A stretch of 64,000 nucleotides of DNA, taken from Dehalococcoidia bacterium (lineage in GTDB: Bacteria > Chloroflexota > Dehalococcoidia > Lucifugimonadales > UBA3495). Position 1 is the first letter of the stretch. Every line of letters starts with the position of its first letter. Both the position numbers and the translations under genes were made by a program. The notes under the pieces were generated by a model. The model was given only the letters and a program-made list of their open reading frames with translations. It was not told the origin of the DNA and ran no database searches. This document shows positions 1-64,000 of this stretch, piece after piece. The stretch covers positions 70,889-134,888 of the forward strand of contig CBDAVT010000001.1 of NCBI GenBank assembly GCA_965201145.1. Direction: 5' to 3'.

Positions 1-126
1 GCTGTAGAAGATGGGGTTTTCGCCCATAACCTTATGGGAGCCTTCCAGTCCGGCATCAACCACGGCAGCACCCAGGTAATGCGGGACCAGATTGCCCGCC
101 GGGGCTTGGGGATGCCGCGAAGTTAA
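1..126 (+). CDS. acyl-CoA dehydrogenase family protein, C-terminal fragment (5' end outside window)
   Basis: Frame 1 is open from base 1 to TAA at 124-126. The tail ...GSTQVMRDQIARRGLGMPRS resembles the conserved ACAD C-terminal helix. A second ACAD paralogue follows. Confidence 0.55.
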   Translation, partial: AVEDGVFAHNLMGAFQSGINHGSTQVMRDQIARRGLGMPRS

Positions 127-199
127 GCTATCGCTCCGGAGGGTCTCTTTCCGGCAGACAAACCCTTCCGACTACCAACTCTGACTATCGGGGAAATTT

Positions 200-1375
200 A
201 TGGACGTACTGCCCAACGAAGAAGAACAAATGGTAAAGAACCTGGCCCGGGAGTTTCTGGAGGCAGAATGCCCGCCGCGCCTGGCCCGGGAAATGGAAAA
301 GGATGACCTGGGCTACCCACCGGAACTCTGGCAAAAGATGGCCGAGTTAGGTTGGCTGGGCATTTCCCTTCCCGAAGCCTATGGCGGTCAAGGGTTGCCA
401 ATGACTTACCTGGGAATCATTACCGAGGAGTTGGGACGGGCCATAGCTCCCGTTCCCTTTCATTCGACAATGGTTGCCGCTCTGACCATCGCCGAAGCCG
501 GCAGCGCAGAACAGAAGCAAACTCTGCTGCCCCGGGTCAGCAGCGGCAACCTGACTCTGACCTGGGCATTTTCGGAAGAAACCCCCCGCTTCCGTCCGGA
601 AACCATCCACTGCCAGGCCACGGTAGATAACGATGAACTGGAGCTGACCGGAACCAAAATGTTCGTGGACAACTTCAGCGCGGTCGAGAAGTGCCTGGTT
701 GTCTGCCGAACTGCCCCGGCGACGGAGCAAAGCTCCGGAATTTCCCTTCTGCTGGTGGACACCAATGCGCGGGGAGTTTCTCAAGTTCCCCTCACCACCC
801 TGGCCAAGGACAAACAGAGCAAGGTAACTTTTGACCGGGTTCGAGTGCCTAAAACCAATCTGGTAGGTGAAATCAACGAAGGTTGGCCCATAGTTCAGCG
901 AATGTTGGACCGGGGAACGGCCTTGCTGTGCGCTCAAATGGTGGGCGCGGCCCGCAAGGATGCGGAAATGGGCATTGAATACGCCAAGAATCGGGTAGCC
1001 TTTGGCCGGCCCATCGGCGGCTTCCAGTCTATCCAGCACATTTGCGCCGATATGATTCTGTGGGTTGACGGCGGCCAGCTGCTGACCTACGAGGCTTTGT
1101 GGAAGATGGACCAGGGGCTGCCGGCGTCGGTAGAGGTATCCCAGGCCAAAGCCTTTTGCAATGACAAGTGCGAAGCCGTAGTCCGGTCTTCCCAGGTGCT
1201 GCACGGCGGCATGGGGTTTATGATGGAGTTTGATCTCCACCTTTGGTATCGCCGGGTCACCGCCTGGAGTATGCGATTAGGCACCAGCTTTGAACACCGG
1301 GCCAGAATCGCCAAAGCCCTGCTGGACCAACCCGGCCAGGTCCGGTTGGGCATGAACCTGGAAGTTCCCGTTTAG
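200..1375 (+). CDS. acyl-CoA dehydrogenase family protein
   Basis: 391-aa ORF. The N-terminus (EEQxMVKNLAREFLE, ELGWLGISLPEAYGG) and C-terminus (GGMGFMMEFDLHLWYRR) are typical ACAD signatures. Confidence 0.9.
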   Translation: MDVLPNEEEQMVKNLAREFLEAECPPRLAREMEKDDLGYPPELWQKMAELGWLGISLPEAYGGQGLPMTYLGIITEELGRAIAPVPFHSTMVAALTIAEAGSAEQKQTLLPRVSSGNLTLTWAFSEETPRFRPETIHCQATVDNDELELTGTKMFVDNFSAVEKCLVVCRTAPATEQSSGISLLLVDTNARGVSQVPLTTLAKDKQSKVTFDRVRVPKTNLVGEINEGWPIVQRMLDRGTALLCAQMVGAARKDAEMGIEYAKNRVAFGRPIGGFQSIQHICADMILWVDGGQLLTYEALWKMDQGLPASVEVSQAKAFCNDKCEAVVRSSQVLHGGMGFMMEFDLHLWYRRVTAWSMRLGTSFEHRARIAKALLDQPGQVRLGMNLEVPV

Positions 1376-1430
1376 CCGAAACAAGACTCGGCCGGCCCAG
1401 CGACACCGTGAAATTAAGGAGCGAACAACT

Positions 1431-1631
1431 ATGGCAAAAGACCCGGTTTGCGGCAAGGAGATAGACGAGGCCGAAGCGCGGGCCCAGACAGGCCAGACTA
1501 TGCACGGCGCATCGGAAGTTGACCCCCAGCAGGGAACCCGCAGCTTTCACAACGGTCAATGGTACTATTTCTGCTGTATGGACTGCCGCACCAAGTTTCT
1601 GGCTACGCCGACAGCTTACCTGAACCAGTAA
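1431..1631 (+). CDS. YHS (TRASH-like) domain metal-binding protein
   Basis: 66-aa ORF beginning MAKDPVCGKEI and ending ...YYFCCMDCRTKF, a YHS-domain Cys pattern. GGAG lies upstream of the ATG. Confidence 0.75.
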   Translation: MAKDPVCGKEIDEAEARAQTGQTMHGASEVDPQQGTRSFHNGQWYYFCCMDCRTKFLATPTAYLNQ

Positions 1632-1779
1632 ATCCGGGATGCGCTGCGGGAAGTTTCCACCCGACCGCTAACCCACTTTGGCATTTCGGCTCTTCAAAGT
1701 TTCTTTACATTTTGAGGGTAGTCTCTGCCATTGGAAGCCTGAACAATTAGAGAGCTTTGCCGCGGGACGAGGTGGCAAT

Positions 1780-2880
1780 ATGTTTTTCCGCAGCTGGGCA
1801 GCAATGTTGGCGGTCATCGGGAGTTTAACGGCGATTAGCCTGACCGCCTGCGGCGGGTCAACTGCCGAGGAATCCAGCGCTCCGGGCGCCGTCGCGGCGG
1901 CGGCTTTAGCCGGTGAAATCCCGGAAGCGAGCTACGCCAGCGCCGCCGAAGCAGCCCTGGCATTTATAGATACTCTTTCCATCGAACAGCGCGAGCGAGT
2001 CATCTACGAACTTGACGTCCCGGTCCGAGCCAACTGGTCCAATCTGCCCGCCAGCATGGTGAACTTTGAACGCAACGGGGTCCGCATCGGCGACCTGGAC
2101 ACGCAGCAGCGGCGGGCAATGCACGACTTTCTGGCAACCGCCCTCAGCCCGGCCGGGTTTGCCACCGTTTTGGGCATTGCCGGGGCCGATGGTGAAGCAG
2201 GAAGCTCGTTACTTGACCGAATGAATTTCCTGAGTTGGAGCGAAGCGGATTTTTGGCTGGCCTTCTTCGGCGAGCCTGCGGAGACCGCTCCCTGGGGGTG
2301 GCAGTTCGGCGGGCATCACCTGGCGGTGAACGTAACCTTCGCCGGAGGGAGCAGTTATATGTCCCCCACATTTCTCGGGATCGAACCGGCCAGTTATAGC
2401 AACTCCGGCGCCACTATTGAGCCCCTGTCCCCGCACACCGGGGCCGGCTTGGCTTTAGTACGCTCCCTTAGTGTAGAATTGCGGGAAGCCGCCACTGTCG
2501 CCGAGCGTCCCGGGGAGACCTATACCGGGGCCGGCAAAGACGGGGTAATCCCCAAAACGGAAGGCTCAAGAGTTGCCGACTGGCCTCCGGAGCGGCAAGC
2601 CAAACTACTGGAGCTGGTCAGTCTCTGGCCCGGTCTGCTGCCGGAACCAGACGCAAAAGCGCGACTTGCGGAAATCGAAGCAGACTTAAACGACCTCTAT
2701 TTTGCCTGGCACGGCCCGACGGACGGCGCCGGAGCAATATACTACCGGATTCAGGGGCCTTCCCTGATAATTGAATTTTCTACCCAGGGCGACCTGGACC
2801 CGCAAGGTGGACACTATCATTCAGTTTACCGCGACCCAACTAACGAGTACGGAAGACGAGTGGTCGCATCCGGTTTCTAA
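1780..2880 (+). CDS. DUF3500 family lipoprotein
   Basis: The ORF is 1678..2880. I place the start at the internal ATG 1780, which gives a signal peptide with lipobox (LTAISLTAC). The WGWQFGGHHLAVNVTF motif matches what I recall of DUF3500. Confidence 0.7.
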   Translation: MFFRSWAAMLAVIGSLTAISLTACGGSTAEESSAPGAVAAAALAGEIPEASYASAAEAALAFIDTLSIEQRERVIYELDVPVRANWSNLPASMVNFERNGVRIGDLDTQQRRAMHDFLATALSPAGFATVLGIAGADGEAGSSLLDRMNFLSWSEADFWLAFFGEPAETAPWGWQFGGHHLAVNVTFAGGSSYMSPTFLGIEPASYSNSGATIEPLSPHTGAGLALVRSLSVELREAATVAERPGETYTGAGKDGVIPKTEGSRVADWPPERQAKLLELVSLWPGLLPEPDAKARLAEIEADLNDLYFAWHGPTDGAGAIYYRIQGPSLIIEFSTQGDLDPQGGHYHSVYRDPTNEYGRRVVASGF

Positions 2881-2906
2881 AGTCAAAGAGAAGTGAGGCG
2901 CTGAAA

Positions 2907-3998
2907 ATGCACGTCGGACTAGTTATGGAATGTGACTATCGTATGGGAGTAACTCAGGAAGAGGCCTTTAACGAAGCCTTTGCAATGGCCGAGACCGCCG
3001 ACGAATACGGGTTGGACGGAATCTGGCTGGCCGAACGCCATTTCGCGGCGCCCCGCCGGCCCGGCGACCCTATGGGCGCCGGCATCCCGTCGGTAGTTTC
3101 GGTGCCGCTGGTCATGGCCAGCGCCATCGCCGGCCGCACCAAACAGGTTCGCATTGGCACCGGAGTCAGCGTACTGCCCCTGTGCCACCCGGTAAGGTTG
3201 GCTGAGGAAGCCGCCACCGTGGACCAGGTTAGCCGGGGAAGGCTGGAATTCGGAGTGGGCCGCAGCGGATTCCCACGCTCTTATGACGGCTACGGAATAC
3301 CTTACGGCGAGAGTCGAGGCCGGTTTCAGGAAACCCTGGACGTGATTTTGAAGGCATGGGCGGAAGACCGATTTTCCCACGAAGGCGAGTTTTTCCAGTT
3401 CAATGACCTTTGCGTCCTGCCCAAGCCCTACCAGAAGCCGCATCCGCCGATCCGCATCGCGGCGACCACCCGGGATACCTTCCCGGCAGTGGGCCGCAGC
3501 GGGCACAACGTAATCTCCGGCCTGCGGGGTTTCGATGTGAACGAAGTCGAAGAGCATATGCAGATATACCACGAAGGCCGGGCCGAGGCGGGACACGAAG
3601 GCAAGGGTGAAATTTTCCTCCGGGTCCCCATCTACGTAGCCGAAACCGACGCCCAGGGCATCGCCGACCCCGAAGAAAGTACGATGCGGTCCTACCGCCG
3701 CCTCGGCGGGCTGTTCGGGGCATCCGCCAGCGCCTCGGGTACCACCATCTCCGAAGAACGCCGGGAGCGGTCGGAACGATTAGCCAACGTCACCTATGCC
3801 GACCTGCTGCAAGACCGGCTGGCCTACGGCAGCCCGGATACCGTCGTTGAAAAGCTGGTTCAGCTAAAGGAACGAATCGGCCTGGACGGGATAATTATGG
3901 AGCCGAATGTGGGCGGCGGCCTGACCGTGGCGCAGGTATTGAATTCGGTGCGGCTGTACGCTCAGGAGGTTGCGCCCCGGCTTCGCCAAGCCGCCTGA
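2907..3998 (+). CDS. LLM-class (luciferase-like) flavin-dependent oxidoreductase
   Basis: 363-aa ORF with YGLDGIWLAERHF and a GRLEFGVGRSG-type pattern typical of luciferase-like monooxygenases. Confidence 0.85.
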   Translation: MHVGLVMECDYRMGVTQEEAFNEAFAMAETADEYGLDGIWLAERHFAAPRRPGDPMGAGIPSVVSVPLVMASAIAGRTKQVRIGTGVSVLPLCHPVRLAEEAATVDQVSRGRLEFGVGRSGFPRSYDGYGIPYGESRGRFQETLDVILKAWAEDRFSHEGEFFQFNDLCVLPKPYQKPHPPIRIAATTRDTFPAVGRSGHNVISGLRGFDVNEVEEHMQIYHEGRAEAGHEGKGEIFLRVPIYVAETDAQGIADPEESTMRSYRRLGGLFGASASASGTTISEERRERSERLANVTYADLLQDRLAYGSPDTVVEKLVQLKERIGLDGIIMEPNVGGGLTVAQVLNSVRLYAQEVAPRLRQAA

Positions 3999-4115
3999 GG
4001 CCAGACCTTCAGAGCATCGAGGCTGGGCAAGGCAATATAGGGCTGGCGCAAAATTCCGGCCCACTGCTTGCCCGGATTCGGGCTTCTAACTATAATTGAT
4101 AACCAGGTTGCTTTG

Positions 4116-4970
4116 CTATTCCAGGCCCGCGAAAAAGTCGGGGGAGACGGATTCTCCGGCCCGTACCGGCGGCCAGGCGCGGATATAGTACTCCCGACCC
4201 AGGATTTGGTTGGCGGCTTCCCGGGGCACCCGGTCGTAGGGCCAATCGGGAGCCACCTGGGTCCGGTGGCTGAGGATACAACCCATCTTTAGCTCCATTT
4301 GCTCGGAGACGTCCATTTCCAGGTTAATATCTTCCGGGGGAGCGCCGTCGTTGGCCCGGTTCGGGTCGGGCAGGGGAAAGTCAATGCCGTAAGCCCGCAA
4401 GGTCTGCGCCCATTCCAGCCGGAAACCCCGGGGACGGGCGCTGTAAAAGAGCCGTTGGGCCGTGTGCGGTTCCACTCCGTTTATCAAGTGCTGTGGGTAA
4501 GCCGCCGAGTTTGACGCCCGGTGGAAGGCTTCGGTGGCATGGCGGTAAATGGCGATGTGGTCCGGGTGGCCGTAGAGTCCGGCGGGGTCAAAAGTGAGCA
4601 CTACTTGGGGTCGGAACCGCCGAATCTCCTCCACCAGCCGCTCAATCACCACCTCGGCCGGCGCATTGACAAAGGCTTGTGGGTGTTCATTGGGCGGCGT
4701 ACCGGCCATCCCGGAGTCCCGGTAATGCAGGACGATATGATCGGACAGGCCCAGAATGCGTACCGCCCGCGCCAGCTCGACTCGTCTTACCGAGCCCAGC
4801 GTTTCCCGGGTAGCCGCGCCCTCCTGTCGAATTTCTCCCTCTTCTCCCAGGGTGGCGGTTATCAATCGAATCTGTACGCCACGGGCAGCGTGGGCCGCCA
4901 GCGCGCCGCCGACCGGGAAAGCCTCGTCATCGGGATGGGCAAAACAAACCAGAAGTCGCTGACCGGACAT
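4116..4970 (-). CDS. PIG-L/LmbE family N-acetylglucosaminyl deacetylase
   Basis: 284-aa ORF with the AHPDDE motif (LLVCFAHPDDEAF) and GHPDH zinc-binding motif. Confidence 0.85.
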   Translation of the reverse strand: MSGQRLLVCFAHPDDEAFPVGGALAAHAARGVQIRLITATLGEEGEIRQEGAATRETLGSVRRVELARAVRILGLSDHIVLHYRDSGMAGTPPNEHPQAFVNAPAEVVIERLVEEIRRFRPQVVLTFDPAGLYGHPDHIAIYRHATEAFHRASNSAAYPQHLINGVEPHTAQRLFYSARPRGFRLEWAQTLRAYGIDFPLPDPNRANDGAPPEDINLEMDVSEQMELKMGCILSHRTQVAPDWPYDRVPREAANQILGREYYIRAWPPVRAGESVSPDFFAGLE

Positions 4971-5220
4971 AGCAAGATTACCTCATTGAGTTGGAATGGG
5001 CGGCCAATTTAATGCCGGAACGGGAGCAGTCTATCAAAAACCTGCACCGGGAACAAAGGCGCGACATTTGCCGGCATTCCCGCCTACCGGCAACGGCACG
5101 GAGCTGCCCCGATGTACCTGCCGATTTGAGCAGAAATCCCGGCAGCATCCCCTGACGGATCTGCCGGACGCCAACTGATGACCTGCCTTCGATGTCAATA
5201 ATACGCGATTTGGAGCAGGG

Positions 5221-6477
5221 ATGATGCGTAAATCGATGGAAGACCGACTTTGGGCCCTGGCGCAGGAACGAGGGATGGACCGCCGCCGTTTTCTGGGTCT
5301 GCTGTTGGCCGGCGGCGCGGCGGCAGTTCTGGCGGCGTGCGGCGCTGACTCGCCCGGCAGCGACAGCCCGACTACCGCCACAACTTCACCTGCCGGGGAT
5401 ACCTCGCCCGCGGCGACAGCCGGCTGGTTCAAGGACCCGTCTCCTTTTATCGAGCACCCCGGCGGCAAGAGTCTCGAAGCGCGCCTGGAGAATATGCCGG
5501 GACTGATTACCTCGGACCGCTTCTTCTTTGTGCGGAACAATTCGGTCAGTGTTGCTGTGGATGTGGCCGATTGGCGGCTCTCCATAGAAGGAGATGCAGT
5601 CGCCAACCCGCTGACGCTTTCCTACGCTGCCATCCGGGAACTGCCCCGGCGCACACTGGTCGCCTACCTGGAGTGCGCCGGCAACCACCGGGGCATGTTT
5701 GACCGGGTGCTGGGTCAGGCGGCGGACGGCACCCAGTGGGGAACCGGCGGAATCAGCAACGGCGAGTGGAGCGGCGTCTCGCTGCGGGAAGTTCTGGAAT
5801 TGGCCGGCATTCGTTCCGAAGCGGTCAGTGTCCTGTTGATTGGTATGGACGTCGGCTCTCCCGAGGAAGGCTTCCGGCGCGTCCTTCCCGTTGACCGGGC
5901 CATGCACCCGGACACCCTTCTGGCCTACTCTCTCAACGGCGAAGCCCTGCCCCGGGACCACGGCTTTCCCTTGCGCGCGCTGGTTCCCGGCTGGGTAGGT
6001 TCTTCCAGCATTAAGTGGCTGAACCGAATCCTGGTCTCCTCGGAGCAGATCTGGACGCGCAACAACACAACCTCCTATACCCTGATTGGCGACGCCTACC
6101 CGCCGGAAGGCGAATCTATGGGCCGTCCGGTCACCCGTCAAACCATCAAGAGCGCGCTGGCGCTGCCCTGGCCGGCGCAGCTGGAAGCGGGTTCCCAGCG
6201 CATCCACGGCTACGCCCAGTCCCCGGACGGGCCAATCACCCGGGTAGAGTGGAGCGACGATTCGGGCAATACCTGGCACGACGCGACGGTGCTGGAGCCG
6301 CAAGTTCAGTATTCCTGGGCCCGCTTCGAGTTCGTCTGGGAAGCAGCCGCGGGCGAACATACGATAATGACCCGCGCCACCGACCGCGCCGGCGAGACTC
6401 ATCCCGACTCAATCCCCTTTAACGCCAAGGGGTATCTCTTCAACCAGCCGGCCCCCCATCCCATACAGGTACTTTAA
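5221..6477 (+). CDS. Tat-exported sulfite-oxidase-like molybdopterin oxidoreductase
   Basis: 418-aa ORF. It has a twin-arginine signal (MDRRRFLGLLLAGG...AAC), a Mo-pterin binding core (ECAGNHRG) and a C-terminal dimerisation-like domain. Confidence 0.85.
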   Translation: MMRKSMEDRLWALAQERGMDRRRFLGLLLAGGAAAVLAACGADSPGSDSPTTATTSPAGDTSPAATAGWFKDPSPFIEHPGGKSLEARLENMPGLITSDRFFFVRNNSVSVAVDVADWRLSIEGDAVANPLTLSYAAIRELPRRTLVAYLECAGNHRGMFDRVLGQAADGTQWGTGGISNGEWSGVSLREVLELAGIRSEAVSVLLIGMDVGSPEEGFRRVLPVDRAMHPDTLLAYSLNGEALPRDHGFPLRALVPGWVGSSSIKWLNRILVSSEQIWTRNNTTSYTLIGDAYPPEGESMGRPVTRQTIKSALALPWPAQLEAGSQRIHGYAQSPDGPITRVEWSDDSGNTWHDATVLEPQVQYSWARFEFVWEAAAGEHTIMTRATDRAGETHPDSIPFNAKGYLFNQPAPHPIQVL

Positions 6478-6494
6478 GGAAACCCTGATCATCC

Positions 6495-6529
6495 CCCCTC
6501 TCCTTGTGGGAGAGGGGCCGGGGTGAGGG
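6495..6529 (+). repeat. REP-like palindromic element (CCCCTCTCC-N5-GGAGAGGGG-CCGGGGTGAGGG)
   Basis: Hairpin followed by a G-rich tail, 3' of the Mo-oxidoreductase gene. Same family as the copies at 9045-9346 and 50406-50678. Confidence 0.8.
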
Positions 6530-6686
6530 TGTGTGTGAGACCGGGGGTAAGGGCAAATCGATAAATTTGGTCAAAAAATGACAGCAGACACTCTTTGGCC
6601 CGCTACTCAATTACGGCTATAGTTTAGAAAAATACCGGAAGGCCACTGGCTGCCGGGCAGACAAATTTACATCGCGAGGATCTGTC

Positions 6687-8884
6687 ATGGAAAAGTTTCC
6701 CAAATTCACCAACTTGTGGCCCCGGCTGCTGGGCATCGGGGTCCTGGCTTTAGCCCTGCTGCTCTTTTCTACTGTTGCGGTGGCAAACGTCACCCTGGCT
6801 CAGGACGGGGGCGGAACGCAGGAAGAAGAGGAGGCGCCCACCTGTCCGGTGGAGGGAGGCAGCCTGGAATGTGACCGGCAAGCCCTCATCGCCTTTTATA
6901 ATGCGACCGACGGCGATAATTGATGCAACAACGAAGGGTGGAAGGACGATGAAGGCAACTTCAACCCAATCGACAAGTGGCACTGGAATACCGTTTCTTT
7001 CAACAGTCGCGACCGGGTTGACTGGATCAACATGGCGAATGGTCAAGGCTGTGATTCCAAGACCGGGAACAACCTGAACGGTACCCTGATCGACGAGTTA
7101 GGCTGGCTGAATAACGTAAAAACTTTCCACGTTTACGGCAACCCGAAGCTGACCGGCTCGCTCCCGGTAGGAATGAGCAGCATGGGCGCCATGGGGAATA
7201 TGTCTCTGCAGCATAACGGTCTCAGCGGCAGCATTCCCGAGAAATGGAGTGATATGCAGTGGTTGCATGAAATCGAACTCTTTAATATGGGATTGACCGG
7301 CGCTTGGCCCTCGGAATGGGACGATCTGCATCAATTGTGGGTACTCAAAGTTCACGGGAATCAATTGACCGGCAACCCCTTCAGCGAAGACCACGTGATG
7401 GATAATCTGTTTCTAGTGCAGGTCCATGCCAACAAATTCAGCGGCGAGATGCCCAATTGGCTGGGCAAGAAAGCTGCCAACGGCGAACTTTATATGCTTC
7501 ACTGGTACAGCAATGACGGCTTGTGCGCGCCCGATAACACCGACTAGCGCACCGCCCTGCTTCAACCGAAGTGGAAGATAAACGGCCCGATGTGCCCGCT
7601 GCCGGGTGTCGCCCAATCCGGCACCTCCAAGCCATCGGAAACCAAGACGGTTACCACCAAATGGCCCGACGAGACGGCTTTGGAGGTCGTTCTTTCCGTG
7701 TCCACGGACAAGAAGCCTACTTATGACCACGCCGACACCCAGACTAAAAATCCCGGCGTTACTATTACCGCGGCGCCGGAGCTTTCCGACATCGGCAAAT
7801 ATGGCGGAACCCGCACCCTCACCTTTTCCCGCACCGGACACAAGGACATCAAGGTTCACTGGCGCACCTCGGGAGAGTACGACACCACTGACAAGTACGG
7901 AATTTCCATTTCCATCGAAGACTTGAACCTTGCGCCGGATCCGACGCCGACGCCCACGGGTACGCCCACGCCGACAGCTACGGCCACACCGACGCCGACG
8001 GATACGCCAACGGCTACGGCTACTGCTACGCCGGCCCCGACAGACACCCCAACGCCGGCCCCAACGGATACACCCACGCCTACGGCGACCTCAACGCCGG
8101 CCCCAACGGATACGCCCACTCCCACCTCGGCGCCGAATAATCCGGCGGAGTTGATTAGCCCCTTCAGCGACATCGAGTTGTATCATGGCGCTACCAGCGA
8201 CCTGGATATGACCAGCCACTTCAGCGGCGACGGTCTGTCCTACGAAGTGATGGTTACTACCACCCACCAGGGTACCGGCGCGGTGAAGACGGGACTGCTG
8301 AACCAGGTGGCCGTCACAAGGTCACCGGTACCTGGAGCGGAAGCGTCCTGACCCTGCTCGGGGGCCCGGCGGCGCTGCAGGAGTTGACCCTGAAAATCAC
8401 CGCCACCGACCAGAACGGCGGCTCCGCCAGCGACTCCTTTACCCTGGCCCTGGTTGCCGAGCCAACGCCTACCCCGGCGCCGACGTCCACGCCACCGCCG
8501 ACAAGCACACCGACGTCCACACCGCCGCCAACGAGCACACCGACGTCCACTCCGAGTAACCCGGTAAACTTGATTAAGGCTTTCGAAGACATCGAGCTGT
8601 CCGAGGATGACACTAGCCAACTGGATATGACCGACCACTTCAGCGGCAGCTCCCTGACCTATGAGGTGATGGTGACCACGACGCACCAGCGTACCGGGGA
8701 GGTAAGGAGCGGCCTCATCAACACGGTGGCCCGGAACAAGGTCTCCGGCAGTTGGAGCGGCCAGGTTCTGACCCTGACCGGCGGCCCGGCCGTATCCCAG
8801 AATTTGACCATCAAGATAACCGCATCCAACGCTAATGGAAACTCGGCCAGCGACGAGTTCACTATGGCCCTGGACAACGACTAA
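6687..8884 (+). pseudogene. secreted LRR / PT-linker / tandem Ig(cadherin)-like-domain surface protein, disrupted
   Basis: One frame runs 6687-8351 with in-frame TGA (6921-6923) and TAG (7545-7547). A 1-nt loss in a C-run near 8311 shifts into the frame ending at 8884. It has a signal peptide, LRRs (NxLxGxxP), Pro/Thr linkers and two ~105-aa C-terminal domains. Confidence 0.75.
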
Positions 8885-8940
8885 CCGCGCCGAAGCGACT
8901 GCCCCCGGCGGCGCTAAACCGGAAGCCAGCATAGCCAGAA

Positions 8941-8973
8941 GGGTCTATCCCCGGATGTTCCGGGGATAGACCC
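8941..8973 (+). terminator. perfect 14-bp-stem hairpin 3' of the disrupted surface-protein gene
   Basis: GGGTCTATCCCCGG-ATGTT-CCGGGGATAGACCC followed by TTTCC. It may act as a terminator or belong to the local repeat array. Confidence 0.45.
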
Positions 8974-9044
8974 TTTCCATTTGTCAGCACCTTGGTTGGA
9001 ACTGGCGGGACCCGGGCGGCCAGACGGCCCAACCATTCCGGCAT

Positions 9045-9346
9045 CCCTCCTTCTCTCTCAGGGAGAGGGGCCGAGGGTGAGGGCTGTACTGGGGATAGAC
9101 CCTTCTACTTGTCAGCACCTTCCTTCGCAAGGTAGGAAACTGGCGGCCAGCACCCCAACCATCCCAACATCCCCCCGCTCCCCCAGGGAGAGGGGCCGGG
9201 GGTGAGGGCCAGCGGGCGACTCAACAACCATCCCAATACCTCCCCGCTCCCCCAGGGAGAGGGGCCGGGGGTGAGGGCCAGCGGGCGACTCAACAACCAT
9301 CCCAATACCTCCCCGCTCCCCCAGGGAGAGGGGCCGGGGGTGAGGG
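9045..9346 (+). repeat. array of four REP-like elements, including a 69-bp tandem repeat
   Basis: Cores end at 9083, 9208, 9277 and 9346. The 69-bp unit CCAGCGGGCGACTCAACAACCATCCCAATACC...GGTGAGGG is repeated from about 9209. The array lies between convergent genes. Confidence 0.85.
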
Positions 9347-9367
9347 CCAGCGGCCGGGCAAAAAAAT

Positions 9368-9402
9368 ACAGTCCCGCCGGGTAAGTAACCCGGCGGGACT
9401 GT
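9368..9402 (-). terminator. rho-independent terminator of the FN3 surface-protein gene
   Basis: 14-bp perfect stem (ACAGTCCCGCCGGG / CCCGGCGGGACTGT) with a 7-nt loop. A T-run follows on the minus strand (A7 at 9360-9366 on plus). Confidence 0.7.
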
Positions 9403-9435
9403 CGCATTGCCGACCTTCTCTCGATTCCCCTTGCG

Positions 9436-11697
9436 TCAACCGGAGTTGTCCAGGGTAAATGTGAACTCGTCGCTGGCCTCCCCGCCGTACTGGTCGGTGG
9501 CGGTGATTTCGACGGTCAGCTCCTGGGAGGCTGCCGGGCCGCCAGTCAAGGTCAGGACGCTGCCATTCCACTCACCGGACACCTTGTTGCGGGCCACCGT
9601 GTTGATGAGCCCGCTCTTGACCACCCCGGTAATCTGGTGCGTCGTCGTCACCATCACCTCATAAGTCAGACCGTCGCCGCTGAAATGGGCCGCCATATCC
9701 AGGTTGACGGTCTCACCTCCCGACAGTTCAACATCGTCGAAGTCGCTGATCAGCTCCGCCGGGTTCTGCGGCGTCGGCTCCGGGGTGGGTTCCGGGGTCG
9801 GGGTCGGCGTCGCCGTCGGTTCCGGCGTCGGCATTAGCGTAGGCACTGGTGTTGGTTCCGGCGTCGGTGTGGACGTCGGTTCCGGGGTTGGCGTAATGGT
9901 CGGCTCCGGCGTCGGCATTAGCGTAGGCACTGGTGTTGGTTCCGGCGTCGGCTCCGGGGTGGGTTCCGGCGTCGCCGTCGGCTCCGGCGTCGGTGTGGAC
10001 GTCGGTTCCGGGGTTGGCGTAGTGGTCGGCGTCGGTGTGGACGTCGGCTCCGGCGTCGCCGTCGGCTCCGGTGTTGGTACGGTTGTAGGTTCCGGCGTCG
10101 CCGTTGGCGTCGCCGTCGGCTCTGGCGTTGGTACGGTTGTAGGTTCCGGCGTCGCCGTTGGCGCGGTCGTCGGGGCCGGCGTTGGCGTGCTGGTGGGACC
10201 CGGCTTTGGCGTTGGCGGCGGCAGAGGCGCGGCAACCAGCGTCAGCAGGAAGGAGTCGCTGACCAGGCTCCCGGATTCGTCGGTGGCGATAATCTTCAGA
10301 GTCAGTTCCTGCAACGGAGCCGGCCCTCCCTTAAGGGTCAACGTCGCGTCATTCCAGGAACCCGTTACCTTGTTGGTAGCTATCGTATTGAGCGCGTCGG
10401 TCTTCACCTCTCCGGTTCGCTGGTGCGTCGTCGTTACTATCGCCTTGTAGGTCAGCCCGTCGCCGCTGAAATGCTCCGTCATATCCAGTTCGATAGTTTC
10501 GCCGTCATAGAGCTCAATATCGTCAAACTCGGCGATGAGTTTCAGGGTAGGCGCCTGAGGCGTGCCGACGATGGTGTTGGACCAGTCGCCGCCGGGCTGC
10601 CCCGCCGCCAGCATACGCACCCGGAAGGAGTAGGCCATGCCGTTGGTCAACCCATCAATGGAAGTTTCCATGCTTTGCACGGTCTGCGAACCGCCGTCAG
10701 CCCAGGTCTCACCTTCCACCGTGTACCCCACTTCGTAAACCGTTGGAGGCGCCGGCGCAGGAGCCGTTGGAGCCGGCGCATTATTACTGCTGGCGAAGCT
10801 ACGAATGTTGGCGGCCGCACTCTTCAGGGACACCAGGCTCTTGAGGGAAGCGCCCTCGCCCTCGGCTCCGCTCTCTTCAGGCGCTTCCCAGGACAGCGTA
10901 ACCTTGCCGTTGCCCGGAGCAATACCCAGCCCGGTAGGGGGCGCGCCGAAGCCGACCAGATTTGGGGAAACCGTATTAGAGCTGGCAGCCCAGTAATCCG
11001 TCCCGTCGCAGCGCGCGCCGACTTCCACGTCATAGGCGGCGCCGCTGGTCAACCCATCGATTGTGTGCGGGGAAGTGGCAGCGTCGATTGTCGTCCACGA
11101 GGACGAGCCGGATTCCCGGTAGCGCACCTTATGCTGCGCCGCGCCGCCGACATCGGTCCAGGTGACCGTCAGCTCGCCCGCATTCGAGCCCGTCGCCACG
11201 GACACGCCGGTAGGCTGCGCCGACTTGCCGGTCGTTCCCTCGATGAAGTTGGAGTACCCGGTCAAATTCTTGCCGCCAACCGAAGAGATGCCGCCAAGGA
11301 TGATGAGATACTTCGTGTTAGGCGCCAGATTTGTCATGTCGTCCGGGCTGGTAGGCGAGAAATTTTGCCCGGTCTCAATCAAGCCCAGTTCGTCGATCAC
11401 GTGTGCACTAATATCGGTCAGGGTCTTGCCCGCAGGATTTGTCCAGCTGACTTCGAAACCGCACGCGTAGGTGTTTGCGATCTGGATACTCTCCGGGCCT
11501 GGGGCCGGGGTGATCAAATGGCTCGCCGCCCACACGTAATACTGGCTGCCGTCTGCTGCGGTCAAGCTTGCCGAACCGATCTGCACCTGGTAGTTGGTTC
11601 CATTGATCAAGCCGGTCGCCCGGTAGTTGTCGATACTCGACGTGGTCACAATTGTCCAGGCGCCGTCTTTCGCAGTGGTGTCTATACGGTAGCGCAC
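9436..11697 (-). CDS. giant FN3-repeat surface protein, C-terminal part (frame-shifted continuation of 11682..13916)
   Basis: The 753-aa ORF holds FN3 repeats (Y.VRYR...W...T), an Ig/cadherin-like domain, a ~155-aa PT(E) linker and a second Ig-like domain. Upstream of the annotated start the frame still reads [19 protein letters not shown], which is the middle of an FN3 repeat. Confidence 0.85.
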
Positions 11698-13916
11698 TGC
11701 GCTTTCAGCGAAGCCCTTGCCGGGGGTCCAGCGCGCATTGAACCGCCGTCGGTGTGGAAGAGAATCACATCCGTCGGCTTCCCGAAGGGCTTGCCGTCCA
11801 CTGGTCCCTCGATCTTTGGAGACTGCCGCCCGGCGACGGAGTACACCCGCACCTCGTAATCGATGCCGTTTTCCAGATTATTGATGTACAGGTCGATTTC
11901 CGGGCTGATTTCGTATGTGATCCACTCCTGCGTGTTCTTCTTTCGATACTGAACCGTGCTGCGCAGGGTCCCGCTGCCGTGTTTGTAACTGACGTACAGA
12001 CGGCCATCGCGGGGCTCGACGATTAGGCCCGTCGGCGCATTGAAGGGCGTCACCAAAATCTTGTCGGGCGTCCAGTGCGTTTCTATCGGCGGGCCGTTGT
12101 ACACTGCGGCGACATCGATCCAGTACGTCGTTCCGTTGGTCAGACCGGTGATCGTATAGGTCTGCTCAGTCCCGGCAGCCGGGGCGACCGTCGCTGTACG
12201 AGGGGTGTTGGTGGGGGCGCTCTCGTGATTCCACCAGCGCACCGTGTAGGAGTTCACCGTATCCGTGCTCTCCGGACTCTGCCATTTCAGCACAATTTCG
12301 GCATCTCCCGACACGCCGCGCAGGTTTCGGGGAGATTTTGCCGTGGCTGCCGATACCGTAATAACCTCGGAGCCGCGGTGATAATCAGCCGGCGGCTCTG
12401 AGTCGGCATCTCTGAACAGAGCAAACACCCGAACTTCATGGTTCTCGTTGGGCAGCAAATCACCTATTTCGAACATCAATCGATCGGCATTGCCGGCAAC
12501 CGGCTTCGCTTCTGTGCCCACTGACGTCCATGGCTCTGGGTTGTCCGGGTCATCCGCTATCTCTCGAATGATCAATTTGTAGCCATCGGCGTCATCTACC
12601 TTGTCCCAGGACACCGTAAGGTCTGCCGTCTCAGCGTCCGAAGTGGCTGCGATCAGCGACGCTGTGATTTCGGTAGGAGCCGGCGCGACCTGGAAATCAG
12701 GGCCATCGACCCAGCGCGTCGTCCCAGCGCGGACAGCGCCTACCTGCAGTTCATATTCATCGAGTACCGACAGCCCTTCCAGCTCATACGGGGTCGATCC
12801 GTAAGCTTGCCGCCATGCGCCGTTCGAGGACTTCAGGCGATACCTGATTGTATGGCTTGTGACGCCATCGCCTTTAGTCCAGCGCACGGTCAACTTGCCG
12901 TTGTCGGCTTGTGTTGTTATGTCCTCGAGCTGCACATTCGCGGGCTTCCCCAGCGGCGTCCCGATACGCGGACTTGTCCACAGGATTTCGCCGTTGAGCA
13001 TAGCGCCGACTTGTACCTGATACGTGGTGCCGTTGCTCAAACCTTCGATGTAGTGCCGCCGGCTGACGTCTTCGATTCTGATGTTTTCAAAGATTCCCCC
13101 CAGAGGGCGGTATTCGAGGACGTGGGACACCAATTCACCGGGCGCATTGGTCCAATAGACCTTCAATTTGCGGTCGGCGGAGACCACATCAAGGCCGCTC
13201 GGCGGCTCGAAGGGTATCGCTTCTATCTGCTCGGACCAGTGGGTCATTGCCGGGGTGGGCGGCGACGCGCTCGTATCTTCGTCGAACACCGCGCCCACCT
13301 GCACGGCATGAGTAAGGTGATTGTCCAGGACGGACAGCGTGTCGCGGCTGCTCATCGCCTGGCCCTCCGCATTGGGCTTCCACTCAAAGGGATTTTCCGG
13401 CGCCGACTGGCGGTACCGCACCACATACGAATCGGCGTTGGTCACGGCGGTCCAGCTCACCCGCAGGCTGCCGGAGCTGTTGGGAGTAACGGTGACGCCG
13501 GTGGGAGCATTAGGCGAAAGGGGAGTGGCATAGGTCGTCCCCACAATCTCCCCGCCATTCACAAAGGCACGGACCGTTATCTTGTACGTCCGTCCGTTGA
13601 CGAGAGAGGAAATAGTATGTGGCATCGTGAGGGTATCCACCGGGTTTTCCGGGAGATGGGTGACCGAGCCGTCTATCGTATCGGTATAGGTGATGCCGTA
13701 GCGGGTTTCGCTGGTCCCTTTCGGCCAGCTCCAGTTTACTTCGAGGGCAGTATCACCCGGGGTAGCGGTGACCGCGGACTGCTCCTGGGGGTGCGCCTGC
13801 CGGGACCAGGAAAGGAGCACCGTCTCCAGATGCCCGGCCAACAGCGCCGTAGGCACCATCGCAGTTGCCAGAACCGCCAGGATCAACCAGGAACGCAGCC
13901 TGTTTCTCATATCCAA
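11682..13916 (-). CDS. giant FN3-repeat surface protein, N-terminal part with signal peptide
   Basis: 744-aa ORF with GGAGG 9 nt upstream of the ATG and an N-terminal signal/TM segment. It carries at least 7 FN3-like repeats. It ends in out-of-frame sequence after a 1-nt loss in a T-run near 11741. Confidence 0.85.
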
Positions 13917-13953
13917 TATCCTCCCCAGTTACACACACGGGGGGGGGGGGGGG

Positions 13954-14136
13954 CAGGGCTATCGCATATGAAAAATTTTCAGGATGAGAACGGAACTTTC
14001 CGATGTTTTGGCGGCGCTTTACTGGGTAATCAACATCAAAACCAACGGTTTAAGTCTTAAATTACCCAAATTTAGCAGTTAAAAACGGAGATTTAACCGT
14101 CAATTGGCCTCTTAAAATCCATATGCGATAGCCCTG
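13954..14136 (-). mobile_element. 183-bp MITE, copy 1 (inverted orientation), flanked by G15/G17 tracts
   Basis: Termini are CAGGGCTATCGCATATG ... CATATGCGATAGCCCTG. It is near-identical to the other copies and has an AT-rich interior. Confidence 0.9.
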
Positions 14137-14500
14137 GGGGGGGGGGGGGGGGGACTAACTGCCTTTGGCAAACCCTTAATCCGGCGCTGCCGCAATTCCG
14201 ATTGAGACATTGACAAACTGGCAGTTAACCCCAACCTTTGGGGCCCCCACCTCCACCGGTGCGATATATACGAGGCCGGGTTTCGCCGGGTACAGTACAC
14301 CCCGGAAACCCGGAGGAAGAACAAGGCGGCTAATTGAAGGTTCGGGCTGCTCATTCGCAGGCCCGCCCGGTAAAAGCGCAGGCTGTTCATTACCCGGTAA
14401 GGCCCGAGGCAAGCTGAACCGCCCACAAGTTGAAATGTGTCAAGCTCATATATTTGAGACCATTATATATTCTCGATGAGCGTTAACCTGCCCGGTAATA

Positions 14501-14576
14501 TGGTGGAGCTGGGGGGACTCGAACCCCCTACCTCTTCAATGCCATTGAAGCGCTCTCCCAGATGAGCTACAGCCCC
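14501..14576 (-). tRNA. tRNA-Ala (anticodon GGC), CCA encoded
   Basis: The reverse complement reads GGGGCTGTAGCTCATCTGGGAGAGCGCTTCAATGGCATTGAAGAGGTAGGGGGTTCGAGTCCCCCCAGCTCCACCA. It has a 7-bp acceptor stem with G3:U70, anticodon loop AUGGCAU and a T-loop GGTTCGAGTCC. Confidence 0.93.
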
Positions 14577-14680
14577 ACGAAAAGCGGTTGTCTAAACCAG
14601 TGCAATCAAGCATAGCAAAACCAGGCTGCCGGGGCAACCTGGTTTTATCGCCGGTTATCGCCGTTTTAGAAAAATTTTGT

Positions 14681-15598
14681 CTAGCTTTGGCGCACGAACT
14701 TTACCACCGTTCGGCCCTGACTCCCTTCGTAAGGTTCCACCACGTACAGGTCCTTGTGGGAGTCAACCCAAATGCCGTGGCAGGAACGGTGCGTCATTGA
14801 ACCCCATTGGGTCAGCATTTCCCCCTCCAGGTTAAGGATACTCACCAGCCCGCCATTGTGTTCGGCCACATATACGGTATCCTCATCATCTACGTACATT
14901 ACCGCCGGGCCAATCAGCTTAACCGGGAAATCGGTCAGATGCTCGCCGTCCTGGTCGAAAACCTGAATGCGGTCATTTTCCCGGTCGGCAATCAGCAGGC
15001 GGCCCCGGGGGTCGATCCAGGCGCCGTGGGGAAGGTTGAACTGGCCGGGGCCGGAACCGGGCCAGCCCCAGGATTTAATCAGCTCCCCTTCCGGGGTGAA
15101 CTTGTGCACCCGGGCGTTGGCGTAACCGTCGGCGATAAAAATTTCTCCCGCTTCGTTAACGGCAATTCCCGCCGGGAGGTTGAAAGGCTCCGCGCCCCGC
15201 ACTACGTCCGGCCAGGCATTGGAACTGAATACCGAATTGTCCACGCCCGTATCGGAACGGTAGCCCTTGGTGCCGATGGTCATCAGCAATTCACCTTCGG
15301 CGGTAAACTTCATTATTTGCCCATCGTTTCGCTCCACCAGCCAGACATTATCGTGGGAATCGATAAAGATGGCGTGGGGGAACAGGAAAATCCCGGCGCC
15401 CCAGGAATTAAGGTAGTTGCCTTCCCGGTCGAAAATCATCACCGGATGCTCCGGGTCCCGGTTGAAGCAATAGACCCGGTCCTGGGAGTCTCCATAAACG
15501 GCGGCGGCGGGCATAGCCCAACCCTCCGGCACTTTGGCCCAGTCAGTGTGCATTTCGTAAGTGTATTTCCCACTGCCGACGATGGCTCTGGTCGTCAC
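14681..15598 (-). CDS. NHL-repeat six-bladed beta-propeller protein
   Basis: The ORF is 14681..15730. NHL-type repeats are present (ADRENDRIQVFD, YVAEHNGG.VSI). I prefer the GTG at 15598, 6 nt after AAGGAGG; ATG 15631 is an alternative start. Confidence 0.75.
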   Translation of the reverse strand: MTTRAIVGSGKYTYEMHTDWAKVPEGWAMPAAAVYGDSQDRVYCFNRDPEHPVMIFDREGNYLNSWGAGIFLFPHAIFIDSHDNVWLVERNDGQIMKFTAEGELLMTIGTKGYRSDTGVDNSVFSSNAWPDVVRGAEPFNLPAGIAVNEAGEIFIADGYANARVHKFTPEGELIKSWGWPGSGPGQFNLPHGAWIDPRGRLLIADRENDRIQVFDQDGEHLTDFPVKLIGPAVMYVDDEDTVYVAEHNGGLVSILNLEGEMLTQWGSMTHRSCHGIWVDSHKDLYVVEPYEGSQGRTVVKFVRQS

Positions 15599-15738
15599 GG
15601 CGCGCCTCCTTAAGGGTGTATTTGCATCCATTCGCTGCGGTAAAGATAGCCCGGCCCTGATTATGACAATAACCCAAGTGCAGGTCAAATGACGGTGAAA
15701 CCCGGCGCTGTCCGGGTGTCCCGCTCTCACCCCCCTAG

Positions 15739-15921
15739 CAGGGCTATCGCATATGGATTTTAAGAGGCCAATTGACGGGTAAATCTCCGTTTTTAACTGC
15801 TAAATTTGGGTAATTTAAGACTTAAACCGTTGGTTTTGATGTTGATTACCCAGTAAAGCGCCGCCAAAACATCGGAAAGTTCCGTTCTGATCCTGAAATT
15901 TTTTCATATGCGATAGCCCTG
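15739..15921 (+). mobile_element. 183-bp MITE, copy 2
   Basis: Perfect 17-bp TIRs, flanked by the 10-bp direct repeat ACCCCCCTAG (15729-15738 and 15922-15931). Confidence 0.93.
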
Positions 15922-16024
15922 ACCCCCCTAGCCGCCGGGCTGTTGGCTGACGCTGCTTTGGGTTAAACTAACGCGGTTCAGCCCACGAAAACATCCATGC
16001 CACCGGCAAGTCAGGAGGGACATT

Positions 16025-16210
16025 ATGGAAAGACCGCCGGACATCTCGATTGATACAGTTCTGGAAATTCTGGAGCGCCAGGCCGAAGCCCGCTGGGATG
16101 CCGCCTTCCGGGAAGAAAACCGGGAACTGCTGCAGCAAGCGGCGACCTACATCGCCAATATCGCCAACAACCTGCCGGACGCCGAAACCGAACCGGGATT
16201 TTTCCAGTAG
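16025..16210 (+). CDS. small hypothetical protein (61 aa)
   Basis: AGGAGGG lies 6 nt upstream of the ATG. The ORF is acidic and helical and sits directly upstream of the amidase gene. No recognisable family. Confidence 0.45.
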   Translation: MERPPDISIDTVLEILERQAEARWDAAFREENRELLQQAATYIANIANNLPDAETEPGFFQ

Positions 16211-16280
16211 GAACCCATACCGAAGGACGGTCCCGACCCGGACTTCCGGAGTCCCCAATTTGCCATCTACGGAGGATGCC

Positions 16281-17639
16281 ATGGTGGAACTTCACGCCCT
16301 CAGCGCCAACGATGCCGCCGCGCAGATTCGCGACGGTAACCTCTCACCCGGCGCCTACGCCAGCGCCCTGCTGGAACGGATTGACGACTGGGAACCGGAC
16401 TTGCAAGCCTGGGTAACCATCGACCGGGAAGCGGTTATGACCGACGCCCGCCAGCGGGAACGGGAAATAGCCGACGGCCAACCCTCCAGTCTAATGCCCG
16501 GGGTGCCGGTGGCCCTGAAGGACATTTTCTATACGGCGGGAATGGCAACCACGGCCTGCTCCCGGATTTACGCCGATTTCGTACCTCAATACGATGCTAC
16601 CTGCGTAGCCAAACTGAAGGAAGCCGGCGCAATCGTCCTGGGCAAGGCGGTTACCACCGAGTTCGCCACCTCCGACCCGTCGCCCACCCGCAACCCCTGG
16701 AATCGGGAACACACGCCGGGCGGCTCCAGCAGCGGATCAGCGGTGGCAGTGGCATCGGGAATGGCCCCGGCGGCGCTGGGATCCCAGACCGGCGGCTCCA
16801 CCTGCCGGCCCGCCGCCTACAACGGCATCGTCGGCCTGAAACCGACCTACGGCCGCATCAGCCGGTACGGGGTGGTGCCCGTCAGTTGGTCCCTGGACAC
16901 GGTGGGCATTCTGGTACGCACCGTCACCGATGCCGCCTTGCTGCTGCAGGTTATGGCCGGGTACGATGCCAAGGACCCCGGTTCGGCCGACGTGCCGGCG
17001 CCGGACTTTCGCCAGGAAATGTCGCGCCACGACCGGGCGCCCCGGCTGGGGCTATTAAAGCAAGGTTACTTCTTCGACCGGGTCACGCCGGAGGTGCGTC
17101 AGCATACCGAGACGATTGCGGCCCAACTGGCCCAGGCCGGGGCAGCCATTGAAGAAGTGGCTCTCCCGGACAGCTTCGCCACCGCGCCGGACGTGCAGCG
17201 AATTATTATGAACGTGGAATGCGCCGCCTTCCACGAGCAATTCTTCCGCCACCGGGCCGACGAATACGGCCCCAGGCTCCGGGCCAACATCGAAATGGGG
17301 CTGTTGATTCCCAGTGTAACCTACTTGCAGGCGCAGCGGCTTCGCCGGGAGTTTCGGCGGGACCTGACCGAGTTGGCCGAGTCGGTGGACGCCCTGCTGA
17401 TGCCGGCAACTCCGGCCCCGGCGCCTCGGGACTTGAACACTACCGGGGACGCCGCCTTTCAGGCTCCCTGGACCTCCGCCGGCCTGCCGACGCTGGTAAT
17501 TCCTTCCGGTTTAAGCGAGTCGGGGCTGCCGCTGGGAATACAATTGGCCGCTCCGCCCTTTGCCGAGGGGCAACTGCTGGGAGCAGCCCGCTGGTGTGAA
17601 AGGGCCTTGGGGATAACTTTAAGTCCGCCGGGATTTTAG
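16281..17639 (+). CDS. amidase-signature family amidase (GatA-like)
   Basis: The ORF is 16050..17639. I chose the start at ATG 16281, after GGAGGA. The amidase signature GGSSSGSAVAVA and the Ser-cisSer-Lys context are present. Confidence 0.85.
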   Translation: MVELHALSANDAAAQIRDGNLSPGAYASALLERIDDWEPDLQAWVTIDREAVMTDARQREREIADGQPSSLMPGVPVALKDIFYTAGMATTACSRIYADFVPQYDATCVAKLKEAGAIVLGKAVTTEFATSDPSPTRNPWNREHTPGGSSSGSAVAVASGMAPAALGSQTGGSTCRPAAYNGIVGLKPTYGRISRYGVVPVSWSLDTVGILVRTVTDAALLLQVMAGYDAKDPGSADVPAPDFRQEMSRHDRAPRLGLLKQGYFFDRVTPEVRQHTETIAAQLAQAGAAIEEVALPDSFATAPDVQRIIMNVECAAFHEQFFRHRADEYGPRLRANIEMGLLIPSVTYLQAQRLRREFRRDLTELAESVDALLMPATPAPAPRDLNTTGDAAFQAPWTSAGLPTLVIPSGLSESGLPLGIQLAAPPFAEGQLLGAARWCERALGITLSPPGF

Positions 17640-17741
17640 GCAGCCCGGCGTCTTGGACACCCTGGAGAGAGCTGCGAAACAAAGAAGAGGCGCCGGACGG
17701 TATTCCCGCCCGGCGCTGCAACAGCGCTCCGGAAACTAGGC

Positions 17742-19145
17742 TTACCGGCGATAGCTGTAACCTCTTGGGGTGCGTTCACAGTTCAGGCGGCGGTTCAGGT
17801 GCAGCCCATCCAGAATGAACTCGATCGCCGCTGCCTGAACTTCCGGCCGCGGGTCGTCGGTCAAGCGGGACACGGCCTCGGCCAGGCCCTCAACTTCCGC
17901 GGTCATCCGGGAATATTCCCCGGCCGGTTTTTCGCTGCCGGTCTCCGCCTGGCAGCCCAGGTCAAAAGCGGTTACCACGTCATCCAGAGACTCCACGTCA
18001 AAGTAGCGGCCAAAGACCCGCATTACGGCCCGTTTGGTCAAGTCTTCCATCACCCGGTCTTCCCGCCCTTCCTCAAAGGTCTCCAGCTCAATCTTGCCGC
18101 CAAAGGAGGCGGCGATGTAGGGCAAGTCGCTGATTCGGGGACAGGCTATCAGATCCCCGGCCCGAATGGAGCGCCGCACGGCATTGCTCAGCAAAGTCTC
18201 GTAATTGGCGATCGACACCCGCACACTGACCCCGGAACGCTGGTTGATTTCGCTGCTGCTACGCGCCTGAGCCGTAATCTCGGCCAGAATCTCCTTGATA
18301 TACCCGGGAATAACCAGGTTCTCCTCGTCAAAGAACCGGGCCCGCTCCTGGTCCATAATGGTAATTTCCTCTTCAATCCGGCGCGGGTAATGGGTATGAA
18401 TCTGGGAGCCGTAGCGGTCCTTCAAGGGGGTTACAATGCGGCCCCGGTTGGTATAATCCTCCGGATTGGCGGTAGCCACCACGTAAACGTCCAGGGGCAG
18501 CCGGATGCGGTAGCCTTTAATCTGCACGTCCCTTTCTTCCATCAGATTAAAGAGGCCCACCTGAATCCGCTCGGCCAGGTCGGGCAGCTCGTTGATGGAA
18601 AAGATGCCCCGATTGGTGCGGGGAACCAGCCCATAATGGATTGCCAGTTCGTCGGAGAGGTGGCGTCCTTCGGCTACCTTGATGGGGTCGATTTCGCCGA
18701 TCAGGTCGGCAATGGAGATGTCCGGGGTAGCCAGCTTCTCCGAGTAGCGCTGCTCCCGGCCAATCCACTCAATCGGGGTAGCATCGCCCAGCTCGGCTAC
18801 CAGATCGCGGCTGGCCTGGCTGATCGGATTGAAAGGGTCGTCGTTAATTTCGCTGCCGGCAATTATGGGAATGGCCTCGTCCAGCAGGTTGACCAGGCTG
18901 CGAATGAGCCGGGACTTGGCCTGCCCACGCTCGCCCAGCAGGATAACGTCCTGGCCGGCCAGGATGGCATTTTCCAACTGGGGGATGACCGTATCCTCGA
19001 AACCGACAATGCCGGGGAAGACCAGTTCCTCGGCCCGCATCCTGGACACCAGGTTGTTGCGCAGCTCCTCCCGCACCGGGAGGACTCGGTAGCCGGATTC
19101 GCGGAGTTCGCCGATGGTTTGCGGTCGGTTGGCAGCAGTCATCAT
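17742..19145 (-). CDS. AAA+ ATPase, Mg-chelatase ChlI/BchI-like
   Basis: 467-aa ORF with Walker A LLGERGQAKS, Walker B/sensor region (IFSINELPDL) and the ChlI-like segment VFPGIVGFEDTV... Confidence 0.75.
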   Translation of the reverse strand: MMTAANRPQTIGELRESGYRVLPVREELRNNLVSRMRAEELVFPGIVGFEDTVIPQLENAILAGQDVILLGERGQAKSRLIRSLVNLLDEAIPIIAGSEINDDPFNPISQASRDLVAELGDATPIEWIGREQRYSEKLATPDISIADLIGEIDPIKVAEGRHLSDELAIHYGLVPRTNRGIFSINELPDLAERIQVGLFNLMEERDVQIKGYRIRLPLDVYVVATANPEDYTNRGRIVTPLKDRYGSQIHTHYPRRIEEEITIMDQERARFFDEENLVIPGYIKEILAEITAQARSSSEINQRSGVSVRVSIANYETLLSNAVRRSIRAGDLIACPRISDLPYIAASFGGKIELETFEEGREDRVMEDLTKRAVMRVFGRYFDVESLDDVVTAFDLGCQAETGSEKPAGEYSRMTAEVEGLAEAVSRLTDDPRPEVQAAAIEFILDGLHLNRRLNCERTPRGYSYRR

Positions 19146-19240
19146 CCCCTCAATAGTCCAGCGCAGTCAAAATAGTACGGCGGATAGTATAGCACAGCGG
19201 GGAAAGGGGGAATTGGGAAAAGCCTGGAAAGGGAACCGGA

Positions 19241-19717
19241 TTATAAATCCCGGGTCAGATCTTGCAGCTCATCCAGGATTTCAGTGAAAACCGGGAATTG
19301 ATACCGTTCCAGGGTTTCGTGAAATGTCTCTTCGCCGGTGGCCGGGTCGTAGATGCGGTGATGGTATTCTTCCCGGTCGGCATGGAGATTGTGATATTTA
19401 AGCAACAGGTGTTCGCCCGGCAAAAAAGCGACGTAGCGGTAGGTATGCACTCTGACCCGCAGGGTATTTCCAAAGTATCGAATATCGAACTCTTTGTTAA
19501 CGTCCACTATGACACCCTTTTCGCAGTGAACCTGACCCTGCAAATAGAGGATACCCTCATCCTCTGATATGGTGAAGACGAGGGTATCCTGATAGTTCAC
19601 TACAAAAGGATGTTCACTTAGTCGGTTTTCGTGGATGGTTCGGTAGTGGTCCCAGGAGTTCCAGTCGTGGGGATCTCGCCGCGGAGCAATCGGACTCCTT
19701 GCCAGGTGGAATACCAT
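19241..19717 (-). CDS. DUF6516-like protein (candidate TumE-type toxin)
   Basis: 158-aa ORF. The motif YRYVAF...LLLKYHNLH....YHHRIYD...GEE resembles the DUF6516 signature as I recall it. GAGGT lies 6 nt upstream of the ATG. Confidence 0.5.
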   Translation of the reverse strand: MVFHLARSPIAPRRDPHDWNSWDHYRTIHENRLSEHPFVVNYQDTLVFTISEDEGILYLQGQVHCEKGVIVDVNKEFDIRYFGNTLRVRVHTYRYVAFLPGEHLLLKYHNLHADREEYHHRIYDPATGEETFHETLERYQFPVFTEILDELQDLTRDL

Positions 19718-19890
19718 TTAAGTACCTCTGCCGTAGGGCGTATCGCATCCAGCTCCAGCAATTTTGCCATCTTTGCGCTGGACATTTCATAGCGGATTTC
19801 GTACTTTCGGAGCTCGGCTTGCCGTTCCTGAAGTATCTGCTCCCGCGGCACCACCCGCACCTGTACTCTCCCGGTAGTCTTGGTAGCCAT
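19618..19890 (-). CDS. small hypothetical protein (candidate cognate antitoxin)
   Basis: AGGAGGTG lies 5 nt upstream of ATG 19890 (the ORF track starts further up at 19944). The 90-aa product overlaps the downstream gene by 100 nt. Confidence 0.5.
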   Translation of the reverse strand: MATKTTGRVQVRVVPREQILQERQAELRKYEIRYEMSSAKMAKLLELDAIRPTAEVLKWYSTWQGVRLLRGEIPTTGTPGTTTEPSTKTD

Positions 19891-19959
19891 AATTTCACCT
19901 CCTGACCGGACAGCCAGTTTAACAGCGCCGCCCGGAGTTTTCAACCGGGCAGCGTCCGG

Positions 19960-20793
19960 TTAAGTGACCAGCCGGGCGTTCCGGGGGCGCTTCTTGCCGC
20001 CGTGCACCGACGGTTCGGCGCACCATTTCTCCGCCAGCCGCCGCACTCCCAGATAGACTTCCCGGTCAAAACCCAGCAGGTCGCAAAGCACCATCCGGTC
20101 CAGCAAAGCCCGATTTGGATCGGCATCGGCCAGGTAAGCCGGCTGCAACTCCTTATCCCGGAATTCTTCAAAGATTATCTGCGCTGTTTCCAACTGCGAA
20201 TCGGACAGGGTTCGGAAATCGAGGACCGGGAGGGTGTCTATCGCGCTGATGGTCGTTCTTCCTCTACCGTCTTGCTGCCGGTTGGAGTGCCACCACCAAG
20301 ACAATAAACCCAATGTAGAATTACTCCATACCGTAAAGGCGTAGTCTTGCCGCCCATCAGCAAAGCTGACGTTAGGCCAAGCTGTACCACCAATGGACTT
20401 CTTTTCGGTAAAGCAGGCAGCCAGTGGCTGGGAATTGAATCGGAAATCCCGATTTACGTGAGCGCGGCTGGCCGTTTCCCAAACCTCGGCGGCTCTCGCC
20501 TCCATTCCCGGTCTGACCAACAGTTGGGAGTCCGACTCGCAGATTAGCCGAGTCTCTTGCTTGGCATCGTGGTTCCATAAACACGGATAGGTGGCGGTGG
20601 GACTGGGGGTGGACTTGGTGAAGGGGGCTGGGTGGGGCGGCCCTAATATCAGGCGGTCAACCAGACCGCGCTGGCCAATTGTTTGGAGGGCAGCTATCTG
20701 GAGCGGAAGGGGGTTGAGTTGGGTGGGCAACCAGAGTTTGGATTGGGTCAGGGCGTAAGCGGTTTGGGCTACTGCGCCGTCCCGGAAGCGCAC
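19960..20793 (-). CDS. type IIG-like restriction-modification enzyme, C-terminal (target-recognition-like) part
   Basis: It is in the same frame as 20818..22860, separated only by TAG plus 8 sense codons, with no RBS of its own. WSNSTLGLLSWWW...LPVLDF resembles TaqI-like C-terminal specificity domains of Eco57I-family methylases. Confidence 0.65.
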   Translation of the reverse strand: MRFRDGAVAQTAYALTQSKLWLPTQLNPLPLQIAALQTIGQRGLVDRLILGPPHPAPFTKSTPSPTATYPCLWNHDAKQETRLICESDSQLLVRPGMEARAAEVWETASRAHVNRDFRFNSQPLAACFTEKKSIGGTAWPNVSFADGRQDYAFTVWSNSTLGLLSWWWHSNRQQDGRGRTTISAIDTLPVLDFRTLSDSQLETAQIIFEEFRDKELQPAYLADADPNRALLDRMVLCDLLGFDREVYLGVRRLAEKWCAEPSVHGGKKRPRNARLVT

Positions 20794-20817
20794 GGCGCCC
20801 CAGGACGGCGCAAATCC

Positions 20818-22860
20818 CTACGGGATTTGCGCCGTCGCGATTTCGCCCATTTGTTCTAATCCAATCTGCAACGGAGTGGCGCCATAAGGACCTTCCTCAA
20901 TGTTCCGTACCGATGCAGCTACCGCAGCGCTTCGAGCCAACTCTCGAGCCTGAATTCCCCCTTGCGGCCGGCTGGTCAGCGAAGTAAATCGTCCTGTAGT
21001 TGACACATTGCTCTGTCCCGGAGCGTTACGGCGCTTTCGGGCAATTACCAGACACTCCGCCATACCCGTATCTGAGGAGAAGGACATATCCTTGCCATTG
21101 GCCGCAATACTTAAAACTTCCAGGCCCTCATAGTCAGCAGCCAATAGTTGCCGGAACTTGGCCCAGGAAGTTCCGGCGGATACCGACAGGGGCAGGACAA
21201 AGGCTAACACCCCGCCGGGCTTGAGCTTGCGGTGGGCCAGAGCGGTAAAAGCCGAGGCCGTCCCGGCCTTGCCGTCGTAACAACTTTTTTGGCCCAAGTC
21301 TCGCATCCGTTTGCCCATATCATCCATATCGGCTTTGGTAGCCCCAAAAGCGGCAAAGGCCGGATTAACCACGTTGGAGTGCACACCTCCGTGGTTGGTG
21401 GCCCGAGTAAAAGGCGGGTTCATAATCACCAGGTCAAATCCTGCGTCGGGGACTTCCACCAGCACCTGGGCGGCAGTTTCCTCGCCGGCGCTGCCGGTAC
21501 GCAAGGCTGGGTCGGTGGTGTTAAACAAAGTCATCGCCGCCGAGGACTGGAGCAGTTCCAGCGAGCCGATTTTGACGCTGCCGTCCTCCTGCCGGCCGTA
21601 GGGCATAGTGTAGATGTGGGATTGGCCGAAGGACTCATTAGGCTGAATGCCGGAGAGGGTAGCGGCGGTGATATGCACCGCCGAAGGCATCACGTCGCAG
21701 CCATACAGGACTTCCTCCAGCATTGCCCGGTGCAGCTTTGCCGGGTCGCCGCCGCCGGCCTGCTCGTGGCGGGCGGCAATCTGCTCATAGACCGCCGACA
21801 GCAGCGCGCCGGTACCGCAGGCAAAGTCGCCCACCCGCAGCTTTCCGATGGCTTCTTTATCGGCCCAATCCACCTCTTCCAGCTTGGCTACGGCCAGCCG
21901 GGCCAGCTGCGCCGCCGAGGCCGGCAAAGTGTAAAAGGTAGCCAGATACTTGCGGTCGGCAATCAGCCGTTGAAACACCCGTCCGGTCAAGTCGTGAGCG
22001 TTGGTTACACCTCCCTCCTCCACCGATTGAGCGGTGGCGCGCAGAACACTGAGGATCCGGGCCGCTGCGCCGGAGGGCAATTGCATCAGGATGTCTTTAG
22101 CCAGGATGAAGATCGGGTAATAGTTAATCTCGAGAATCTCGTTCCAGGCGCCGAGGATGGCAACCTGGGCCGTAGGTTCCGTCAGCCGGTGCAAAGACTT
22201 GATTTCCGGGTGCATACCGGCGATGCGCTCGTGAAAGATCAGGGCGTTGGCGATTATGGCACCAGCCATTTTGCGGGTTTGGGGAACATCGGGCATCCCC
22301 AGCAAGCTGGCAATGGCGGCCGGCACCTCGGACTCACGTTTTGCCATCTCATCCAGCACCGCGGCGGCCCGGTCTATGCCACCCTGCAAGGACTCGGCGG
22401 CCCGCTCCACTTCCCGCTGCGGCAGGGAAACCAGGCGGATAAGGTCGGACAGGTCGGCCGCGCTGCCGTGGAGCCAGCCGGCGGTGGGGAATCGGGCGCC
22501 ATCCTCGTAGCAGATACAGTATTCCAGACGGGCGGCTTGCAGCGCATCAGACAGATTAGACGCTTCGGGAATTTCCGCCGGGTAGCGCAGGGCAATGGCT
22601 GCCTCGATGGGGCGGTTCTCCCCGGTTACGCTCAGCCCCAGGCGGGATTGGGCCTCCGCCTCGGCAGTGACGGCCGGCAAGTATTCCGCCTCCACCACCA
22701 CTGGCGAGCGGCCCGGGGCGGTTACCAGGATGTCCGGCTGCCGACCGGCGTATCCCGCAAAGACTCGAGTACTCTCGGTGATTACTTCCGCCCGGCCCAG
22801 CATATCACCGAGCAGGGAGCCTAAAACATAGTTGGCGCTGGGTTCCGAATGGCGCGGCAT
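20818..22860 (-). CDS. type IIG-like restriction-modification enzyme, N-terminal nuclease-like plus N6-adenine methyltransferase part
   Basis: 680-aa ORF. It has a possible PD-(D/E)xK region (PDILV...VVVEAEY), SAM motif I (VGDFACGTGALL) and catalytic motif IV (NPPF). Confidence 0.8.
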   Translation of the reverse strand: MPRHSEPSANYVLGSLLGDMLGRAEVITESTRVFAGYAGRQPDILVTAPGRSPVVVEAEYLPAVTAEAEAQSRLGLSVTGENRPIEAAIALRYPAEIPEASNLSDALQAARLEYCICYEDGARFPTAGWLHGSAADLSDLIRLVSLPQREVERAAESLQGGIDRAAAVLDEMAKRESEVPAAIASLLGMPDVPQTRKMAGAIIANALIFHERIAGMHPEIKSLHRLTEPTAQVAILGAWNEILEINYYPIFILAKDILMQLPSGAAARILSVLRATAQSVEEGGVTNAHDLTGRVFQRLIADRKYLATFYTLPASAAQLARLAVAKLEEVDWADKEAIGKLRVGDFACGTGALLSAVYEQIAARHEQAGGGDPAKLHRAMLEEVLYGCDVMPSAVHITAATLSGIQPNESFGQSHIYTMPYGRQEDGSVKIGSLELLQSSAAMTLFNTTDPALRTGSAGEETAAQVLVEVPDAGFDLVIMNPPFTRATNHGGVHSNVVNPAFAAFGATKADMDDMGKRMRDLGQKSCYDGKAGTASAFTALAHRKLKPGGVLAFVLPLSVSAGTSWAKFRQLLAADYEGLEVLSIAANGKDMSFSSDTGMAECLVIARKRRNAPGQSNVSTTGRFTSLTSRPQGGIQARELARSAAVAASVRNIEEGPYGATPLQIGLEQMGEIATAQIP

Positions 22861-23038
22861 AGTTCTTCACCTTCTTGCAGCAATCAACAATTCCGCCGAA
22901 GTATAACAGAAGCGCCGCCGCGGTAGGCCGGCTTGCCGTTGCTGCAACTGTACCGAGGCATCCAGATGGAGCCGCACCTAGGTTACAAATGCCGAGTACC
23001 GGCGACAAAGCGTCCACACCAATTTCAGGCTCACCCGC

Positions 23039-23593
23039 TTAAATGGGCAAAACCGGTTCGGTGCGTTCTTCAGGCAAGTCAATCAGGAAGGTATTGGCGT
23101 TGAAGGCCAGTAGGGCATAGTAGCCGAAAAGGGTGCACAGTTCGGTCAATCCCTGGGCGCCGAACTGGTCGAAGGCCGCCTGAAAAGTCTCCTGGCTGAC
23201 CTGGCGGGTGCGGAAAAACTCCTGGCCCAGATTGACCACCGCCTGCTCATCGGCGGCCAGTTCGGGCAAGGGTTGGTTATCCCGCAGGGCGTCCACGAAA
23301 GCGTCGCTGATCCCCTGGCGGCGAGCGCCGGCGGCGTGGGCGTTCCAGATATACGGGCAGTCGTTGGCCCGGGCGGTAACAATCATCGCCAACTCCTGGA
23401 TGCGCTTGGGCAGCGTCGATTCGTCCCGCAGGTAATTGACCAGCGCATTGGCCCGGCGGCGCATTTCAGGACTGTTAATCATAGCCGAGCCGGGCCCGCC
23501 GGTCACCGTGCCGCCGGTAGTGGCGGTCTCGTGGTGAAAAGCTTCGCGTAATTCCTCGGGAACATTGTCGCGGGTAAGGATGGGAGTACGCAT
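23039..23593 (-). CDS. carboxymuconolactone decarboxylase (AhpD-like) family protein
   Basis: The ORF is 23039..23719. I chose the start at ATG 23593, preceded by AAGGAGGC. ARANDCPYIWNAH is an AhpD-like core. Confidence 0.75.
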   Translation of the reverse strand: MRTPILTRDNVPEELREAFHHETATTGGTVTGGPGSAMINSPEMRRRANALVNYLRDESTLPKRIQELAMIVTARANDCPYIWNAHAAGARRQGISDAFVDALRDNQPLPELAADEQAVVNLGQEFFRTRQVSQETFQAAFDQFGAQGLTELCTLFGYYALLAFNANTFLIDLPEERTEPVLPI

Positions 23594-23690
23594 GATGGGT
23601 GCCTCCTTGCTAATTTTGCTGCCACCTCGCCGACGGAGCGCGCCAATTCTATGTCGCCTGGATAAAAGCGCCGTTATTAGCCGGTAGCGA

Positions 23691-25187
23691 TTACAAGGCT
23701 CGCAACTCAGCCAAGGCATCCTGAAGCTCCCGGTTATTTTTCTCGATCAAGTCAAGAATCTCCGACGGGGTCCTGGTGTCAACAATTTCCTTGCGGTTGG
23801 GGTTGACCGCCTTCAGGTCATAATTCTTTGCCTCTATTTCCTCCCGAGTGACGGTCCAACTATTTTCACTGTCTTCGCGACCAGGCAGCAGCCTAAAGAA
23901 GTCGTCAAAATGGGCTCGAGTCAGGGGATTCCCCTTGTTGACTTTCAGGTAGGAAAGGTCGTAGTACCAGACCTGCTCAGTTTTCTTGCCCTTGTTGAAG
24001 AAGAGCAAATTGGTTTTTACCCCGGCGCCGGCCTGAGTGAAAACTCCCCCGGGCAAGCTGACAATGCAGTAGAGGTCACATTCGTCCAGCAACCAACGCT
24101 TGGTCTGAACAAAAGCGTTTTCATTAGTTCTGAAAAGCAGTCCCTCGTCAACTACTATCCCGGCCCGTCCGCCGAACTTCAGGCTGTTTATTACTTCCTG
24201 CAGGAAAAGTATCTGGGTAGAGGAGGTCTTATAAGTATATTTTACCCGGGCTTCGCTCCCTTCTTTACTTCCAAAGGGCGGATTCATCATTATCACGTCG
24301 AAGATGTTAGGCGCGCCCTGGTACAATCCCCCGTAGATTTCGTTATCGGTCAGAGTGTTGCCGTGCCAAATATTGGGCCGGTTTATGCCATTCAGCATCA
24401 GATTGGCCAGAACAATGGGAGAGAGCAGGTTCTCTTTTTCCTTACCGTAGAAGGTTTCGGTAGCCAATTGTGCCAATTGCTCGCCGGTAGCGTTGAGACC
24501 CAAGCCGTCTCTCATAAAGTGATACGATTGAGCCAGGAATCCCCCGGTGCCACAGGCGGGATCGAAGACCGTCTCACCCAATCGGGGCTTGACGGTTTCT
24601 ACAATTACCTTAATTACATCTCGTGGAGTGAAGAACTGCCCACCATCGTTGTTCTTCTCTCCCATCTTGAGGAGAAGCCCTTCGTAGGCGTGAGAAAGAG
24701 TGGAATTCTGGGTTATCTCTGCACCGGACAGTTTTATAGAGCTAACGGCATCCAAGACATCCAGAAATTTACGCTCAGTATCGACTTGGACCCGCTCTAC
24801 AATGGACAATATTTCGCCGATAACTTTCTGCCTGACTGTAGCGTCATCCCTTTCCCTAAGGACTCGTAGCCGTGGGAGCAGTTCGTTGTTTACGAAATTG
24901 AACAATTCGCCAAGAGAGCCGGCTTCCAGTTCCTGTCGTTTCTGGCCTTCTTTCGACGCCCAGTCTTGCCAGCGGTAGGGGTATCGCAGAGAAGGACTGA
25001 AGGCGCGGCCCAGTATTTCCGATTCCTCTGCTTCCAGCGCTTCTTGCTGGTCCAGAATATTCAAAAAGAGAAGCCAGGTCAGTTCAGGAATGTACTTCAT
25101 GGCCCCGGCACAGTTAGAGCGCCGCAAGATGTCGCAAATACCCTTAATCTGTGCCGCTATGGACACTGGCGCAGTTGAGGTAGTCAT
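23691..25187 (-). CDS. hsdM: type I restriction-modification system methyltransferase subunit
   Basis: HsdM N-terminal domain (LTWLLFLNILD), motif I (FDPACGTGGFL) and motif IV (NPPFG) are present. The ATG overlaps the hsdS stop (TGATG). Confidence 0.92.
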   Translation of the reverse strand: MTTSTAPVSIAAQIKGICDILRRSNCAGAMKYIPELTWLLFLNILDQQEALEAEESEILGRAFSPSLRYPYRWQDWASKEGQKRQELEAGSLGELFNFVNNELLPRLRVLRERDDATVRQKVIGEILSIVERVQVDTERKFLDVLDAVSSIKLSGAEITQNSTLSHAYEGLLLKMGEKNNDGGQFFTPRDVIKVIVETVKPRLGETVFDPACGTGGFLAQSYHFMRDGLGLNATGEQLAQLATETFYGKEKENLLSPIVLANLMLNGINRPNIWHGNTLTDNEIYGGLYQGAPNIFDVIMMNPPFGSKEGSEARVKYTYKTSSTQILFLQEVINSLKFGGRAGIVVDEGLLFRTNENAFVQTKRWLLDECDLYCIVSLPGGVFTQAGAGVKTNLLFFNKGKKTEQVWYYDLSYLKVNKGNPLTRAHFDDFFRLLPGREDSENSWTVTREEIEAKNYDLKAVNPNRKEIVDTRTPSEILDLIEKNNRELQDALAELRAL

Positions 25188-26377
25188 CAAAAATCTCCCG
25201 AAAAGGCTTGCCGCAACAATATTGACCGCAGGACTTCCAAGTCCCCAATTTGATGATGAGCCAGCATTTCAATCTCCCCAACAGTGGCCGCCTTGCGGTC
25301 CAGATTGGCTACAATACGCTGCTGCTCGGCCAGAGGTGCGAGGGGTATCATAAATGACTTTAGTTGTTTGCCGGTTATGGCATCAAATGTGCTGCCTGAC
25401 CCTTTTTCTGCTATGCTATCTTCAAGGAAACGAAGAGCGACAAGCAAGAAATCCTTATCGACATCGCCACTACACTTTATCGCGGCCAGTCCTCGACCGA
25501 TGCAACACTTTTCCACTGCAACGTTAGTAGGACCAACCGGCGCCCTTACAGAAATCAACACATCTCCCGGATCAGCAATTTTTTGGGGTGATATGCACCA
25601 AGCTGTGACCGTCGGATTGTATTCACCAAAGTCTGCTTTCCCTTGAAAAAATGGAAGCCCTTCCGGCTGGTTTCTGTAAGTGGAACTTGGTGGTGATTGT
25701 CCAAGAATTATTTGGCATACCTCCCCCAGCTTAACCCACTTCCAGCCCTGCGGGAGCTGCTGCCCTAAAGAGGGCAGCAGCTCCCGCGTGATCGCGCTTT
25801 TAGAGAACTAATGTTCGCAATTGCTTCTTCAGCAGCCCGTCGAGCTTTATCCACTAACGCCATTTGCTGGTCCAGCCTGGCTACAATACGCTGCTGCTCG
25901 GCCAGGGGTGGGAGGGGGATGGCTAAATTTGACATTGACCTAAAATTCAAAGTCCTGCCCTTTACAGCATGTCCTAAGACACCTTCATAGTCTATTACAG
26001 GCAATAGGTGCTTTAAGAATTCTTTGTCAGTTCGGCTTTCGTCAATCGGTATTAGACCTGCAATCGCTTCGTTGGTGTAGAGATCACAACCTGCAATAGC
26101 TGTCTTGCCGATAGTCAGCTTAAAGCTAAAGATAAGTGTTCCCTCTTCAAGTAGCCTTTGTTTGCACAGATCGGCACCTTCATCCGAGAGCATTTCTTTT
26201 GTATCTATTATGACATTGGACTTCATATCAGAAATGGTCACCCATGGGTGGTCGCCACCCCAATATTCCAATTTGTTTCTACTAGGTGTTCGCCCTATCA
26301 CAATCCGACAAACATCCCCCAGCTTAACCCCACTTCCAGCCGGGAGGCAGGGGTTTGTTGGTATCGGGCAAGGTCAT
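25187..26377 (-). pseudogene. hsdS: type I R-M specificity subunit, two frameshifts
   Basis: MTLPDTNKPLPPGWKW, then an extra G in the run at 26328-26331. TRD1 and LPPLAEQQRIV follow, then an A missing from the run at 25798-25801. After that come LPQGWKWVKLGEV, TRD2 and LAPLAEQQRIV...AFSGDF. The track ORFs 25765..26301 and 25187..25561 are fragments of this gene. Confidence 0.85.
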
Positions 26378-26451
26378 CGGGAGACATCCTTTGCATTAAC
26401 GTTATAGTAGGAGGACGGAGGTTGTCGCGTAGTGAAATCGGAGCAGTAAAA

Positions 26452-26730
26452 TTAGTCCGACTCACGCCAGAGATGCGGCTTTTCGGAGAGCCGTCCTATA
26501 TTGGCAATCGTAATTACATCTTCCTGGACCGTAAAGATTATCCAATGAAACAAATCTCGGTAAAGCTTACCTACCAGCGGAGGCATATCAAAAGGCACAA
26601 TTGCCGGATCGTCGGGAGCCAGGTAATGAGTGTCGGCTAACCAAACAATGTCATTGATAAGCTTGCTTCTGACGTTATTCGGCTGGGTATCCAAAAATTT
26701 TTTGCTAGAACTGGCAAACCGGATGTCCAT
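26452..26730 (-). CDS. RelE/ParE-like toxin
   Basis: 92-aa ORF starting immediately after the Panacea-domain gene stop. LVGKLYRDLFHWIIFTVQEDVITIANIG resembles the RelE/ParE C-terminal beta-strands. Confidence 0.6.
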   Translation of the reverse strand: MDIRFASSSKKFLDTQPNNVRSKLINDIVWLADTHYLAPDDPAIVPFDMPPLVGKLYRDLFHWIIFTVQEDVITIANIGRLSEKPHLWRESD

Positions 26731-27261
26731 CTAGCAGAGCCCATACTCTTTTTTGATTTGTTCCAGGGACCAGGTTCCCTGCTCCTCCAAGTCTCTATGA
26801 TACATCCGGGACTCCGCTTCCGTCGCGCCCATTGCCGGCAAAGATTGTTCCATCTGCAGCCGGTCGTACGGTCGAGCGCCCTCGAAAGGAGCCGTTTCTT
26901 TACTCACCGCCGTGATTTCTTCCACGGAGAGCTTCCCGTACCGGTGAACGACATCGCTCAAAACCATTTGGACCCGGGCGGGCAAGGCGGGAATTGGCGT
27001 ATCCGGTTCCAAGCTGAAATATCTGCTGCCATACCCACTCTTTCGCTCACTGAGCAGAGGCTCCGCCGCAGCAATGATACCATGCTTTATTGCATTAGGC
27101 CCGAAGCGATCCCAGTGATACTCAAAGCCGGTAACCGTTTCACCAAAATGCTGAAAATGGACATAGTCAACCAAATACACCAGTTTGACCAGCTGCATCG
27201 CTTGAACCTGGACACCTAGTTCCGCCATTATATTTAGAATTACATCATTGGCATTATTCAT
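26731..27261 (-). CDS. Panacea (DUF4065, SocA-like) domain antitoxin
   Basis: LVKLVYLVDYVHFQHFGETVTGFEYHWDRFGPN matches the DUF4065 core. The start is ATG 27261 (the track ORF begins at TTG 27273). Confidence 0.75.
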   Translation of the reverse strand: MNNANDVILNIMAELGVQVQAMQLVKLVYLVDYVHFQHFGETVTGFEYHWDRFGPNAIKHGIIAAAEPLLSERKSGYGSRYFSLEPDTPIPALPARVQMVLSDVVHRYGKLSVEEITAVSKETAPFEGARPYDRLQMEQSLPAMGATEAESRMYHRDLEEQGTWSLEQIKKEYGLC

Positions 27262-27450
27262 ACTGCCCCCCAAGCATTGACCAAACCGGTCCCCCTGGAG
27301 TGATCCGGGGGATGTCGTATAGGATGCCCATCAATATTACCATACGAATAACCGGCGTACCTAGAACTTCAGGTAGCGGTATTTCAACCGCCGTGAGATC
27401 TCCACAAATTCCAAAATAACTTTAGGCCGGCTGTCCAGGGAGAAATTTCA

Positions 27451-29298
27451 TCACGCCGAAAACATCCTCCGCTTGGTTTCGGTCATAGCCTCTGCCGGGT
27501 TTCCGAACTCCCACAAGGAAGCGACGCCGCCGGCTAGAGTTACCTCAGGGGTCTGGAATATTTGCGGACTTTCCAAACCTTCCGTGCCGCCCCTGGTGAA
27601 CTGGGAAGTAATGGCTTGGATGACTGCTGCCGTTGCCGCCGGCAGATTATTGAGCCAATCCCGGTTCTTATAAGCAAAGGCTTCGGCTCGGGCTTCCCTG
27701 GTTTTTGCCGCCTGCCCATAGGCCAGGTCAGCCAGCACATCGAACAGGTCGCAGTCTTCCATATCGGAAAACTCCCGAATCAAGTTAGCGCCGGCCTCGG
27801 GCAGATTTTCCAGCACTTCGCGCCGCGCCGCGGGCTGGATCCAGGCAGCCCGAAACTGGTCCAACACCGGTATATCCGCCACCAGACGGGCAGCCAGCCG
27901 CTGTTTATACTCTTCCAGCGTAACCATTACCTGCTGTCCGGCAGCGTCCATTTCCGTGATATAAGCGCCGGCCGAAGATATGCGAACGTCGAACCCGTGG
28001 GCCACTACCAGAGTTTCCGGCTCACGGGGAGAAGTACCATCAGCATCGGTGTCTGAATTACCTTCGGGCCGGAAAGCCTGGATGAAGTCTTCGGCAAATA
28101 GTCGGGTAGCATTAGTGTAGTCATACACTCGGAAGGAGAGCTTGTTGATACGTTCGTCAATCCGGGTGCCTCTGCCCACCATCTGGTAAAAGGCGATGGG
28201 AGAGCTGACGTACTTAAAGAACACTATATTCACCACCGGAGGGACATCCACTCCGGTGGTCAGCAAGTCAACGGTGGTGGCAATAAAGTAGCGCTGGCTG
28301 CTGCTCTTAAAGTCGGCAATCAGACCCTGGCCCTCACTGGCCGCAGTGCACTTGAAGGCATAGCTCTCAACCCTGGTTTGACCATTGGCCTGACACCATT
28401 GGGTATATAGATTGTTCATTTCATTAGCTACGGCGTCGGCATGCTGGTCGCGGATGCAAAAGATAATGGTTTTCTGATGGGGAGTTATTTCGTCCTGCAC
28501 CAAATGGTTGAACAAGTCCTGACACATAGCTTCTATACGGTCCGGGAGCATGAGCCTGGCCTCAAAGCTTTGGGCATTATAATGCTCCCTGACTACCTGC
28601 GGCTCCACCGCTTGGCCGGTAAGTTGATCCGTAAGGGCCTTATTCTCCAAATCGGCACGGTCAACGCCGGTGACACTTTCCGGGGCCGGCTGATCATCAA
28701 GAAATACATCCCGTTTGATTATTTCCATAGCCGCCAGGTAACCGTCTTCTATGCCACGGCCGATGGAGTACTCGTAAATCGGTTCACCAAAATATTTGTA
28801 GTTGTCGTTAGTTATCCGTTGGTCTTCCCTGCTCTCCGGCGTGGGTTTGACATAGTGAAAGGTTCGCGGGGTTGCCGTAAGACCGATTTGCACCGCATTG
28901 GGATTGCGGCGCAAAACATCGTGCCACTTACCCCAGGCAGAGCGGTGGCACTCGTCAATTATGATATGGCTGAAGTAATCAAAGGGATAGTTGGCGGTCA
29001 GGAATGAATCATTAGCATCATCTCGATCTACACCAAGGGTCTGGTAAGTGGCAATGATGATGCGGGCGTTCTTTTGCGGGTTGCCCGCGCTGGCCGCCGC
29101 CGCATTATTGCCAAACTCATTGCTGAAAGCGCTTAATCCCTGGGTCCGCAGCTCATCCCGGTCACACAAGAACAATGCTTTGCGAAGCTGGCCGGCGTCA
29201 GCAATCCGCTTCAGCAGGTTCACCGCAATAAAGGTCTTGCCCGAACCGGTAGCTAAACTGATTAAGGCGCGGTTTTCGCCACGAGCTATCTTTTCCAA
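27451..29298 (-). CDS. hsdR: type I restriction enzyme R subunit, helicase and C-terminal part
   Basis: Walker A ATGSGKT, DEAH box (IIIDECHRS), helicase C motifs and an EcoEI_R_C-like tail are present. Upstream the frame continues as RYYQDAAIRAVLEKIA. Confidence 0.88.
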   Translation of the reverse strand: MEKIARGENRALISLATGSGKTFIAVNLLKRIADAGQLRKALFLCDRDELRTQGLSAFSNEFGNNAAAASAGNPQKNARIIIATYQTLGVDRDDANDSFLTANYPFDYFSHIIIDECHRSAWGKWHDVLRRNPNAVQIGLTATPRTFHYVKPTPESREDQRITNDNYKYFGEPIYEYSIGRGIEDGYLAAMEIIKRDVFLDDQPAPESVTGVDRADLENKALTDQLTGQAVEPQVVREHYNAQSFEARLMLPDRIEAMCQDLFNHLVQDEITPHQKTIIFCIRDQHADAVANEMNNLYTQWCQANGQTRVESYAFKCTAASEGQGLIADFKSSSQRYFIATTVDLLTTGVDVPPVVNIVFFKYVSSPIAFYQMVGRGTRIDERINKLSFRVYDYTNATRLFAEDFIQAFRPEGNSDTDADGTSPREPETLVVAHGFDVRISSAGAYITEMDAAGQQVMVTLEEYKQRLAARLVADIPVLDQFRAAWIQPAARREVLENLPEAGANLIREFSDMEDCDLFDVLADLAYGQAAKTREARAEAFAYKNRDWLNNLPAATAAVIQAITSQFTRGGTEGLESPQIFQTPEVTLAGGVASLWEFGNPAEAMTETKRRMFSA

Positions 29299-29822
29299 TA
29301 CCGCACGAATAGCGGCATCCTGATAGTAACGGCGTGCCGTTCACCCTTGGAATAAGGTGTGACCAAGGGCTTGGCTTCAGTGGAATCCAGTTTGAACCCC
29401 CGCTTTTGTTCATAGCGAACTTGCAATTCCGAGGGGGACGGAAACTCGGACATAGGTCGAGGGTTGGTAGTCAAGCCGGTAAATTGGTCATATTCCACAA
29501 ACTGGTGACCGTTAGAGGAATATACGAAAGGAGTATTCAGGCGGTCGGCGTATCCTTTTGCTTGCTCCAGACCAAATCCAGGGGGATTATCTTCAGACTT
29601 GGCCTCTACCAGAGCCACAGCCACAGGCTGCTTTCCCGCTTCAGACACAACCCGCAACGTATAGTCAACTCGTTTGTTACGGCGACGAGCTCTACCACCA
29701 ACGATTTCAATCTTACCTGCAGTTTCTTCACGCTTAATCAGGTTCTCCGTCCAACCTCGCGCGTGAAGAGCAGGATCGATTAGCTTCGCTCGCGTATCTG
29801 ATTCGTTAAAAGGCATATCCAC
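29286..29822 (-). CDS. hsdR: type I restriction enzyme R subunit, N-terminal nuclease (HSDR_N) part
   Basis: PD-(D/E)xK region (VDYTL...ALVEAKS). It is joined to the helicase part by a 1-nt loss in a C-run (plus-strand GG at 29351-29352). Confidence 0.85.
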   Translation of the reverse strand: MDMPFNESDTRAKLIDPALHARGWTENLIKREETAGKIEIVGGRARRRNKRVDYTLRVVSEAGKQPVAVALVEAKSEDNPPGFGLEQAKGYADRLNTPFVYSSNGHQFVEYDQFTGLTTNPRPMSEFPSPSELQVRYEQKRGFKLDSTEAKPLVTPYSKGERHAVTIRMPLFVRYWKR

Positions 29823-29849
29823 GCCATTCTAGCATATATAACAGCCCCC

Positions 29850-30983
29850 CTACCCCACAATCTCCCTGACCGTCTTGTCCACCAGCTCTATCGGGACGTC
29901 GCGGCGGACGGTGGCTTGGCCTGTTTTTTCCAGCATTATCCAGCGGTTAGCGCCACCGGAGACCTTTTTGTCCAGGGACATAGCCCGGCGGATGTCATCT
30001 ACCGGGACGCCTGGCGCGGCAGTGGGCAGGTTGAACCGGCGCAGCAAGTCATACTGGCGGTCAACCAGGTCCTGACCGTGCAGCCCCATGGCGCAGGCCA
30101 TTTTGGCAGCGCCCATCATCCCGATGGACACCCCCTCGCCGTGCATAAACCGGCCATACTCGGTGGAAGCTTCCAGGGCATGGCCGATGGTATGACCGTA
30201 GTTCAGCAAAATGCGAATGTCCAGGGTTTCCCGCTCGTCCTGGCTGACCACATCGGCCTTGATAGCCATACTGCGGCGGATAACCTCGGTGGAAATTTCC
30301 GGCTCCACCTCCATTAACGCCTCAGCGTGTTCCTCGAACACATCCACCAATGCGGCGTCCAGAATGAAGCCGTGCTTGATCGCCTCGGCCCAACCTTCGG
30401 ACAATTCCCGCTTGCCCAGCGTGGACAGAGCCTGCACGTCAGCCAGCACGGCCCGGGGCTGGTAGAAGGCGCCCACCAGATTCTTGCCATGGGGCAGGTT
30501 CACCGCCACCTTGCCACCGATGGAAGCGTCCACCATCGCGGCCATGCTGGTCGGCACCTGCACGAAGGGAACGCCCCGCAGAAAGGTAGCCGCCACGTAA
30601 CCGGCCAGGTCGCCCACTACGCCGCCGCCGACGGCCAGGATGGCGTGGCCCCGCTCGGCGCGCAGGCTCACCAGCCATTCGTAGATAGCCTGGGCCAGGC
30701 TGTTGGTCTTGCTGGGTTCGCCGGGGGGAATGATGAAACAGTGGGCGGCGATACCGTGTCGCTGCAAGGCCCGCTGGGCCCGGCGTCCGTAACGGTTCAT
30801 CAGGTTTTCGTCGGTGATGATATAAACGGGACTGCCGATACCCAGATCGGTGAGCCAGTCGCCCAGCCGGTCGATGATGCCCCAGCCAGCTACCACCGGG
30901 TAGCTGCCGCCGGAATGATAAACGGTCGCCGCCAGGTCGGGATTAGCGTTGGAGTCAAAAGCAGAGTTTGTTGCGGTGGTCAT
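29850..30983 (-). CDS. aroB: 3-dehydroquinate synthase
   Basis: 377-aa ORF with GGGVVGDLAGYVAATFLRGVPFVQVPTS..AMVDASIGGK, the canonical AroB core. Confidence 0.93.
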   Translation of the reverse strand: MTTATNSAFDSNANPDLAATVYHSGGSYPVVAGWGIIDRLGDWLTDLGIGSPVYIITDENLMNRYGRRAQRALQRHGIAAHCFIIPPGEPSKTNSLAQAIYEWLVSLRAERGHAILAVGGGVVGDLAGYVAATFLRGVPFVQVPTSMAAMVDASIGGKVAVNLPHGKNLVGAFYQPRAVLADVQALSTLGKRELSEGWAEAIKHGFILDAALVDVFEEHAEALMEVEPEISTEVIRRSMAIKADVVSQDERETLDIRILLNYGHTIGHALEASTEYGRFMHGEGVSIGMMGAAKMACAMGLHGQDLVDRQYDLLRRFNLPTAAPGVPVDDIRRAMSLDKKVSGGANRWIMLEKTGQATVRRDVPIELVDKTVREIVG

Positions 30984-31149
30984 AGAAAAGCTCCCAATTT
31001 AATGCTGCCGGTCAACGCCGGCGCCGCCAGGGGACAGGACAGTTTACCGGAAATTCCAGGGGACTAATACCTCGTTGATGTTAAAAAACTCCACAGACTC
31101 CTATTCAATGGAATCATCATCCGCACAGCTACAAATATCTGTTTCAAGA

Positions 31150-31383
31150 TCATGGACGCACATTACCAATATAAGTGACGTGAGTAAACACTATGGCCCG
31201 ACGGTCTTCGGGGATCGGCGCTTCCACCGCGCCCGGAGTCCTCATCCACACGCGCTGGCCCAAGTTGGCATTGTCGAGAATCCACTGACGGGAAACTCGG
31301 TGCGGCATACCATAGTGGCTGGCCGGCAAGCGGTCGAACACTTCAACAACCTCCACAGATTCTAATTCAGGAACCCCGGCCAA
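31150..31383 (-). CDS. hypothetical protein (77 aa)
   Basis: An ORF co-directional with aroB and aroK, lying between them. No family recognised, and coding status is uncertain. Confidence 0.3.
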   Translation of the reverse strand: MAGVPELESVEVVEVFDRLPASHYGMPHRVSRQWILDNANLGQRVWMRTPGAVEAPIPEDRRAIVFTHVTYIGNVRP

Positions 31384-31478
31384 TAGTTCCGGGCAACCCT
31401 AGGTGTTCCCCGGACCAGAGGATAAGCCAGGGCGTAACCGCGGCTAAATCACTTTAATCGGCGGCCGTCAGTGGGCAA

Positions 31479-32033
31479 TCATCCTCCAACTTTTCCGAGA
31501 TTCAGGAAACTCAGCGCCACGTCTGCCACTTCCTCCGGTGTCCGGGTGTCGGTGTCGATGCAGTGGTGGGCCTGGGCGTAGGCGTCGGCCCGTTCCGCCA
31601 GCAGTTCCCGTATCCGGGCTAAAGGGTCGAGGCCGGTCAGCAGGGGACGGGCCGCCGCGCCCGATGCCTGGTCCGATTTCAAGCGTTGGTGAATGGTCTC
31701 AGGCTGGGCGCGGAGGCAGAACACCCGGCCGCCTTGAAGCATAGTTTGACGGTTTTGCGGGTCCACGAAGGCCCCGCCGCCGGCGGAGATGACTTGCCCC
31801 GAACCGGCGCACAATTCGGCGATTACCTCCCGTTCCAGAGCGCGAAAGGCGGACTCCCCATCCTCGGCAAATATACGGTCAATGGACTTGCCGGCCCGGG
31901 CGATTATTTCCGAATCGGCGTCCACCGGAGTCCACCCGGTACGCTGGGCCAGGACACGCCCTACATGGCTCTTGCCCGAAGCCATAAAGCCTACCAGGAT
32001 GATGTTCTGCGGCGGAGTCAATGTTCCCTTCAA
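31479..32033 (-). CDS. aroK: shikimate kinase
   Basis: Walker A GFMASGKSHVG, with DADSEI and the RALE motif. The ORF extends to 32096, but I prefer TTG 32033 (or 32021) because it removes the overlap with the upstream gene. Confidence 0.85.
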   Translation of the reverse strand: MKGTLTPPQNIILVGFMASGKSHVGRVLAQRTGWTPVDADSEIIARAGKSIDRIFAEDGESAFRALEREVIAELCAGSGQVISAGGGAFVDPQNRQTMLQGGRVFCLRAQPETIHQRLKSDQASGAAARPLLTGLDPLARIRELLAERADAYAQAHHCIDTDTRTPEEVADVALSFLNLGKVGG

Positions 32034-32043
32034 GTCAAGAGGA

Positions 32044-32430
32044 TCAGATTTCCAACGTAACGTCCGGGTCCCGAAACGCCAGCGCGAACTGGTCATAATC
32101 CGCCAGCGGGTCAGTCTTGATTATCTCCAGAATTCCGAAAAGCGCGCCTTGCAACTGGAAGTCATTGCCAGTCTTCACCGCTTCGTGCAGCACAACGTAG
32201 AGCTCTTCCAGACTGGCTTTACGCTCCGCAAACTTCAACTCGTAATAGCGCAGCAGCGCTTCCTGCTCTAACCGAAACTTCTCCCGCAACGTTTCATGGT
32301 GGGCTCTAATCCATTCCCGCCGGGATTCTTCCTGCTCGTGGGATTCATACATTTGGACGATCGCTTGCAATCCCAACTTGAAAGCTTGTAATGACAACTG
32401 AGAAACTGCCATGGCAACTTGGGGATTCAT
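32044..32430 (-). CDS. hypothetical all-helical protein (128 aa)
   Basis: GAGGAG lies 10 nt upstream of the ATG, suggesting translational coupling to the upstream ORF. No family recognised. Confidence 0.6.
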   Translation of the reverse strand: MNPQVAMAVSQLSLQAFKLGLQAIVQMYESHEQEESRREWIRAHHETLREKFRLEQEALLRYYELKFAERKASLEELYVVLHEAVKTGNDFQLQGALFGILEIIKTDPLADYDQFALAFRDPDVTLEI

Positions 32431-32437
32431 ACGCTAT

Positions 32438-33031
32438 CTACTCCTCTATGATTCGCCGAGTATCTTCCGATATACCCGGCTGCTCTATCAATTCTCTGAG
32501 CGTCTTCGCAGTCAAGTATATCTGATGCGGCAGATGGAGATCGGGTTCTAAAGGTCGGTTATATTGCATAGGTTCCAGGACCGGTGCAGAAATGCCTCTA
32601 GCCTTCCCCAGCAGATCCCGCAACGCTCGATCTGTATTCTCTGTAATTTCCTGGAGTTCCTCAATTCTGAGTATAGAAGTCTGCATAGCAGTTATCTTAC
32701 GAAGAAGTTTCTTCTCTAAATAAGCAAATCGTTTCAGTCTGGCGTCCACTTGTTTCTCGTAGAGCCATTCCTCAGAGATTTCACTCAATATGTATGGCAG
32801 CGACTCCACTGTGTACTGCTTGGCAACTGCATGCAGGTATATAGCGGCGTCTCCCAAGGTCTGGTTAGCCTCAACTCGGACGCTTCTTAACTGGCTTTCG
32901 GTTCTGAAAAACCAGTGTAATTCAATCCTGTATTGCTTATGAACCTTCAAAACCCCATCAAGGCGTTCATCGTGAATCCTCTTCCATTTGCGCTGATTCG
33001 AAAAACCGGGACCAAAAGGTAATATCGACAT
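32438..33031 (-). CDS. hypothetical protein (197 aa), low-GC
   Basis: The ORF is 32438..33058, and the internal ATG 33031 is preceded by AGGAG. Sampled lines give about 40% GC against roughly 60% background. No family recognised. Confidence 0.6.
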   Translation of the reverse strand: MSILPFGPGFSNQRKWKRIHDERLDGVLKVHKQYRIELHWFFRTESQLRSVRVEANQTLGDAAIYLHAVAKQYTVESLPYILSEISEEWLYEKQVDARLKRFAYLEKKLLRKITAMQTSILRIEELQEITENTDRALRDLLGKARGISAPVLEPMQYNRPLEPDLHLPHQIYLTAKTLRELIEQPGISEDTRRIIEE

Positions 33032-33109
33032 AATTTTAACCACTCCTACCGGGGCCATGCGTCCCTATGGTTTCGTCGCGATTTTTCACGCCCTTCAGCA
33101 AACAACTGA

Positions 33110-33934
33110 CTACCCCGGCAGCTGGGTCAGGTGCATTCGGCTGCCCATGCTGGTGTCGGTGTCGAAGTAGAGGACTTGCTGGCCTACCGAGTTGGTGTTG
33201 GGAGCATCGGCGACGAATCGGAAGCCCTGGCCGCAGCAGTCGGCGATGCCGGCGTGAATGTCATCCATCACGTAGCCAACATGGTCCATAGCGTGGTTCT
33301 CGCCCAGTTCCTCCGGGTTGGCCGGCTCGATCAACTCCACCTGCACCTGCCCGAAGTTGACGAAGGCGTTGCGGCCGCCCCGCCGCGAAGCGCCGCCGCC
33401 GATATGCTCGCCATCAAACTTTTCCACGTACCAGGCGATAGCCTCGTCCAGATCGGGAACCAGGTAGCCGGCGTGGACAATTTTGGCTACCGGCACGCCG
33501 CCGCCCACTCCGGTATGGACGGCGTTTTCCGGCGCCGGCAGTTGGGTCAGGTGAATCAGGATATTGTTGGTAGTGTCGGGATGAAAATAGAGCAGCTGCT
33601 GACCCAACTGGTTAGTACGGGGAGCATCGGCGGCAAACCGGAATCCGCGGGCCCGACATTCAGCGATGGCGGCGTGGATGTCCGGCACTACGTAGGCTAC
33701 GTGGTGCATCACCAGGGCGTCCCGGGGCAAATCCGCCGTATCCGCCGGCTGAATCAGCTCCACCTCCACCTGGCCGAAGCGCAGAAATGCGTTGATGCCG
33801 CCACCGGGAACCTGTACGCTGCTGGCGACGTCGCCGCCGCCGGCTCGTTCAGCGCCAAAGCCCCGGTGGTACCAGGCGATGGCAGCTTCCAGGTCTGCGG
33901 TGTAGTATCCGATATGCTGTATCCTGTCGAACAT
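33110..33934 (-). CDS. VOC (glyoxalase/bleomycin-resistance/dioxygenase) family protein, tandem-domain
   Basis: 274-aa ORF with two internally repeated halves (IxHxGYxVxDLxxAIAWY ... HHVAYV). This is the VOC-fold pattern, as in methylmalonyl-CoA epimerase-like proteins. Confidence 0.75.
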   Translation of the reverse strand: MFDRIQHIGYYTADLEAAIAWYHRGFGAERAGGGDVASSVQVPGGGINAFLRFGQVEVELIQPADTADLPRDALVMHHVAYVVPDIHAAIAECRARGFRFAADAPRTNQLGQQLLYFHPDTTNNILIHLTQLPAPENAVHTGVGGGVPVAKIVHAGYLVPDLDEAIAWYVEKFDGEHIGGGASRRGGRNAFVNFGQVQVELIEPANPEELGENHAMDHVGYVMDDIHAGIADCCGQGFRFVADAPNTNSVGQQVLYFDTDTSMGSRMHLTQLPG

Positions 33935-33997
33935 ATTGCCCTCCCTCAGAGACCGATTTGGCCGATTAGTGGGGTCAGTATGGTTGACGGTGGTGAA

Positions 33998-34424
33998 CTA
34001 ACGTTGGGAACTCTGGAAGATGGCCTCTCGCAGTCCGTCCAGTAGCCCGTCCAAATGGGCCAGACGCTCCCGCATTGCCGCCAGTTCCCCGTCGTGGCTG
34101 TCCATCCTGGATTCCAGCTTGTCAAAACGCAAGTCCTGTCGCCGTTCCAGCACGGTTATCCGCTGATCCATCCTGGTTTCCAGCACGGTTCATCCGCTCA
34201 TCCATTCGGGCTTCAAAAGCGTCGAAGCGCTCATCCATTCGGGCTTCAAAGGCGTCGAGGCGCTGGTCCATCCAAACTTCAAAAGCGTCGAAGCGATGGG
34301 CAGTCCGGCTTTCGGCGTTGTCAATACGCTGACCCAAACGATGGGTGGTAGTCAGCATCAGGGCCACCAACACACCGAAGGCAGTAATTCCCGCACCAAG
34401 AACTGCGATCATATCCGGCGACAT
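33998..34424 (-). pseudogene. membrane-anchored coiled-coil repeat protein, one frameshift
   Basis: An N-terminal TM helix is followed by 11-aa repeats R[FL]DAFEARMDE. The 34122..34424 frame shifts into the 33998..34186 frame at an extra A (plus-strand TT at 34189-34190). Confidence 0.55.
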
Positions 34425-34804
34425 ACACGCTCCTCAAACTGGCAGATTGCAATTAAGTACTCGGGCCATTATGCCACAAAGTCATTGGGCCGGTATATTG
34501 GCTCCTTCGCAAATCATTGGCTGTGGCAAGGCTTTATTCGCCGGCAGCCGTGGCGCGTATCGAAGGCGCACGACCCTTCGGGTAAACATTTGCCAGAAAA
34601 TGTGCCAGGTATTAAACTCATAACTGAAGTATCCTTAACGCTGGGTTGATACGCTTGATGCGGAGAGATTCAACTGTTTTGGCCGGAGTAAGCAGATTCA
34701 CCTAAATCGCTTTACCACCCCAGGGCCAAAATTAAAAATCTTAGAATGATTTTGTTAGTAGCACGAAGATTATCTAGTATCGTAAAGCATCAAACACATC
34801 TTGT

Positions 34805-34894
34805 CAAGTTCCCCATGACTTGGGGATAGACCGCTTCGCGCTACGATTTTGGCCTGTCGTGAGCGATTTCCCCCGCATTGGCGGGGATAGAGGC
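34805..34894 (+). CRISPR. possible degenerate type I-E-style CRISPR remnant (2 repeats, 1 spacer)
   Basis: The repeats are CAAGTTCCCCATGACTTGGGGATAGACCG and ATTTCCCCCGCATTGGCGGGGATAGAGGC. Their GGGGATAGA cores lie exactly 61 bp apart (29+32). An AT-rich leader-like stretch lies upstream. No cas genes are in the window. Confidence 0.3.
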
Positions 34895-35046
34895 CGCAGC
34901 CTGCCAGTTTTATCCGCCGGATTCCAGCTTGACCGGGTAAGAAAGGTATTGCTAAAATTACGGGATTGATCAGTTCGCAACTAAAAAGGTTCAATTAGTG
35001 GGATTTCCGGCCATAATTTCGGAAACTGTTAAGGAATGGTGGCGTT

Positions 35047-36273
35047 ATGGTTACTGCAATTAGCGAAAATATGTTTACCGACGAGGTAATCAACGACCCC
35101 TATACCTATTACGGCCAACTGCGGGAGGAAGATCCGGTTCACTGGAACGAACTTTACGATGTCTGGGTAATAACCCGCCACGATGACCTAGTTTGGCTCA
35201 CCCGCCACAATGAGCTCTTCTCCTCGGCAGTGTTCAAGAACGACCCTCGACCTCCTTATCCCACCATTTACGATACGGACCTGGGCCTGTACGAGTTCGT
35301 GCGGGAGTATCAGTCCCGGCAGTTTATTCAGCACGACCGGCCGGCGCATCTGGATATGCGCAAGGTGGTGCACGGTTACTTCACGCCCCGCTCCATGGAA
35401 GAATGGCGGCCACTGGTGCAGGAAGCCGTCAAAGACTTGCTGGACGAGGCCGAAGAACGGGGCAGTATGGACGTGATGCGCGATTTCGCTACACCCCTGC
35501 CCCTCCTGATTATCGCTCAGATGATGGGCGTACCCAAGCAGGACCGCCCCTACATCCGGGAAGTGGCGGAAAAGCTGCTCTACGTCGGTCGCGGCGAGCC
35601 CTGGCGGATGCAGAATTTTTCCGAGGGCGTTCGGGAGATGATTGAGTACGTTTCGCCGCTGGTGGAAAAGCGCATCGTTGCACCTGAGGACGATTTCATT
35701 TCAGTACTGGCCCAGGGAGAGCGGGCCGGAGTTTTCACCCGCGAGCAGGTAATTTCCAACTCCTCCCTGCTGCTTCTGGCCGGCCACGAGACTACTATCA
35801 ACCTGCTGTGCAACGGGATTCTGTCCTTCCTGCGCAATCCCGACCAGTGGGAGCTGCTGCGCCGCGACCCGGAAGGGCTGAACGTTAAAGCGACCGAGGA
35901 ATGTCTGCGGCACGATTCATCAGTCAAGTCAATCACCCGCATCGCTTCCGAGGACGTGGAACTGCGGGACAAGCTGATTAAAAAGGATGACCGGATTCGC
36001 TGGTTTATCTCTTCAGCCAACCGGGACCCCCGCAAGTTTGAAGACCCGGACCGATTTGACATCACCCGCTGGCCCAATCCCCACGTAGCTTTCGGAGCCG
36101 GCATTCACCACTGCCTGGGAGCTACTCTGGTGCGCGTGGAAGGGCAGGAAGCTTTCAAGGCTTTCGCCGAGCGGTTTGAGTCCCTGCACCTGGACACCGA
36201 CGCGGCCCAACTGGAGTATCAGCCCAGCATCACTTTCCGGTCGCTGAAGTCGCTGCCGATTACGTGGAATTAG
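35047..36273 (+). CDS. cytochrome P450
   Basis: 408-aa ORF with the haem-binding loop FGAGIHHCLGATL, EXXR (ECLR) and I-helix AGHETT. Confidence 0.93.
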   Translation: MVTAISENMFTDEVINDPYTYYGQLREEDPVHWNELYDVWVITRHDDLVWLTRHNELFSSAVFKNDPRPPYPTIYDTDLGLYEFVREYQSRQFIQHDRPAHLDMRKVVHGYFTPRSMEEWRPLVQEAVKDLLDEAEERGSMDVMRDFATPLPLLIIAQMMGVPKQDRPYIREVAEKLLYVGRGEPWRMQNFSEGVREMIEYVSPLVEKRIVAPEDDFISVLAQGERAGVFTREQVISNSSLLLLAGHETTINLLCNGILSFLRNPDQWELLRRDPEGLNVKATEECLRHDSSVKSITRIASEDVELRDKLIKKDDRIRWFISSANRDPRKFEDPDRFDITRWPNPHVAFGAGIHHCLGATLVRVEGQEAFKAFAERFESLHLDTDAAQLEYQPSITFRSLKSLPITWN

Positions 36274-36288
36274 GGAGGAACTGCCGCA

Positions 36289-36519
36289 ATGACCCAGGAG
36301 CGCAAGCTGAAAATTACGGTTGACCACGATGTGTGCGTCGGCAACGCCATGTGCGAGTCTTTCGCCACCAACACCTTTGCCCTCAACGAAGAGCGCCAGT
36401 CGGAAGCGGTCAACCCCCAGGGCGACCCTCTGGCCCAGATTCTGGAGGCGGCGGATAACTGCCCGGTCAGCGCTATCACGGTGGAGGATGCCGAAACCGG
36501 AGAGCGGCTGTTTCCCTGA
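36289..36519 (+). CDS. ferredoxin (single-cluster, P450 redox partner)
   Basis: 76-aa ORF with the pattern CVGNAMC....CP. It starts 15 nt after the P450 stop. Confidence 0.85.
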   Translation: MTQERKLKITVDHDVCVGNAMCESFATNTFALNEERQSEAVNPQGDPLAQILEAADNCPVSAITVEDAETGERLFP

Positions 36520-36563
36520 CCCTCGCCCGGTCGGCAGAATTTCGCCCCAACGATTTAGACTGA

Positions 36564-36589
36564 TGAGGCGGGTTGAGGGACCCGCCTCA
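36564..36589 (+). terminator. rho-independent terminator after ferredoxin
   Basis: TGAGGCGGGT-TGAGGG-ACCCGCCTCA followed by CTCATTTTCC. Confidence 0.65.
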
Positions 36590-36605
36590 CTCATTTTCCT
36601 GCCCC

Positions 36606-37406
36606 CTACCGCCGGGTTGCCCGGCCCCGCAGCGCCATCAGGGCCAGGCTCAGGCTTACTATCCCCAACCCCAGAGTAGCGACAACTCCATCCCGCAAGG
36701 CAGCCAGCTGCCAGCCTTCGGTGATGAGGGAACGCTCGGCGGCCAGCAGATAAGTTACCGGGTTAAAGTCGGCCGCAGTGGACAGCCAGGGGGTCATCTG
36801 CTCCTGCGGAATGAAGAGAGTAGTCATAAAGAGGAAGGGGAAGAAAAGGAGGAACGACAGGTTCACCGCCGCAACATTCCCGGTCTTGAGGGCAATGGCG
36901 TAGGGAAATCCGTTGAAAACCAGGCCCCAGAGACCGGCCAACAGCATGAAGGCCAGGATTCCCAATATCCCGGTCTCGAATTGTACGCCAACAATGAATC
37001 CCATAATTATCACAGGGACGGTCAGGGCCACTATCAGCGTGAAGTCCGCCAGCATCAGCCCCAGCAGCAAGGCCACCCGATTTACCGGCGTTATCACCAG
37101 TCGGTCAAAATACCCTGACTGAATGTCCGTCACCACGGTGATGGCGCGGGAAACGCCGGTAACGGCAAAGAGCACGGCCACCGGCAGTTGGAAAGCGCGG
37201 TAGTCCAGGCCAGGTATGTTTTCCGCAAAATCCTGGAGCGCCCCCACCGTCACGGCAAACATGAAAACGGGTATGAGCAGGGCCGGTATCACCGTTTCCA
37301 AATCCCGCAGCATCGAGCGGACGGCCCGCCGGGACACCGCATATATATCTCCGAAAAACCCGGACTTGCGGGCCTTTATGGTTGTTGTGATTGCGCTGGC
37401 TGCCAC
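36606..37406 (-). CDS. ABC-2 type transporter permease
   Basis: 266-aa ORF with six predicted TM segments, downstream of the DrrA-like ATPase. Confidence 0.85.
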   Translation of the reverse strand: MAASAITTTIKARKSGFFGDIYAVSRRAVRSMLRDLETVIPALLIPVFMFAVTVGALQDFAENIPGLDYRAFQLPVAVLFAVTGVSRAITVVTDIQSGYFDRLVITPVNRVALLLGLMLADFTLIVALTVPVIIMGFIVGVQFETGILGILAFMLLAGLWGLVFNGFPYAIALKTGNVAAVNLSFLLFFPFLFMTTLFIPQEQMTPWLSTAADFNPVTYLLAAERSLITEGWQLAALRDGVVATLGLGIVSLSLALMALRGRATRR

Positions 37407-37456
37407 GACCGGAAAAGCCTCCCTTAATCTATCTGGCGCTTCGGTTGTTTACCCGA

Positions 37457-38434
37457 CTAGTCGCCGGTATCTTCATCGCCCGGCCCGGAGTCATCCTGTT
37501 GCAGCCTTGACCCGGATACCTGCAAGAATACGTCATCCAGGGTTGGCGTGCGCAGGGTCAGCTCCCGTACCGAAACACCCAGTTCGTTTAGTTTGAGGGC
37601 CACTGCGCTAATCAGCGCCGCCCCGTTGCCGGTGCTGACCGTCAACTCAGAATCGTGGGCATCCACCATATCCACCGACGGCAGGGACTGGAGGGCGGCG
37701 CCATCCAGCTTGATGATAATCAGGTCGGCGCCCCGGGAGTGCTTCAACTCCTCCGGCGTTCCTTGCACCGCCAGGCGACCCCGGTTGATTATGCCTACTC
37801 GATGGGCCAGGGCATCGGCTTCTTCCAGATACTGGGTGGTCAGGAAAATTGTCATATCCAGTTCGGTGTTAATTTTTCTAACCTCATCCCAGAGGCGATT
37901 GCGGCTGATCGGGTCCAGGCCAGTGGTAGGTTCGTCCAGAAAGAGAATTTCCGGCTGATGAATCAGGGCCGCGGCCAAATCCAGCCGCCGCTTCATACCT
38001 CCGGAATAGGTTCCAATAAGCCGCCCCATGGCATCGCCAATGTCAATCAGGTCAGTCAGGTCGGCAATGCGGGAAGCAATCTCCCTGCCTATCAGCCCGT
38101 ACAGTCGGCCTTGCAGGGTTAACAGTTCCTTGCCGGTCTGCTTGTCATCCAGCGCCGCATCCTGCAGCGCCGCCCCGATGCTCAGCCGTACCTGGTCCGG
38201 TTCAGTTACTGCATCGTGGCCGGCCACGACGATAGAACCGGCGGTAGGAGCCAACAAGGTAATCAGCATCCGGATTACGGTGGTCTTCCCGGCGCCGTTG
38301 GGGCCGAGGAACCCGTAAATTTCGCCGCGATGGACGGACAGGTCAACACCATCCACAGCTCGTACTGTGCCGAACTGCCGTATCAAGTCTCTGGTTACGA
38401 TTGCTTCTTCAATCATCTCAATACTTGGCGTCAT
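37457..38434 (-). CDS. ABC transporter ATP-binding protein (DrrA-like)
   Basis: Walker A GPNGAGKTT, signature YSGGMKRRL and Walker B ILFLDEPTTGLD. Confidence 0.93.
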   Translation of the reverse strand: MTPSIEMIEEAIVTRDLIRQFGTVRAVDGVDLSVHRGEIYGFLGPNGAGKTTVIRMLITLLAPTAGSIVVAGHDAVTEPDQVRLSIGAALQDAALDDKQTGKELLTLQGRLYGLIGREIASRIADLTDLIDIGDAMGRLIGTYSGGMKRRLDLAAALIHQPEILFLDEPTTGLDPISRNRLWDEVRKINTELDMTIFLTTQYLEEADALAHRVGIINRGRLAVQGTPEELKHSRGADLIIIKLDGAALQSLPSVDMVDAHDSELTVSTGNGAALISAVALKLNELGVSVRELTLRTPTLDDVFLQVSGSRLQQDDSGPGDEDTGD

Positions 38435-38604
38435 CGAATTTCGAAATTAATAAATTTCAATACGATTTCACTAAATAAATTGTCGTTAATTTTGTTGGTT
38501 ATGATTATAACATAAGCGCAAAGCATCCGCCAGTTGTTGGCGACACTTTCAGGAAGTTTTCCGAGAAATCAGACTTTGGACCGATTCCCGGGAGGAATTT
38601 TTCG

Positions 38605-38633
38605 TTGACGTTTATTCCTAGCTATGCTAGTAT
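38605..38633 (+). promoter_or_regulatory. sigma70-like promoter for the HTH regulator / haem cluster
   Basis: TTGACG (38605-38610), a 17-nt spacer, then TAGTAT (38628-38633), about 55 nt upstream of ATG 38689. It sits in an AT-rich divergent region. Confidence 0.5.
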
Positions 38634-38688
38634 CCTTTCGTCAAAATTGGGGCGCTTCGCAAGACTTTTATAGATTTTTATAGATTTC

Positions 38689-39366
38689 ATGTCCAGTCTT
38701 CAGCTTAACGACCGTACCCAGTGGCTGTCCTTGCGGGAAGCGTGCGAACTTTTGCAAGTCAGCCCGGTAACTTTGCGCCAGTGGGCCGACGCCGGACACC
38801 TGCGAGTTTACCGCACTCCGGGCGGACACCGGCGCTTTTCTCAGGCAGACCTGGTGGCCTTGACCCGGAAATCCGCTGCCAACCCCGGGGCTGAAACTCA
38901 GGACAAGCTGGAAGACGCCGCCCTGCGCCGAATCCGCCGCCGCCTCAGCCACGAAGAGGTATCCCGTCAACCCTGGTACCAGAGCGTAGAGGAAGAAAGG
39001 CGGGACCGAATGCGCCTCTTTGGCCGCCGCCTGTTGTCCCTGCTGCTCCAGGGGCTGCCCCAACGCCGCGCTTCCGGACGCCGTCAGGAGATACTGTCGG
39101 AAGGGCTGATGCTGGGCCACGAATACGGGGCTGAAATGTCCGAGCGCAACGTCCCGCTCAAGGACACGGTAGAGGCTTTCATCTTCTTCCGCACCCTGGT
39201 GCTGGATTCCACCGGCCACGGCTCCCAGGGGCCGACGCTGGAAGTAGCAGACCGGGTGCTGGTGGGTGTGGTCGAGTCCTATCAGAAACGTATGGAACAG
39301 GAACTTTTGTTGTTATCCCAGACCCGGGCGGAGGACAGTCCGGCAAACTTTACCGGCCAACCCTAA
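38689..39366 (+). CDS. MerR/excisionase-type HTH DNA-binding regulator
   Basis: The N-terminus reads WLSLREACELLQVSPVTLRQWADAGHLRVYRTPGGHRRF (HTH_17/MerR-like). It lies directly upstream of ahbAB. Confidence 0.75.
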   Translation: MSSLQLNDRTQWLSLREACELLQVSPVTLRQWADAGHLRVYRTPGGHRRFSQADLVALTRKSAANPGAETQDKLEDAALRRIRRRLSHEEVSRQPWYQSVEEERRDRMRLFGRRLLSLLLQGLPQRRASGRRQEILSEGLMLGHEYGAEMSERNVPLKDTVEAFIFFRTLVLDSTGHGSQGPTLEVADRVLVGVVESYQKRMEQELLLLSQTRAEDSPANFTGQP

Positions 39367-39387
39367 TCGGAGGCTAACCGATATTCT

Positions 39388-40443
39388 ATGGACTTGACAG
39401 ATCGCAAACTGCTGAACCTGATCCAGAGCAAATTCCCCATGCTGGAACGGCCTTACCTCACCCTTGCCGATGAACTGGAAATTGGCGAGGCAGATGTCAT
39501 TTCCCGCCTGGAGGAACTGAAGCGGCAGAACGTCGTGCGCCAAATCAGCGCCATCTTCGATACCCGACGCCTGGGCTACAAGACTACTCTGGTAGCTATG
39601 GCCTACGAACCGGAGCAGCTGAATGACGGGGCTCTCTTTATCAACCGCCATCCCGGAGTCAGCCACAATTACGCCCGTGAGGGTTCTTACTATAACTTGT
39701 GGTTCACTCTGGCCGTGCCGCCCGACGGCGACCTGCAAAGCACGGTGGAATGGATGGCGCAGGAGACCGGGGCCCTCAGCTACCGGGTTATGCCCACGCT
39801 CCGCTTTTTCAAAATCGGCGTAAATTTCGATATGGTGCAGCAACGCAGCGCAGCCCATAACTACAATCCCGACAATATCGGCGAGCGCACTCCCGCCCCG
39901 GACTGGAACCAGGCTCAGATTGTTTCCGAGTCGGACAAAGCTGCGATCCGGGAATTGCAGGAGGATCTGCCGCTGATTCCCCGGCCCTTTGACGCTATGG
40001 CCCAGCGGCTGGGGATGGATACGGCCCAGTTGTTCGCCCTGGCAGACGAGCTTCAGGAACGCAAGCTGATGCGCCGGTTCAGCGCAGTACTGCACCATCG
40101 CCGTTCCGGTTTCCGGGCAAATGCCATGGTGGTTTGGCAGGTGCCGCCGGAACGGGCCGAGGAAGTTGGAATGACTATGGCCCAACACTCGGCAGTAACT
40201 CACTGCTACGAACGTCCGACCTTTCCCGATTGGCCCTATTCCCACTTTTCCATGATTCACGCCACCACCCAGGAAGAATGCGAGGAAATCGCCCGGGAAA
40301 TCAGCGCGACCACCCAGATAACCGACAATCTGCTGCTTTACAGTACCCGGGAATACAAGAAGACCCGCGTCCGTTACTTCGTCGAGGACTATGCGGAATT
40401 TTGGGAAGCGGAGCCGGAACTGGAAGAAGCCCTTCCCGATTAG
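39388..40443 (+). CDS. ahbAB: siroheme decarboxylase, fused AhbA/AhbB (NirDL-like, Lrp/AsnC fold)
   Basis: Two tandem halves each begin with an HTH (LDxxDRKLLNLIQ..FP; AIRELQEDLPL) followed by an RRxxAxxxHR-type segment. This is characteristic of NirD/L/G/H-AhbA/B proteins. Confidence 0.8.
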   Translation: MDLTDRKLLNLIQSKFPMLERPYLTLADELEIGEADVISRLEELKRQNVVRQISAIFDTRRLGYKTTLVAMAYEPEQLNDGALFINRHPGVSHNYAREGSYYNLWFTLAVPPDGDLQSTVEWMAQETGALSYRVMPTLRFFKIGVNFDMVQQRSAAHNYNPDNIGERTPAPDWNQAQIVSESDKAAIRELQEDLPLIPRPFDAMAQRLGMDTAQLFALADELQERKLMRRFSAVLHHRRSGFRANAMVVWQVPPERAEEVGMTMAQHSAVTHCYERPTFPDWPYSHFSMIHATTQEECEEIAREISATTQITDNLLLYSTREYKKTRVRYFVEDYAEFWEAEPELEEALPD

Positions 40444-40634
40444 AAATAGATAGTCCCTGATTTGTCCCAATAGACTACCTTGCCATCGGTTGCATACGGA
40501 GAACTTCGAGACTGCGCCGTGGTCAGCGCCTGGAAAACAAGATACATAAAAAAACGCTCTATAGCGCCGGCACAGATTATGCGTCCAGTCTCGATTCTGT
40601 GAACCATTGGGGGATAAATAAACTGAGGAGACTC

Positions 40635-41369
40635 ATGCCCGACTACTACCCTGTTTATCTGAACCTGGCCGGGAAACGCTGCGTAATCATCGGCGGCGGT
40701 ACCATCGCCCAGGGGAAAATCGGCGGTCTGCTGCAGGCCGGCTGCCGCATTACCGTCATCAGTCCAGACGCCACGCCGGGGATTCGGCAGGCGGCCCAAC
40801 GCGGCGATATTGTCTGGCTGGAACGCCGTTATGAGCCTGGCGACCTGGCCGACGCTTTTATTGGCGTAGCCGCTACCAATGTGTGGCACGTTAATCGGGA
40901 AATCTACGAGGAGGCTGAGCGTCTGGGTGTCCTGCTTAACGTAGTAGATGACCCGGACTTGTGCAGTTTCATCGCCCCTTCCATCGTCAAGCGAGAGCCG
41001 GTAACTCTGGCTATTTCCACCGGCGGTGCCAGCCCGGCGCTGGCCCGCAAGCTGCGGGAATCCCTGGCCCAGGCCGAAGCGCTAGAGTGGGCCGATCTTG
41101 CCGACGTACTCTCCCGGGCCCGTCAGCTTATCAAGGAAAGACGCTTGTCCGTTGACCCGGAACGCTGGCAATGCTGCATTTCCCGGGAATTGCTTGAAAT
41201 GGTCCAGCAGGGAAGTTCCGATACGGCCCTGGAAACGCTGCTGTCCCGACTGTTGAACCCGGAGTATCCGGACCTCTGCGCCGACCCGTCCCATTGCCAG
41301 CCCGGCGCTTGCCAGGTGCGTCAGGCGGCCCGCAAAGACGGCGCCCGCCCGCGGGAGGCGATACGATGA
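40635..41369 (+). CDS. sirC: precorrin-2 dehydrogenase / sirohydrochlorin ferrochelatase (SirC/CysG N-terminal type)
   Basis: YPVYLNLAGKRCVIIGGGTIAQGK is a Rossmann motif. I chose the start at ATG 40635, after GAGGAG. The stop overlaps the hemA ATG (ATGA). Confidence 0.85.
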   Translation: MPDYYPVYLNLAGKRCVIIGGGTIAQGKIGGLLQAGCRITVISPDATPGIRQAAQRGDIVWLERRYEPGDLADAFIGVAATNVWHVNREIYEEAERLGVLLNVVDDPDLCSFIAPSIVKREPVTLAISTGGASPALARKLRESLAQAEALEWADLADVLSRARQLIKERRLSVDPERWQCCISRELLEMVQQGSSDTALETLLSRLLNPEYPDLCADPSHCQPGACQVRQAARKDGARPREAIR

Positions 41370-42697
41370 GCCTCCTGATACTCGGCCTGAATCACCGGAC
41401 TGCCCCGGTAGAACTTCGGGAAAAATTGGCCGTGGACAGCAGTCAACTGCCGGCTGCCTTGACCGCTCTAACCAATCAAGTAGCCCCCGGAGTCATTCTA
41501 GCTACCTGCAATCGGCTGGAAATTTATACCCTTATTGACGGCTCGCCGTCGTCCCCCGACCCGTTACGCCGATTGCAGCAGTTTGTCGCCGATTACTGGG
41601 GCATACCCCTAACCGACCTGGCGCCATTCTGCTATTCCTGGCAGGAAGAGGACTGTGTGCGGCATCTTTTCCGGGTAGCCAGCGGGCTGGACTCGATGGT
41701 TGTCGGGGAATGGGAAATTCTGGGTCAGGTCCGGGCAGCTTTCAGCGCCGCCAGCAGCCCCGACACCGGCTCCAGTTATGTCCGAGGCCCCCTGTCCCGG
41801 CTGTTTCACCAGGCCCTTCGGGTGGGTCGCAAGGTACACCATGAGGCGAGCCTGGGCGGAGACCGCCGCCGCTCCGTCAGCCAGGTAAGTGTCCAACTGG
41901 CCCACCACCTGTTGGGCGACCTGGCGCAGCGTCAGGTGCTCTTAATCGGCGCCGGCAGCGCCGGGCAGTTGGCCGGACGGGCGCTGGTCGCCGCCGGCGC
42001 CGGCAATGTGGTGGTAACCAACCGCACTTTCAGCCGCGCCGAAGCGCTGTCCGGGGAACTGGGCGGCGTGGCGGCTCCCTTTGAGCAGATTCCTGGCATA
42101 ATGGAAGATTCCGATGCCGTTATCTGTACCACCGCTTCTCCGGATTACCTGCTGAGCCGGAAGGAAGTTAAGCAGGTAATGGCCCGGCGGAGTGGCCGAC
42201 CGTTGCTGCTAATCGACATCGCCGTGCCCCGGGACGTGGAACCGGAAGTTGGGACTCTGGAAGGGGTGCGCCTCTGCGACATCGACGATTTGCGCACCGA
42301 TTCGGACAGCGACAATGTGGCCCGAGCTCCGGAAGTTATCCAAGCCGAAACGCTGGCAGCCGAGGAGACGGCAAAGTTTCTTCAGTGGTGGGAGTCGCTG
42401 GACACCATTTCCGCCATCGCCGGCATCCGGGAATACGCTGAGGAAATCCGGCGCGCCGAGGTGGAAAAAACCTTGACCCGCTTGCGGAGTCGGACAGCGA
42501 CGGGGCCGGAGCAAACCGATGGCCTTGACCTGGAGACGCTGGAGACCCATCTGAATGCCATGACCGCAGCGCTGGTCAAGAAACTGATGCACCATCCCAC
42601 AATGTATATTCGAGAGGCTAACGACCCGGCGCGCCAACAGTTGGTGCGTGAAATGTTCAATCTGGACGAAGCCGGTGGACGGCATGGCCGCCGCTAA
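41366..42697 (+). CDS. hemA: glutamyl-tRNA reductase
   Basis: MSLLILGLNHRTAPVELREK, active-site TCNRLEIY and the NADPH motif LIGAGSAG. Confidence 0.93.
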   Translation: MSLLILGLNHRTAPVELREKLAVDSSQLPAALTALTNQVAPGVILATCNRLEIYTLIDGSPSSPDPLRRLQQFVADYWGIPLTDLAPFCYSWQEEDCVRHLFRVASGLDSMVVGEWEILGQVRAAFSAASSPDTGSSYVRGPLSRLFHQALRVGRKVHHEASLGGDRRRSVSQVSVQLAHHLLGDLAQRQVLLIGAGSAGQLAGRALVAAGAGNVVVTNRTFSRAEALSGELGGVAAPFEQIPGIMEDSDAVICTTASPDYLLSRKEVKQVMARRSGRPLLLIDIAVPRDVEPEVGTLEGVRLCDIDDLRTDSDSDNVARAPEVIQAETLAAEETAKFLQWWESLDTISAIAGIREYAEEIRRAEVEKTLTRLRSRTATGPEQTDGLDLETLETHLNAMTAALVKKLMHHPTMYIREANDPARQQLVREMFNLDEAGGRHGRR

Positions 42698-43685
42698 CGC
42701 CGACAACCTCGACTCCCCCTACCCGGCGCCAGGCCCCACCGGAGCAAGGGAAGGTTCCCTTGAACCGCAAACTATCCGGGTGGGTACTCGGGCCAGCTCC
42801 CTGGCGCAACGGCAGACGGCCCAGGTTCTGGAACGATTGCATCCCATCTATCCCGACCTGGATTTCCAGGTGGTTACGGTTACCACTCAAGGGGATGCCA
42901 ACGCTTCCGCCCCGTTGGCCGGCATGGGGCTAGGAGTGTTCGTAAAGGAAATCGAGCAGCAGCTTCTGGAAGGGCATTTAGATCTGGCCGTCCACAGTCT
43001 CAAGGACCTGCCCACTCTGCTGCCCCCGGGGCTGGCCCTTGGCGCCTTGCTGCCTCGGGAAGACCCCCGGGACGTTCTGGTGAATCGCTGGAGTTGTTTG
43101 TTGGAGCAGTTGCCCGAAGGGGCCCGCATCGGCACCAGCAGCCCACGCCGTCAGTCCCAATTGCTGAGCATCCGACCGGGAGTTACCGTAGTTCCGATAA
43201 GAGGCAACGTGGAAACGCGCCTGCGCAAGGCCCGGGGAGAGGAATGCGACGGAGCTATTCTGGCCGCCGCTGGACTGACTCGTTTGGGGCTGGATGACCA
43301 AATTTCCGAGCGCCTGTCCCCGCAACGCTTTGTGCCTCCCCCCGGACAAGGCATTCTGGCAGTGGAAATTCGGGCCGATGACGACCGTATGGCCGGCATT
43401 CTCAGTGCCATCGACCACGCTCCGACCCGCTACGCCGCCACCGCCGAGCGAGCTTTTCTGGAACGTCTGGGCGGCGGCTGCCAGGTGCCGGTAGGGGCTT
43501 ACGCTCAATCCAGCGGTGAACTGATGAACTTGACCGTTTTCCTCGGCGCGCCCGACGGTCGGCAGACTTTCAGCGCCAAAGTGCGCGGACTAACACATTC
43601 TCCCCACCAACTTGCCGCCGATGCGCACCTGGCCCTGGTAGAGCGAGGCGGAAGCCGGCTGCTGGAATCCGGGATACAGGGCTGA
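42684..43685 (+). CDS. hemC: hydroxymethylbilane synthase (porphobilinogen deaminase)
   Basis: IRVGTRASSLAQRQT, HSLKDLPT, and GNVETRL plus GGCQVPVGAY motifs. Confidence 0.92.
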   Translation: MAAANADNLDSPYPAPGPTGAREGSLEPQTIRVGTRASSLAQRQTAQVLERLHPIYPDLDFQVVTVTTQGDANASAPLAGMGLGVFVKEIEQQLLEGHLDLAVHSLKDLPTLLPPGLALGALLPREDPRDVLVNRWSCLLEQLPEGARIGTSSPRRQSQLLSIRPGVTVVPIRGNVETRLRKARGEECDGAILAAAGLTRLGLDDQISERLSPQRFVPPPGQGILAVEIRADDDRMAGILSAIDHAPTRYAATAERAFLERLGGGCQVPVGAYAQSSGELMNLTVFLGAPDGRQTFSAKVRGLTHSPHQLAADAHLALVERGGSRLLESGIQG

Positions 43686-43744
43686 GCATCTGTGGATACC
43701 GTTAAAATTAAATTTACACTCAATATATGTCAGGGAACCGTCAG

Positions 43745-45295
43745 ATGAGCCGGGTGAAAGGAAAAGTTTTCCTGGTAGGCGCCGGCCCCGGCGATCCCGG
43801 CCTGATAACCGTCAAGGGGCTGCGCTGCTTGCAGCAAGCCAACGTCGTGGTGTATGACCGCCTCATGGACCCGACCTTGCTCCGTTCCGCCCCCCCGGAG
43901 GCCGAGCTGGTATTCGTGGGCAAGGAGAGAGGCCGGCAAGCTTTGAGCCAGGCTGAAATTAACGATTTGCTGGTGGAACGCGCGGCTAGAGGCAAGTCGG
44001 TGGTACGGCTGAAAGGCGGCGACCCTTTCGTATTCGGTCGAGGTGGGGAAGAGGCTCAAGCCCTGGCCGGAAGTGGCATACCCTTTGAGGTAGTCCCCGG
44101 AATAACTTCGGCCATTGCCGCCGCCGCCTATGCTGGCATTCCCGTTACCCAGCGGGGGCTCGCTACTTGCTTCACCGTGGTTAGCGGCAGCGAGGACCCG
44201 GCCAAGCCCGAATCCTCCATCCCCTGGGACGTATTGGCCCGGACCGGCGGCACGCTGGTGGTGCTGATGGGCTGGGCTGCCTTGCAGTCCATTTTGGAGA
44301 CGCTGCAACGGGAAGGCATGGCGCCGGACACGCCGGTAGCTCTGGTGCAATGGGGCACCTGGAAAAAGCAGGAAACCGTTGCCGGCACGCTGAATGATGT
44401 GGTCGAAAAAGCTCGAGCAGCCGGATTGACACCCCCGGTAGTCGCCATAATCGGGCCGGTGGCGGGCCTGCGCCAGGAGTTGCGCTGGTTTGACCGGCAG
44501 CACCTCTTCGGAAAAAAGGTATTAATCACCCGGTCGCGTACCCAGGCCTCCCGGCTGCGCGAGTTGCTGGAAGAGCAAGGGGCCGAGCCTCTGGAATTGC
44601 CGTCCATTGAAATCGCTCCACTGGAAGACTGCACGGAATTGGACGCTTCTCTGGCTCGCTACGGATTGCTGCCGGGGGAAACTCCTTCCGGCGCCATCGG
44701 CAATTACTGGCTCATCTTCGCCAGCGTCAACGCGGTGGATGCGGTGTTTGGTCGGCTGGAGGCCCACGGGCAAGACTCCCGCGCTCTGTCCGGCGCAACC
44801 ATTGGAGCCATCGGGCCCGCCACGGCTTCCGCCCTGGCGCAGCGGGGTATCCGAGCCGATTTTGTGCCGACCACCTCCGTTTCCGAAGCGGTAGTCAAGG
44901 AACTGGCGAACCGGGATTGGCACGGCATCCCGGTCTTGCTGCCCGGCGCCGACATTGGGAGGGACACGCTGGACAGGGGGCTGTCCGGGCTGGGAGCCAC
45001 GGTTGAAAGAGTCACCGCCTACCGAACCGTTACTCCCGGCAATGCAGGGCAAAGCGCCCGCCATTTGTTGTCCCAGGGCATCGATGTGATAACCTTTACC
45101 AGTTCCTCCACCGTGCGCAACTTGCTGGACATTCTTGAGGGTGAAAAGTCGCTTTTGGACTCATCAGTTATTGCCTGTATCGGGCCGGTAACTGCGGGAA
45201 CTGCCAGAGAGTTGGGACTGCGGGTGGACCTGGTGTCCGATGTCCACACAGTAGAGGGGTTGGCTGAGGCGCTGGTAGATTACTATCGGCAATAA
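43745..45295 (+). CDS. cobA: uroporphyrinogen-III C-methyltransferase / uroporphyrinogen-III synthase fusion
   Basis: The N-terminal half has VFLVGAGPGDPGLIT and VVRLKGGDPFVFGRGGEE, the CobA/SUMT pattern. The C-terminal half of about 250 aa is HemD-like. ATG 43727 is an alternative start. Confidence 0.88.
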   Translation: MSRVKGKVFLVGAGPGDPGLITVKGLRCLQQANVVVYDRLMDPTLLRSAPPEAELVFVGKERGRQALSQAEINDLLVERAARGKSVVRLKGGDPFVFGRGGEEAQALAGSGIPFEVVPGITSAIAAAAYAGIPVTQRGLATCFTVVSGSEDPAKPESSIPWDVLARTGGTLVVLMGWAALQSILETLQREGMAPDTPVALVQWGTWKKQETVAGTLNDVVEKARAAGLTPPVVAIIGPVAGLRQELRWFDRQHLFGKKVLITRSRTQASRLRELLEEQGAEPLELPSIEIAPLEDCTELDASLARYGLLPGETPSGAIGNYWLIFASVNAVDAVFGRLEAHGQDSRALSGATIGAIGPATASALAQRGIRADFVPTTSVSEAVVKELANRDWHGIPVLLPGADIGRDTLDRGLSGLGATVERVTAYRTVTPGNAGQSARHLLSQGIDVITFTSSSTVRNLLDILEGEKSLLDSSVIACIGPVTAGTARELGLRVDLVSDVHTVEGLAEALVDYYRQ

Positions 45296-45399
45296 CAAAG
45301 TCATTTGCTGCGCTGAAGCATAACCGTCGGGAATTTATCCGGCACTTAGGTAGAGAGTCTGAACCCTGCAAGCTGATTCGAGAAACTCGGAGCAAGAAA

Positions 45400-46383
45400 A
45401 TGACCAGCTTTCCTGAGGCGCGACTGCGGCGGGTACGGGAGTTGGAACCGGTGCGTTCGCTGGTTCGGGAAACCCGGCTGAGCGCATCCAATTTCATCTA
45501 CCCACTTTTTGTTACCCATGGCTTGGGGATTAAGCAGCCCATCGAACCTATGCCCGGCAATTACCAACTTTCCCTGGATATGCTGGAGGAGGAGATTGCC
45601 GAAATTGTGGGCCTGAACATTCCGGCAGTCCTGCTGTTCGGGATTCCCGAGCAAAGGGACCCGACCGGCAGCGACGCCTACGACCCGGAAGGCATCATTC
45701 AGGAAGCGATCCGGGTTATCAAGCGAGCGGCCCCGGGATTGATGGTTGTGGGTGATGTTTGCCTTTGCGAGTACACGGATCACGGTCATTGCGGAATTAT
45801 TGACGGCCACCGCATCGACAACGATCAGACTCTGGAACTGCTGGCGCGCACGGCCCTGGCCCAGGTACAAGCCGGCGTCCATATGGTGGCTCCCTCGGCA
45901 ATGATGGACGGGCAGGTCCGGGTAATTCGGAAGGCGCTGGACGCTAACGGAGCGGAATCAGTCCCGATAATGGGGTACGCCGCCAAGTACGCATCCGCCT
46001 TCTACGGCCCCTTTCGGGTAGCCGCCGATTCCACCCCCCAATTTGGCGACCGGCGCAGCTATCAGATGGACCCGGCCAACCGGCGGATGGCCCTGCGCGA
46101 AATTGAAGGCGACATCGCCGAAGGCGCAGACATCGTAATGGTGAAACCAGCCCTGGCCTATCTGGACGTAATCAAGACCGCCCGGGAACGATTTGACCAT
46201 CCTATGGCCGCCTACAATGTCAGCGGCGAGTTCTCCATGGTCAAAGGGGCGGCCCGGCAAGGCTGGATCGACGAGAGGTCGGTTACGCTGGAGCTGCTTA
46301 CCGCCATCAAAAGAGCCGGAGCGGACATCATAATCAGCTACCACGCCAAGGATGCAGCTCGCTGGCTGCAAGAAGAAAACTAG
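45400..46383 (+). CDS. hemB: porphobilinogen synthase (ALA dehydratase), Zn-type
   Basis: Cys-rich Zn site DVCLCEYTDHGHCG, plus MVKPALAYLD and active-site Lys regions. Confidence 0.93.
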   Translation: MTSFPEARLRRVRELEPVRSLVRETRLSASNFIYPLFVTHGLGIKQPIEPMPGNYQLSLDMLEEEIAEIVGLNIPAVLLFGIPEQRDPTGSDAYDPEGIIQEAIRVIKRAAPGLMVVGDVCLCEYTDHGHCGIIDGHRIDNDQTLELLARTALAQVQAGVHMVAPSAMMDGQVRVIRKALDANGAESVPIMGYAAKYASAFYGPFRVAADSTPQFGDRRSYQMDPANRRMALREIEGDIAEGADIVMVKPALAYLDVIKTARERFDHPMAAYNVSGEFSMVKGAARQGWIDERSVTLELLTAIKRAGADIIISYHAKDAARWLQEEN

Positions 46384-46468
46384 TACAACCTGCGAACGAG
46401 TAATTGACCGGCCCCGGTGGTTTTCCGCAGCGCCCAAGACTACAAAACAGATTTCTTTCAGGATTGAT

Positions 46469-47755
46469 ATGAACCAGACCAGGTCCCAACAGCTATTTGC
46501 CCAGGCTCAACAGTACATTCCCGGCGGCGTCAACAGTCCGGTACGCTCCTTCCGTGCCGTAACCGGAATCCCACCCTTTATCGACCGGGGCAGTGGCTCC
46601 CGGGTGTGGGACGTGGACGGAAATGAGTACATCGACTACCTGGGATCCTGGGGGCCGCTGGTTCTGGGCCACGCCCACCCGGCGGTGGTGGAAGCCCTGA
46701 CCCGAGCCGCTCAAGGCGGGACCAGCTTTGGCGCGCCGGTGGAACTGGAGGTGGAGCTGGCGCGTACAATCTGCGCAGCCCTGCCCTCGGTGGACAGTGT
46801 ACGCCTGGTTAGTTCCGGTACTGAAGCCTGTATGAGCGCCATCCGGCTGGCCCGAGCCAGCACCGGTCGAAGCAAGATTATCAAGTTCTCCGGCTGCTAT
46901 CACGGCCACGCGGACGGGCTGCTGGTCCGGGCCGGTTCGGGCGCAATGACTCACGGCATCCCTACCAGCGCCGGGGTACCCGAGTCCTATGCCGCCGAAA
47001 CTCTGGTGGCGGACTACAACGACATTGCCTCGGTCGAGGCGTGCTTTGCAGCCTGGCCCGAGGCTATCGCCGGCGTCATCGTCGAGCCGGTAGCCGGCAA
47101 CATGGGAGTAGTGCCGCCGGCAGAAGGATTCCTGCAATCCCTGCGGCGCTTGACTGCCGATAACGGCGCCATGCTCATATTTGACGAAGTGATAACCGGT
47201 TTCCGGATAGCCTATGGCGGAGCCCAGACTTTCTACGATGTAACTCCGGACATTACTTGTCTGGGGAAGATAATCGGCGGCGGCTTGCCGGTGGGAGCCT
47301 ACGGGGGAAGGCGCGAAATTATGGAAGTGGTCGCGCCGTTGGGCCCGATGTATCAGGCCGGAACCCTTTCCGGGAATCCCCTGGCCGTTACTGCCGGGCT
47401 CACAACTTTGACCGAGCTGCAAAAGGAGGGAACTTACCAGCGTCTGGAGTCTTTAGCCGGGCGGTTGGCGGCCGGCCTTACCCAGGCATTCGCCAATGCC
47501 GAGATTCCGGCCACCCTTAACCGGGTGGGTTCAATGATGACCGGGTTCATCAACGCCGGCCCGGTGGCCGGGTTAACCCAGGTGGAACAGTCAAATACCG
47601 AAGTCTATGGCCGTTACTTCCATGCTATGCTGGAACGGGGAGTGTATCTGGCTCCTTCCCAATTCGAGGCCGGTTTCGTTTCCCTGGCGCATACCGAAGA
47701 GGATATAGATCGCACCGTAGCAATTGCGGCGGAGGCGCTGGAGAGCCTACGTTAA
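46469..47755 (+). CDS. hemL: glutamate-1-semialdehyde 2,1-aminomutase
   Basis: IPGGVNSPVRSF and the FDEVITGFR motif. I chose the start at ATG 46469 (the track ORF begins at 46352). Confidence 0.93.
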   Translation: MNQTRSQQLFAQAQQYIPGGVNSPVRSFRAVTGIPPFIDRGSGSRVWDVDGNEYIDYLGSWGPLVLGHAHPAVVEALTRAAQGGTSFGAPVELEVELARTICAALPSVDSVRLVSSGTEACMSAIRLARASTGRSKIIKFSGCYHGHADGLLVRAGSGAMTHGIPTSAGVPESYAAETLVADYNDIASVEACFAAWPEAIAGVIVEPVAGNMGVVPPAEGFLQSLRRLTADNGAMLIFDEVITGFRIAYGGAQTFYDVTPDITCLGKIIGGGLPVGAYGGRREIMEVVAPLGPMYQAGTLSGNPLAVTAGLTTLTELQKEGTYQRLESLAGRLAAGLTQAFANAEIPATLNRVGSMMTGFINAGPVAGLTQVEQSNTEVYGRYFHAMLERGVYLAPSQFEAGFVSLAHTEEDIDRTVAIAAEALESLR

Positions 47756-47867
47756 TGCAATGTCAACCTTTGGCGGGCAGCAAATACTTGGTGGCGAGGG
47801 CCTGAAGGGAAGTCTTCGGTATAACGGCGAAATTAGAATATGTGAATCTGAAGAATCAGGATGGAGA

Positions 47868-48374
47868 ATGGCAACCGAATTATCAAATCGACATGCCGAT
47901 TTGAGCCGGCGACTGCTGGAGCAAGCCAATTACGAACTGGATCAGAAAGGGGACCGGGTTCAAGCGTCAGAGAAGGCATCCGGGGCCGTGGCCCAGGCGG
48001 TAAAGGCGATTGCTGAAGACCGGCAGTGGCGCCACAGTTCCCATGCCCTGAGGCGAACGATAGTAAATTTGCTGGTGGCTGAGTTCAATCAGCCGGGATT
48101 AGACTCGGTTCAAGCCATTGCCGACCAGTTGCATAACAACTATTATGAAGACCGGTTGTACGATTGGGAATTGCGGAGTTATTTAGACCAGATAGAGTCC
48201 GGGATTGTATTGTTCTGGGAAATTTGGGAGCGGGGGGCAAACTCCGATTTTGTTCCTTCTCCACCGCAGCAAGCTGCCATTGACCGCCTGCGAATTTCCG
48301 AAGCGGAAGCTGCCACCCAACCACTGCTGGATTATCCACCACCCATGCCGCCCTTTGTTCCACCGGAAAGATAG
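47868..48374 (+). CDS. PaREP1/HEPN-like helical protein
   Basis: QASEKASGAVAQAVKAIAEDRQWRHSSHALR resembles the PaREP1-family core (SEK.WGA...AVKA.A...W...SH). I chose the start at ATG 47868. Confidence 0.5.
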   Translation: MATELSNRHADLSRRLLEQANYELDQKGDRVQASEKASGAVAQAVKAIAEDRQWRHSSHALRRTIVNLLVAEFNQPGLDSVQAIADQLHNNYYEDRLYDWELRSYLDQIESGIVLFWEIWERGANSDFVPSPPQQAAIDRLRISEAEAATQPLLDYPPPMPPFVPPER

Positions 48375-48416
48375 GCAAGGGAACGCCGATAATTTGCCAA
48401 CGCGGTAAAAAAAGAG

Positions 48417-48438
48417 AGGCGGGCCGATTGGCCCGCCT
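48417..48438. terminator. bidirectional rho-independent terminator between convergent genes
   Basis: AGGCGGGCC-GATT-GGCCCGCCT, with an A-run upstream and a T-rich stretch downstream. Confidence 0.65.
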
Positions 48439-48473
48439 TCCGGTTTTACGGAGCGACGGTAGGGATACTCAGA

Positions 48474-48929
48474 CTAGGTTCCGTAGCGGGCGGCAGCGTT
48501 GGGATCGCTGTACTCTACGCCTTTAGTGGCCCAGAAAGCGGCAGCGATAGCGTCGACGGCAGCCACCAGTTCCTCACAGGCGGCCATGTCAACCGTCTGA
48601 CGGCAGCGGCCGGCCAGTTTGAGGGCTGAGTTAAAAGAGCCGTGCAAGTCAAAGCCTTCGGGCATATTGGGCCAGGCGTAGTCGGCCCAGAGAATCCGCA
48701 GTTCGCGCTTGCAAACCTCAGCGTGCTCTTCCTTCACCGCGATGTAGCGGGACATCGTATTAGCGTAGGCCACGTGGTCGTCACCCTCTTCCAGAGCCTG
48801 CATCCGGAGTACCATTTTCTGAACGGTCTGGGCAGCGATTTTGGCGGCTACAGGGTCGTAGATGCCGCAGGGGATGTCGCAATGGGCTTCAGCCTCTTGA
48901 ACCTTCAACCATTGGAGCGGGTTAAACAT
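48474..48929 (-). CDS. sodN: nickel superoxide dismutase precursor
   Basis: A 14-aa propeptide is followed by the Ni-hook HCDIPCGIYDP. I chose the start at ATG 48929 (the track ORF begins at 49055). Confidence 0.9.
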   Translation of the reverse strand: MFNPLQWLKVQEAEAHCDIPCGIYDPVAAKIAAQTVQKMVLRMQALEEGDDHVAYANTMSRYIAVKEEHAEVCKRELRILWADYAWPNMPEGFDLHGSFNSALKLAGRCRQTVDMAACEELVAAVDAIAAAFWATKGVEYSDPNAAARYGT

Positions 48930-48956
48930 TCTTGCTCTTCCTCTGTTCAAAGTTTG

Positions 48957-48972
48957 GCCCATATCTATGGGC
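48957..48972. promoter_or_regulatory. 7-2-7 perfect inverted repeat upstream of sodN (candidate operator)
   Basis: GCCCATA-TC-TATGGGC, 28-43 nt upstream of the sodN ATG. Confidence 0.25.
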
Positions 48973-49243
48973 AGTCCCAAGATTACAAGAAAAGCCCCTT
49001 CAACGCAAGCCCTGGATTTGCAGACAACAGTTGTATGTACCGTACCATTTGACACCGGGCTAACTACCAGGCTTTATGAGTCTCACCTTTGTCGGATAAT
49101 CTATGCTGAAATACAGCAGTTTCGGGTCATGGACAGTTGACATACGCCCCTAATCAAGTCTAACGTTAGGCAATCCGTAAAGTATGTAACGCAGCCGGCC
49201 CGACTTCAGGCCTCAAATAAGTTCTTCCGCAGGAGAAGAGAGA

Positions 49244-50389
49244 ATGACGCCATCTATGCGACGGAAGCGAATCTTGCTGCTGGCGACTGCCGCCATAGTA
49301 GTCTTGATTCTCCTTGTCCTGTATCTACTGGGCACCGTGCTGTTGACCCTGGGAATCAGCGCAGTGCTGGCATACGTGCTGCTGCCGGTAGCCAAATTGA
49401 TGGAACGGGTAATGCCCTGGCGCGAAAATCGACCGGGATTAGCCCGGGGCATATCCATCGGCATCATCTTCCTGGCCGGTATTGGCGCGATTGCCGCAGT
49501 TTTGATTGCCGTAATAACTCCCACCATCGAGCAAACCGAAAATCTCATCCGAGACTTCCCCAATCTGATTAACAACGCTCGTACCACCATCGAGGGTTGG
49601 TCCGTCCAATACGTCGACCTGGTCCCCGCCGATGTTCGCAACTGGGCCGAGAGTACGCTGGCCAGCGCCGGAGGCCTTATCGGGGATGCGGCCTGGAACG
49701 TGGCCAAGCAAACCCTGGGCATCATCACCGGTTCCCTTTCACTCATCATGGGCTTGGCGGTGGCGCCGGTTCTGGTATTTTACCTGATGAAAGACTCAGG
49801 CCCCATCCGAGACTCTTTGTACTCCCCTTTCCCGGCTGCCCTTCGACCGTATCTGCGCGATATTCTGGACATATCGGACAAGACTTTGGGCGGATATATT
49901 CGGGGGCAACTCACTTTGGGAGTGATTGTCGGCGTCATAGTAGCCGTCGGTTTGCTGCTGCTGGGCGTGCCTTTCGCCGTAATCCTGGGCCTGGTAGCCG
50001 GTCTTACGGAACTAATCCCCATCATCGGTCCCTGGATCGGGGGAGCTGCCGGCGTGGTGGTAACCCTCGCTACCGCACCGGACAAGATTCTCTGGGTAAT
50101 CCTGCTTTATCTAATCGTGCAGCTGCTGGAAAATGCGCTGCTGGTGCCTCGCATCCAATCTGACACCCTGAATATGCACCCGGTAGCCGTGATTATGGTA
50201 ATCACCATCGGGAGCCAGTATTTTGGCATCTGGGGAATCATTCTGGGCCCTCCCCTGGTCGCCCTGGCCAAGGATGTGGTCATTTATCTGGTACAGCAAT
50301 GGAATGAAGCGCCGGCAGTGGAATCCGGCGAAGCATTGACCGCGGACCCGGATAGCGCCGATTTAATCGAGGCTCCGGCAGAAAACTGA
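49244..50389 (+). CDS. AI-2E family (PerM/UPF0118) transporter
   Basis: 381-aa polytopic membrane ORF with the family-typical LTELIPIIGPWIGG segment. Confidence 0.88.
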   Translation: MTPSMRRKRILLLATAAIVVLILLVLYLLGTVLLTLGISAVLAYVLLPVAKLMERVMPWRENRPGLARGISIGIIFLAGIGAIAAVLIAVITPTIEQTENLIRDFPNLINNARTTIEGWSVQYVDLVPADVRNWAESTLASAGGLIGDAAWNVAKQTLGIITGSLSLIMGLAVAPVLVFYLMKDSGPIRDSLYSPFPAALRPYLRDILDISDKTLGGYIRGQLTLGVIVGVIVAVGLLLLGVPFAVILGLVAGLTELIPIIGPWIGGAAGVVVTLATAPDKILWVILLYLIVQLLENALLVPRIQSDTLNMHPVAVIMVITIGSQYFGIWGIILGPPLVALAKDVVIYLVQQWNEAPAVESGEALTADPDSADLIEAPAEN

Positions 50390-50405
50390 GGCGCAAGCCT
50401 CTTGG

Positions 50406-50678
50406 CCCTCACCCCCGGCCCCTCTCCCTGGGGGAGAGGAGAGAGCTTGTTCCTGGGCGTGTTCGCGCATAGTCAGAAATTACATCCTCTGAAAAAGCGG
50501 GAATAGTCAGCGGCTTTCCTCTCCCAAGCAACGTGAAGAAACTACTCTCCCCTCTCCTCGCGGGAGAGGGGCTAGGGGTGAGGACTTCCCAGCACATAGG
50601 TCAGGATTCACCCTCCCCCAAGCAACGTGAAGAAACTACTCTCCCCTCTCCTCGCGGGAGAGGGGCCGGGGGTGAGGG
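50406..50678. repeat. cluster of three REP-like elements (one inverted) with a ~100-bp tandem duplication
   Basis: Cores lie at 50406-50440 (reverse), 50549-50583 and 50643-50678. The unit ...CAAGCAACGTGAAGAAACTACTCTCCCCTCTCCTCGCGGGAGAGGGGC... is duplicated. Confidence 0.85.
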
Positions 50679-50719
50679 CTTCCCCGACACATACTTGACC
50701 GCAGGGGGATAGAAAAGGT

Positions 50720-50747
50720 GGCGGCCCCGCAGTCTTGCGGGGCCGCC
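50720..50747. terminator. 11-bp-stem hairpin between convergent genes
   Basis: GGCGGCCCCGC-AGTCTT-GCGGGGCCGCC. Confidence 0.55.
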
Positions 50748-50793
50748 TTGGGGTCTGTCGCCCTTGCCTTCCAGCCGGGCCGCGTGGGCCGGG

Positions 50794-52545
50794 CTAGTTC
50801 TTCAGGGACAGGGTGAAGGAGCCACTGGCTTCCTCCCCAGCCGCGTTGCTGGCGATTATCTGGATGGTCAGATCCTGGGAGGCTGCCTTGCCACCCTCCA
50901 ACGTCAGCACCGACCCGTTCCAGCTTCCCGACACCTTGTTGCGGGCAATCTCACCCAGCTTGCCGGTCTTCTGCCTCCCGGTCTTCTGGTGGGTGGTGGT
51001 TACCATCACTTCGTAGGTCAGGTTGTCGCCGCTGAAGTGATTAGCCATGTCCAGGTCGCTGGTCTCCCCCTGGCTGAGTTCGATGTCCCCGAAGGGGTTG
51101 CTCAGCGCTGGCCTTTCCGGCGCGGGTTCCGGAGTAGGTTCCGGCGTGGGCTCGGGAGTCGGCTCCGGAGTGGGTTCCGGGGTCGGCTCCGGCGTCGGTT
51201 CCGGGGTAGGTTCCGGGGTCGGCGCCGCCGTGCCGCCCACGGTCAGTTGGAAGGAGTCGCTGGCCGATTCGCCGGCGCCATCGGTGGCGATGACTTCCAC
51301 CTGCAGGACGTGGTCGCCCTTAGCCCCGGCGGTCAGGGTCAGGACTTCGCCGTCCCACTCGCCCCGCACCTTGTTCCGAGCCACCTCGTTCAGGTTCCCA
51401 ATCTTCACCACCCCGGTCCGCTTGTGGGTAGTAGTTACCTTCACCTGGTAGGTCAGCCCCTCGCCGCTGAAATGCTCCGCCATGTCCAGGGACTGCTCTC
51501 CGCTATTCTCCAGGGTCAGGTCGGCGAACTCCTGAATCAACTCCGTCGGTTCGGTCAGCCCGAACACCTGCCCCACCGGGTAATGGTTCAGCCGGATCGA
51601 GAATCCCCGCCGGTCGTCCCAGACCCCGTACAGGGTCTGCATCCCGTACCCTTCCCGGTAGAACATCATTTTGGCCCGATGTTCCCAGACATTGCCGCCC
51701 GTGCTGTAGGCCGCGTCCGAATGGGCGCTGATGCTGGCCGGGTCCACCGTGACCTTGCCATCGGCATAGGTCAGGGTCATCGAAACTTCCCCACCGGCCC
51801 AGTCATAACTCAAGGTCTCGGTAGTGGGCTTGTAGTCAATCTCGTAGTAGATGCCGTAGTCGGCATCGTAGTACCAGTTCAGGGTCATGCCGTTCTGACC
51901 CGGCCGGTGGAACTCCAGCGACCGCCAGTTCTCGTACCGGTCCAGCCAGCCGCTGTCGTGGTACTCTACCGTCGTTTCCGCCGCTACCGCGCTGTCGTGG
52001 GTCAGGTTGTTGTAGGTCAGCTTGTTGTCGTCGTCCAGGTGCAGGTCCACGTTGATGTGCTTCCCGTCGCTCCACTCCAGCAAGGCGCTGGTGGACGTGA
52101 TGGGCGTGTCCGTCTGGGAAGTGGGCGGGTTCGGGTTCCGCTGCTCATCGCAGTACAGGCCCCAGTGGATGTTCCAGGTGCACTCGAAGAGGGCGTCCCC
52201 GTAGCCCGGCCGCTCGAACCGGATGTAGTTGAAGGTCGTCGCTCCGTTGCGGTGCACCCGGTACCGGAAGGTGGCTTCCGTGTCTTCCCCGTGGCTGATG
52301 CTCTGCGAGGCCAGCTCCGAATGCCGCATCCCATCGTGGTAGAACCGGAAGGAGAACTCCTCCCCATCGCCCCACTGGCCAGTTACCGTCTTGTTGGCAT
52401 CCTGCCGCTGAATCTGGTAGTACAGTCCCGCTTCCGTGTCGTAGTACACCGTCAGGTAGATGGGTCGTAGTTCCCCTGGTCGTACTGCTTCTTCACCACG
52501 ATGGTCTCGAAGGTCGAGTCCTCCATGTAGGAGAAGAACACCCAC
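50794..52545 (-). CDS. secreted repeat protein, C-terminal part (W-x-D-G repeat modules, Ig-like domain, PTE linker, Ig-like domain)
   Basis: 583-aa ORF. Its first ~27 residues are out-of-frame read-through. The true frame joins 52452..53138 at a 1-nt loss in a C-run (plus-strand GGG at 52462-52464). Confidence 0.85.
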   Translation of the reverse strand: MGVLLLHGGLDLRDHRGEEAVRPGELRPIYLTVYYDTEAGLYYQIQRQDANKTVTGQWGDGEEFSFRFYHDGMRHSELASQSISHGEDTEATFRYRVHRNGATTFNYIRFERPGYGDALFECTWNIHWGLYCDEQRNPNPPTSQTDTPITSTSALLEWSDGKHINVDLHLDDDNKLTYNNLTHDSAVAAETTVEYHDSGWLDRYENWRSLEFHRPGQNGMTLNWYYDADYGIYYEIDYKPTTETLSYDWAGGEVSMTLTYADGKVTVDPASISAHSDAAYSTGGNVWEHRAKMMFYREGYGMQTLYGVWDDRRGFSIRLNHYPVGQVFGLTEPTELIQEFADLTLENSGEQSLDMAEHFSGEGLTYQVKVTTTHKRTGVVKIGNLNEVARNKVRGEWDGEVLTLTAGAKGDHVLQVEVIATDGAGESASDSFQLTVGGTAAPTPEPTPEPTPEPTPEPTPEPTPEPTPEPTPEPAPERPALSNPFGDIELSQGETSDLDMANHFSGDNLTYEVMVTTTHQKTGRQKTGKLGEIARNKVSGSWNGSVLTLEGGKAASQDLTIQIIASNAAGEEASGSFTLSLKN

Positions 52546-53138
52546 TGAATCCGCGCGCTGGTGTTCCGAATCGACTCCCGGGCCGCGTCCACGTCAATCT
52601 CCGGGTTCCCGTTCTGCTGGGACACCGGCACCACCAGCTTGGTCCCTTCCAGCCATTCCAGGTCCAGCTCAATCACCGCCGATTCCTGGGGGCCCTTCAC
52701 GCCCGCCGGCGGGTCCGGGTTCCGGTAGGCCACGTAGTTCCGCTGTTCCGGGTAGCCGGCCCACCACTTGATCCACATATCGCCGAAACCGGCCCGCCGG
52801 AAGGTCATGCTCTTCTGGTCGAAATCGCAGCAGTAATCGGCGATCTTGACCGTGGTGTCTGCCCCGTGGACCAGACTGTCCGGGTCATAGGTGGGTTTGC
52901 CGTCCACCCGGGTCAGGGTCACGGAAACTTCCTCGCCGTCGCTCCACTGCAGGGCCACCGTTTCGGTGAGGTCCGATTCGGAGGCGGCGCCGATGGCGGA
53001 GTCCAGGGTCGTGGTGGTCGTGGGGGTGGCGTCGGCCCGGGCCGGGCTGGCGAAGGCCAGGCCGAAGAGGAGGGCCAAAGCGAGGAGGGCGCCGGCGATG
53101 CTGGCCGGGATGAGCCCTTTGCGGTTGAGGTGCAACAT
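52452..53138 (-). CDS. secreted repeat protein, N-terminal part with signal peptide
   Basis: 228-aa ORF with a signal peptide (ALLALALLFGLAFASPARA), then W-x-D-G...F-R-R-x-G-F-G repeat modules. Confidence 0.8.
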   Translation of the reverse strand: MLHLNRKGLIPASIAGALLALALLFGLAFASPARADATPTTTTTLDSAIGAASESDLTETVALQWSDGEEVSVTLTRVDGKPTYDPDSLVHGADTTVKIADYCCDFDQKSMTFRRAGFGDMWIKWWAGYPEQRNYVAYRNPDPPAGVKGPQESAVIELDLEWLEGTKLVVPVSQQNGNPEIDVDAARESIRNTSARIQWVFFSYMEDSTFETIVVKKQYDQGNYDPST

Positions 53139-53314
53139 ATTTTCTCTCTCTCCTGGGTTATGATGGATACATACTATCAGGTAAAGTGGGGTATGCCAAC
53201 AGGATTATGCCACAAATAGATAATCAGACTTTGGAATAGGGATACAATAACATCATTGTAAGGGGGTGATAGGGCAGCGCTGAAGTGTAATGTTGATTAC
53301 AGCAAGGGTGATAT

Positions 53315-53328
53315 TACGTAATTACGTA
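53315..53328. promoter_or_regulatory. 14-bp perfect palindrome TACGTAATTACGTA (candidate operator)
   Basis: Lies in the AT-rich divergent region between the surface-protein gene and the His-rich MFS gene. Confidence 0.3.
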
Positions 53329-53391
53329 TGTGGAATATTGGTAAACAGGATATATAATTTAAGGCAGCCGTAAATCTCGGTAATGCTGCTA

Positions 53392-53408
53392 TATTGCATA
53401 ATGCAATA
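53392..53408. promoter_or_regulatory. 8-1-8 perfect palindrome TATTGCAT-A-ATGCAATA (candidate operator)
   Basis: Same divergent region, about 140 nt upstream of the MFS start. Confidence 0.3.
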
Positions 53409-53549
53409 AAGATATGGAAACTCGCCCTGAATGCCGAATCACCCCACCGCTTACTCTAACCAATGAGCCGTGTTAAACTAGGCCCATTCCTGCAGGCGGC
53501 GCCAGACAGGTCAATGGCGCCAACCTGCAACCAAGGAAGGAGGGCAAAC

Positions 53550-55028
53550 ATGGCGCATGCCCATCACCATCACACCCCTCTTCAAGTCAGCGAGGAGCAC
53601 CGGGGTTTTCGCCGGGGGGCCGGCTTTATTATTGGAGGACTTACCAGTGGGCACGGCGTGTTTCACTGGCTTACCCAGAGTTTCATTGTAGTCCTGCCCG
53701 AAGTCCGGGATGTTTTGCTGGGCGGCAGTGTGGTTGCTACCACCTCGATCCAAACCACCCGGGAAATCGCTTCCGGTGTAGTCTCCCTGCCGGGCGGCGT
53801 GTTGACCGATGCCTTGCGCCGCCATTGGGGTTGGGTCATGGCCGTCTGTATGGCTCTGTTCGGCGTCGGCTGGATTCTGATGGCCGCCGGCGGGTGGACT
53901 GTGCCGGGCAGTTCCTGGCTGACTGCCGAACAGGCTGCCGCCGGCGGTTCCTCCGGCGAACTTAACGTTCTAGGCTATATGCTGCTCCTGCTGGGCATGG
54001 CCGTCGTCGGCATGGCCGCATCTTTCTGGCATCTGCCGGCCGTAGCCGCCCTTTCTTCCCAATTCAGCCACCGCCGCGCCTCGGTACTCTCCTTTCACGG
54101 GGTCGGCGGCAACATCGGCGACGTTATCGGGCCGGTCCTGACCGGTCTCCTGCTTTCCACCCTAACCTGGCAGGGCATCATTACCATCTACGGCGCAGTA
54201 CCCATCTTTCTGGCATTCCTGGTGCTGTGGGCCTTTCGAGACATCGGCCGCCGCCGGGAGGGAGAAACCGGCGACCGACCGGCCAACACGATGCGCCATC
54301 AGATTGAGGAAACCAGAATTCTGGTGCGCAACGGCAGAATGTGGGGCATAACCATGGTGGCCGGGCTACGGGGCATGGCTTATATCGGTTTTATCACCGT
54401 GCTGCCCTTGTATCTGGCCGATGAACTGGGGCTGAAGCTGATTGACGGAGAGGGGGGCTTCGAGAATCTTTTCTACCGTGGTTCCCTCATTGGCTTGCTG
54501 GTCCTGGTGGGGATATTCGCCAGCCCCATTATGGGATACCTGTCCGACCGGCTGGGCCGGAAACTGGTGCTGATACCGGGAATGGCGGTGCTGGCGACGT
54601 TGACCTTGCTGATGGCTTTCTATGGCGACACCCTGACCGGGATGACCATCCTGCTGGCCGGCCTGGGGCTTTTCCTTTACAGCGATCAGCCCATCCTGAC
54701 GGCAGCGGCTATGGACATCGTGCGGGAAGGAACCGCCGCTACCACCATGGGGCTGATGTCCACTTCCCGGTTCCTCTTCAGCGCCGTTTCGCCCATCATT
54801 GCCGGCATCCTTTACGACATCAATGCCGCCAATCTGTTCTACTACACTACGGGCCTTTACCTGGCCGCCATCGTTATCCTGCTGTTCCTGAGGCTCCCCA
54901 AACCGGCGCCCGTCCAGCATAACCACGAGCACGGCCACCAGCACGCCCACGCCGCTCACGATACTCCGGAGGCGCCGCCGGAAGACCACGGCCAGGAACA
55001 TGGGCACGAGCACGGACATCGGCATTAG
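53550..55028 (+). CDS. MFS transporter with His-rich N- and C-termini
   Basis: AAGGAAGGAGGG lies upstream of ATG 53550. The product has 12 or more TM segments, the N-terminus MAHAHHHH and the C-terminus HNHEHGHQHAHAAH...HGQEHGHEHGHRH. Confidence 0.85.
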   Translation: MAHAHHHHTPLQVSEEHRGFRRGAGFIIGGLTSGHGVFHWLTQSFIVVLPEVRDVLLGGSVVATTSIQTTREIASGVVSLPGGVLTDALRRHWGWVMAVCMALFGVGWILMAAGGWTVPGSSWLTAEQAAAGGSSGELNVLGYMLLLLGMAVVGMAASFWHLPAVAALSSQFSHRRASVLSFHGVGGNIGDVIGPVLTGLLLSTLTWQGIITIYGAVPIFLAFLVLWAFRDIGRRREGETGDRPANTMRHQIEETRILVRNGRMWGITMVAGLRGMAYIGFITVLPLYLADELGLKLIDGEGGFENLFYRGSLIGLLVLVGIFASPIMGYLSDRLGRKLVLIPGMAVLATLTLLMAFYGDTLTGMTILLAGLGLFLYSDQPILTAAAMDIVREGTAATTMGLMSTSRFLFSAVSPIIAGILYDINAANLFYYTTGLYLAAIVILLFLRLPKPAPVQHNHEHGHQHAHAAHDTPEAPPEDHGQEHGHEHGHRH

Positions 55029-55184
55029 CGACTAATTACAAGTACATTTATTCGGAAGTCGGGACGCGCAATAGCAGCTGAAACCGGCTGCCGCATTTCT
55101 GCAATCAAAAAAGCCAGCCCGACAAGGACAATAACTTCAAAAACGGGTAATATCCGGTAGGAACCGATTCGGTAAGGTGGGAAG

Positions 55185-57212
55185 ATGTTCTGTTCAAACT
55201 GCGGCCGGGAAGTGTCCGATTCGGCCAACTTTTGTAGGAGCTGTGGCGCGGCCCAGGCCGGAGGACCGACTCCGGAGGACCGGGCCGCCGGGCAAGCAAC
55301 GCCCGCAGAAGCGGGAGCAGCCTCAACCACTGAACAACCGCCGGACGCCGTAACGTTACTGCAAACCCAGCTAAATCACCTGACGGCGCGGGTTTCCGCC
55401 CTGGAAGCCCGGCCGGCAGCGCCGCCGTCAGCAGCCCCCAATGCACCGGCAGAACCCAGGGCCGCGGTCAACCCGGCAGTTGCCCCGACGCCAACGGCCG
55501 GTTCGCCCACCGCTCTTACCGGGTCGGGATCACCGCCAACCGCTCAGCCGGCGGCCGGCTCTCCGACCGGCGGATTCCCCCCGGACCAGCGAGTTCTGGT
55601 CGCCGGTTCCGGGAACTGGGAATGGCTGGTGGGCGGCAATTGGCTGGCCCGCATCGGGATACTGGCTCTAATCATCGGCATCGGCTTTTTCCTGCGGCTG
55701 GCCTTTGAGAACCAGTGGATTGGAGAAACGGGCCGGGTTATACTCGGACTGGCCGCCGGGCTGCTCCTGCTGGCCGCCGGGGATTTCTGGCGGCGTAAGT
55801 ATGCCCTCTGGGCCCAGGCAACTACCGGCGGCGGAATTGCCATCCTGTATCTTTCCATATTCGCCGCCTTTTCCCTCTATGACTTGCTGCCGGCGCCGCT
55901 AGCCCTGGGATTCTCCTTTCTGGTTACCTTGACCGCCGCCGGGCTGTCGCTCCGCTACGAGTCCCGGACTATTGCCGTGCTGGGCATCCTGGGCGGGTTC
56001 GCAACGCCACTGTTACTGGCGGAAAAGCTGCCCCAGCAATGGGCGCTGCTGGGCTACGTGCTAATTCTGGACCTGGGCGTCCTGGCCCTGGCCGCTTTGC
56101 GCAACTGGCGCTGGTTTACCCTGCTGGCGCTGGGCGGCTCCCTCTTGCTGTTTCTGTTTTGGAAAGCGGAGCTGGAACCGCCGCTGGCTCTGGCACAAGT
56201 CGCCATTACCGTCATATTCCTGATTTTTGTGGGGGCTACAACTCTCTTTCATCTCATTTGGCAGCGGCCGCCCCGTGTTTTCGACCAGGCGCTGATGGTA
56301 CTGAATGCGGCGGCCTACCTGATACTCAGTTACTGGCAGCTGTTTGAGGACTTCCGGGTCTGGATGGGAGGATTTACGGTGCTGCTGGCGGCCTTCTACG
56401 GCTTGCTGAGTTACGGGATTTTGCGGAGACATCGGGAGCAGGTATGCCTGAGTCTGTTCGCCATCGGTATTGCGTTAGTCCTGCTGTCAATAGCAGTTCC
56501 GGTGCAGTTGGATGGCCCGTGGATTGCTCCGGCCTGGGCCATTGAGGGAGTTGTGCTGGTCTGGCTGTCCTTTTTCCTGCGGATGCCCGAATTGCGCTGG
56601 TTTGGCCTGGCCGCCTTTGCGGCCACGCTGGGGGGACTGCTGATTGAAGATGCGGTCAGATACCTGGATATTTATTCCATATTTGACCCCGAGCGACAAT
56701 CCGGTTGGCTCGGACTCAGCGCTGCTCTCCTTTCCGATGCAATCGTGATTGCCGCGGTATATGCCACCGCCTTCCTTTGGTGGCGCAATCGGGAGGAGCG
56801 CGCCTACCAATGGGACGCCATTATGCCGGCCGTGTTTCTGGTCGCGGCGAATGGCATCACCCTGTGGGCCTTGAGCCTGCTGGTAATTGATACCGTCAAC
56901 CTGGCTGCCGACGGCGGCCAGCTTCCCCGGCACCTGGTAGGCAATATTGTCAGCCTGTCTCTCAGCGGGCTTTGGGGCCTTTACGCCGCCTTTCTGATCG
57001 TCCTGGGAATCATGCGACAAGCTAAATGGCTGCGGCTAGGCGGTTTGGCGCTGCTGGGGATTCCCATACTGAAGCTTTTCATTTACGATTCCTTCGAGTT
57101 GGACCAGGGATACCGGGTCGCCGCATTTATCGGCTTGGGGGCGCTCCTGGTAATCGGCGGTTTTCTCTATCAGCGACACAGCCGCGCCATCAGAGGTTTC
57201 CTGCTTGAATAA
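55185..57212 (+). CDS. DUF2339 family membrane protein with N-terminal zinc ribbon
   Basis: CSNCG...CRSCG zinc ribbon, a Pro/Ala-rich linker, then many TM helices. The pairing with the downstream DUF3999-like gene is typical. Confidence 0.75.
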   Translation: MFCSNCGREVSDSANFCRSCGAAQAGGPTPEDRAAGQATPAEAGAASTTEQPPDAVTLLQTQLNHLTARVSALEARPAAPPSAAPNAPAEPRAAVNPAVAPTPTAGSPTALTGSGSPPTAQPAAGSPTGGFPPDQRVLVAGSGNWEWLVGGNWLARIGILALIIGIGFFLRLAFENQWIGETGRVILGLAAGLLLLAAGDFWRRKYALWAQATTGGGIAILYLSIFAAFSLYDLLPAPLALGFSFLVTLTAAGLSLRYESRTIAVLGILGGFATPLLLAEKLPQQWALLGYVLILDLGVLALAALRNWRWFTLLALGGSLLLFLFWKAELEPPLALAQVAITVIFLIFVGATTLFHLIWQRPPRVFDQALMVLNAAAYLILSYWQLFEDFRVWMGGFTVLLAAFYGLLSYGILRRHREQVCLSLFAIGIALVLLSIAVPVQLDGPWIAPAWAIEGVVLVWLSFFLRMPELRWFGLAAFAATLGGLLIEDAVRYLDIYSIFDPERQSGWLGLSAALLSDAIVIAAVYATAFLWWRNREERAYQWDAIMPAVFLVAANGITLWALSLLVIDTVNLAADGGQLPRHLVGNIVSLSLSGLWGLYAAFLIVLGIMRQAKWLRLGGLALLGIPILKLFIYDSFELDQGYRVAAFIGLGALLVIGGFLYQRHSRAIRGFLLE

Positions 57213-58578
57213 CCGGGAAGATACCGCAAATTTCTACCGCCGCTTCGTTTCTCGGCATAACCGTTGGATTGTCCCGACGCTGCTGATTCTGGCATTGACC
57301 GCCGGCGCCGGGGCCTCGGCCAGCGCCGATTTCGCCCTAGCCCACTGGCAGTTCGTCAAGCCGGTGGTCTTACCCCCGTCCCTGTCCGGGGAAGGACTGG
57401 TGGAATTGCTGCTGGACCGGGAAGTGTTCCGGGAGTCCAACCCCGGTGCGACCGACCTGCGTCTGGTTAGCGATCAGGGCCAGGAAACACCCTACGCCCT
57501 GGTGGTGCAGGAAAAGAAGCTGAGCCGCAATCCCGTATCGGTCCGGCTCCGGGACCTCGGTTTCGTGCCGGGAGAATACAGCAGCTTCGTGGCCGACCTG
57601 GACCAATCTGCTTCCCGGCACAGTGAAGTAGAGCTAGACATTGAGGATCAGAATTTTCGGCGTCCGGTCCAGGTAGAGACCAGCTTTGACGCCGCTACCT
57701 GGGCCGTTGTCCACGATGCGGCCGAAATTTACGACTTCACCCCGGATGACCAGCAGTTCAAAGCCCGCAACACCCGAGTCAAGTACCCGGAAAGCGCAGC
57801 CCCTTACCTGCGAGTCAAGGTTTATAACCGGGACGAGCCGCCGCTGCAAATTGAGGGCGCAGCCGTATTCTTGACCGAAGACTTTCCTGCCCGGGAAACC
57901 GCCTACCGGCCGGAAACCGTGGCAACCCGTCAGGATGCGGAAACCGGAGACACCATACATCAACTGGACCTGGGCGCTAAAGGTACTCCGGTTAACCGCC
58001 TGTCCTTTCAGACTGACTCGGAAAACTTCCAGCGAGAGGCCGGAGTAGCGGGGAGCGCCGACGGCAAGGATTGGGTGGAGCTGGGCCGCGGCAGTATCTA
58101 CGCCTTTGATACTCCCAAGTTCGTCGGCAATAGTCTCGAATTAGAGTTCGCCGAAAGCCGCTTTCGCTACTATCGGATACAGGTAGCCGATGGGGACGAT
58201 GCGCCGCTACCCCTGACGGATTTCACCCTGCACGGCGTTGACCGGAAGCTGCTGTTCCAGCCCCAGCCGGGGAAAGCGTATTCTCTATATTATGGCAACC
58301 CGGTGGCGGTCGCTCCCAGCTACGACCTGGCTCAAATTGTGCCGTACCTGGAAATTGCGGACCTGCCGGTAGCCGCCCTGGGCCGGCAGGAAGCGAATGA
58401 GGCTTTTTCGGGCTTGGACCTGCCCCTTACCGAGCGGCTGCCCTGGCTGATGCCCGCCGGAGTAGCGCTGGCCGCGCTGATGGTGGCGGCCCTGCTTTAC
58501 GGCGTGGTACGGCAGGCGCGGAGAGTACTGGCGCCGCCCGGTGAAGAGCCTCCACCGCAACCCGACTCTAGCGTTTGA
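57205..58578 (+). CDS. DUF3999-like secreted/anchored protein
   Basis: The TTG start overlaps the upstream stop. The product has an N-terminal signal and a C-terminal TM. The family assignment comes from memory of the DUF2339/DUF3999 gene pair. Confidence 0.6.
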   Translation: MNNREDTANFYRRFVSRHNRWIVPTLLILALTAGAGASASADFALAHWQFVKPVVLPPSLSGEGLVELLLDREVFRESNPGATDLRLVSDQGQETPYALVVQEKKLSRNPVSVRLRDLGFVPGEYSSFVADLDQSASRHSEVELDIEDQNFRRPVQVETSFDAATWAVVHDAAEIYDFTPDDQQFKARNTRVKYPESAAPYLRVKVYNRDEPPLQIEGAAVFLTEDFPARETAYRPETVATRQDAETGDTIHQLDLGAKGTPVNRLSFQTDSENFQREAGVAGSADGKDWVELGRGSIYAFDTPKFVGNSLELEFAESRFRYYRIQVADGDDAPLPLTDFTLHGVDRKLLFQPQPGKAYSLYYGNPVAVAPSYDLAQIVPYLEIADLPVAALGRQEANEAFSGLDLPLTERLPWLMPAGVALAALMVAALLYGVVRQARRVLAPPGEEPPPQPDSSV

Positions 58579-59104
58579 GTCTTTGCCACGCCAGAGCCAA
58601 TCCTATTGCCAGGAAAAGGACGTCCCAGACCCCAAAAAAGAAGGGGCTGAACAGCCGGCTAACCAGAAAGGTCAAGATAAGGGCGAAACAACCGATTAGC
58701 GCCAGTATAATGCTTCGCTTCCGATTGGCCGCCCGACTGATTAGATCCCCGGAGACGTAACCGAAGGGAATCGCCAACATCCCCGAGACCGACCCATAAG
58801 CGCCGAATACCAGCAGCGCCTGGTCCAGCAACAGCCAGAGCGGCGCCCCGAATATCAGCAGAATCATCGCGACGCCGATGGCGCGAGTGTAATTGGTGGG
58901 CCTGACATCATAGGTCGGCATCGGCTGTACCCGGCCGCACTCACGACAACGTATGCCCACCGGAGCCTGCACCAGGCACTGGGCACAAATTTGCTTACCG
59001 CACCGGCTGCAGGACAGGCCCGTTTCTACCTCCGGATGCCAATAGCAAGTTAGAGCAGCCGAAACGCTGTGCCCTTCCTCTCCTGATTGTCCTGGCGTCG
59101 CCAA
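58568..59104 (-). CDS. B-box-type zinc-ribbon membrane protein
   Basis: CYWHPE...CSRCGKQICAQC...CRECG is followed by 4 TM helices. The TTG start lies 4 nt after the plsY stop. Confidence 0.6.
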   Translation of the reverse strand: MATPGQSGEEGHSVSAALTCYWHPEVETGLSCSRCGKQICAQCLVQAPVGIRCRECGRVQPMPTYDVRPTNYTRAIGVAMILLIFGAPLWLLLDQALLVFGAYGSVSGMLAIPFGYVSGDLISRAANRKRSIILALIGCFALILTFLVSRLFSPFFFGVWDVLFLAIGLALAWQRLKR

Positions 59105-59107
59105 CTT

Positions 59108-59887
59108 TTATCCCCTTTCCGGGCCGGGCCGGTCGGGAACCCGGCCTACCCATTCGGCCCGGTCATCTACGTCCCGGTCGCGAAAAATCCGATTGAACAA
59201 TACTCTCCGCATTGGCAGGTTCCCGGGAAATCTGATTGAATTCGAGAGAATCCGCTTGAGCAGCACCACGGCAACTATCATCCCGCAGTACCAGCTTATC
59301 ACACCGGCGTAGCCGGCGGGGATTTCGGGAAACCCGCTTCCGCCCAGCAGCGCCAGGATCCCGGCCCAATCAACCAGCAAGTAACCGCCGGGAGCGAGGG
59401 CCAGCGCCGGCGTGATTCCTACCGCCGCCAGGGCCCACACCGCCGAACTTCGGGTGATTAGCCAACCGGCCAGATAGAGCGATATGGCGAAGGCGAACAG
59501 CAACGGAACCAGCGCTAACAAGGTCCCGCAAATCACCATCAGGCCGCGCCCGCCCTGAAAGCGGAGGAAGATGGACCAGTTATTGCCCACCAGCGCCAAC
59601 AAAGGCGCCGCCACCAGGAGCAATGATTCCCGGTACAGGCCCGGCGCCGAGTCTGACAGGACATAGACTAACAGCACCGGAGACAGTCCCTTCAGCACAA
59701 ACTCGATAGCCGCCAGCGGGACAAACCACCCTTTGCCCAGATTCCGGATTACGTTGGAACCGCCCACATTCCCGCTGCCGTATTTCCTTAAGTCAATACC
59801 CTTTACCAGTCTGGCGATGATCAGGGCGGTCGGGAAAGCCCCGACCAGGTAACAGTAAAGGTACAGCCCAACGACTTCCGGGTGCAT
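59108..59887 (-). CDS. plsY: glycerol-3-phosphate acyltransferase PlsY-like
   Basis: YLVGAFPTALIIAR and the GSGNVGGSNV motif in a polytopic membrane protein. It is longer than typical PlsY. Confidence 0.75.
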   Translation of the reverse strand: MHPEVVGLYLYCYLVGAFPTALIIARLVKGIDLRKYGSGNVGGSNVIRNLGKGWFVPLAAIEFVLKGLSPVLLVYVLSDSAPGLYRESLLLVAAPLLALVGNNWSIFLRFQGGRGLMVICGTLLALVPLLFAFAISLYLAGWLITRSSAVWALAAVGITPALALAPGGYLLVDWAGILALLGGSGFPEIPAGYAGVISWYCGMIVAVVLLKRILSNSIRFPGNLPMRRVLFNRIFRDRDVDDRAEWVGRVPDRPGPERG

Positions 59888-59904
59888 CGTTCGAGAGCGG
59901 GTCG

Positions 59905-60750
59905 CTACCGGTTCTTTGCCAAATTCCTGGAAATCTCCGCCAGCCGTTCCACCGATTCCATGGGTGGCCCCAGCAGTCCCGGCTCCATTTCTCCGGTATT
60001 GCCCAGACCGTGGTAGTCGCTGCCGCCGCAGGGGATTAAGCCATGGCGGTTGGCAACTTCCGCAAGGTTAGCGATGGTTTCAGGATAGTATTGGGCATAA
60101 TGCACTTCCATCCCGACCAGTCCCGCCTCCTTCAGCTCCGCCAACTTGGTATCCAGGTCTTCCAGATTGGCGGGATGGGCCAGGACCGCAGCCGCACCCA
60201 CTTTAGCCAGCATTTCCACGCCTTCCGCCGGGGTCATCTTCTCCCGATCAGCGTAAGCCAACCCGTTTCGGCCCAGATATTCGTAAAAGGCTTCTTTCGG
60301 CTCTTTGAAATAACCGGCTTCCACCATGGCCAGCGCAATATGGGGACGCCCGACGGAACCGTCCCCGGCGATTTCCTGAACGCGATCCCAATCCACCGGC
60401 TTGCCCAGGGCGGCCAACTTTTCCACCATCATTCGGCCTCGCTCAAGACGCCCCTCCCGGAAGCGGCGCAGGATGCCCTGAAACTCCTCATCCTCATACT
60501 GCAGGAAGTAGCCCAACATATGGATTTCATCTCCGGGGATGTCGGTGCTCAACTCGATGGCCGGGATAATCTGGAGGCCGGGGTAGGCCAGGGCGGCCTT
60601 GGTCGCCTCTTTAACTCCATCGGTGGTATCGTGGTCCGAAATGGCTGCCACCTTGACCCCTTTGCTGGCGATGAGGTCAACCAACTGAGTAGGTGAAAGC
60701 CGGCCGTCAGAGGCCAGGGTATGCAAATGCAAATCAACTAATCCGTCCAT
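59905..60750 (-). CDS. PHP-domain metal-dependent phosphoesterase (TrpH/YciV-like)
   Basis: VDLHLHTLASDG, with ISDHD and GGSDYHG motifs. Confidence 0.88.
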   Translation of the reverse strand: MDGLVDLHLHTLASDGRLSPTQLVDLIASKGVKVAAISDHDTTDGVKEATKAALAYPGLQIIPAIELSTDIPGDEIHMLGYFLQYEDEEFQGILRRFREGRLERGRMMVEKLAALGKPVDWDRVQEIAGDGSVGRPHIALAMVEAGYFKEPKEAFYEYLGRNGLAYADREKMTPAEGVEMLAKVGAAAVLAHPANLEDLDTKLAELKEAGLVGMEVHYAQYYPETIANLAEVANRHGLIPCGGSDYHGLGNTGEMEPGLLGPPMESVERLAEISRNLAKNR

Positions 60751-60752
60751 AA

Positions 60753-61523
60753 TCAGTCCACCAAACGATCTATTCTCTGAATTGATAGCGCCTTGCCGGT
60801 GTCAACGTCCACCTCTACCAGGACGGAGTTGAGCATCACCGGCCCCCGGGCTACCGAGAGACGCTGGGGCAGCCCGGTCAAGAACCTTTCCAGCACGGCG
60901 TTGGTATCGCTGCCGATTACCGAGTTCACCGGCCCGGTCATGCCAACGTCGGTCAAGTAGGCCGTGCCTTTGGGCAGAATCCGGGCATCTACCGTGCCAA
61001 CGTGGGTGTGGGTTCCCAGGACGGCGCCAACCTTGCCGTCCAGATACCAACCCAACCCCTGCTTTTCCGAAGTCGCCTCAGCGTGGAAGTCCACGAGTAT
61101 GACCCGGGGAGCATACTCGGCGATTGCCTCCGCCAGGAGGACGCTGGCGGTGCGAAAGGGGCAGTCCAGCGTAGGCATAAACACTCGACCCATCAAGTTA
61201 AGCACCATTACGCCGTCCTGAACCAGATACCCGCGCCCCGGCGCATCCGGGTAATTGGCCGGCCGGATTAGCGGCAGTCCCTCATCCATGTGGGGGATAA
61301 TATCCTTCTGATCCCAGATGTGATTGCCTGAGGTCAGAATGTCCACCCCGCTCTCCAGCAGTTCTTCTGCGGTTTCCAGCGTGATACCAAAACCGCCGGC
61401 CACATTCTCGCCATTGGCCACTACCAGATCGACACCCAGTTCCTCCCGCAGGTCGGGCAGTACCCGGCGTATCGCCTGCCGGCCGGGCTGACCGATAATG
61501 TCTCCGATCATCAAGATTCGCAA
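60753..61523 (-). CDS. ymdB: YmdB-type (TIGR00282) metallophosphoesterase
   Basis: MRILMIGDIIGQPG and VVANGENVAGGFG. It uses a TTG start and sits next to rny, the conserved pairing. Confidence 0.9.
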   Translation of the reverse strand: MRILMIGDIIGQPGRQAIRRVLPDLREELGVDLVVANGENVAGGFGITLETAEELLESGVDILTSGNHIWDQKDIIPHMDEGLPLIRPANYPDAPGRGYLVQDGVMVLNLMGRVFMPTLDCPFRTASVLLAEAIAEYAPRVILVDFHAEATSEKQGLGWYLDGKVGAVLGTHTHVGTVDARILPKGTAYLTDVGMTGPVNSVIGSDTNAVLERFLTGLPQRLSVARGPVMLNSVLVEVDVDTGKALSIQRIDRLVD

Positions 61524-61542
61524 GCTAACTTCCTTCCGGCCA

Positions 61543-61725
61543 CAGGGCTATCGCATATGGATTTTAAGAGGCCAATTGACGGGTAAATCTCCGTTTTTAA
61601 CTGCTAAATTTGGGTAATTTAAGACTTAAACCGTTGGTTTTGATGTTGATTACCCAGTAAAGCGCCGCCAAAACATCGGAAAGTTCCGTTTTGATCCTGA
61701 AAATTTTTCATATGCGATAGCCCTG
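61543..61725 (+). mobile_element. 183-bp MITE, copy 3
   Basis: Perfect TIRs, flanked by the 10-bp direct repeat CTTCCGGCCA (61533-61542 and 61726-61735). It lies 19 nt upstream of the ymdB start. Confidence 0.93.
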
Positions 61726-61935
61726 CTTCCGGCCAACACCGTCGGGGCATTGGCGTCTGAGTAACCGCGCGGGAGGCTTTCATTCCCGTCCCACTGCGCC
61801 CTTGGGCTGCCGCCAAAGCAAGGAAAGCAACAGGCCCAAGCGCCCAATTACCGGCGCTCAGGCCCGACATCTGCGAAAATTCCGGCAAATCGAATATTGG
61901 CAAGTCGCGAAATGCCGATTCCAGCGGCAGCGCCA

Positions 61936-63468
61936 CTAACGGGCGATTTCCACATTCCGGGTTTCCCGTATCACCGTAACCTTAATCTGTCCCGGGAAAA
62001 CCAGGTCTTCTTCCACTTTGCGGGCAATGTCCCGCGCCAGCGAGGCCGAAGCAATATCGTCAATATCCGTGGGGTTTACCATGACTCTTACTTCGCGCCC
62101 GGCCTGAATTGCGAAAGCCCGGTCCACACCCCCAAATCCGATGGCAGTATCTTCCAGTTCCCTCAGGCGCTTAACGTACTGGCCCAGGGACTCCTTACGC
62201 GCCCCGGGACGGGCGGCGCTGATCGCATCGGCGCTGGCGACAATGAATGACTCGATAGTCGAGTGTTCATCGTCGTGATGTTCCAGGATCGACAAGTAGG
62301 AGTTATGGTTAATTCCGTACTTTTTCGCCAGCTCGGCGCCAATTTCGGCGTGAGGCCCGGCGACTTCGTGGGTCAGGGCTTTCCCCAAGTCGTGGAGCAG
62401 CCCACCTATCTTGGCTACCTGAACGTTGGCGCCGATTTCGGCGGCCAGCATTCCGGACAGCAGGCAAACCTCGATCGAGTGCTTCAGGACATTTTCGCCG
62501 TAGCTGTAACGGTACTTCAACTGACCCAGCAGCCGGATCAGCTCCGGGTCGATACCGCTTAACCCGACATCGAAGGTAGATTGTTCACCGGCTTTCCAAA
62601 TGGTTTGCTCGATGTCCACCTGGGCCCGGTTTACCGTATCTTCAATACGGGCCGGCTGGATGCGGCCGTCGCTGACCAGCCTTTCCAGAGCTAATCGGGC
62701 CACTTCGCGCCTTACCGGGTCAAAGCAGGACAAAGTTACAATCTCCGGAGTATCGTCGATGACGATTTCCACTCCGGTCATGGCTTCCAGGGCTCTTATA
62801 TTCCGCCCTTCGCGGCCGATGAGACGTCCTTTCATCTCATCATTTGGCAGGGATACGATGGAAGTGGTAGTTTCCGACACTACGTCGGTTGCCAGACGGT
62901 TAATCGCCAGAGTGATTATGCGGCGGGCGTTCTCCTCGGCAGTCAGCTTGTATTCGCGCTCCAGGTCATAGGTACGGCGAGCGAGTTCATGCCTGGCTTT
63001 TTCCTCGCCTTCTTTTACTACCAGCTCTCTGGCATCTTCCACCGATAACCCGGCGGTTTCTTCCAGAGCCTTAACCTGCTGCTTCTTTAGCTCCTTCGCT
63101 TCCTCATAAGCTAGATCTACCTGGGATTCCTTTTCAGTAAGAGATGTCCGCTGCTTTTCCAGGGCTTCACTCTTACGTTCTAACTGCTCTTCCCGCTGTA
63201 GATAACGTCGCTCCAGGCGAGTAAGTTCCTGCCGTTGTTCCTTGATTTCCTGCTCGCCGGAAGTGCGCAACTTCAGCACTTCTTCCTGGGTTTCCAGAAG
63301 AATTCTCCGCCTTTCATCCTCCGCCTGCGCTACAACCGTACTGGCTTCTTCTTTAGCGCTTTCTACCCGCTTACCATCGACTCGGGAACGATAGACCAGC
63401 CACGAAGCGGCCCCGGTCCCGATTGTCCCTGCAACCGCCAGGACGGCAAGGAAAATTGTCAATTCCAT
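61936..63468 (-). CDS. rny: ribonuclease Y
   Basis: N-terminal TM, coiled coil, KH domain (GREGRNIRALE) and HD domain (LLHDLGKA). I chose the start at ATG 63468, after AAGGGAG. Confidence 0.93.
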   Translation of the reverse strand: MELTIFLAVLAVAGTIGTGAASWLVYRSRVDGKRVESAKEEASTVVAQAEDERRRILLETQEEVLKLRTSGEQEIKEQRQELTRLERRYLQREEQLERKSEALEKQRTSLTEKESQVDLAYEEAKELKKQQVKALEETAGLSVEDARELVVKEGEEKARHELARRTYDLEREYKLTAEENARRIITLAINRLATDVVSETTTSIVSLPNDEMKGRLIGREGRNIRALEAMTGVEIVIDDTPEIVTLSCFDPVRREVARLALERLVSDGRIQPARIEDTVNRAQVDIEQTIWKAGEQSTFDVGLSGIDPELIRLLGQLKYRYSYGENVLKHSIEVCLLSGMLAAEIGANVQVAKIGGLLHDLGKALTHEVAGPHAEIGAELAKKYGINHNSYLSILEHHDDEHSTIESFIVASADAISAARPGARKESLGQYVKRLRELEDTAIGFGGVDRAFAIQAGREVRVMVNPTDIDDIASASLARDIARKVEEDLVFPGQIKVTVIRETRNVEIAR

Positions 63469-63786
63469 TGAATCTCCCTTCCCTATTCCGTCTCGGCTCT
63501 GCAACAAGAGTTAAATCCTCGCTTGATTATCCTAACTAATAGATGTTAATAGTGTCAAGGAAGGGCATATCCGGGTATTCTTAATCTGAGGTGGAAATAG
63601 CTATATAAGGGGTGCGGTGAAATGGAATGAGGGGCTGCCTTCGGTGTGGCGAGGACGGCGGCGGCTGATGCGTCGGACCAGGGGATACATCAGGAAGGGG
63701 GAAATGCCGGCGTACCCCCTGGCCCTGCTATGCTGCCAGGGATGGCCCAAAACTTAATATCAACCAACATTAACAATACCCTGCGG

Positions 63787-63969
63787 CAGGGCTATCGCAT
63801 ATGGATTTTAAGAGGCCAATTGACGGGTAAATCTCAGTTTTTAACTGCTAAATTTGGGTAATTTAAGACTTAAACCGTTGGTTTTGATGTTGATTACCCA
63901 GTAAAGCGCCGCCAAAACATCGGAAAGTTCCGTTTTGATCCTGAAAATTTTTCATATGCGATAGCCCTG
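63787..63969 (+). mobile_element. 183-bp MITE, copy 4
   Basis: Perfect TIRs, flanked by the 10-bp direct repeat TACCCTGCGG (63777-63786 and 63970-63979). Confidence 0.93.
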
Positions 63970-63979
63970 TACCCTGCGG

Positions 63980-64000
63980 CAGGGCTATCGCATATGGAAT
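63980..64000 (+). mobile_element. 183-bp MITE, copy 5 (truncated by window end)
   Basis: CAGGGCTATCGCATATGGAAT begins immediately after the right-hand TACCCTGCGG of copy 4. Confidence 0.8.

Follow-up and report, generated by a model that had tools for sequence, protein, structure and literature searches.

A stretch of 64,000 nt from a Dehalococcoidia genome (hereafter the window, whose coordinates are used throughout) contains ten interruptions of open reading frames. Do these breaks record the decay of accessory genes, or are they consensus errors of the assembly? All ten are present in the DNA, as the original prediction held, and each falls in a frame that is uninterrupted in homologues. 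We consider that the ten breaks are real features of a marine or sponge-associated Dehalococcoidia population, a life style that is itself presumed; nine of them would reflect decay and the tenth, TAG 20818, a flip-type change centred on a palindrome. The probability of this reading as a whole is put at roughly 0.75.

The interrupted genes

The genes concerned, together with the intact hsdM, are as follows.

6687..8884, plus strand: LRR/cadherin-like secreted protein pseudogene; TGA at 6921-6923, TAG at 7545-7547 and a 1-nt deficit in the CC run 8311-8312
9436..13916, minus strand: gene for an FN3-rich giant surface protein; 1-nt deficit at 11741-11742, within one FN3 module
19960..22860, minus strand: Eco57I-type N6-adenine methyltransferase-domain gene (family length about 967 aa); a single in-frame TAG at 20818-20820
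23691..25190, minus strand: hsdM, intact
25187..26377, minus strand: hsdS; 1-nt excess in a G4 run (plus-strand CCCC 26328-26331) and 1-nt deficit in an A4 run (plus-strand TTTT 25798-25801)
27451..29822, minus strand: hsdR of the EcoAI/FtnUII family; 1-nt deficit at about 29328-29333
33998..34424, minus strand: gene for a small membrane-anchored coiled-coil repeat protein; 1-nt excess at 34189-34190
50794..53138, minus strand: W-x-D-G/cadherin-like secreted protein gene; 1-nt deficit in a C3 run (plus-strand GGG 52462-52464)

The sites had been correctly located, except for the hsdR shift. This had been placed at 29351-29352, a position that is excluded because a TGA in the downstream frame (29341-29343) intervenes. 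Of the seven frameshifts, five lack one nucleotide and two have one too many. The claim that all of these indels lie in homopolymers is a weak one, since the runs are only 2-4 nt long, four of them being 2-nt runs, and the shift positions are fixed only within a few codons. At none of the seven does a tract reach the length (about 7 units or more) that marks the ON/OFF site of a simple-sequence-repeat contingency locus.

Assembly error or real DNA

As an independent check, we used the Logan reference-free k-mer assemblies of other SRA runs, whose samples possibly overlap those of the MAG. Contigs from runs SRR33960550-54 and SRR33991074-99 match the window at 99.9-100% identity with zero gaps over positions 687-8231, 10447-13953, 18681-40983 and 51421-53363. 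Their few mismatches to the window show that they are not copies of the MAG. They reproduce nine of the ten lesions, the exception being that at 8311, which no independent contig covers, and they carry the same truncated ORFs. For the LRR gene, at least 8 runs are identical over 687-8231 and both stops are found in at least 22 contigs. The 742-aa truncated product of the FN3 gene occurs in 5 contigs, with 100% identity over 10447-13953. The methyltransferase gene is represented by the same 680-aa and 277-aa ORFs, hsdR by 176-aa and 615-aa ORFs in contigs from several runs, and the coiled-coil gene by 100-aa and 57-aa ORFs from two runs. A contig passes without gaps across both frameshift sites of hsdS, and others span the W-x-D-G lesion (51421-53363) in the same manner.

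Errors of consensus or polishing in a long-read MAG, such as homopolymer miscalls or faults in strain-variable or repeated regions, might have been suspected: the assembly consists of 3 contigs, the indels are located in short runs, and several of the broken genes are repetitive. However, because nine of the ten lesions recur base for base and gap-free in assemblies of other runs, this reading is effectively excluded and we reject it. Three of the lesions are substitutions, and the essential genes are all spared. Moreover, long intact ORFs keep their frame across 3,108 5-nt runs and 445 longer ones (6 nt or more).

Sparing of core genes

The original prediction stated that core genes are untouched, and indeed comparison with Pfam models shows full-length haem, aro, rny, transporter and other genes in the window. 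If lesions were placed uniformly over the roughly 56 kb of coding DNA, the chance that all ten fall within a portion of about 16 kb would be about 4e-6 by rough arithmetic. Two parts of the claim need amendment. The coiled-coil gene is not clearly accessory because it is conserved in synteny across the genus, the orthologues in relatives being uninterrupted. The restriction to surface and defence genes fails genome-wide, where peripheral enzymes and solute-binding proteins are also broken.

A genome-wide scan yielded 58 distinct candidate frameshifts. In six of them, a single Pfam match extends across the junction (CocE/NonD, GSDH, MBL, M19 dipeptidase, DUF502 and SGL lactonase), and in a seventh, a TPP enzyme, the match to the N-terminal domain ends at the junction. 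Genes for SBP, a Mod methylase, a capsid protein and cas2 are also broken, as judged from peptides read by eye. By the same reading, the scan found no essential gene broken, and the affected genes are dispensable. This pattern fits fixed pseudogenes filtered by selection. By a rough estimate, a few percent of the genes are affected, a load that is not extreme. A 183-bp MITE is also present in about 180 copies.

It appears that the lesions are confined to accessory genes because purifying selection preserves the core, and nine of them would be ordinary inactivating mutations fixed in dispensable genes. Loss of the LRR gene would have involved two Trp-to-stop transitions and one 1-nt indel, that of the FN3, W-x-D-G and coiled-coil genes one 1-nt indel each, and that of the type I restriction system three 1-nt indels in hsdS and hsdR. 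The LRR gene and the type I system have three lesions each, which fits neutral decay after a first break. The predicted decay of accessory functions thus holds for nine lesions, but not for TAG 20818, a recurrent, palindrome-centred stop common to many diverged homologues.

Surface-protein genes

TGA 6921 occupies the position of an LRR N-cap Trp that is invariant in 12 paralogues of the same genome. TAG 7545 falls within the LRR C-cap, at a position that is Trp in a 67%-identical homologue. No recorded intact allele of the LRR gene reaches 90% identity. Selenocysteine at TGA 6921 was considered and rejected, the homologous residue in the 12 paralogues being Trp and not Cys or Sec. The 65 nt from this codon, inspected for a SECIS-like hairpin, fold no better than shuffled sequence (z = -1.16).

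The W-x-D-G gene exists in five near-identical copies at dispersed sites, and its frameshift is common to all five; it probably spread to them, or was inherited by them, via duplication or gene conversion. Another paralogue reads through the site of the shift. All eight members of the family are broken, by four independent lesion types. This is odd, and awkward for simple neutral decay, when many other large surface genes are intact.

Two other explanations bear on these genes. Loss of W-x-D-G and other surface proteins could be adaptive, for instance under host or phage selection, and not the result of drift. The breakage of all eight paralogues, the many intact LRR and cadherin-like genes and the nearly orphan status of the family (8 matches among 1.84 billion representative proteins) point in this direction. 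However, five of the eight copies represent a single event, and gene conversion plus drift could yield an identical picture, so that we regard adaptive loss as quite unlikely. Programmed recoding, that is, frameshifting in the five-copy gene and selenocysteine insertion or read-through at the stops, might be thought to explain why an identical frameshift is kept in five copies. It is, in our opinion, barely credible. By eye, no canonical slippery heptamer (X XXY YYZ) occurs in the stretch shown around the W-x-D-G shift, and the paralogues break at other sites by other types of lesion. In the LRR gene, TGA 6921 replaces an invariant Trp with no significant hairpin downstream (z = -1.2, rounded) and is accompanied by two further lesions.

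The type I restriction-modification system

hsdM, which matches PADLOC MTase_I at 1e-167, lies in one operon with an hsdS that encodes two target-recognition domains (TRDs), an arrangement that identifies a type I system. The hsdS halves match Specificity_I models and PRK09737. When its pieces are joined, hsdR aligns in one stretch to positions 2-754 of 768 of NF046051, with a score (474.6 bits) that is below the 550-bit equivalog cut-off, and also in one stretch to PDB 3h1t. It combines an HsdR N-terminal nuclease with a DEAD/ResIII helicase and matches the model end to end, as an EcoAI/FtnUII-like R-subunit of family IB does. A functional type I system calls for intact frames, and here hsdS has two frameshifts and hsdR one, all of them found in independent contigs. 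One hsdS frameshift lies exactly between the TRD1-CR1 and TRD2-CR2 halves and the other 16 codons from the start.

The hsdS gene also contains a hairpin.

25750..25787: perfect hairpin in hsdS; 17-bp arms and a 4-nt loop at 25767-25770

In Logan contigs of SRR33960553 and SRR33960554, the loop is reverse-complemented with respect to the MAG, which creates TAA in the hsdS frame. The alleles differ at four adjacent bases that are exact reverse complements, as expected of loop inversion. Here, in a gene neighbouring the methyltransferase gene, a loop flip is observed directly as a polymorphism. It is functionless now because hsdS carries two other frameshifts.

The stop codon in the methyltransferase gene

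The methyltransferase gene had been labelled a type IIG enzyme. A Pfam Eco57I match is indeed seen (8.8e-8), but IIG identity is not established: PADLOC gives only weak matches to MTase_II and mad2 and none to REase_MTase_IIG. The best PDB match is a BREX-type methyltransferase (E = 0.005), and an N-terminal D...ExE motif is recognized by eye only. TAG 20818 is embedded in the following element.

20804..20836: perfect palindrome; 15-bp arms and a 3-nt loop, which the TAG spans

If reverse-complemented, the loop would read as sense codons. Only the TAG orientation was found in the window and the Logan contigs; a read-through product is not on record, and neither is an intact allele of at least 90% identity. 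Homologous palindromes occur in L050, with TAG, and in L047, which reads sense and would acquire TAA if its loop were flipped. In three family members, the only stop in the examined stretch is centred in a perfect palindrome (arms of 15, 19 and 20 bp) whose flipped loop is sense. The arms diverge between lineages and the pairing stays perfect. Such a hairpin was found in none of 29 fused control loci, and no palindrome surrounds the stops of G321, G342 and L071.

A stop at the column of TAG 20818 is seen in at least 19 diverged homologues. Split and fused forms are interleaved on the family tree, with at least 12 state changes and supported split/fused sister pairs. That the stop returns at this column in many lineages is better explained by a hot spot, a switch or a functional split than by decay. 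The TAG most likely arose by replication template switching or hairpin-loop inversion, and the palindrome-centred stop may be a hot spot for flip-type mutation or an on/off switch.

According to the stronger version of the latter model, the palindromes of the Eco57I-type gene and of hsdS are reversible switches, providing phase variation free of repeats and recombinases. Template switching during replication would flip a loop of 1-4 nt, whereby an in-frame stop is gained or lost. This would explain the 12 or more stop changes at one column as well as the two hsdS loop orientations among samples. The palindrome-centred stops with sense flips, the reciprocal state of L047, the perfect pairing of lineage-specific arms, the scatter of the 19 split forms among fused ones and the absence of the hairpin from the fused controls all agree with it. 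We nevertheless hold it to be possible rather than probable. Neither the window gene nor L050 has a recorded ON form, the hsdS flip has no present function, and three stops have no palindrome. Furthermore, the palindrome comparison leaves out the DNA of the other 17 split forms, and loop flips may be too rare to serve as a switch. Alternatively, the stop could delimit a functional two-subunit enzyme, with an N-terminal ORF of about 680 aa and a C-terminal ORF of about 280 aa restarted just downstream. A GTG start lies 8 codons past the stop, where the Logan gene caller places the 277-aa ORF. In the window gene as in L050, neither half has another lesion, and many split forms reside on Mb-scale contigs. 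However, the split forms are not one clade, so the split would have had to arise repeatedly at one codon, and we judge such an enzyme unlikely. Our preferred reading of TAG 20818 remains the palindrome flip.

Implications

The breaks in the window should be annotated as real pseudogenes and not 'corrected'. Look-ups of the exact products in independent assemblies can settle the choice between error and decay without read mapping. The stops at palindrome centres suggest that inversion of hairpin loops repeatedly silences restriction-modification genes in uncultured marine or sponge bacteria, and possibly re-activates them. If the flip could be reversed often enough to be of use, the known devices of phase variation would gain another mechanism.

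Comparison with known systems

Pseudogenes accumulate in dispensable bacterial genes under relaxed selection, often together with mobile-element expansion, for example in early host restriction. The present genome resembles such cases in that frameshifts and nonsense mutations affect only non-essential genes, with several per dead gene, and in its many MITE copies. It differs in that the life style is here only presumed and the load is modest. In EcoDXXI and NgoAV, a half-size HsdS results from a frameshift between the two target-recognition domains. The hsdS of the window is likewise broken between its halves and accompanied by an intact hsdM. In contrast to these systems, it has a second frameshift near its start and a broken hsdR partner, so a working half-S system is unlikely.

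Loop-only inversions, typically of 4-nt loops, occur at inverted repeats (PMC8794818). Template-switch mutation at such repeats, in which the arms are homogenised and the loop or spacer is inverted, is described in PMC8794818 and PMC8604942, and quasipalindrome mutagenesis in E. coli in PMC7202029. The maintenance of perfect arms despite divergence and the reverse-complemented 4-nt loop of hsdS are in keeping with this process. What sets the present case apart is that inversion adds or removes an in-frame stop within restriction-modification genes, and that, across the methyltransferase family, the stop appears again and again at one column. Phasevarions depend on length changes in simple sequence repeats or on recombinase-driven inversion of hsdS (PMC5909438, PMC7394358 and PMC4948785). 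The methyltransferase is similar in that its ON and OFF states are scattered among close relatives. Unlike the phasevarions, it involves no repeat tract of 7 nt or more, no duplicated hsdS and no recombinase, and the proposed toggle is a hairpin loop.

Inventory of the lesions

The ten lesions of the original prediction, of which three are in-frame stops and seven frameshifts, are borne out by translating both strands of the window; homology backs each break:

6921, in-frame TGA, LRR surface gene
7545, in-frame TAG, LRR surface gene
8311-8312, 1-nt deficit, LRR surface gene
11741-11742, 1-nt deficit, FN3 gene
20818, in-frame TAG, Eco57I-type methyltransferase gene
25798-25801, 1-nt deficit, hsdS
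26328-26331, 1-nt excess, hsdS
~29328-29333, 1-nt deficit, hsdR
34189-34190, 1-nt excess, coiled-coil gene
52462-52464, 1-nt deficit, W-x-D-G gene

The hsdR shift had been placed at 29351-2, which is impossible because a TGA of the downstream frame (29341-3) intervenes between that site and the continuation. The joined hsdR pieces give a single-stretch match to the EcoAI R-subunit model (positions 2-754 of 768) and to PDB 3h1t. hsdS is broken between GWKW and VKLGDV, and then again between its two halves. That core genes of the window are spared, as had also been claimed, is upheld by comparison with Pfam models: hemA, hemC, cobA-hemD, hemB, hemL, aroB and the shikimate kinase gene are full length, as are those for RNase Y, YmdB, PlsY, transporters, NiSOD and an amidase.

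The source genome (59% G+C, 3.09 Mb in three contigs) has a core-gene nucleotide identity of ~72-84% to 16 same-genus genomes. A 183-185-bp MITE is present in it in ~180 copies (94-100% identity), four of them in the window:

13950-14136, MITE copy
15729-15929, MITE copy
61543-61725, MITE copy
63785-63969, MITE copy

Sequencing error or real DNA

The exact truncated products were looked up in a collection of independent, reference-free assemblies (Logan contigs, k-mer assemblies of other sequencing runs). The 78-aa and 171-aa fragments of the LRR gene occur in 39-40 blocks of this collection, and at least 22 contigs match window 687-8231 at 99.9-100% identity. Five contigs contain the 742-aa FN3 fragment, window 10447-13953 being 100% identical. 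A 31.7-kb contig of SRR33960553 (loci L023 and L028) spans window 18681-40983 with 7 mismatches and no gaps, and includes TAG 20818 together with the shifts of hsdS (both), hsdR and the coiled-coil gene. Shorter contigs from six other runs are concordant for hsdR, one of the six also spanning the coiled-coil shift, and the 228-aa W-x-D-G fragment is present in contigs of SRR33960554 and SRR33991092. Since the Logan assemblies are reference-free and differ from the source assembly (MAG) in a few places, they are not copies of it. The 8311 shift is the only lesion lacking a covering independent contig, because the contigs stop at 8231 in a Pro/Thr-rich repeat; ORFs 7590-8348 and 8384-8881 gave no exact product match in the independent assemblies.

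Long intact ORFs hold frame across 3,108 homopolymers of 5 nt and 445 of at least 6 nt, and three of the lesions are substitutions. Together with the reproduction of nine lesions in independent assemblies, this excludes the proposed consensus error for those nine and makes it unlikely for the 8311 lesion. No shared sequence motif, such as a methylation-linked miscall would leave, was seen by eye around the three stops. These are genuine lesions, fixed in the populations that were sampled. Within hsdR, Logan contigs of three runs terminate in the same 20 nt (28966-28985), which suggests a strain-variable junction or an assembly-graph branch.

Surface, coiled-coil and W-x-D-G genes

TGA 6921 sits where 12 paralogues from the same genome have the invariant Trp of the LRR N-cap (GxNW). 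TAG 7545 lies within the LRR C-cap, where the closest homologue, the protein P0121 (67% identity), has Trp in an alignment that crosses the stop. Each of the two LRR stops thus derives from a Trp codon by a G-to-A change. Selenocysteine at TGA 6921 was considered and rejected, the homologous residue being an invariant Trp in the 12 paralogues. The alignment of P0121 (632 aa) begins at residue 133 of the window protein, its signal peptide and N-cap being absent; this orthologue may itself be 5'-truncated. The LRR gene has no close orthologue in the 16 same-genus genomes (best 38% identity), and no intact allele of at least 90% identity in the protein collection. In the FN3 gene the shift cuts through one FN3 module. 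Tandem ~69-nt units (97.7% identical) occupy 9099-9455 between the two genes, with a perfect hairpin at 9368-9402 in the last part of the array.

The same lesion had been proposed to be sought in orthologues. The only gene permitting this comparison is the coiled-coil gene, and its syntenic orthologues are continuous in three related genomes (G003, G009 and G013), many paralogues being intact as well.

Across the W-x-D-G frameshift, a paralogue runs on in a single frame and bridges the site. Four other copies, of 98.2-99.9% identity overall, and three further broken paralogues are present in the genome:

C2:861939-864168, W-x-D-G copy
C2:1505811-1508586, W-x-D-G copy
C2:1969216-1971491, W-x-D-G copy
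C2:1993961-1996273, W-x-D-G copy
C1:174713, paralogue with a 1-nt deficit
C2:819340, paralogue with a 1-nt excess in a G6 run
near C2:1553956, paralogue with an in-frame stop (TAG)

The frameshift is common to all five copies, which differ at 4 columns over ~2 kb (alignment columns ~945-2930), and all eight members of the family are broken. The family is absent from the 16 same-genus genomes and has only 8 matches in 1.84 billion representative proteins. The simplest reading is that an already broken copy spread by duplication or gene conversion; the loss of the family may also have been adaptive. A programmed frameshift was rejected, as no canonical slippery heptamer was seen by eye near the shift site.

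Lesions elsewhere in the genome

A codon-usage scan of the genome for same-strand frame switches returned 279 candidate pairs, 63 of them (58 distinct) high-scoring (score of at least 4). It caught four of the seven window shifts, so that genome-wide counts are lower bounds; the three frameshifts of the type I system (hsdS and hsdR) escaped it, as did every in-frame stop of the window. A single Pfam match spans the junction in six cases (CocE/NonD hydrolase, glucose/sorbosone dehydrogenase, MBL hydrolase, M19 dipeptidase, DUF502 and SMP-30 lactonase); in a seventh candidate, a TPP enzyme, the N-terminal domain match ends at the junction. Peptides read by eye add two family-5 solute-binding proteins, two Mod-type methylases, a phage capsid gene, cas2 and an exonuclease. 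All essential-gene candidates (tsf/pyrH, rplC/rplD, eno, ftsZ) were discarded as normal neighbouring gene pairs on reading the peptides. Thus the claim that only surface and defence genes are hit does not hold genome-wide, where peripheral enzymes are also broken, while the avoidance of essential genes does. Such a pattern is expected of real mutations under a selection filter, and for nine of the ten lesions we infer ordinary pseudogenisation.

Several other features emerged. Two paralogous N6_N4 (Mod-type) methylase genes (C2:326802 and C2:1187771) are each frameshifted in the same C-terminal region (..LASYLLHTA..). The genome holds 37 G or C homopolymers of at least 10 nt, none within long-ORF interiors. 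At C2:1122796 (+), an in-frame TGA in an apparent AhpD/CMD-type redox motif (..NRCRY*ASSH..), giving CxxU, is likely a selenocysteine codon and not a lesion.

The stop of the methyltransferase gene

TAG 20818 is unlike the other nine lesions, because it is the sole lesion in its frame (966 codons), occupies the loop of a palindrome and recurs in homologues. The palindrome (20804-20836) is perfect and has 15-bp arms; the stop falls within its 3-nt loop, and both codons are sense once the loop is reverse-complemented. Perfect hairpins with arms of at least 12 bp number 106 in the genome, only 5 of them within long open frames. By our own count, methylase or specificity genes hold three of the six long in-gene hairpins; one, at C2:561726-561760 (perfect, 15-bp arms, 5-nt loop), is inside a 974-aa ORF for an apparent DUF1156-type DNA methylase and, on our own reading, gives sense codons in either loop orientation. 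The type IIG label for the Eco57I-type gene is not established.

In the methyltransferase family, one alignment column repeatedly carries a stop. Split forms, which end there, comprise 19 cluster representatives whose ends fall a few residues at most from that column; over residues 440-680 of the window gene they show 61-72% identity to it, and most are on contigs of at least 0.4 Mb. In a maximum-likelihood tree of 169 sequences, built on the N-terminal 674 columns, split forms are mixed among fused forms, which read through, and well-supported split/fused sister pairs occur. The state changes 12 times on this tree; with shuffled labels the count averages 18.3 and never drops below 15. In a class sample, 7 of 97 matches carry a single stop in a 241-aa segment. 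One relative's chromosome has five copies of the Eco57I-type methyltransferase gene within 24 kb (G172:C1:1245784-1269909), and several other genomes have four or five.

Three family stops lie at palindrome centres: that of the window gene, that of L050 (protein P0294), where a 19-bp-arm palindrome is centred on the T of the TAG, its sole stop in 962 codons, and that of the distant member G360, where a 20-bp-arm palindrome in another variable linker has TAA at its centre and is sense with the loop flipped. At the protein position of the window stop, L047 (P0001, 70% identity) has a perfect palindrome with 21-22-bp arms, sense as it stands and TAA if the loop is flipped. The arms have diverged among the window gene, L047 and L050, and pairing is perfect in all three. 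A 52-nt perfect palindrome with 25-bp arms in L075 (OZ244064.1, locus 2654-2705), ~25 codons downstream of the recurrent stop site, is sense in both orientations. Elsewhere in the family, a hairpin of at least 7 bp is missing from the stop site in ~75 of 81 homologue loci, and nowhere in another 29 fused loci does a perfect inverted repeat exceed a 13-nt span. Two of the seven stop-bearing matches of the class sample (G321 and one G342 copy), and L071 from an earlier set, have a stop near the site without a palindrome.

Origin of the palindrome-centred stop

TAG 20818 probably arose by template switching or by hairpin-loop inversion. The palindromes may be mere mutation hot spots. That they act as reversible switches is a tentative proposal: neither the window gene nor L050 has a recorded stop-free (ON) counterpart. 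The protein collection holds no intact allele of the methyltransferase gene of at least 90% identity, and the window palindrome, with any loop, had no match in a JGI metagenome scan. Less likely still, the palindromes would mark a predicted functional two-ORF form of the methyltransferase.

In hsdS, positions 25750-25787 form a perfect hairpin (17-bp arms) whose 4-nt loop exists in both orientations. Four adjacent bases distinguish the MAG from the contigs of SRR33960553 and SRR33960554 and are exact reverse complements of each other, the hsdS frame gaining a TAA in the orientation of the contigs. Logan assemblies are taken to use k = 31; a k-mer of this length joins the loop to unique flank, and by our own reasoning the flip is therefore probably not a graph artefact. 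Loop-only inversions by replication template switching, mostly of 4-nt loops, are documented (PMC8794818), and another study describes spacer inversion within coding DNA (PMC8604942).

Follow-up and report, generated by a model that had tools for sequence, protein, structure and literature searches.

A predicted cadherin-like module at the ends of unrelated secreted-protein genes in a Dehalococcoidia genome, with relatives in apparently sponge-associated bacteria of several phyla

RESULTS

Three genes of the window end in the same two-domain module

We analysed a stretch of 64,000 nucleotides (the window), in which a six-frame motif search located exactly six copies of one domain. The copies are 106–110 amino acids long, acidic (pI 4.0–5.2) and 55–70% identical to one of them, B2. 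Their alignment has 35 invariant columns, among them F-x-D, LDM-x2-HFSG, VTTTH, TG, A-x-x-KV-x-G-x-W and LTL-x-G, and all the shared motifs quoted in a preliminary description of this DNA fall within these columns. That description had also proposed, with correct positions, that three genes finish with the order domain, Pro/Thr linker, domain, and we observed this order at the 3′ ends of the LRR, FN3 and W-x-D-G genes (linkers of 31, 153 and 37 amino acids, respectively). In each of the three terminal copies, the stop codon follows 0–2 residues past F-T-x-x-L-[DK]-N. Recent gene conversion among the six copies was excluded by their nucleotide identity of 58–74% and a longest exact run of 20 nt.

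The LRR-protein gene (positions 6687–8884, + strand) was delimited by three-frame translation, stop-codon listing and Pfam LRR hits, and is a pseudogene. It encodes a signal peptide, an LRR region, a W-x-D-G-type domain, a Pro/Thr linker, an internal (I) copy, a second linker and a terminal (T) copy, ∼731 amino acids when reconstructed. The lesions are a TGA at 6921–6923 where W is expected, a TAG at 7545–7547 and a −1 frameshift at ∼8312–8315. Copy A1 (8139–8464, +; I subtype) is split by this frameshift inside the ARNK motif (GCC-CGT read as GCCGT). The 31-residue linker, taken from the translation, occupies 8465–8557 (+), and copy A2 (8558–8881, +; T subtype) ends with FTMALDND before the stop codon. 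The W-x-D-G-type domain (7650–7928, +; ∼90 amino acids) had no match in a Pfam search; it sits C-terminal to the module in the homologues P0034 and P0039. The latter is an intact relative of 1522 amino acids whose architecture is similar to that of the LRR gene.

The FN3-array gene (9436–13916, − strand) has a signal peptide and a −1 frameshift at ∼11739–11742, and consists of open reading frames of 744 and 753 amino acids, ∼1,500 in total. A conserved FN3 variant with a low-complexity loop (10558–10914, −), defined by tblastn and by the sequences of P0019, P0020, P0027 and P0039, lies just before the first module copy, both in this gene and in many homologues; in tblastn it is 44–49% identical to many loci. 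Copy B1 (10225–10554, −) is of an internal, I-like subtype and ends with SFLLTLV. It is followed by the translated 153-residue linker (9766–10224, −) and by copy B2 (9439–9765, −; T subtype), which ends with FTFTLDNSG before the stop codon and is 83% identical to a copy from a Dehalococcoidia MAG.

The W-x-D-G-repeat gene (50794–53138, − strand) also has a signal peptide, with a −1 frameshift at ∼52455–52461, and reaches ∼777 amino acids when reconstructed. Its first copy, C1 (51226–51552, −), belongs to a third subtype (Q) and ends with SFQLTVG; its nearest relatives are in Longimicrobiales and Vicinamibacterales MAGs. The linker, by translation rich in Pro, Glu and Thr, lies at 51115–51225 (−; 37 amino acids), and copy C2 (50797–51114, −; T subtype) ends with FTLSLKN and a stop codon.

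The carrier genes are eroded

All three carrier genes of the window are eroded pseudogenes. The earlier characterization of their products as giant secreted proteins therefore needs to be amended: the three genes do end in the module, but stop codons and frameshifts have left none of them intact. The three apparent frameshifts are each due to the loss of one base, two of them seemingly in short runs of the same base. Even so, assembly error is an unlikely source of the lesions, since an identical set of three stop codons is present in two independent assemblies (L001 and L002), and since the lesions found in the window affect accessory genes only (the three module genes, hsdR and hsdS), the ten genes checked with Pfam, both housekeeping and accessory, being full length. 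Recoding of TGA as W was also rejected, because one homologue gene carries TGA, TAA and TAG, and the window has a TAG and frameshifts as well.

About one-third of the homologous modules elsewhere are damaged too. Together with the state of the three window genes, this means that at least some copies are dispensable. In these genomes, surface-protein genes of this module-bearing kind have a fast turnover, and many are pseudogenes. It is not the case, however, that every homologue is broken. This impression came from a word-indexed protein search that gave 18 short fragments, while exhaustive searching and inspection of genome loci recovered many intact genes.

The domain is predicted to have a cadherin-like Ig fold

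The AF2 model of B2 (pLDDT 95.4) is an eight-strand β-sandwich. In a Foldseek search of the PDB, the top matches were 8uf4 and 8yt8, the dystroglycan juxtamembrane cadherin-like domain (TM 0.61–0.63, E 5e-4). This match is modest, and other Ig-like folds are close behind; the modelled sandwich is superimposable on solved members of the cadherin-like or dystroglycan-type Ig fold. Sequence searches of the PDB gave nothing significant.

At the sequence level, the likeness to He_PIG (PF05345) is limited to the last two strands. The best score of the window copies was 16.3 bits (E 0.014), below the gathering score of 24 bits, and sub-threshold matches were obtained for 8 of 13 members of the family (best E 0.001). 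Alignment by hhalign with the He_PIG repeats of P0051 gave a probability of 88.8% (E 2.5e-6) over the last 30 columns only, and the distant matches in exhaustive HMMER searches were He_PIG/Big_9/Cadherin_5 repeat giants, covering only columns ∼60–107. He_PIG and dystroglycan-type cadherin-like (CADG) domains are likewise Ig-like β-sandwiches of ∼100 amino acids found in extracellular repeat proteins, and they share with the new domain, in the last two strands, the signature (I/V)TATD..G..ASD.F.LTV. Unlike in He_PIG, the first ∼75 residues of the new domain are unalignable with it by sequence; unlike both families, the domain occurs as one to three copies at the protein end instead of in long arrays, and is confined to MAGs that appear sponge-associated. 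The domain had no Pfam match to classical cadherin (PF00028), and of the Ca2+-binding motifs (LDRE, DxD, DxNDN) only a partial L-D-N-(D) likeness was seen by eye at its end.

From model and profile comparisons, we take the module to be an uncatalogued subfamily of cadherin-like Ig-fold domains within the He_PIG/dystroglycan-type superfamily, in agreement with the first assignment. It is uncatalogued because only the last two strands are He_PIG-like and the score stays under the Pfam cut-off. The VTTTHQxTG ... ARNKVxGxW stretch, which had not been recognised before, behaves in the alignments, when compared with He_PIG, as an insertion of ∼15 residues peculiar to this family, predicted to form a β-hairpin.

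Position-specific subtypes recur across phyla

Relatives were found in MAGs of Dehalococcoidia, Acidimicrobiia, Caldilineaceae, Gemmatimonadota, Acidobacteriota, Proteobacteria and Dadabacteria, that is, in at least six phyla. Single-peptide-pattern scans, which detect only copies that keep that motif, gave no further relative among 185,579 species genomes and none in 241 M JGI records. One copy, of Q type, is found on JGI metagenome 3300007741, whose source is the sponge Coelocarteria singaporensis, and another copy is in the sponge bin PNGco_C; two sources trace to Coelocarteria. The family was seen only in bacteria whose apparent habitat is marine sponges. The window itself looks Dehalococcoidia-like, judging by its best module matches and by a shared REP-like element.

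The copies form three position-specific subtypes, and the clusters follow position and not phylum. T copies are terminal and end with FTxTL(D/N)N and a stop; I copies are internal; Q copies are followed by FN3, by an IPTL-CTERM-like tail or by a putative outer-membrane barrel. The T-type cassettes are found in Dehalococcoidia, Acidimicrobiia and Caldilineaceae; in Acidobacteriota, Gemmatimonadota and Proteobacteria, it is the Q-type that occurs, with the IPTL-CTERM-like tail or the putative barrel behind it. Between MAGs of different assigned phyla, the modules are 53–83% identical and their passengers only 24–35%. This pattern bears out the earlier suggestion of a cassette spread by recombination.

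Far from being mostly internal in the homologues, the module forms the protein end in 35 of the 48 genes. An Ig-like C-terminal domain common to unrelated secreted proteins, with a conserved final strand and ending, could be a secretion or sorting signal, read and perhaps removed by a dedicated machine. The C-terminal domain of the T9SS (Por_Secre_tail, Bacteroidota) is also a small Ig-like β-sandwich at the extreme C-terminus of many unrelated secreted proteins. We consider such a signal very improbable here. With E values up to 1 admitted, searches of Pfam and NCBIfam gave no match to Por_Secre_tail or TIGR04183, nor to any other sorting domain. Tripartite signals of the LPXTG, PEP-CTERM or IPTL-CTERM type, in which a motif is followed by a hydrophobic helix and a basic tail, are not seen, the T copies ending 0–4 residues past the last β-strand without a hydrophobic stretch. 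No described anchoring domain gave a confident match, and the earlier suggestion of a sorting signal is not supported. Close relatives are internal, N-terminal, or, as Q-type domains, placed upstream of separate devices (the IPTL-CTERM-like tail or the putative β-barrel), which also differs from the T9SS domain. The host phyla include envelopes with and without an outer membrane, so one shared sorting machine is unlikely, and no conserved gene for such machinery, or for a partner, was found near the module loci. The host phyla are not known to possess a T9SS.

The conservation of the module bears on a second explanation, a passive spacer, in which the domain would be an ordinary Ig-like stalk unit whose conservation and terminal position show only that a convenient 3′ cassette was passed on laterally in the fairly recent past. 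Ig-like repeats commonly serve as stalks, Q copies alternate with FN3 as beads on a string, the copy number ranges from 1 to 3 per gene, and many copies are pseudogenised. However, the module is two to three times as conserved as its passengers, with position-specific subtypes and a C-terminal ending strictly conserved across phyla. Its dS is near saturation (0.7–2) and its dN/dS is 0.09–0.5, which argues that the conservation is due to long-term purifying selection and not to recency. We therefore regard a purely passive role as rather doubtful.

Relation of the module to anchoring devices

The IPTL-CTERM-like tail after the Q-type domain is present in some homologues only, and scores 20.3 bits against a cut-off of 20.5. 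The putative barrel region, a C-terminal stretch of 480 residues in P0027, P0030 and P0038, had no sequence match in Pfam or the PDB. Its AF2 model is poor (pLDDT 48), with one long helix and ∼20 strands; all its Foldseek matches were outer-membrane barrels at low TM, and the chains end with ...RLxTxF. In type Va autotransporters, a C-terminal 12-strand β-barrel (PF03797) follows a pore-spanning helix. The C-terminal region of these Q-type homologues is probably a barrel, though not one of this classical type. In other homologues the domain is N-terminal, directly after an N-terminal hydrophobic segment in P0008, P0029 and P0066. The Longimicrobiales proteins have an N-terminal lipobox and a Q-Q pair at the opposite, C-terminal end.

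These arrangements are relevant to a third explanation, that the I-linker-T cassette is a self-anchor, keeping the secreted protein by non-covalent contacts on the envelope of the cell that made it and replacing the membrane anchors of outer-membrane-bearing relatives. WxL, GW and SLH modules are comparable in being C-terminal, free of membrane segments and common to varied surface proteins, though they are unrelated to this module in sequence and fold. The window proteins and the intact T-type homologues have no anchor apart from an N-terminal signal peptide that appears to be cleavable, the tailed and barrel-bearing proteins are of Q-type and from other lineages, and the Pro/Thr linkers look like wall-spanning segments. 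The domain is also the unit nearest the anchor in the putative-barrel and IPTL-tailed proteins, and adjoins the hydrophobic segment in the three N-terminal cases. Lineages that lack an outer membrane may use the module as an anchor. On the other hand, no envelope polymer is obviously common to Dehalococcoidia, Acidimicrobiia and Caldilineaceae, the domains are acidic, no partner gene lies nearby, and the Longimicrobiales lipoproteins have the module and the lipid anchor at opposite ends. Moreover, T, I and Q copies conserve the hallmark loops to the same degree irrespective of the anchoring device, including Q copies that need not anchor anything. Overall, self-anchoring seems to us less likely than not.

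DISCUSSION

We tentatively favour a different explanation, that the module is a laterally spread docking or adhesion cassette, the domain of which would recognise a single conserved ligand outside the cells of the sponge mesohyl. The even conservation of the hallmark loops in all subtypes, the clustering of subtypes by position, the purifying selection and the C-terminal Q-Q pair of the Longimicrobiales lipoproteins speak for it. The cassette has moved between at least six phyla and been joined to unrelated passengers (LRR, FN3 arrays, W-x-D-G repeats). Dehalococcoidia, Acidimicrobiia and Caldilineaceae are by convention held to be without an outer membrane, and in these the T subtype stands after a Pro/Thr linker at the extreme C-terminus. 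From the predicted strand order, its free pole would present the conserved HFSG, ARNK and GGPAxSQ loops and the FTxTLDN end. Through the T copy, unrelated passengers may gain a common attachment point, the candidate ligand being host matrix or the surface of a neighbouring cell. Dockerins offer a parallel, as they too are small acidic C-terminal modules past Pro/Thr-rich linkers on unrelated passengers, an arrangement that implies a common docking partner. Their fold is EF-hand-like and not a β-sandwich, however, and no cohesin-like partner was identified for the module.

Several observations weigh against docking or adhesion. The invariant residues may be conserved for structural reasons. Where the putative barrel or the IPTL-like tail is present, the position of the domain next to the anchor suggests a stalk rather than an adhesive tip. 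The damage to about a third of the modules and to all three window genes is also unfavourable, and the main MAG set (OZ2413xx / CBDAxx) is presumed to come from sponges because of its phylum composition.

An enrichment of cadherin-domain and FN3 genes in sponge symbionts has been described, together with lateral transfer of these genes between the symbionts (Robbins et al. 2021, PMC8163846). The module shares with those proteins the ecological setting, the protein class and the lateral transfer among symbiont phyla. That study counted Pfam-annotated domains, and the present subfamily, scoring below Pfam thresholds, would escape such counting. The cassette organisation and the subtypes were undescribed before. 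Our literature searches, on the domain itself, on accession numbers and on pseudogenisation among sponge symbionts, returned nothing specific.

A more far-reaching version of the docking reading, which we think improbable, is that the conserved pole acts as a host-recognition 'passport', displayed by unrelated symbionts of many phyla and bound by sponge cells or matrix. If this were true, symbionts would stay attached in the mesohyl or escape being eaten as food bacteria, and cassette transfer would be one route to becoming a sponge symbiont. Two questions stand open here: by what means extracellular sponge symbionts of many phyla stay attached, and how they are distinguished from food by the host. 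Work on them has so far relied on counting generic 'eukaryote-like' domains. A 108-residue domain with a confident model, missed by standard annotation and under purifying selection, gives a concrete handle on these questions. Once expressed, it may serve as bait for partners in sponge extracts, and in genome data it may mark an association with sponges.

Six copies of one domain close three unrelated genes

A six-frame motif search of the 64 kb window returned exactly six copies of the domain, paired at the 3' ends of three genes: A1 (8139-8464, +) and A2 (8558-8881, +) in the LRR gene, B1 (10225-10554, −) and B2 (9439-9765, −) in the FN3 gene, and C1 (51226-51552, −) and C2 (50797-51114, −) in the W-x-D-G gene. 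The C-terminal module that the preliminary description had seen in three proteins was thus confirmed. The copies can be aligned across 106-110 residues; their identity to B2 (the reference) is 55-70%, and the 35 invariant columns include F-x-D, LDM..HFSG, VTTTH, TG, A..KV.G.W, LTL..G and the ...S..F ending. Pro/Thr-rich linkers of 31 (A), 153 (B) and 37 (C) residues join the paired copies, and the second copy of every pair is followed by a stop 0-2 residues past F-T-x-x-L-[DK]-N.

The three passenger regions are mutually unrelated. The Pfam search identified LRR_1/LRR_8 in the first and seven stretches of PF00041 in the second, while the W-x-D-G repeats had no Pfam match. Ahead of the first domain copy there is usually an FN3 variant whose loop is of low complexity; in the window it occupies 10558-10914. 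A further uncatalogued domain, about 90 aa long (W-x-D-G ... TFSR.G ... W) and likewise without a Pfam match, lies at 7650-7928 (+) and recurs inside 50794-53138 (−). This domain and the module are found together, the domain being C-terminal to the module in P0034 and P0039 and N-terminal to it in P0070.

In the gap that separates the convergent LRR and FN3 genes, we also observed a tandem array of a 69-bp REP-like element (core GGGAGAGGGGCCGGGGGTGAGGGC; 2.9 copies, 97% matches, 9156-9353). Solitary copies occur close to each of the three module genes (9059-9084, 50403-50436, 50656-50679 and 6508-6523), and the core recurs in Dehalococcoidia MAG loci L019, L023 and L039, as well as in locus L011. 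This distribution suggests a related lineage of Dehalococcoidia as the source of the window.

A divergent cadherin-like fold

An AlphaFold2 model built from a 13-sequence alignment is a confidently predicted eight-strand β-sandwich (mean pLDDT 95.4). Foldseek against the PDB placed the dystroglycan juxtamembrane cadherin-like domain first (8uf4 and 8yt8; TM 0.61-0.63, E 5e-4), followed by generic Ig-like folds. Neither Pfam nor NCBIfam has a model for the domain. He_PIG was the sole recurrent match, below threshold in 8 of the 13 members (16 bits, cut-off 24), and profile-profile comparison with canonical He_PIG repeats gave 88.8% probability, limited to the last 30 columns. Relative to He_PIG, the stretch between the 'LTY' and 'LTLTGGP' strands is about 15 residues longer, and it contains the family hallmarks VTTTHQxTG and ARNKVxGxW. 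Both the cadherin-like/He_PIG fold and the TTTHQxTG...ARNKV insert had been suspected from the sequence, and both were borne out. The domain belongs to the cadherin-like Ig superfamily, as a divergent and uncatalogued member.

When 1.84 billion representative proteins were searched exhaustively with HMMER, 928 matched. Among the best 150 of these, only 53 contain the near full-length domain; the remainder, giant proteins built of He_PIG/Big_9/Cadherin_5 repeats, match over columns about 60-107 only. A word-indexed protein search recovered no more than 18 short fragments (58-184 aa). All the long intact homologues of the same genomes, and the window's own 753-aa ORF, were missed, which may be due to candidate choice among Pro/Thr-rich proteins.

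Subtypes follow position in the protein

Clustering of 71 distinct copies gave three groups, each tracking position in the protein and not phylogeny. Terminal (T) copies end F-T-x-T-L-[DNSE]-N, with a stop codon within 0-4 residues. Internal (I) copies end FTLSL[VT]; after them come a Pro-rich linker and then a T copy. Copies of the third subtype (Q) end [QE]LTVG and predominate in outer-membrane lineages; C1 of the window is also of this type. The module stands at the protein end in 35 of 48 genes. Its bipartite form is common and not universal, since one, two or three copies occur per gene.

Q copies are followed by FN3 domains, by an IPTL-CTERM-like tail or by a helix and a long C-terminal region. 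The tail, 'VPALP + hydrophobic + RLRLRKR', scored 20.3 bits against the IPTL-CTERM model (cut-off 20.5). The helix, 'LLEDASSAIGGR', precedes about 480 residues ending ...RLxTxF in homologues P0027, P0030, P0038, P0046, P0050, P0058 and P0062, and in none of the window genes. This region has no sequence match in Pfam or the PDB. Its low-confidence AlphaFold2 model (pLDDT 48) predicts one long helix with some 20 strands, for which Foldseek found only outer-membrane barrels, at low TM. We regard the region as a putative barrel, which may be an undescribed outer-membrane anchor, and stop short of calling it an autotransporter. Elsewhere, the domain directly follows an N-terminal hydrophobic segment (P0008, P0029 and P0066), and Longimicrobiales proteins combine an N-terminal lipobox (LLAGC, VLTSC) with paired Q copies at the distant C-terminus.

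In lineages that have no outer membrane, the T copies could hold the protein non-covalently on the envelope of the cell that produces it. This would account for the absence of any other anchor, for the Pro/Thr linker and for the lineage split between T and Q types; we consider it possible, if rather unlikely. The sorting-signal role that had been proposed probably does not hold: the domain has no known sorting-signal features, and we give very little credence to a signal for secretion or sorting like the T9SS CTD.

Many carrier genes are inactivated

The carriers had been described as giant proteins; in the window they are pseudogenes. The LRR gene has a TGA at 6921 in 'NATDGDN-W-xNNEGW', where W is expected, a second in-frame stop (TAG) at 7545, and a lost base in the ARNK motif of A1 (GCC-CGT reads GCCGT). 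Frame changes interrupt the FN3 gene at about 11740 and the W-x-D-G gene at about 52460. Ten tested window genes match their Pfam models over essentially full length, among them hemA, hemC, hemB and hemL of the haem pathway, aroB and hsdM; the other damaged genes seen, hsdR (split) and hsdS (fragmented), are accessory. That the lesions spare the housekeeping genes checked argues for real mutations rather than assembly noise.

The hsd genes belong to a partly decayed type I restriction-modification island (23691-29822; GC about 50-52% versus about 60% elsewhere), with hsdM intact (23691-25190), hsdS in two fragments (25187-25561 and 25765-26301) and hsdR split by a frame change (29286-29822 and 27451-29298). 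The haem-biosynthesis gene row ends with a 216-aa ORF (47724-48374, +) matching PaREP1/PaREP8 (PF05942, E 1e-11), an archaeal family whose presence in a bacterium is surprising.

In one homologous gene, on a circular contig of 3.14 Mb (61x coverage), TGA, TAA and TAG all occur in frame, and the TAG stands in place of the invariant W. Recoding and assembly error are excluded for this gene, as three stop types occur in one gene and a separate assembly carries the same three. Among the 48 distinct module-bearing genes of the fetched loci, roughly 14-16 have stops, frame changes or truncations inside the module, and an IS element interrupts one more. In locus L046, the Q-type gene P0010 (6001-8334) ends just past the helix that would precede the barrel, and a DDE_Tnp_1 IS transposase gene lies immediately downstream, which suggests insertion as another inactivation route. 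Many other module genes are intact over 900-1,570 residues, with N-terminal signal peptides.

The module is old and better conserved than its passengers

The window modules share 53-83% identity with those of MAGs assigned to other phyla, while for the LRR and W-x-D-G passengers identity is no higher than 24-35%, even to relatives in Dehalococcoidia. The module is thus far better conserved than its passengers. T copies gave dN/dS of 0.09-0.5 and dS of 0.7-2, indicating that they are old and under purifying selection. A passive spacer would fit the bead-like arrays and the many pseudogenes; however, it is at odds with this selection pattern, and we think it improbable.

Position-wise clustering across phyla indicates that the I+T cassette moved as a unit, and the earlier idea of a spreading cassette therefore holds. 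Recent gene conversion among the window copies was excluded by their nucleotide identity (58-74%) and longest exact run (no more than 20 nt). No conserved gene was found among the neighbours of module genes. One Dehalococcoidia MAG (CBDATF01) carries the same I+T gene and upstream sequence in four places with identical scores (L007, L008, L009 and L010), a pattern that indicates recent segmental duplication of several kb.

An apparently sponge-associated family with a possible docking role

A peptide-pattern scan of one genome per species (185,579 species), whose single pattern detects only motif-keeping copies, gave 38 loci. Long-read MAGs of a single project hold 37 of them: three Dehalococcoidia, three Acidimicrobiales/Acidimicrobiia, one Caldilineaceae, one Longimicrobiales, one Vicinamibacterales, a gammaproteobacterium and 'Rhodobacter' bins. 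In our view, a high-microbial-abundance sponge has this phylum mix. The last locus belongs to Dadabacteria MAG PNGco_C_bin25, and PNGco_C bins are named among sponge Entoporibacteria (PMC7883664). The same kind of scan over 241 million JGI metagenome records returned no relative; the Q-type copy P0012 is located on JGI metagenome 3300007741, which is from the sponge Coelocarteria singaporensis (PMC8546597). The ecological signature of the domain is unusually sharp.

The hallmark loops are equally conserved in T, I and Q copies, and are kept with a putative barrel, an IPTL-like tail, a lipobox or no anchoring device. From the strand order of the predicted model, the HFSG, N..ARNK and GGPAxSQ loops and the C-terminal LDN would lie at one pole of the sandwich, which in T copies would be the free end of the protein. 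A function independent of anchoring, shared by phyla with unlike envelopes and seen only where the host is the common factor, points to a docking or adhesion unit, which would bind some conserved extracellular constituent of the sponge mesohyl. We favour this reading tentatively, at somewhat short of even confidence. Sponge symbionts are known to be rich in genes with cadherin domains and FN3, and to exchange them laterally (PMC8163846); the present subfamily would be invisible to such Pfam-based domain counts. The relevance of the domain is mainly to sponge-symbiosis research.

Follow-up and report, generated by a model that had tools for sequence, protein, structure and literature searches.

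The 183-bp repeat found in the window (the whole 64,000-nucleotide stretch of DNA that was analysed) is very probably a non-autonomous derivative of the ISAs1 family (a MITE) that resides in a Dehalococcoidia-like Chloroflexota and is mobilised in trans. In the model that we propose, the repeat would retain just two predicted transposase-binding ends around an unrelated fold-back core. The enzyme responsible would be a DDE transposase of the ISAs1 type from another part of the genome, presumably supplied in trans by a co-resident IS. It would bind both ends by recognising the 17-bp terminal inverted repeat (TIR) together with a few subterminal bases, and would place the element in a target cut with a 10-bp stagger, the repair of which would produce the 10-bp target-site duplication (TSD). 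The repeat is a new and well-documented member of an ordinary class, the MITEs, rather than a new type of element.

Anatomy of the element, its copies and their surroundings

Four full copies, each exactly 183 bp long, lie at the positions listed in the initial annotation (Table 1). They can be aligned without gaps, with 5 variable sites and pairwise identities of 97.8-99.5%, bearing out its statement that only a few SNPs separate them. The 17-mer CAGGGCTATCGCATATG constitutes the TIR; it is perfect at both ends of all four copies and carries an internal NdeI site (CATATG), again as described. Nine exact matches to this 17-mer occur in the window compared with 0.13 expected from dinucleotide-preserving shuffles, eight of them being the paired inverted ends of the four copies and the ninth the start of a fifth element. 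On each side, the TIR and 6-7 subterminal bases flank an AT-rich core of about 140 bp, the GC content of which is 36-38% vs 58.4% for the window, consistent with the AT-rich interior and GC-rich surroundings noted before. The element has no coding capacity, the longest stop-to-stop frame being 36 codons, and its earlier designation as non-autonomous is upheld. It is thus a short (183 bp, below the limit of about 600 bp for a MITE), non-coding sequence present as four near-identical full copies, as a MITE is expected to be.

Table 1. Positions in the window of the MITE copies, their flanks, neighbouring genes and the independent contigs that reach into the copies
Feature	Position	Strand	Remark
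MITE copy 1	13954-14136	-	183 bp; inverted relative to the other copies, 97.8-98.4% identical to them
MITE copy 2	15739-15921	+	183 bp
MITE copy 3	61543-61725	+	183 bp
MITE copy 4	63787-63969	+	183 bp
Fifth element, first 21 nt	63980-64000	+	same 17-bp TIR (63980-63996), cut by the window end
Poly-G flanks of copy 1	13939-13953; 14137-14153		15 G (left); 17 G (right)
TSD of copy 2	15729-15738; 15922-15931		ACCCCCCTAG
TSD of copy 3	61533-61542; 61726-61735		CTTCCGGCCA
TSD of copy 4	63777-63786; 63970-63979		TACCCTGCGG
Fn3-repeat protein gene	11682-13910	-	copy 1 upstream, 38 bp from the longest ORF and 44 bp from the ATG
NHL-repeat gene	14681-15598	-	divergent from the amidase gene, copy 2 in between
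Amidase gene	16281-17639	+	divergent from the NHL-repeat gene, copy 2 in between
ymdB	60753-61523	-	borders the spacer that holds copy 3
rny	61936-63468	-	on the other side of the spacer with copy 3; copy 4 upstream
Contig L142	reaches 15765		copy 2, left junction
Contigs L125-L134	reach 61569/61570		copy 3, left junction
Contigs L115-L121, L135, L136	reach 61697/61698		copy 3, right junction
Contig L135	reaches 63807		copy 4, left junction

The 10-bp direct repeats that had been reported at three copies (copies 2, 3 and 4) are perfect, and their sequences are unrelated to one another. Copy 1 is located inside a poly-G tract, so the identical 10-mers on its two sides are uninformative as a duplication; its arrangement implies a target of about 22 G before insertion, with a duplication of G10. 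The count of five copies held for the four full ones and for the presence of a fifth TIR, but the fifth element is cut by the end of the window and need not be biologically truncated. Since it differs from the MITE at the 20th base (GGAAT vs GGATT following the TIR), it may be either a variant copy of the MITE or a different element sharing its TIR. In a Dehalococcoidia MAG (L084), a MITE of a different type, 225 bp long, begins with the same 21-mer.

Copy 4 and the fifth element are arranged in tandem at 63777-64000 in the order TACCCTGCGG, copy 4, TACCCTGCGG, element 5, with a spacer of exactly one 10-bp target copy. Two insertions into one target, or a duplication via the 10-bp repeat, could have given rise to this arrangement. 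A second tandem of the form TIR-N(0-30)-TIR was absent from the 159 loci examined; locus L012 was considered as a candidate and rejected as a nested, degraded structure. The four copies are grouped in pairs: the members of one pair lie 1.8 kb and those of the other 2.2 kb from each other, and a gap of 45.8 kb separates the two. Such pairing has a p of about 0.014-0.04 under uniform random placement, and points weakly to local hopping or a regional preference.

The RNase Y encoded in the window is 89-92% identical to proteins of Chloroflexota MAGs and shares 73-80% identity with proteins that carry the label Dehalococcoidia or SAR202, from which the host is taken to be a Dehalococcoidia-like member of the Chloroflexota. 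Several repeats other than the MITE are also found there. A second family, at 6493-6531, 9046-9347 and 50403-50679, is built from a palindromic, GC-rich unit some 40 nt long (CTCCCCGCTCCCCCAGGGAGAGGGGCCGGGGGTGAGGGC) in both orientations, includes three 69-bp tandem units at 9143-9356 and has a REP-like look. Degenerate repeats with periods of 6, 12, 18 and 24 nt (for example ACGCCGACGCCCACGGGTACGCCC) occupy 7944-10520 and 50800-51490; they are common to both regions, which lie 41 kb apart and are inverted, and probably represent repetitive Thr/Pro-rich coding sequence of paralogous genes. The segment 24001-30000 has a GC content of 50-52% vs about 60% elsewhere and contains two direct-repeat pairs with a spacing of about 580 bp (25297/25869 and 25692/26285); an array or an island of foreign origin may be present here. 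At 34195-34293, a 33-nt unit is repeated three times in tandem with 82-100% identity. Comparison of the GGGAGAGGGGCCGGGGGTGAGGG repeat of the window with the Dehalococcoidia loci was taxonomically uninformative.

Junction support and insertion polymorphism

Independent data were available as Logan short-read contigs from the run series SRR339910xx and SRR339605xx, which were found via the proteins of the flanking genes (exact-protein match). The contigs show 100% identity to the window and end 21-29 nt inside a MITE, as expected because repeats break the de Bruijn graph. Six of the eight MITE-flank junctions were reproduced in this way in independent short-read assemblies from more than 20 runs, and both junctions of copy 3 were seen among more than 15 Logan contigs. 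Copy 1 is the only copy whose two junctions are without such support. It also lies between the only homopolymers of at least 9 nt in the window, just upstream of the Fn3-repeat gene, and poly-G runs can arise from two-colour sequencing artefacts. On these grounds some or all of the repeats could be suspected of being assembly artefacts, namely a collapsed or mis-joined repeat, with poly-G read artefacts at copy 1. However, the contigs of those runs cross the boundary between flank and MITE with a 100% match at copy 2, on both sides of copy 3 and at copy 4, and poly-G next to the Fn3 gene recurs in contig L151, which is independent of the window. The insertions are not products of the assembly, and the chance that such an artefact accounts for some or all of the repeats appears minimal.

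Contig L151 comes from the sample with an empty copy-2 site (SRR33960551) and has at least 18 G beside CGTGTGTG; at this position the window reads G15 and then CAGGG. The poly-G of the contig is compatible with an empty copy-1 site without proving one. The long poly-G near the Fn3 gene could represent a slippage-prone (phase-variable) promoter region or, alternatively, error-prone sequencing.

The empty allele of copy 2, an outcome that the initial annotation had proposed to look for, was found in contig L137 (equal to L141; SRR33960551, 3 samples). This contig extends across both the NHL-repeat gene and the amidase gene and jumps from window position 15738 to 15932, leaving a single ACCCCCCTAG with exactly 193 bp absent (183 + 10). 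Its two flanks agree with the window at 100% over 1187 nt and at 99.93% over 2790 nt. The filled allele, as in the window, was present in contig L142 (SRR33960554, 3 samples). The existence of both alleles indicates that the 10-bp repeat at copy 2 was created by the insertion, and the precision of the empty allele within flanks at least 99.9% identical indicates that the insertion is recent and polymorphic among near-identical genomes. The earlier proposals of transposase-made duplications and of recent mobilisation are thereby supported. We take the empty allele to be ancestral rather than the result of a precise excision. A composite transposon formed by copies 1 and 2 or by copies 3 and 4 was ruled out, since each copy has its own TSD, and it is further contradicted by the same neighbouring genes being present in the empty copy-2 allele.

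The polymorphism also bears on the possibility that the copies are a structured repeat of the host (REP/BIME-like, a gene for a small RNA, or a hairpin with a regulatory role) that was not moved by a transposase. The 183-bp unit does fold as a long imperfect hairpin beyond shuffled controls (z = -5.1 to -7.2), and all four copies are intergenic, one of them in the rny-ymdB spacer, as such a repeat might be. By contrast, a REP/BIME-type repeat is characterised by the lack of a TIR plus TSD structure, and here TIRs, site-specific duplications and an empty allele are all present. Three copies have perfect, differing 10-bp duplications (copy 1 being uninformative), the empty allele at copy 2 is precise, and the ends of the element are identical to IS ends, as described below. 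Furthermore, Rfam returned nothing at gathering thresholds over the window and nothing on copy 3 even at E <= 1, a scan of copies 1 and 2 detected no promoter-like or terminator-like site inside either of them, and a sister species (L155; rny 81% identical in nucleotide sequence) has neither the TIR nor the MITE across the syntenic 21 kb. A host repeat is thus a very unlikely explanation compared with a transposed MITE, on top of whose nature a secondary domesticated role is possible.

ISAs1-family ends and the candidate mobilising transposase

ISAs1 elements have been described as having 14-22-bp inverted repeats starting with CAGGG and 10-bp direct repeats (PMC11946415), a description supported by ISArsp11, which ends in CAGGGCTGATGCAAAGTCG (PMC6305408). 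The MITE likewise starts with CAGGG, has a 17-bp TIR and shows a 10-bp duplication made on insertion. Scanning for the 17-mer with one genome per species yielded at least 114 loci, which, among the matches listed, are mostly from Alphaproteobacteria, with several from Dehalococcoidia and Chloroflexota MAGs. One of these, in a Dehalococcoidia MAG (L076; OY762251.1, locus positions 6498-7697), is a 1200-bp IS with the same TIR, a 10-bp TSD (ACCAGGGCGA) and a single ORF of 373 amino acids. The ORF product scored 384.8 bits on the NCBIfam model NF033564, 'ISAs1 family transposase' (cutoff 70), and contains the Pfam domains DDE_Tnp_1_assoc and DDE_Tnp_1. Its relatives numbered more than 7900 at E <= 1e-60, and some of them are labelled 'predicted transposase YbfD/YdcC'. 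Four further loci (L103, L091, L066 and L077) hold elements resembling this IS. Of the ISs found, the best parent type is a 1188-bp element (P0006) in the ENA assembly ERZ25072670, where it occurs as seven identical copies, five of them with perfect 10-bp TSDs; 24 nt of its end on the upstream side (IRL) and 23 nt of its end on the transposase 3' side (IRR) are the same as in the MITE. Beyond about 24 nt, similarity between MITE and IS is marginal, with one possible 36-nt alignment that requires a 4-nt gap.

Among named ISs, the nearest to the L076 transposase are ISAzs12 (55.7% amino acid identity) and ISRm21 (46.8%). The right end of ISRm21 equals CAGGGCTATCGCATATG at 17 of 17 positions, with a 10-bp TSD of CCGCGCGCGG, and ISAzs12 has CAGGG ends with a 10-bp TSD of CAAGGCGGAC. 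Judged by sequence, the termini of the MITE are ISAs1-family ends. The label 'unclassified' that they had received is accordingly replaced by ISAs1-derived, on account of the ISRm21 end and of the TIR-bounded ISs that encode an ISAs1 transposase; the longer element with the same termini and a transposase that was suggested as a check does exist, in other genomes (the L076 and P0006 ISs).

A related question is whether the repeat could belong, as a MITE or a mobile cassette, to a different DDE family with duplications of about 10 bp (IS4/IS231-type, IS1634 or IS701) and be moved by the transposase of that family. Duplications of 9-12 bp are known among IS4-family elements, the Pfam domain DDE_Tnp_1 is common to the ISAs1 transposase and IS4-type enzymes, and the L076 transposase does give weak scores of 24-27 bits on IS4 and IS1380 models. 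These scores are, however, far under the cutoffs (24.3 bits on the IS4 model NF033592, with a cutoff of 115, which places the protein outside the IS4 family) and contrast with the 385 bits obtained by the transposase of TIR-bearing ISs on the ISAs1 model. In addition, no IS of another family bearing these ends appeared among the at least 114 TIR loci listed, and a CAGGG terminus combined with a 10-bp direct repeat is the published ISAs1 signature (PMC11946415). Mobilisation by another DDE family is thus extremely unlikely, and ISAs1 remains the family to which we assign the MITE.

An ISAs1 transposase gene was absent from the 64-kb window, where the best tblastn match had E = 0.35. When a partner transposase was sought in the same samples via P0013, P0047 and P0006, all three proved to come from other samples.

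The position of the transposase stop codon offers a clue to the conservation of this end. In the IS end, the stop of the ISAs1 transposase takes up bases 6-8 (CTA on the element strand, TAG on the coding strand), and this stop and the five or six codons before it fall within the TIR (L076, 6498-6520). The C-terminus of the protein is conserved as ...QF[A/T][K/N][I/L][H/Q]MR among more than 100 homologues (P0001-P0120), in forms such as ...QFxKIHMR and ...QFANLQMR. The L076 IS end encodes ...KIHMR followed by the stop, and the MITE keeps a relic of the transposase frame, ...NWPLKIHMR followed by the stop. Because the stop and the last codons are inside the IS end, this end is constrained both as coding sequence and as a transposase site, and such coding overlap probably explains why one 17-bp end is common to two phyla.

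By contrast with the ends, the core has no counterpart in the sequences searched. None of the at least 114 TIR loci listed matched the MITE core, the resemblance being limited to the ends; core or subterminal 23-26-mers of the MITE had 0 matches in two JGI metagenome scans, and blastn against PLSDB plasmids gave no match. That a single core without an IS match is common to all four copies indicates that the element spread as a MITE and not by repeated deletions. Independent internal deletion of a full IS at each site was ruled out for the same reason, the single core being unrelated to any IS. We consider it improbable that the core is a captured functional module, that the transposase targets the flank of an existing copy (as the tandem might suggest), or both. 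Such a module might be, for example, a structured RNA or a regulatory cassette that ISAs1 transposase has carried into the spacer of an operon and into several 5' regions. In the literature searched, ISAs1 is not described as targeting the flank of a copy already in place.

Relation to other ISAs1 elements and to bacterial MITEs

Short elements of 140-400 bp that share this TIR, at least about 35 of them, were found in Bradyrhizobium, Mesorhizobium, Reyranella, Devosia and Dehalococcoidia MAGs (for example, L008, L014, L034, L045 and L084), and many have perfect 10-bp TSDs. Their cores are unrelated to that of the 183-bp MITE and, unlike it, are GC-rich (interior 46-70%, most 56-70%). The frequency of such elements across those genomes indicates that the phenomenon is general. 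A 745-bp internally deleted ISAs1 element at positions 2383-3127 of locus L067 (also in OY762251.1) has N- and C-terminal transposase fragments and two perfect TIRs, with no flanking 10-bp duplication, and is an intermediate between the full 1.2-kb IS and a MITE.

Alphaproteobacterial ISs and MITEs with this TIR are centred on GC-rich palindromes, the target being, for example, CCCnnnnGGG inside CCCTCC...GGAGGG (L007, L034, L035, L050, L066, L071, L074 and L106, together with L158, which is ISRm21). This agrees with the reported association of ISRm21 with REP (PMC1525189). The copies in the window and those in Dehalococcoidia, by contrast, do not follow the alphaproteobacterial target pattern, and the targets in the window are non-palindromic.

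The element provides a clean example of a currently mobile MITE in uncultured Chloroflexota, with filled and empty alleles coexisting in natural populations, and it is now tied to the ISAs1 family, the transposition of which is little studied. It could serve as a strain-level marker and as a minimal substrate for ISAs1 transposition, with 47 nt of ends in total, and it can account for the points at which contigs break when this organism is assembled from short reads. The recognition of one 17-bp end bounding many unrelated short elements in two phyla also helps repeat annotation, while the understanding of transposition itself is left unchanged.

CAGGG ends and a 10-bp duplication are common to the MITE and the ISAs1 family (ISAs1, IS1358, the ISEc1/H-repeat YbfD-YdcC proteins, ISRm21, ISAzs12, ISArsp11 and ISPmar4). 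The MITE differs from ISAs1 ISs by having no transposase and an unrelated AT-rich core, with only 23-24 nt per end in common. Among the full ISs found, the closest are elements of Dehalococcoidia MAGs and metagenomes, and the transposase of one of them (L076) is 47-56% identical to those of ISRm21 and ISAzs12. An ISAs1-derived MITE was not described in the literature that we searched, the coverage of which was incomplete, so that a description may still exist. Compared with known bacterial MITEs, such as Correia elements, RUP, the MaeMITEs of Microcystis and the Tn3-derived TIMEs, the 183-bp element is similarly small, non-coding, multi-copy and intergenic, and likewise has TIRs matching those of an IS, duplications typical of the family, a fold-back structure and insertion polymorphism among strains; it differs from them in its parent family.

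Follow-up and report, generated by a model that had tools for sequence, protein, structure and literature searches.

The described system nearest to the gene pair analyzed here is PDC-M09, one of 145 'phage defence candidates' that were identified because such cassettes occur inside BREX, DISARM or type I restriction systems; its entry there records only a two-gene cassette, seen 380 times, with the codes FAM_02775>>FAM_02807 (Payne et al., bioRxiv 10.1101/2024.01.29.577857). Our literature search retrieved no paper discussing PDC-M09 and nothing relevant on glycine zippers together with phage defense. A second point of reference is Eleos (LeoA-LeoBC), a dynamin-like defense system, and in particular its stalk and paddle part (LeoC). 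The wider comparison class comprises membrane-acting abortive-infection and toxin-antitoxin pairs and glycine-zipper pore formers.

The pair studied here, ORF-A and ORF-B, lies within a 64-kb stretch of a Dehalococcoidia genome (hereafter the window; Table 1). We favor, with a probability of about 0.6, the explanation that it is a decayed copy of a widespread, horizontally exchanged two-gene module that targets membranes in biological conflicts. Full-length A would be a membrane-perturbing effector whose Gly/Ala-rich block likely enters the membrane, and B, bound to A, would act as its regulator, sensor or neutralizer, the two together forming an abortive-infection or defense-type conflict system. 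The module would sit in a slot between the VOC gene and aroK, where related strains could swap it by recombination in the conserved flanks. In the window genome, A would have lost its hydrophobic core and N-terminal membrane helix while B stayed intact, leaving the effector defunct.

Table 1. Features of the A-B cassette and its surroundings, numbered from the first nucleotide of the window.
Feature	Position	Strand	Remarks
aroB (3-dehydroquinate synthase)	29850..30983	-	Pfam DHQ_synthase; conserved backbone, variable defense island beyond
aroK (shikimate kinase)	31479..32033	-	Pfam SKI, E 4.5e-40; downstream edge of cargo slot
ORF-B	32044..32430	-	Intact small all-helical (predicted) partner protein, 128 aa
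ORF-A	32438..33058	-	206 aa from first ATG; putative internally deleted member of a PDC-M09A-like membrane coiled-coil family
Conserved C-terminal motif of A (EPDLHLPHQIYLTAKTLRELIEQPGISEDTRRIIEE)	32441..32545	-	Conserved columns kept 21/21
ORF-A deletion junction	32759..32764	-	Codons CTC/TAC, Leu-Tyr; ~108 codons missing (324 nt)
Degenerate N-terminal membrane helix remnant of A	32980..33058	-	Conserved columns kept 1/10
VOC/glyoxalase gene (two-domain)	33110..33934	-	Pfam Glyoxalase_4, E 5.8e-31; upstream edge of cargo slot
Genes downstream of aroB			Split HsdR, Panacea-domain gene, HsdS, HsdM, Eco57I-like methylase, AAA_5 ATPase

The layout given in a preliminary description of this DNA, with two coupled minus-strand ORFs of 197 or 206 and 128 aa between the VOC gene and aroK, was confirmed at its coordinates, the 197-aa form of ORF-A starting from an alternative ATG at 33031. 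The 7-nt gap and the GAGGAG ahead of the ORF-B start were also found in the sequence as described: ORF-A ends in GAGGAG-TAG, followed by 7 nt (ATAGCGT) and the ORF-B ATG, and GAGGAG (32441-32446) is at once the last two codons of ORF-A and the Shine-Dalgarno sequence for ORF-B. The same coupling of A to B (...GAGGAGTAG-ATG) is present in a related genome, L002. Likewise, aroK does start at a TTG located 10 nt past the ORF-B stop, giving a 184-aa product equal in length to its L002 orthologue. A scan for sigma-70-type sites detected no promoter-like or terminator-like sites between VOC, cassette and aroK, and the cassette is probably co-transcribed with both neighbors as one apparent transcription unit.

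The low GC content of the cassette was real, although the 38-42% sampled previously for ORF-A was slightly low: ORF-A has 46.2% GC (GC3 0.49), its lowest 200-nt segment reaching 43%, and ORF-B has 51.7% GC (GC3 0.64). The VOC gene, aroK and aroB have 62.6-63.7% GC and GC3 of 0.71-0.78. Among same-sized segments of the 64 kb, ORF-A ranks in the lowest 0.4% and A plus B in the lowest 0.9%. No repeats bracketing 32044-33058 and no adjacent recombinase, integrase or transposase gene were found, and a transposon- or integron-like insertion was rejected because bounding repeats and a recombinase were lacking. A type I restriction-modification island begins past aroB, three genes from the pair, and the window's pair is not embedded in it. 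In relatives, variable defense genes also lie just outside the conserved backbone, namely BsuBI/PstI with Eco57I, PDC-M33, or AbiD.

The cassette had been called an orphan, and this does not hold, as relatives of either protein number in the hundreds. Those found by database search come mostly from Dehalococcoidia-type metagenome-assembled genomes. A profile search returned at least 441 A-like proteins, whose sources include Bacillus, Streptomyces and Deinococcus. Intact A proteins are about 300-330 aa long and are predicted to consist of an N-terminal membrane helix, an antiparallel coiled-coil stalk, a Gly/Ala-rich hydrophobic block of ~100 residues at the stalk tip, and a short conserved C-terminal helix. 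The AF2 model of a full-length relative (pLDDT 73.8, pTM 0.69) has long helices at residues 5-86 and 203-268, a shorter one at 97-123, and additional C-terminal helices, with the Gly-rich block placed between helices at low confidence. Given this placement of the block between the stalk helices, its deletion would remove the tip and leave the helical stalk.

Database relatives of A (~321 aa) cover just half of the window's ORF-A because a block of 108 residues has been deleted. In alignment and tblastn with the relative P0004, ORF-A corresponded to residues 27-104 followed directly, in a single frame, by residues 213-321, and tblastn found no remnant of P0004 residues 105-212 in any frame of the window. 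The family HMM matches ORF-A as two pieces (positions 17-107 and 210-304), and the retained C-terminal part is 63% identical to P0004. Composition of the missing residues is distinctive, with 58% G/A/S/T, only 10 of 108 charged and 24 small-xxx-small motifs. All 12 positions that do not vary among 74 diverse family members, T146 to G181, fall within them as well, in the motif ASTGTxIAxLSGAAAxxAxLAWxGGG...GGGG. On these alignments, the event is a clean 108-codon in-frame deletion that took the whole Gly/Ala-rich hydrophobic core of ORF-A.

The N-terminal membrane helix is degenerate as well. Of its 10 conserved columns the window's A keeps one, versus 7-10 in 23 intact relatives; its maximum Kyte-Doolittle 19-residue mean is 1.36, versus 1.76-2.02 in relatives, and no convincing TM segment was detected in ORF-A by this measure. 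The 5' DNA of ORF-A can no longer be aligned to the GC-rich TM-coding stretch of relatives, and the missing N-terminal sequence is absent from all other frames. We rejected a frameshift as the cause of the odd N-terminus, since one frame aligns throughout and the DNA has simply diverged. Elsewhere, conserved columns are retained at 22/28 and 15/19 in the stalk, and none is lost from the C-terminal motif. This high retention outside the TM helix implies that decay of ORF-A has been confined to its membrane parts. What remains would be a soluble stalk plus C-terminal motif, and the nearest intact A alleles are ~60% identical to it. With the membrane parts gone, the window copy is most likely defunct as a membrane effector. 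The statement in the preliminary description that TM segments and motifs are lacking is thus correct for the window's A but not for its intact relatives, which carry the invariant motif and are predicted to be membrane proteins. Judged from its predicted topology, the A family is a membrane protein family, and the window copy has deleted the membrane core.

ORF-B presents no such damage. It is 55-72% identical over its full length to relatives of 121-128 aa and keeps every invariant column of the family. Its AF2 model (pLDDT 81.6) is all-helical, with a long helix at residues 3-87 and two short ones. Both products had been described as entirely helical, and this is indeed predicted for B and for the retained parts of A. 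At least 476 cluster representatives were found for the B family by profile search, nearly all of 120-150 aa; in intact modules the B partner has 120-146 aa, is predicted all-helical and is translationally coupled to A. A PDB profile search with B retrieved designed helical proteins, and no DNA-binding domain was found in B.

Annotation resources contributed little to either window protein. There were no significant matches in Pfam, NCBIfam, PHROG, PADLOC or PDB sequences, weak matches to RT_UG32, Ddi2 and kinesin were dismissed as noise, and neither the A nor the B family has a Pfam or NCBIfam model. With the layout and the low GC confirmed and no match for the two window proteins in the databases searched, the earlier physical description was correct. 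The accompanying claim that no family could be named stands for the window proteins themselves but not for full-length A relatives, which match both PADLOC PDC-M09A models at E ~1e-18 to 4e-35 (P0004, P0009, P0014 and P0017 at 1e-18 to 1e-23; Bacillus, Deinococcus and Streptomyces proteins up to 4e-35). The window's ORF-A has no PDC-M09A match at E <= 1 because the matched core (residues ~110-266) is mostly deleted, and it appears to belong to the PDC-M09A-like family by descent, not by model score. Foldseek, proposed in the preliminary description as a source of clues for both proteins, retrieved generic coiled coils only when AF2 models of full-length A and of B were compared with the PDB, and no informative structural relative.

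How closely the module corresponds to PDC-M09 depends on the protein considered. Both are two-gene units, and some A-B relatives lie in a DISARM-like set or beside restriction systems. However, no PDC-M09B match was obtained for the window's B, for P0020 and P0030, for the Streptomyces, Bacillus and Deinococcus partners, or for 54 diverse B representatives, so the catalogued PDC-M09 may have a different partner; in addition, PDC-M09 is a candidate label that supplies no mechanism. Likeness to Eleos is partly structural: A is modeled with the coiled-coil hairpin and hydrophobic, potentially membrane-entering tip of LeoA-LeoBC, but neither A nor B contains a GTPase domain and none is encoded nearby, and no GTPase or dynamin Pfam match was found in A, B or their orthologues. 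A-family proteins do match the C-terminal stalk/paddle part of LeoBC, or LeoC, at E 3e-5 to 7e-3, a sequence similarity that is too weak for a claim of homology.

The module resembles membrane-acting abortive-infection and toxin-antitoxin pairs and glycine-zipper pore formers in being a small coupled pair, in having a Gly/Ala-rich block dense in small-xxx-small motifs, and in the repeated loss of its membrane component while the partner is kept. It differs from this class in lacking a sequence or fold match to any such family, and pore formation and toxicity of A are putative. PDC-M09A apart, no known toxin, antitoxin or Abi family was matched significantly in Pfam, NCBIfam, PADLOC or PHROG. 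A borderline profile match (E 1.4e-3 to 3e-2), from a PDB profile search, of the Gly/Ala-rich segment and following coiled coil of A to the fusion peptide and HRA of the paramyxovirus F protein is almost certainly compositional, with no fold match and no shared biology. The F protein offers an analogy only, in that a membrane-inserting segment is mounted on a coiled coil.

The loss of A is not restricted to the window. In L006, A is truncated to residues 237-321 beside an IS element and B is intact. P0055 and P0059 are A proteins frameshifted in a GGGG run, and P0018 and P0054 are A fragments. That A is repeatedly disabled while B survives fits a role of A as the costly or dangerous component. 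Mobile elements were a poor source of relatives: there was no match in 50,697 phage records, just 5 A-like loci occurred in 2.9 million viral contigs, and the plasmid search yielded nothing but an A-like gene that stands alone, with no B, on Vibrio plasmids. A phage origin of the cassette was rejected on the lack of matches in the phage records and the scarcity of A-like loci in the viral contigs.

The association of A with B extends well beyond the lineage of the window. B adjoins A in Chloroflexota, Actinomycetota, Bacillota, Deinococcota and one Bacteroidota-like contig, and hhalign assigned the small gene beside A to the B family with probabilities of 98.3% in Streptomyces, 94.5% in Bacillus, 99.8% in the Bacteroidota-like contig and 99.5% in Deinococcus. 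Homologue neighborhoods were examined, as the preliminary description had recommended for detecting co-occurrence, and an HMM scan of all loci retrieved placed B beside A in 13/19 non-redundant contexts. In Deinococcus, B precedes A and has an N-terminal extension fused to it, and the two are flanked by a gene for a DUF1156 protein and one for an SNF2-family helicase, neighbors that we take to be a DISARM-like set. The Streptomyces pair adjoins PIN and Type ISP restriction genes, the Bacillus pair a reverse transcriptase and MutH, and one solitary A lies beside AAA_15 and DUF3226 genes. Other copies have a different environment, with ordinary metabolic genes around them in three Dehalococcoidia loci (L001, L009, L032) and mechanosensitive-channel genes near A in two loci (L034, L035). 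Even in such differing neighborhoods, GC3 of the pair was 0.51-0.62 versus 0.76-0.89 in its neighbors at every locus examined.

It was suggested in the preliminary description that the pair is an insertion in the aro gene string, and that homologues in syntenic aro operons across the lineage would speak against this. Such homologues do occur in the close lineage. The order VOC-A-B-aroK-(small ORF)-aroB, together with upstream P450, ferredoxin and ABC-transporter genes, is shared by at least three related genomes (L002, L004, L005), which means that the window genome did not acquire the pair recently. In two more distant genomes (L019, L020), VOC is followed directly by aroK with a gap of ~20 nt and the slot is empty. 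The ancestral order was VOC-aroK-aroB with this short gap and without the pair, which makes A-B an insertion in evolutionary terms. In L014 the slot holds an unrelated gene that is low in GC3, encodes 204 aa and shares the frame of aroK, and in L018 it holds an unrelated low-GC3 gene encoding 236 aa. Since relatives have it empty or filled by other low-GC3 genes, the space between VOC and aroK is best seen as a cargo slot, and A-B as one of several cargos.

Exchange at this slot could be followed in L004 and L005, two near-identical genomes from one sample. Their flanking DNA is 91-100% identical whereas A-B is only 56-79% identical, and the drop in identity has sharp edges, beginning at the end of VOC and extending into the 5' part of aroK. 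Protein identity is 95-100% for the flanks, 61-73% for A and 82% for B. This appears to be an A-B allele replacement through homologous recombination in the conserved VOC and aroK flanks. The foreign origin proposed earlier is broadly right. Taken on composition and comparison, the cassette is a compositionally foreign, horizontally exchanged accessory pair.

Several other explanations were weighed against a decayed conflict module. It is quite improbable, in our opinion, that A-B is a housekeeping pair for membrane stress or remodeling, unrelated to phage, in which A would resemble a dynamin-like stalk/paddle or PspA-type protein. The weak HMM similarity of A to the LeoBC/LeoC stalk-paddle region points in this direction, as do the metabolic neighborhoods in several Dehalococcoidia, the mechanosensitive-channel genes and the apparent co-transcription with VOC and aroK (from the scan of sigma-70-type sites only). 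However, the pair is patchily distributed, has low GC3 in every host, is missing from the slot in L019 and L020, undergoes allele replacement between near-identical strains and repeated pseudogenization of A, and is embedded in DISARM-like and restriction loci. All of these traits are commonly seen in accessory conflict genes and would be out of the ordinary in housekeeping genes, and it is this population-genetic behavior that disfavors a housekeeping role. A plain toxin-antitoxin addiction module, with A as membrane toxin, B as antitoxin and post-segregational killing instead of defense, would account for the small, tightly coupled pair, for its horizontal exchange between strains and for the retention of B where A has been inactivated by deletion, IS insertion or frameshifts. 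We nevertheless consider it a rather poor candidate, because no known toxin or antitoxin family was matched, both proteins exceed the sizes typical of type II pairs and no DNA-binding domain was found in B. Defense or abortive infection is the most likely function of the module, on account of the PADLOC match of A, the DISARM-like and restriction embedding, the allele turnover and the repeated pseudogenization.

Other alternatives concern the window's copy of A alone. It is possible, but unlikely, that the shortened A is a selected soluble derivative that still works with B; it could serve as a regulator or a decoy, or the module could be 'defused' and retained because of B. ORF-A reads through 206 codons without a stop, its deletion preserves the frame exactly and brings two helices together, and B is undamaged and has kept its coupling to A. 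The conserved stalk and C-terminal motif, compared with the degraded TM helix (1/10 columns versus 21/21 in the motif), hint that the shortened A is perhaps still under selection and more than a dead gene. On the other hand, more than 440 relatives include only this one case, none of the 12 family-wide invariant residues is left, C-terminal conservation of A partly reflects the Shine-Dalgarno sequence for B, and the gene would look alike if it had recently suffered a deletion and its 5' end had been altered in a separate event. We give very little credit to the idea that the 324-nt gap is an assembly or consensus artifact and that the true gene is full-length. The source is a metagenome-type assembly (contig of ~592 kb) and the missing block, rich in Gly and Ala, is repeat-like, but the flanking sequence is of normal quality, the loss left no remnant in any frame, and its being exactly in frame, together with the independent degeneration of that gene's TM helix, makes an artifact unlikely.

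A more specific proposal, which we put forward tentatively and hold to be on the unlikely side, is that A and B may constitute a distinct and widespread, as yet undescribed two-component membrane phage-defense system, with the window's A as a 'defused' soluble form still selected together with B. A may then be a GTPase-less 'stalk and paddle' protein whose membrane insertion is controlled by the small helical B, and alleles of the system may be traded between strains at fixed slots within housekeeping operons. If this proposal were true, the shortened A of the window would delimit the region of A to which B binds.

Under the favored explanation of a decayed conflict module, the window copy itself adds little, as it is probably non-functional; the value of the finding lies in the A-B pair and in the operon cargo slot. 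The pair links the PADLOC candidate PDC-M09A to a conserved partner family across at least five phyla; this partner family has no Pfam or NCBIfam entry and was unmatched by PADLOC models in the copies searched. A-B thus offers experimenters a concrete two-gene unit. The naturally deleted, IS-truncated and frameshifted copies suggest that what is costly and active in A is its Gly/Ala-rich block. Finally, conflict-type accessory genes can apparently occupy a fixed slot in a housekeeping operon such as VOC-aroK-aroB and be replaced there allele by allele, and cargo embedded in operons in this way would escape island-based searches for defense genes.

In the window, aroB is followed immediately downstream by a defence island some 12 kb long, whose contents are listed in the table; GC is also low across 23.5-27.5 kb, a part of this island. 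Within it, two overlapping ORFs instead of one cover HsdR, a type I restriction subunit. This split suggests a frameshift, and the gene may accordingly be a pseudogene or contain a sequence error.

Features of the window around and between the aro genes
Feature	Position	Strand	Content
Defence island	17742-29822
AAA_5 ATPase	within 17742-29822
Eco57I-like methylase	within 17742-29822		680 aa
CMD-family gene	within 17742-29822
HsdM and half-size HsdS	within 17742-29822
SocA/Panacea-domain gene	26731-27273		flanked by HsdS and HsdR
HsdR, whole	27451-29822	minus
HsdR, second piece	27451-29298	minus	ResIII, helicase and EcoEI_R_C domains
HsdR, N-terminal piece	29286-29822	minus	HSDR_N domain
Small ORF	31150-31383	minus	77 aa, between aroK and aroB
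Repeat protein	34122-34424	minus	100 aa; N-terminal TM helix, then 11-residue repeats
Tandem repeats	34195-34293		three of 33 nt

Two loci from other genomes, L004 and L005, share the gene order of the window around the A/B pair. In both, a 93-aa counterpart of the small ORF (48-50% identity) occupies the same position, and the window ORF itself gave no family match. The repeat protein upstream of the VOC gene has the repeat unit RMDERFDAFEA, encoded by the tandem repeats, and a 54%-identical orthologue at the same place in L005, between P450 and VOC; that orthologue weakly matches the PADLOC models LeoBC and ZorA. AbiD holds this position in L004. Downstream of aroB, L004 carries (9558-12175) a gene pair matching a second PADLOC candidate, PDC-M33 (PDC-M33A, E 1.6e-59; PDC-M33B, E 3.2e-36), and a DDE_5 transposase gene adjoins it.

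The slot between VOC and aroK holds other cargo in L014, a locus closely related to the window (VOC 85% identical). A different coding stretch of about 204 aa with low GC3 (0.495), for which no family match was found, lies there (5879-7039) and reads in frame into aroK with no intervening stop codon. It may form a fusion with aroK, or may be a separate upstream gene minus its stop.

Two unrelated genomes (L034, 2047-5020; L035, 2589-3641) have MscS-type mechanosensitive-channel genes upstream of A-family genes, no more than a few kb away, which may be coincidence. In an Acidimicrobiales MAG (OY282384; L007, 6001-12960), four A-like and two B-like genes fall within about 7 kb, with a phage-like small gene upstream, and the product of one of them, 796 aa long, joins an A-like N-terminal domain to a long C-terminal extension. 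The region looks like an island made up of paralogous modules.
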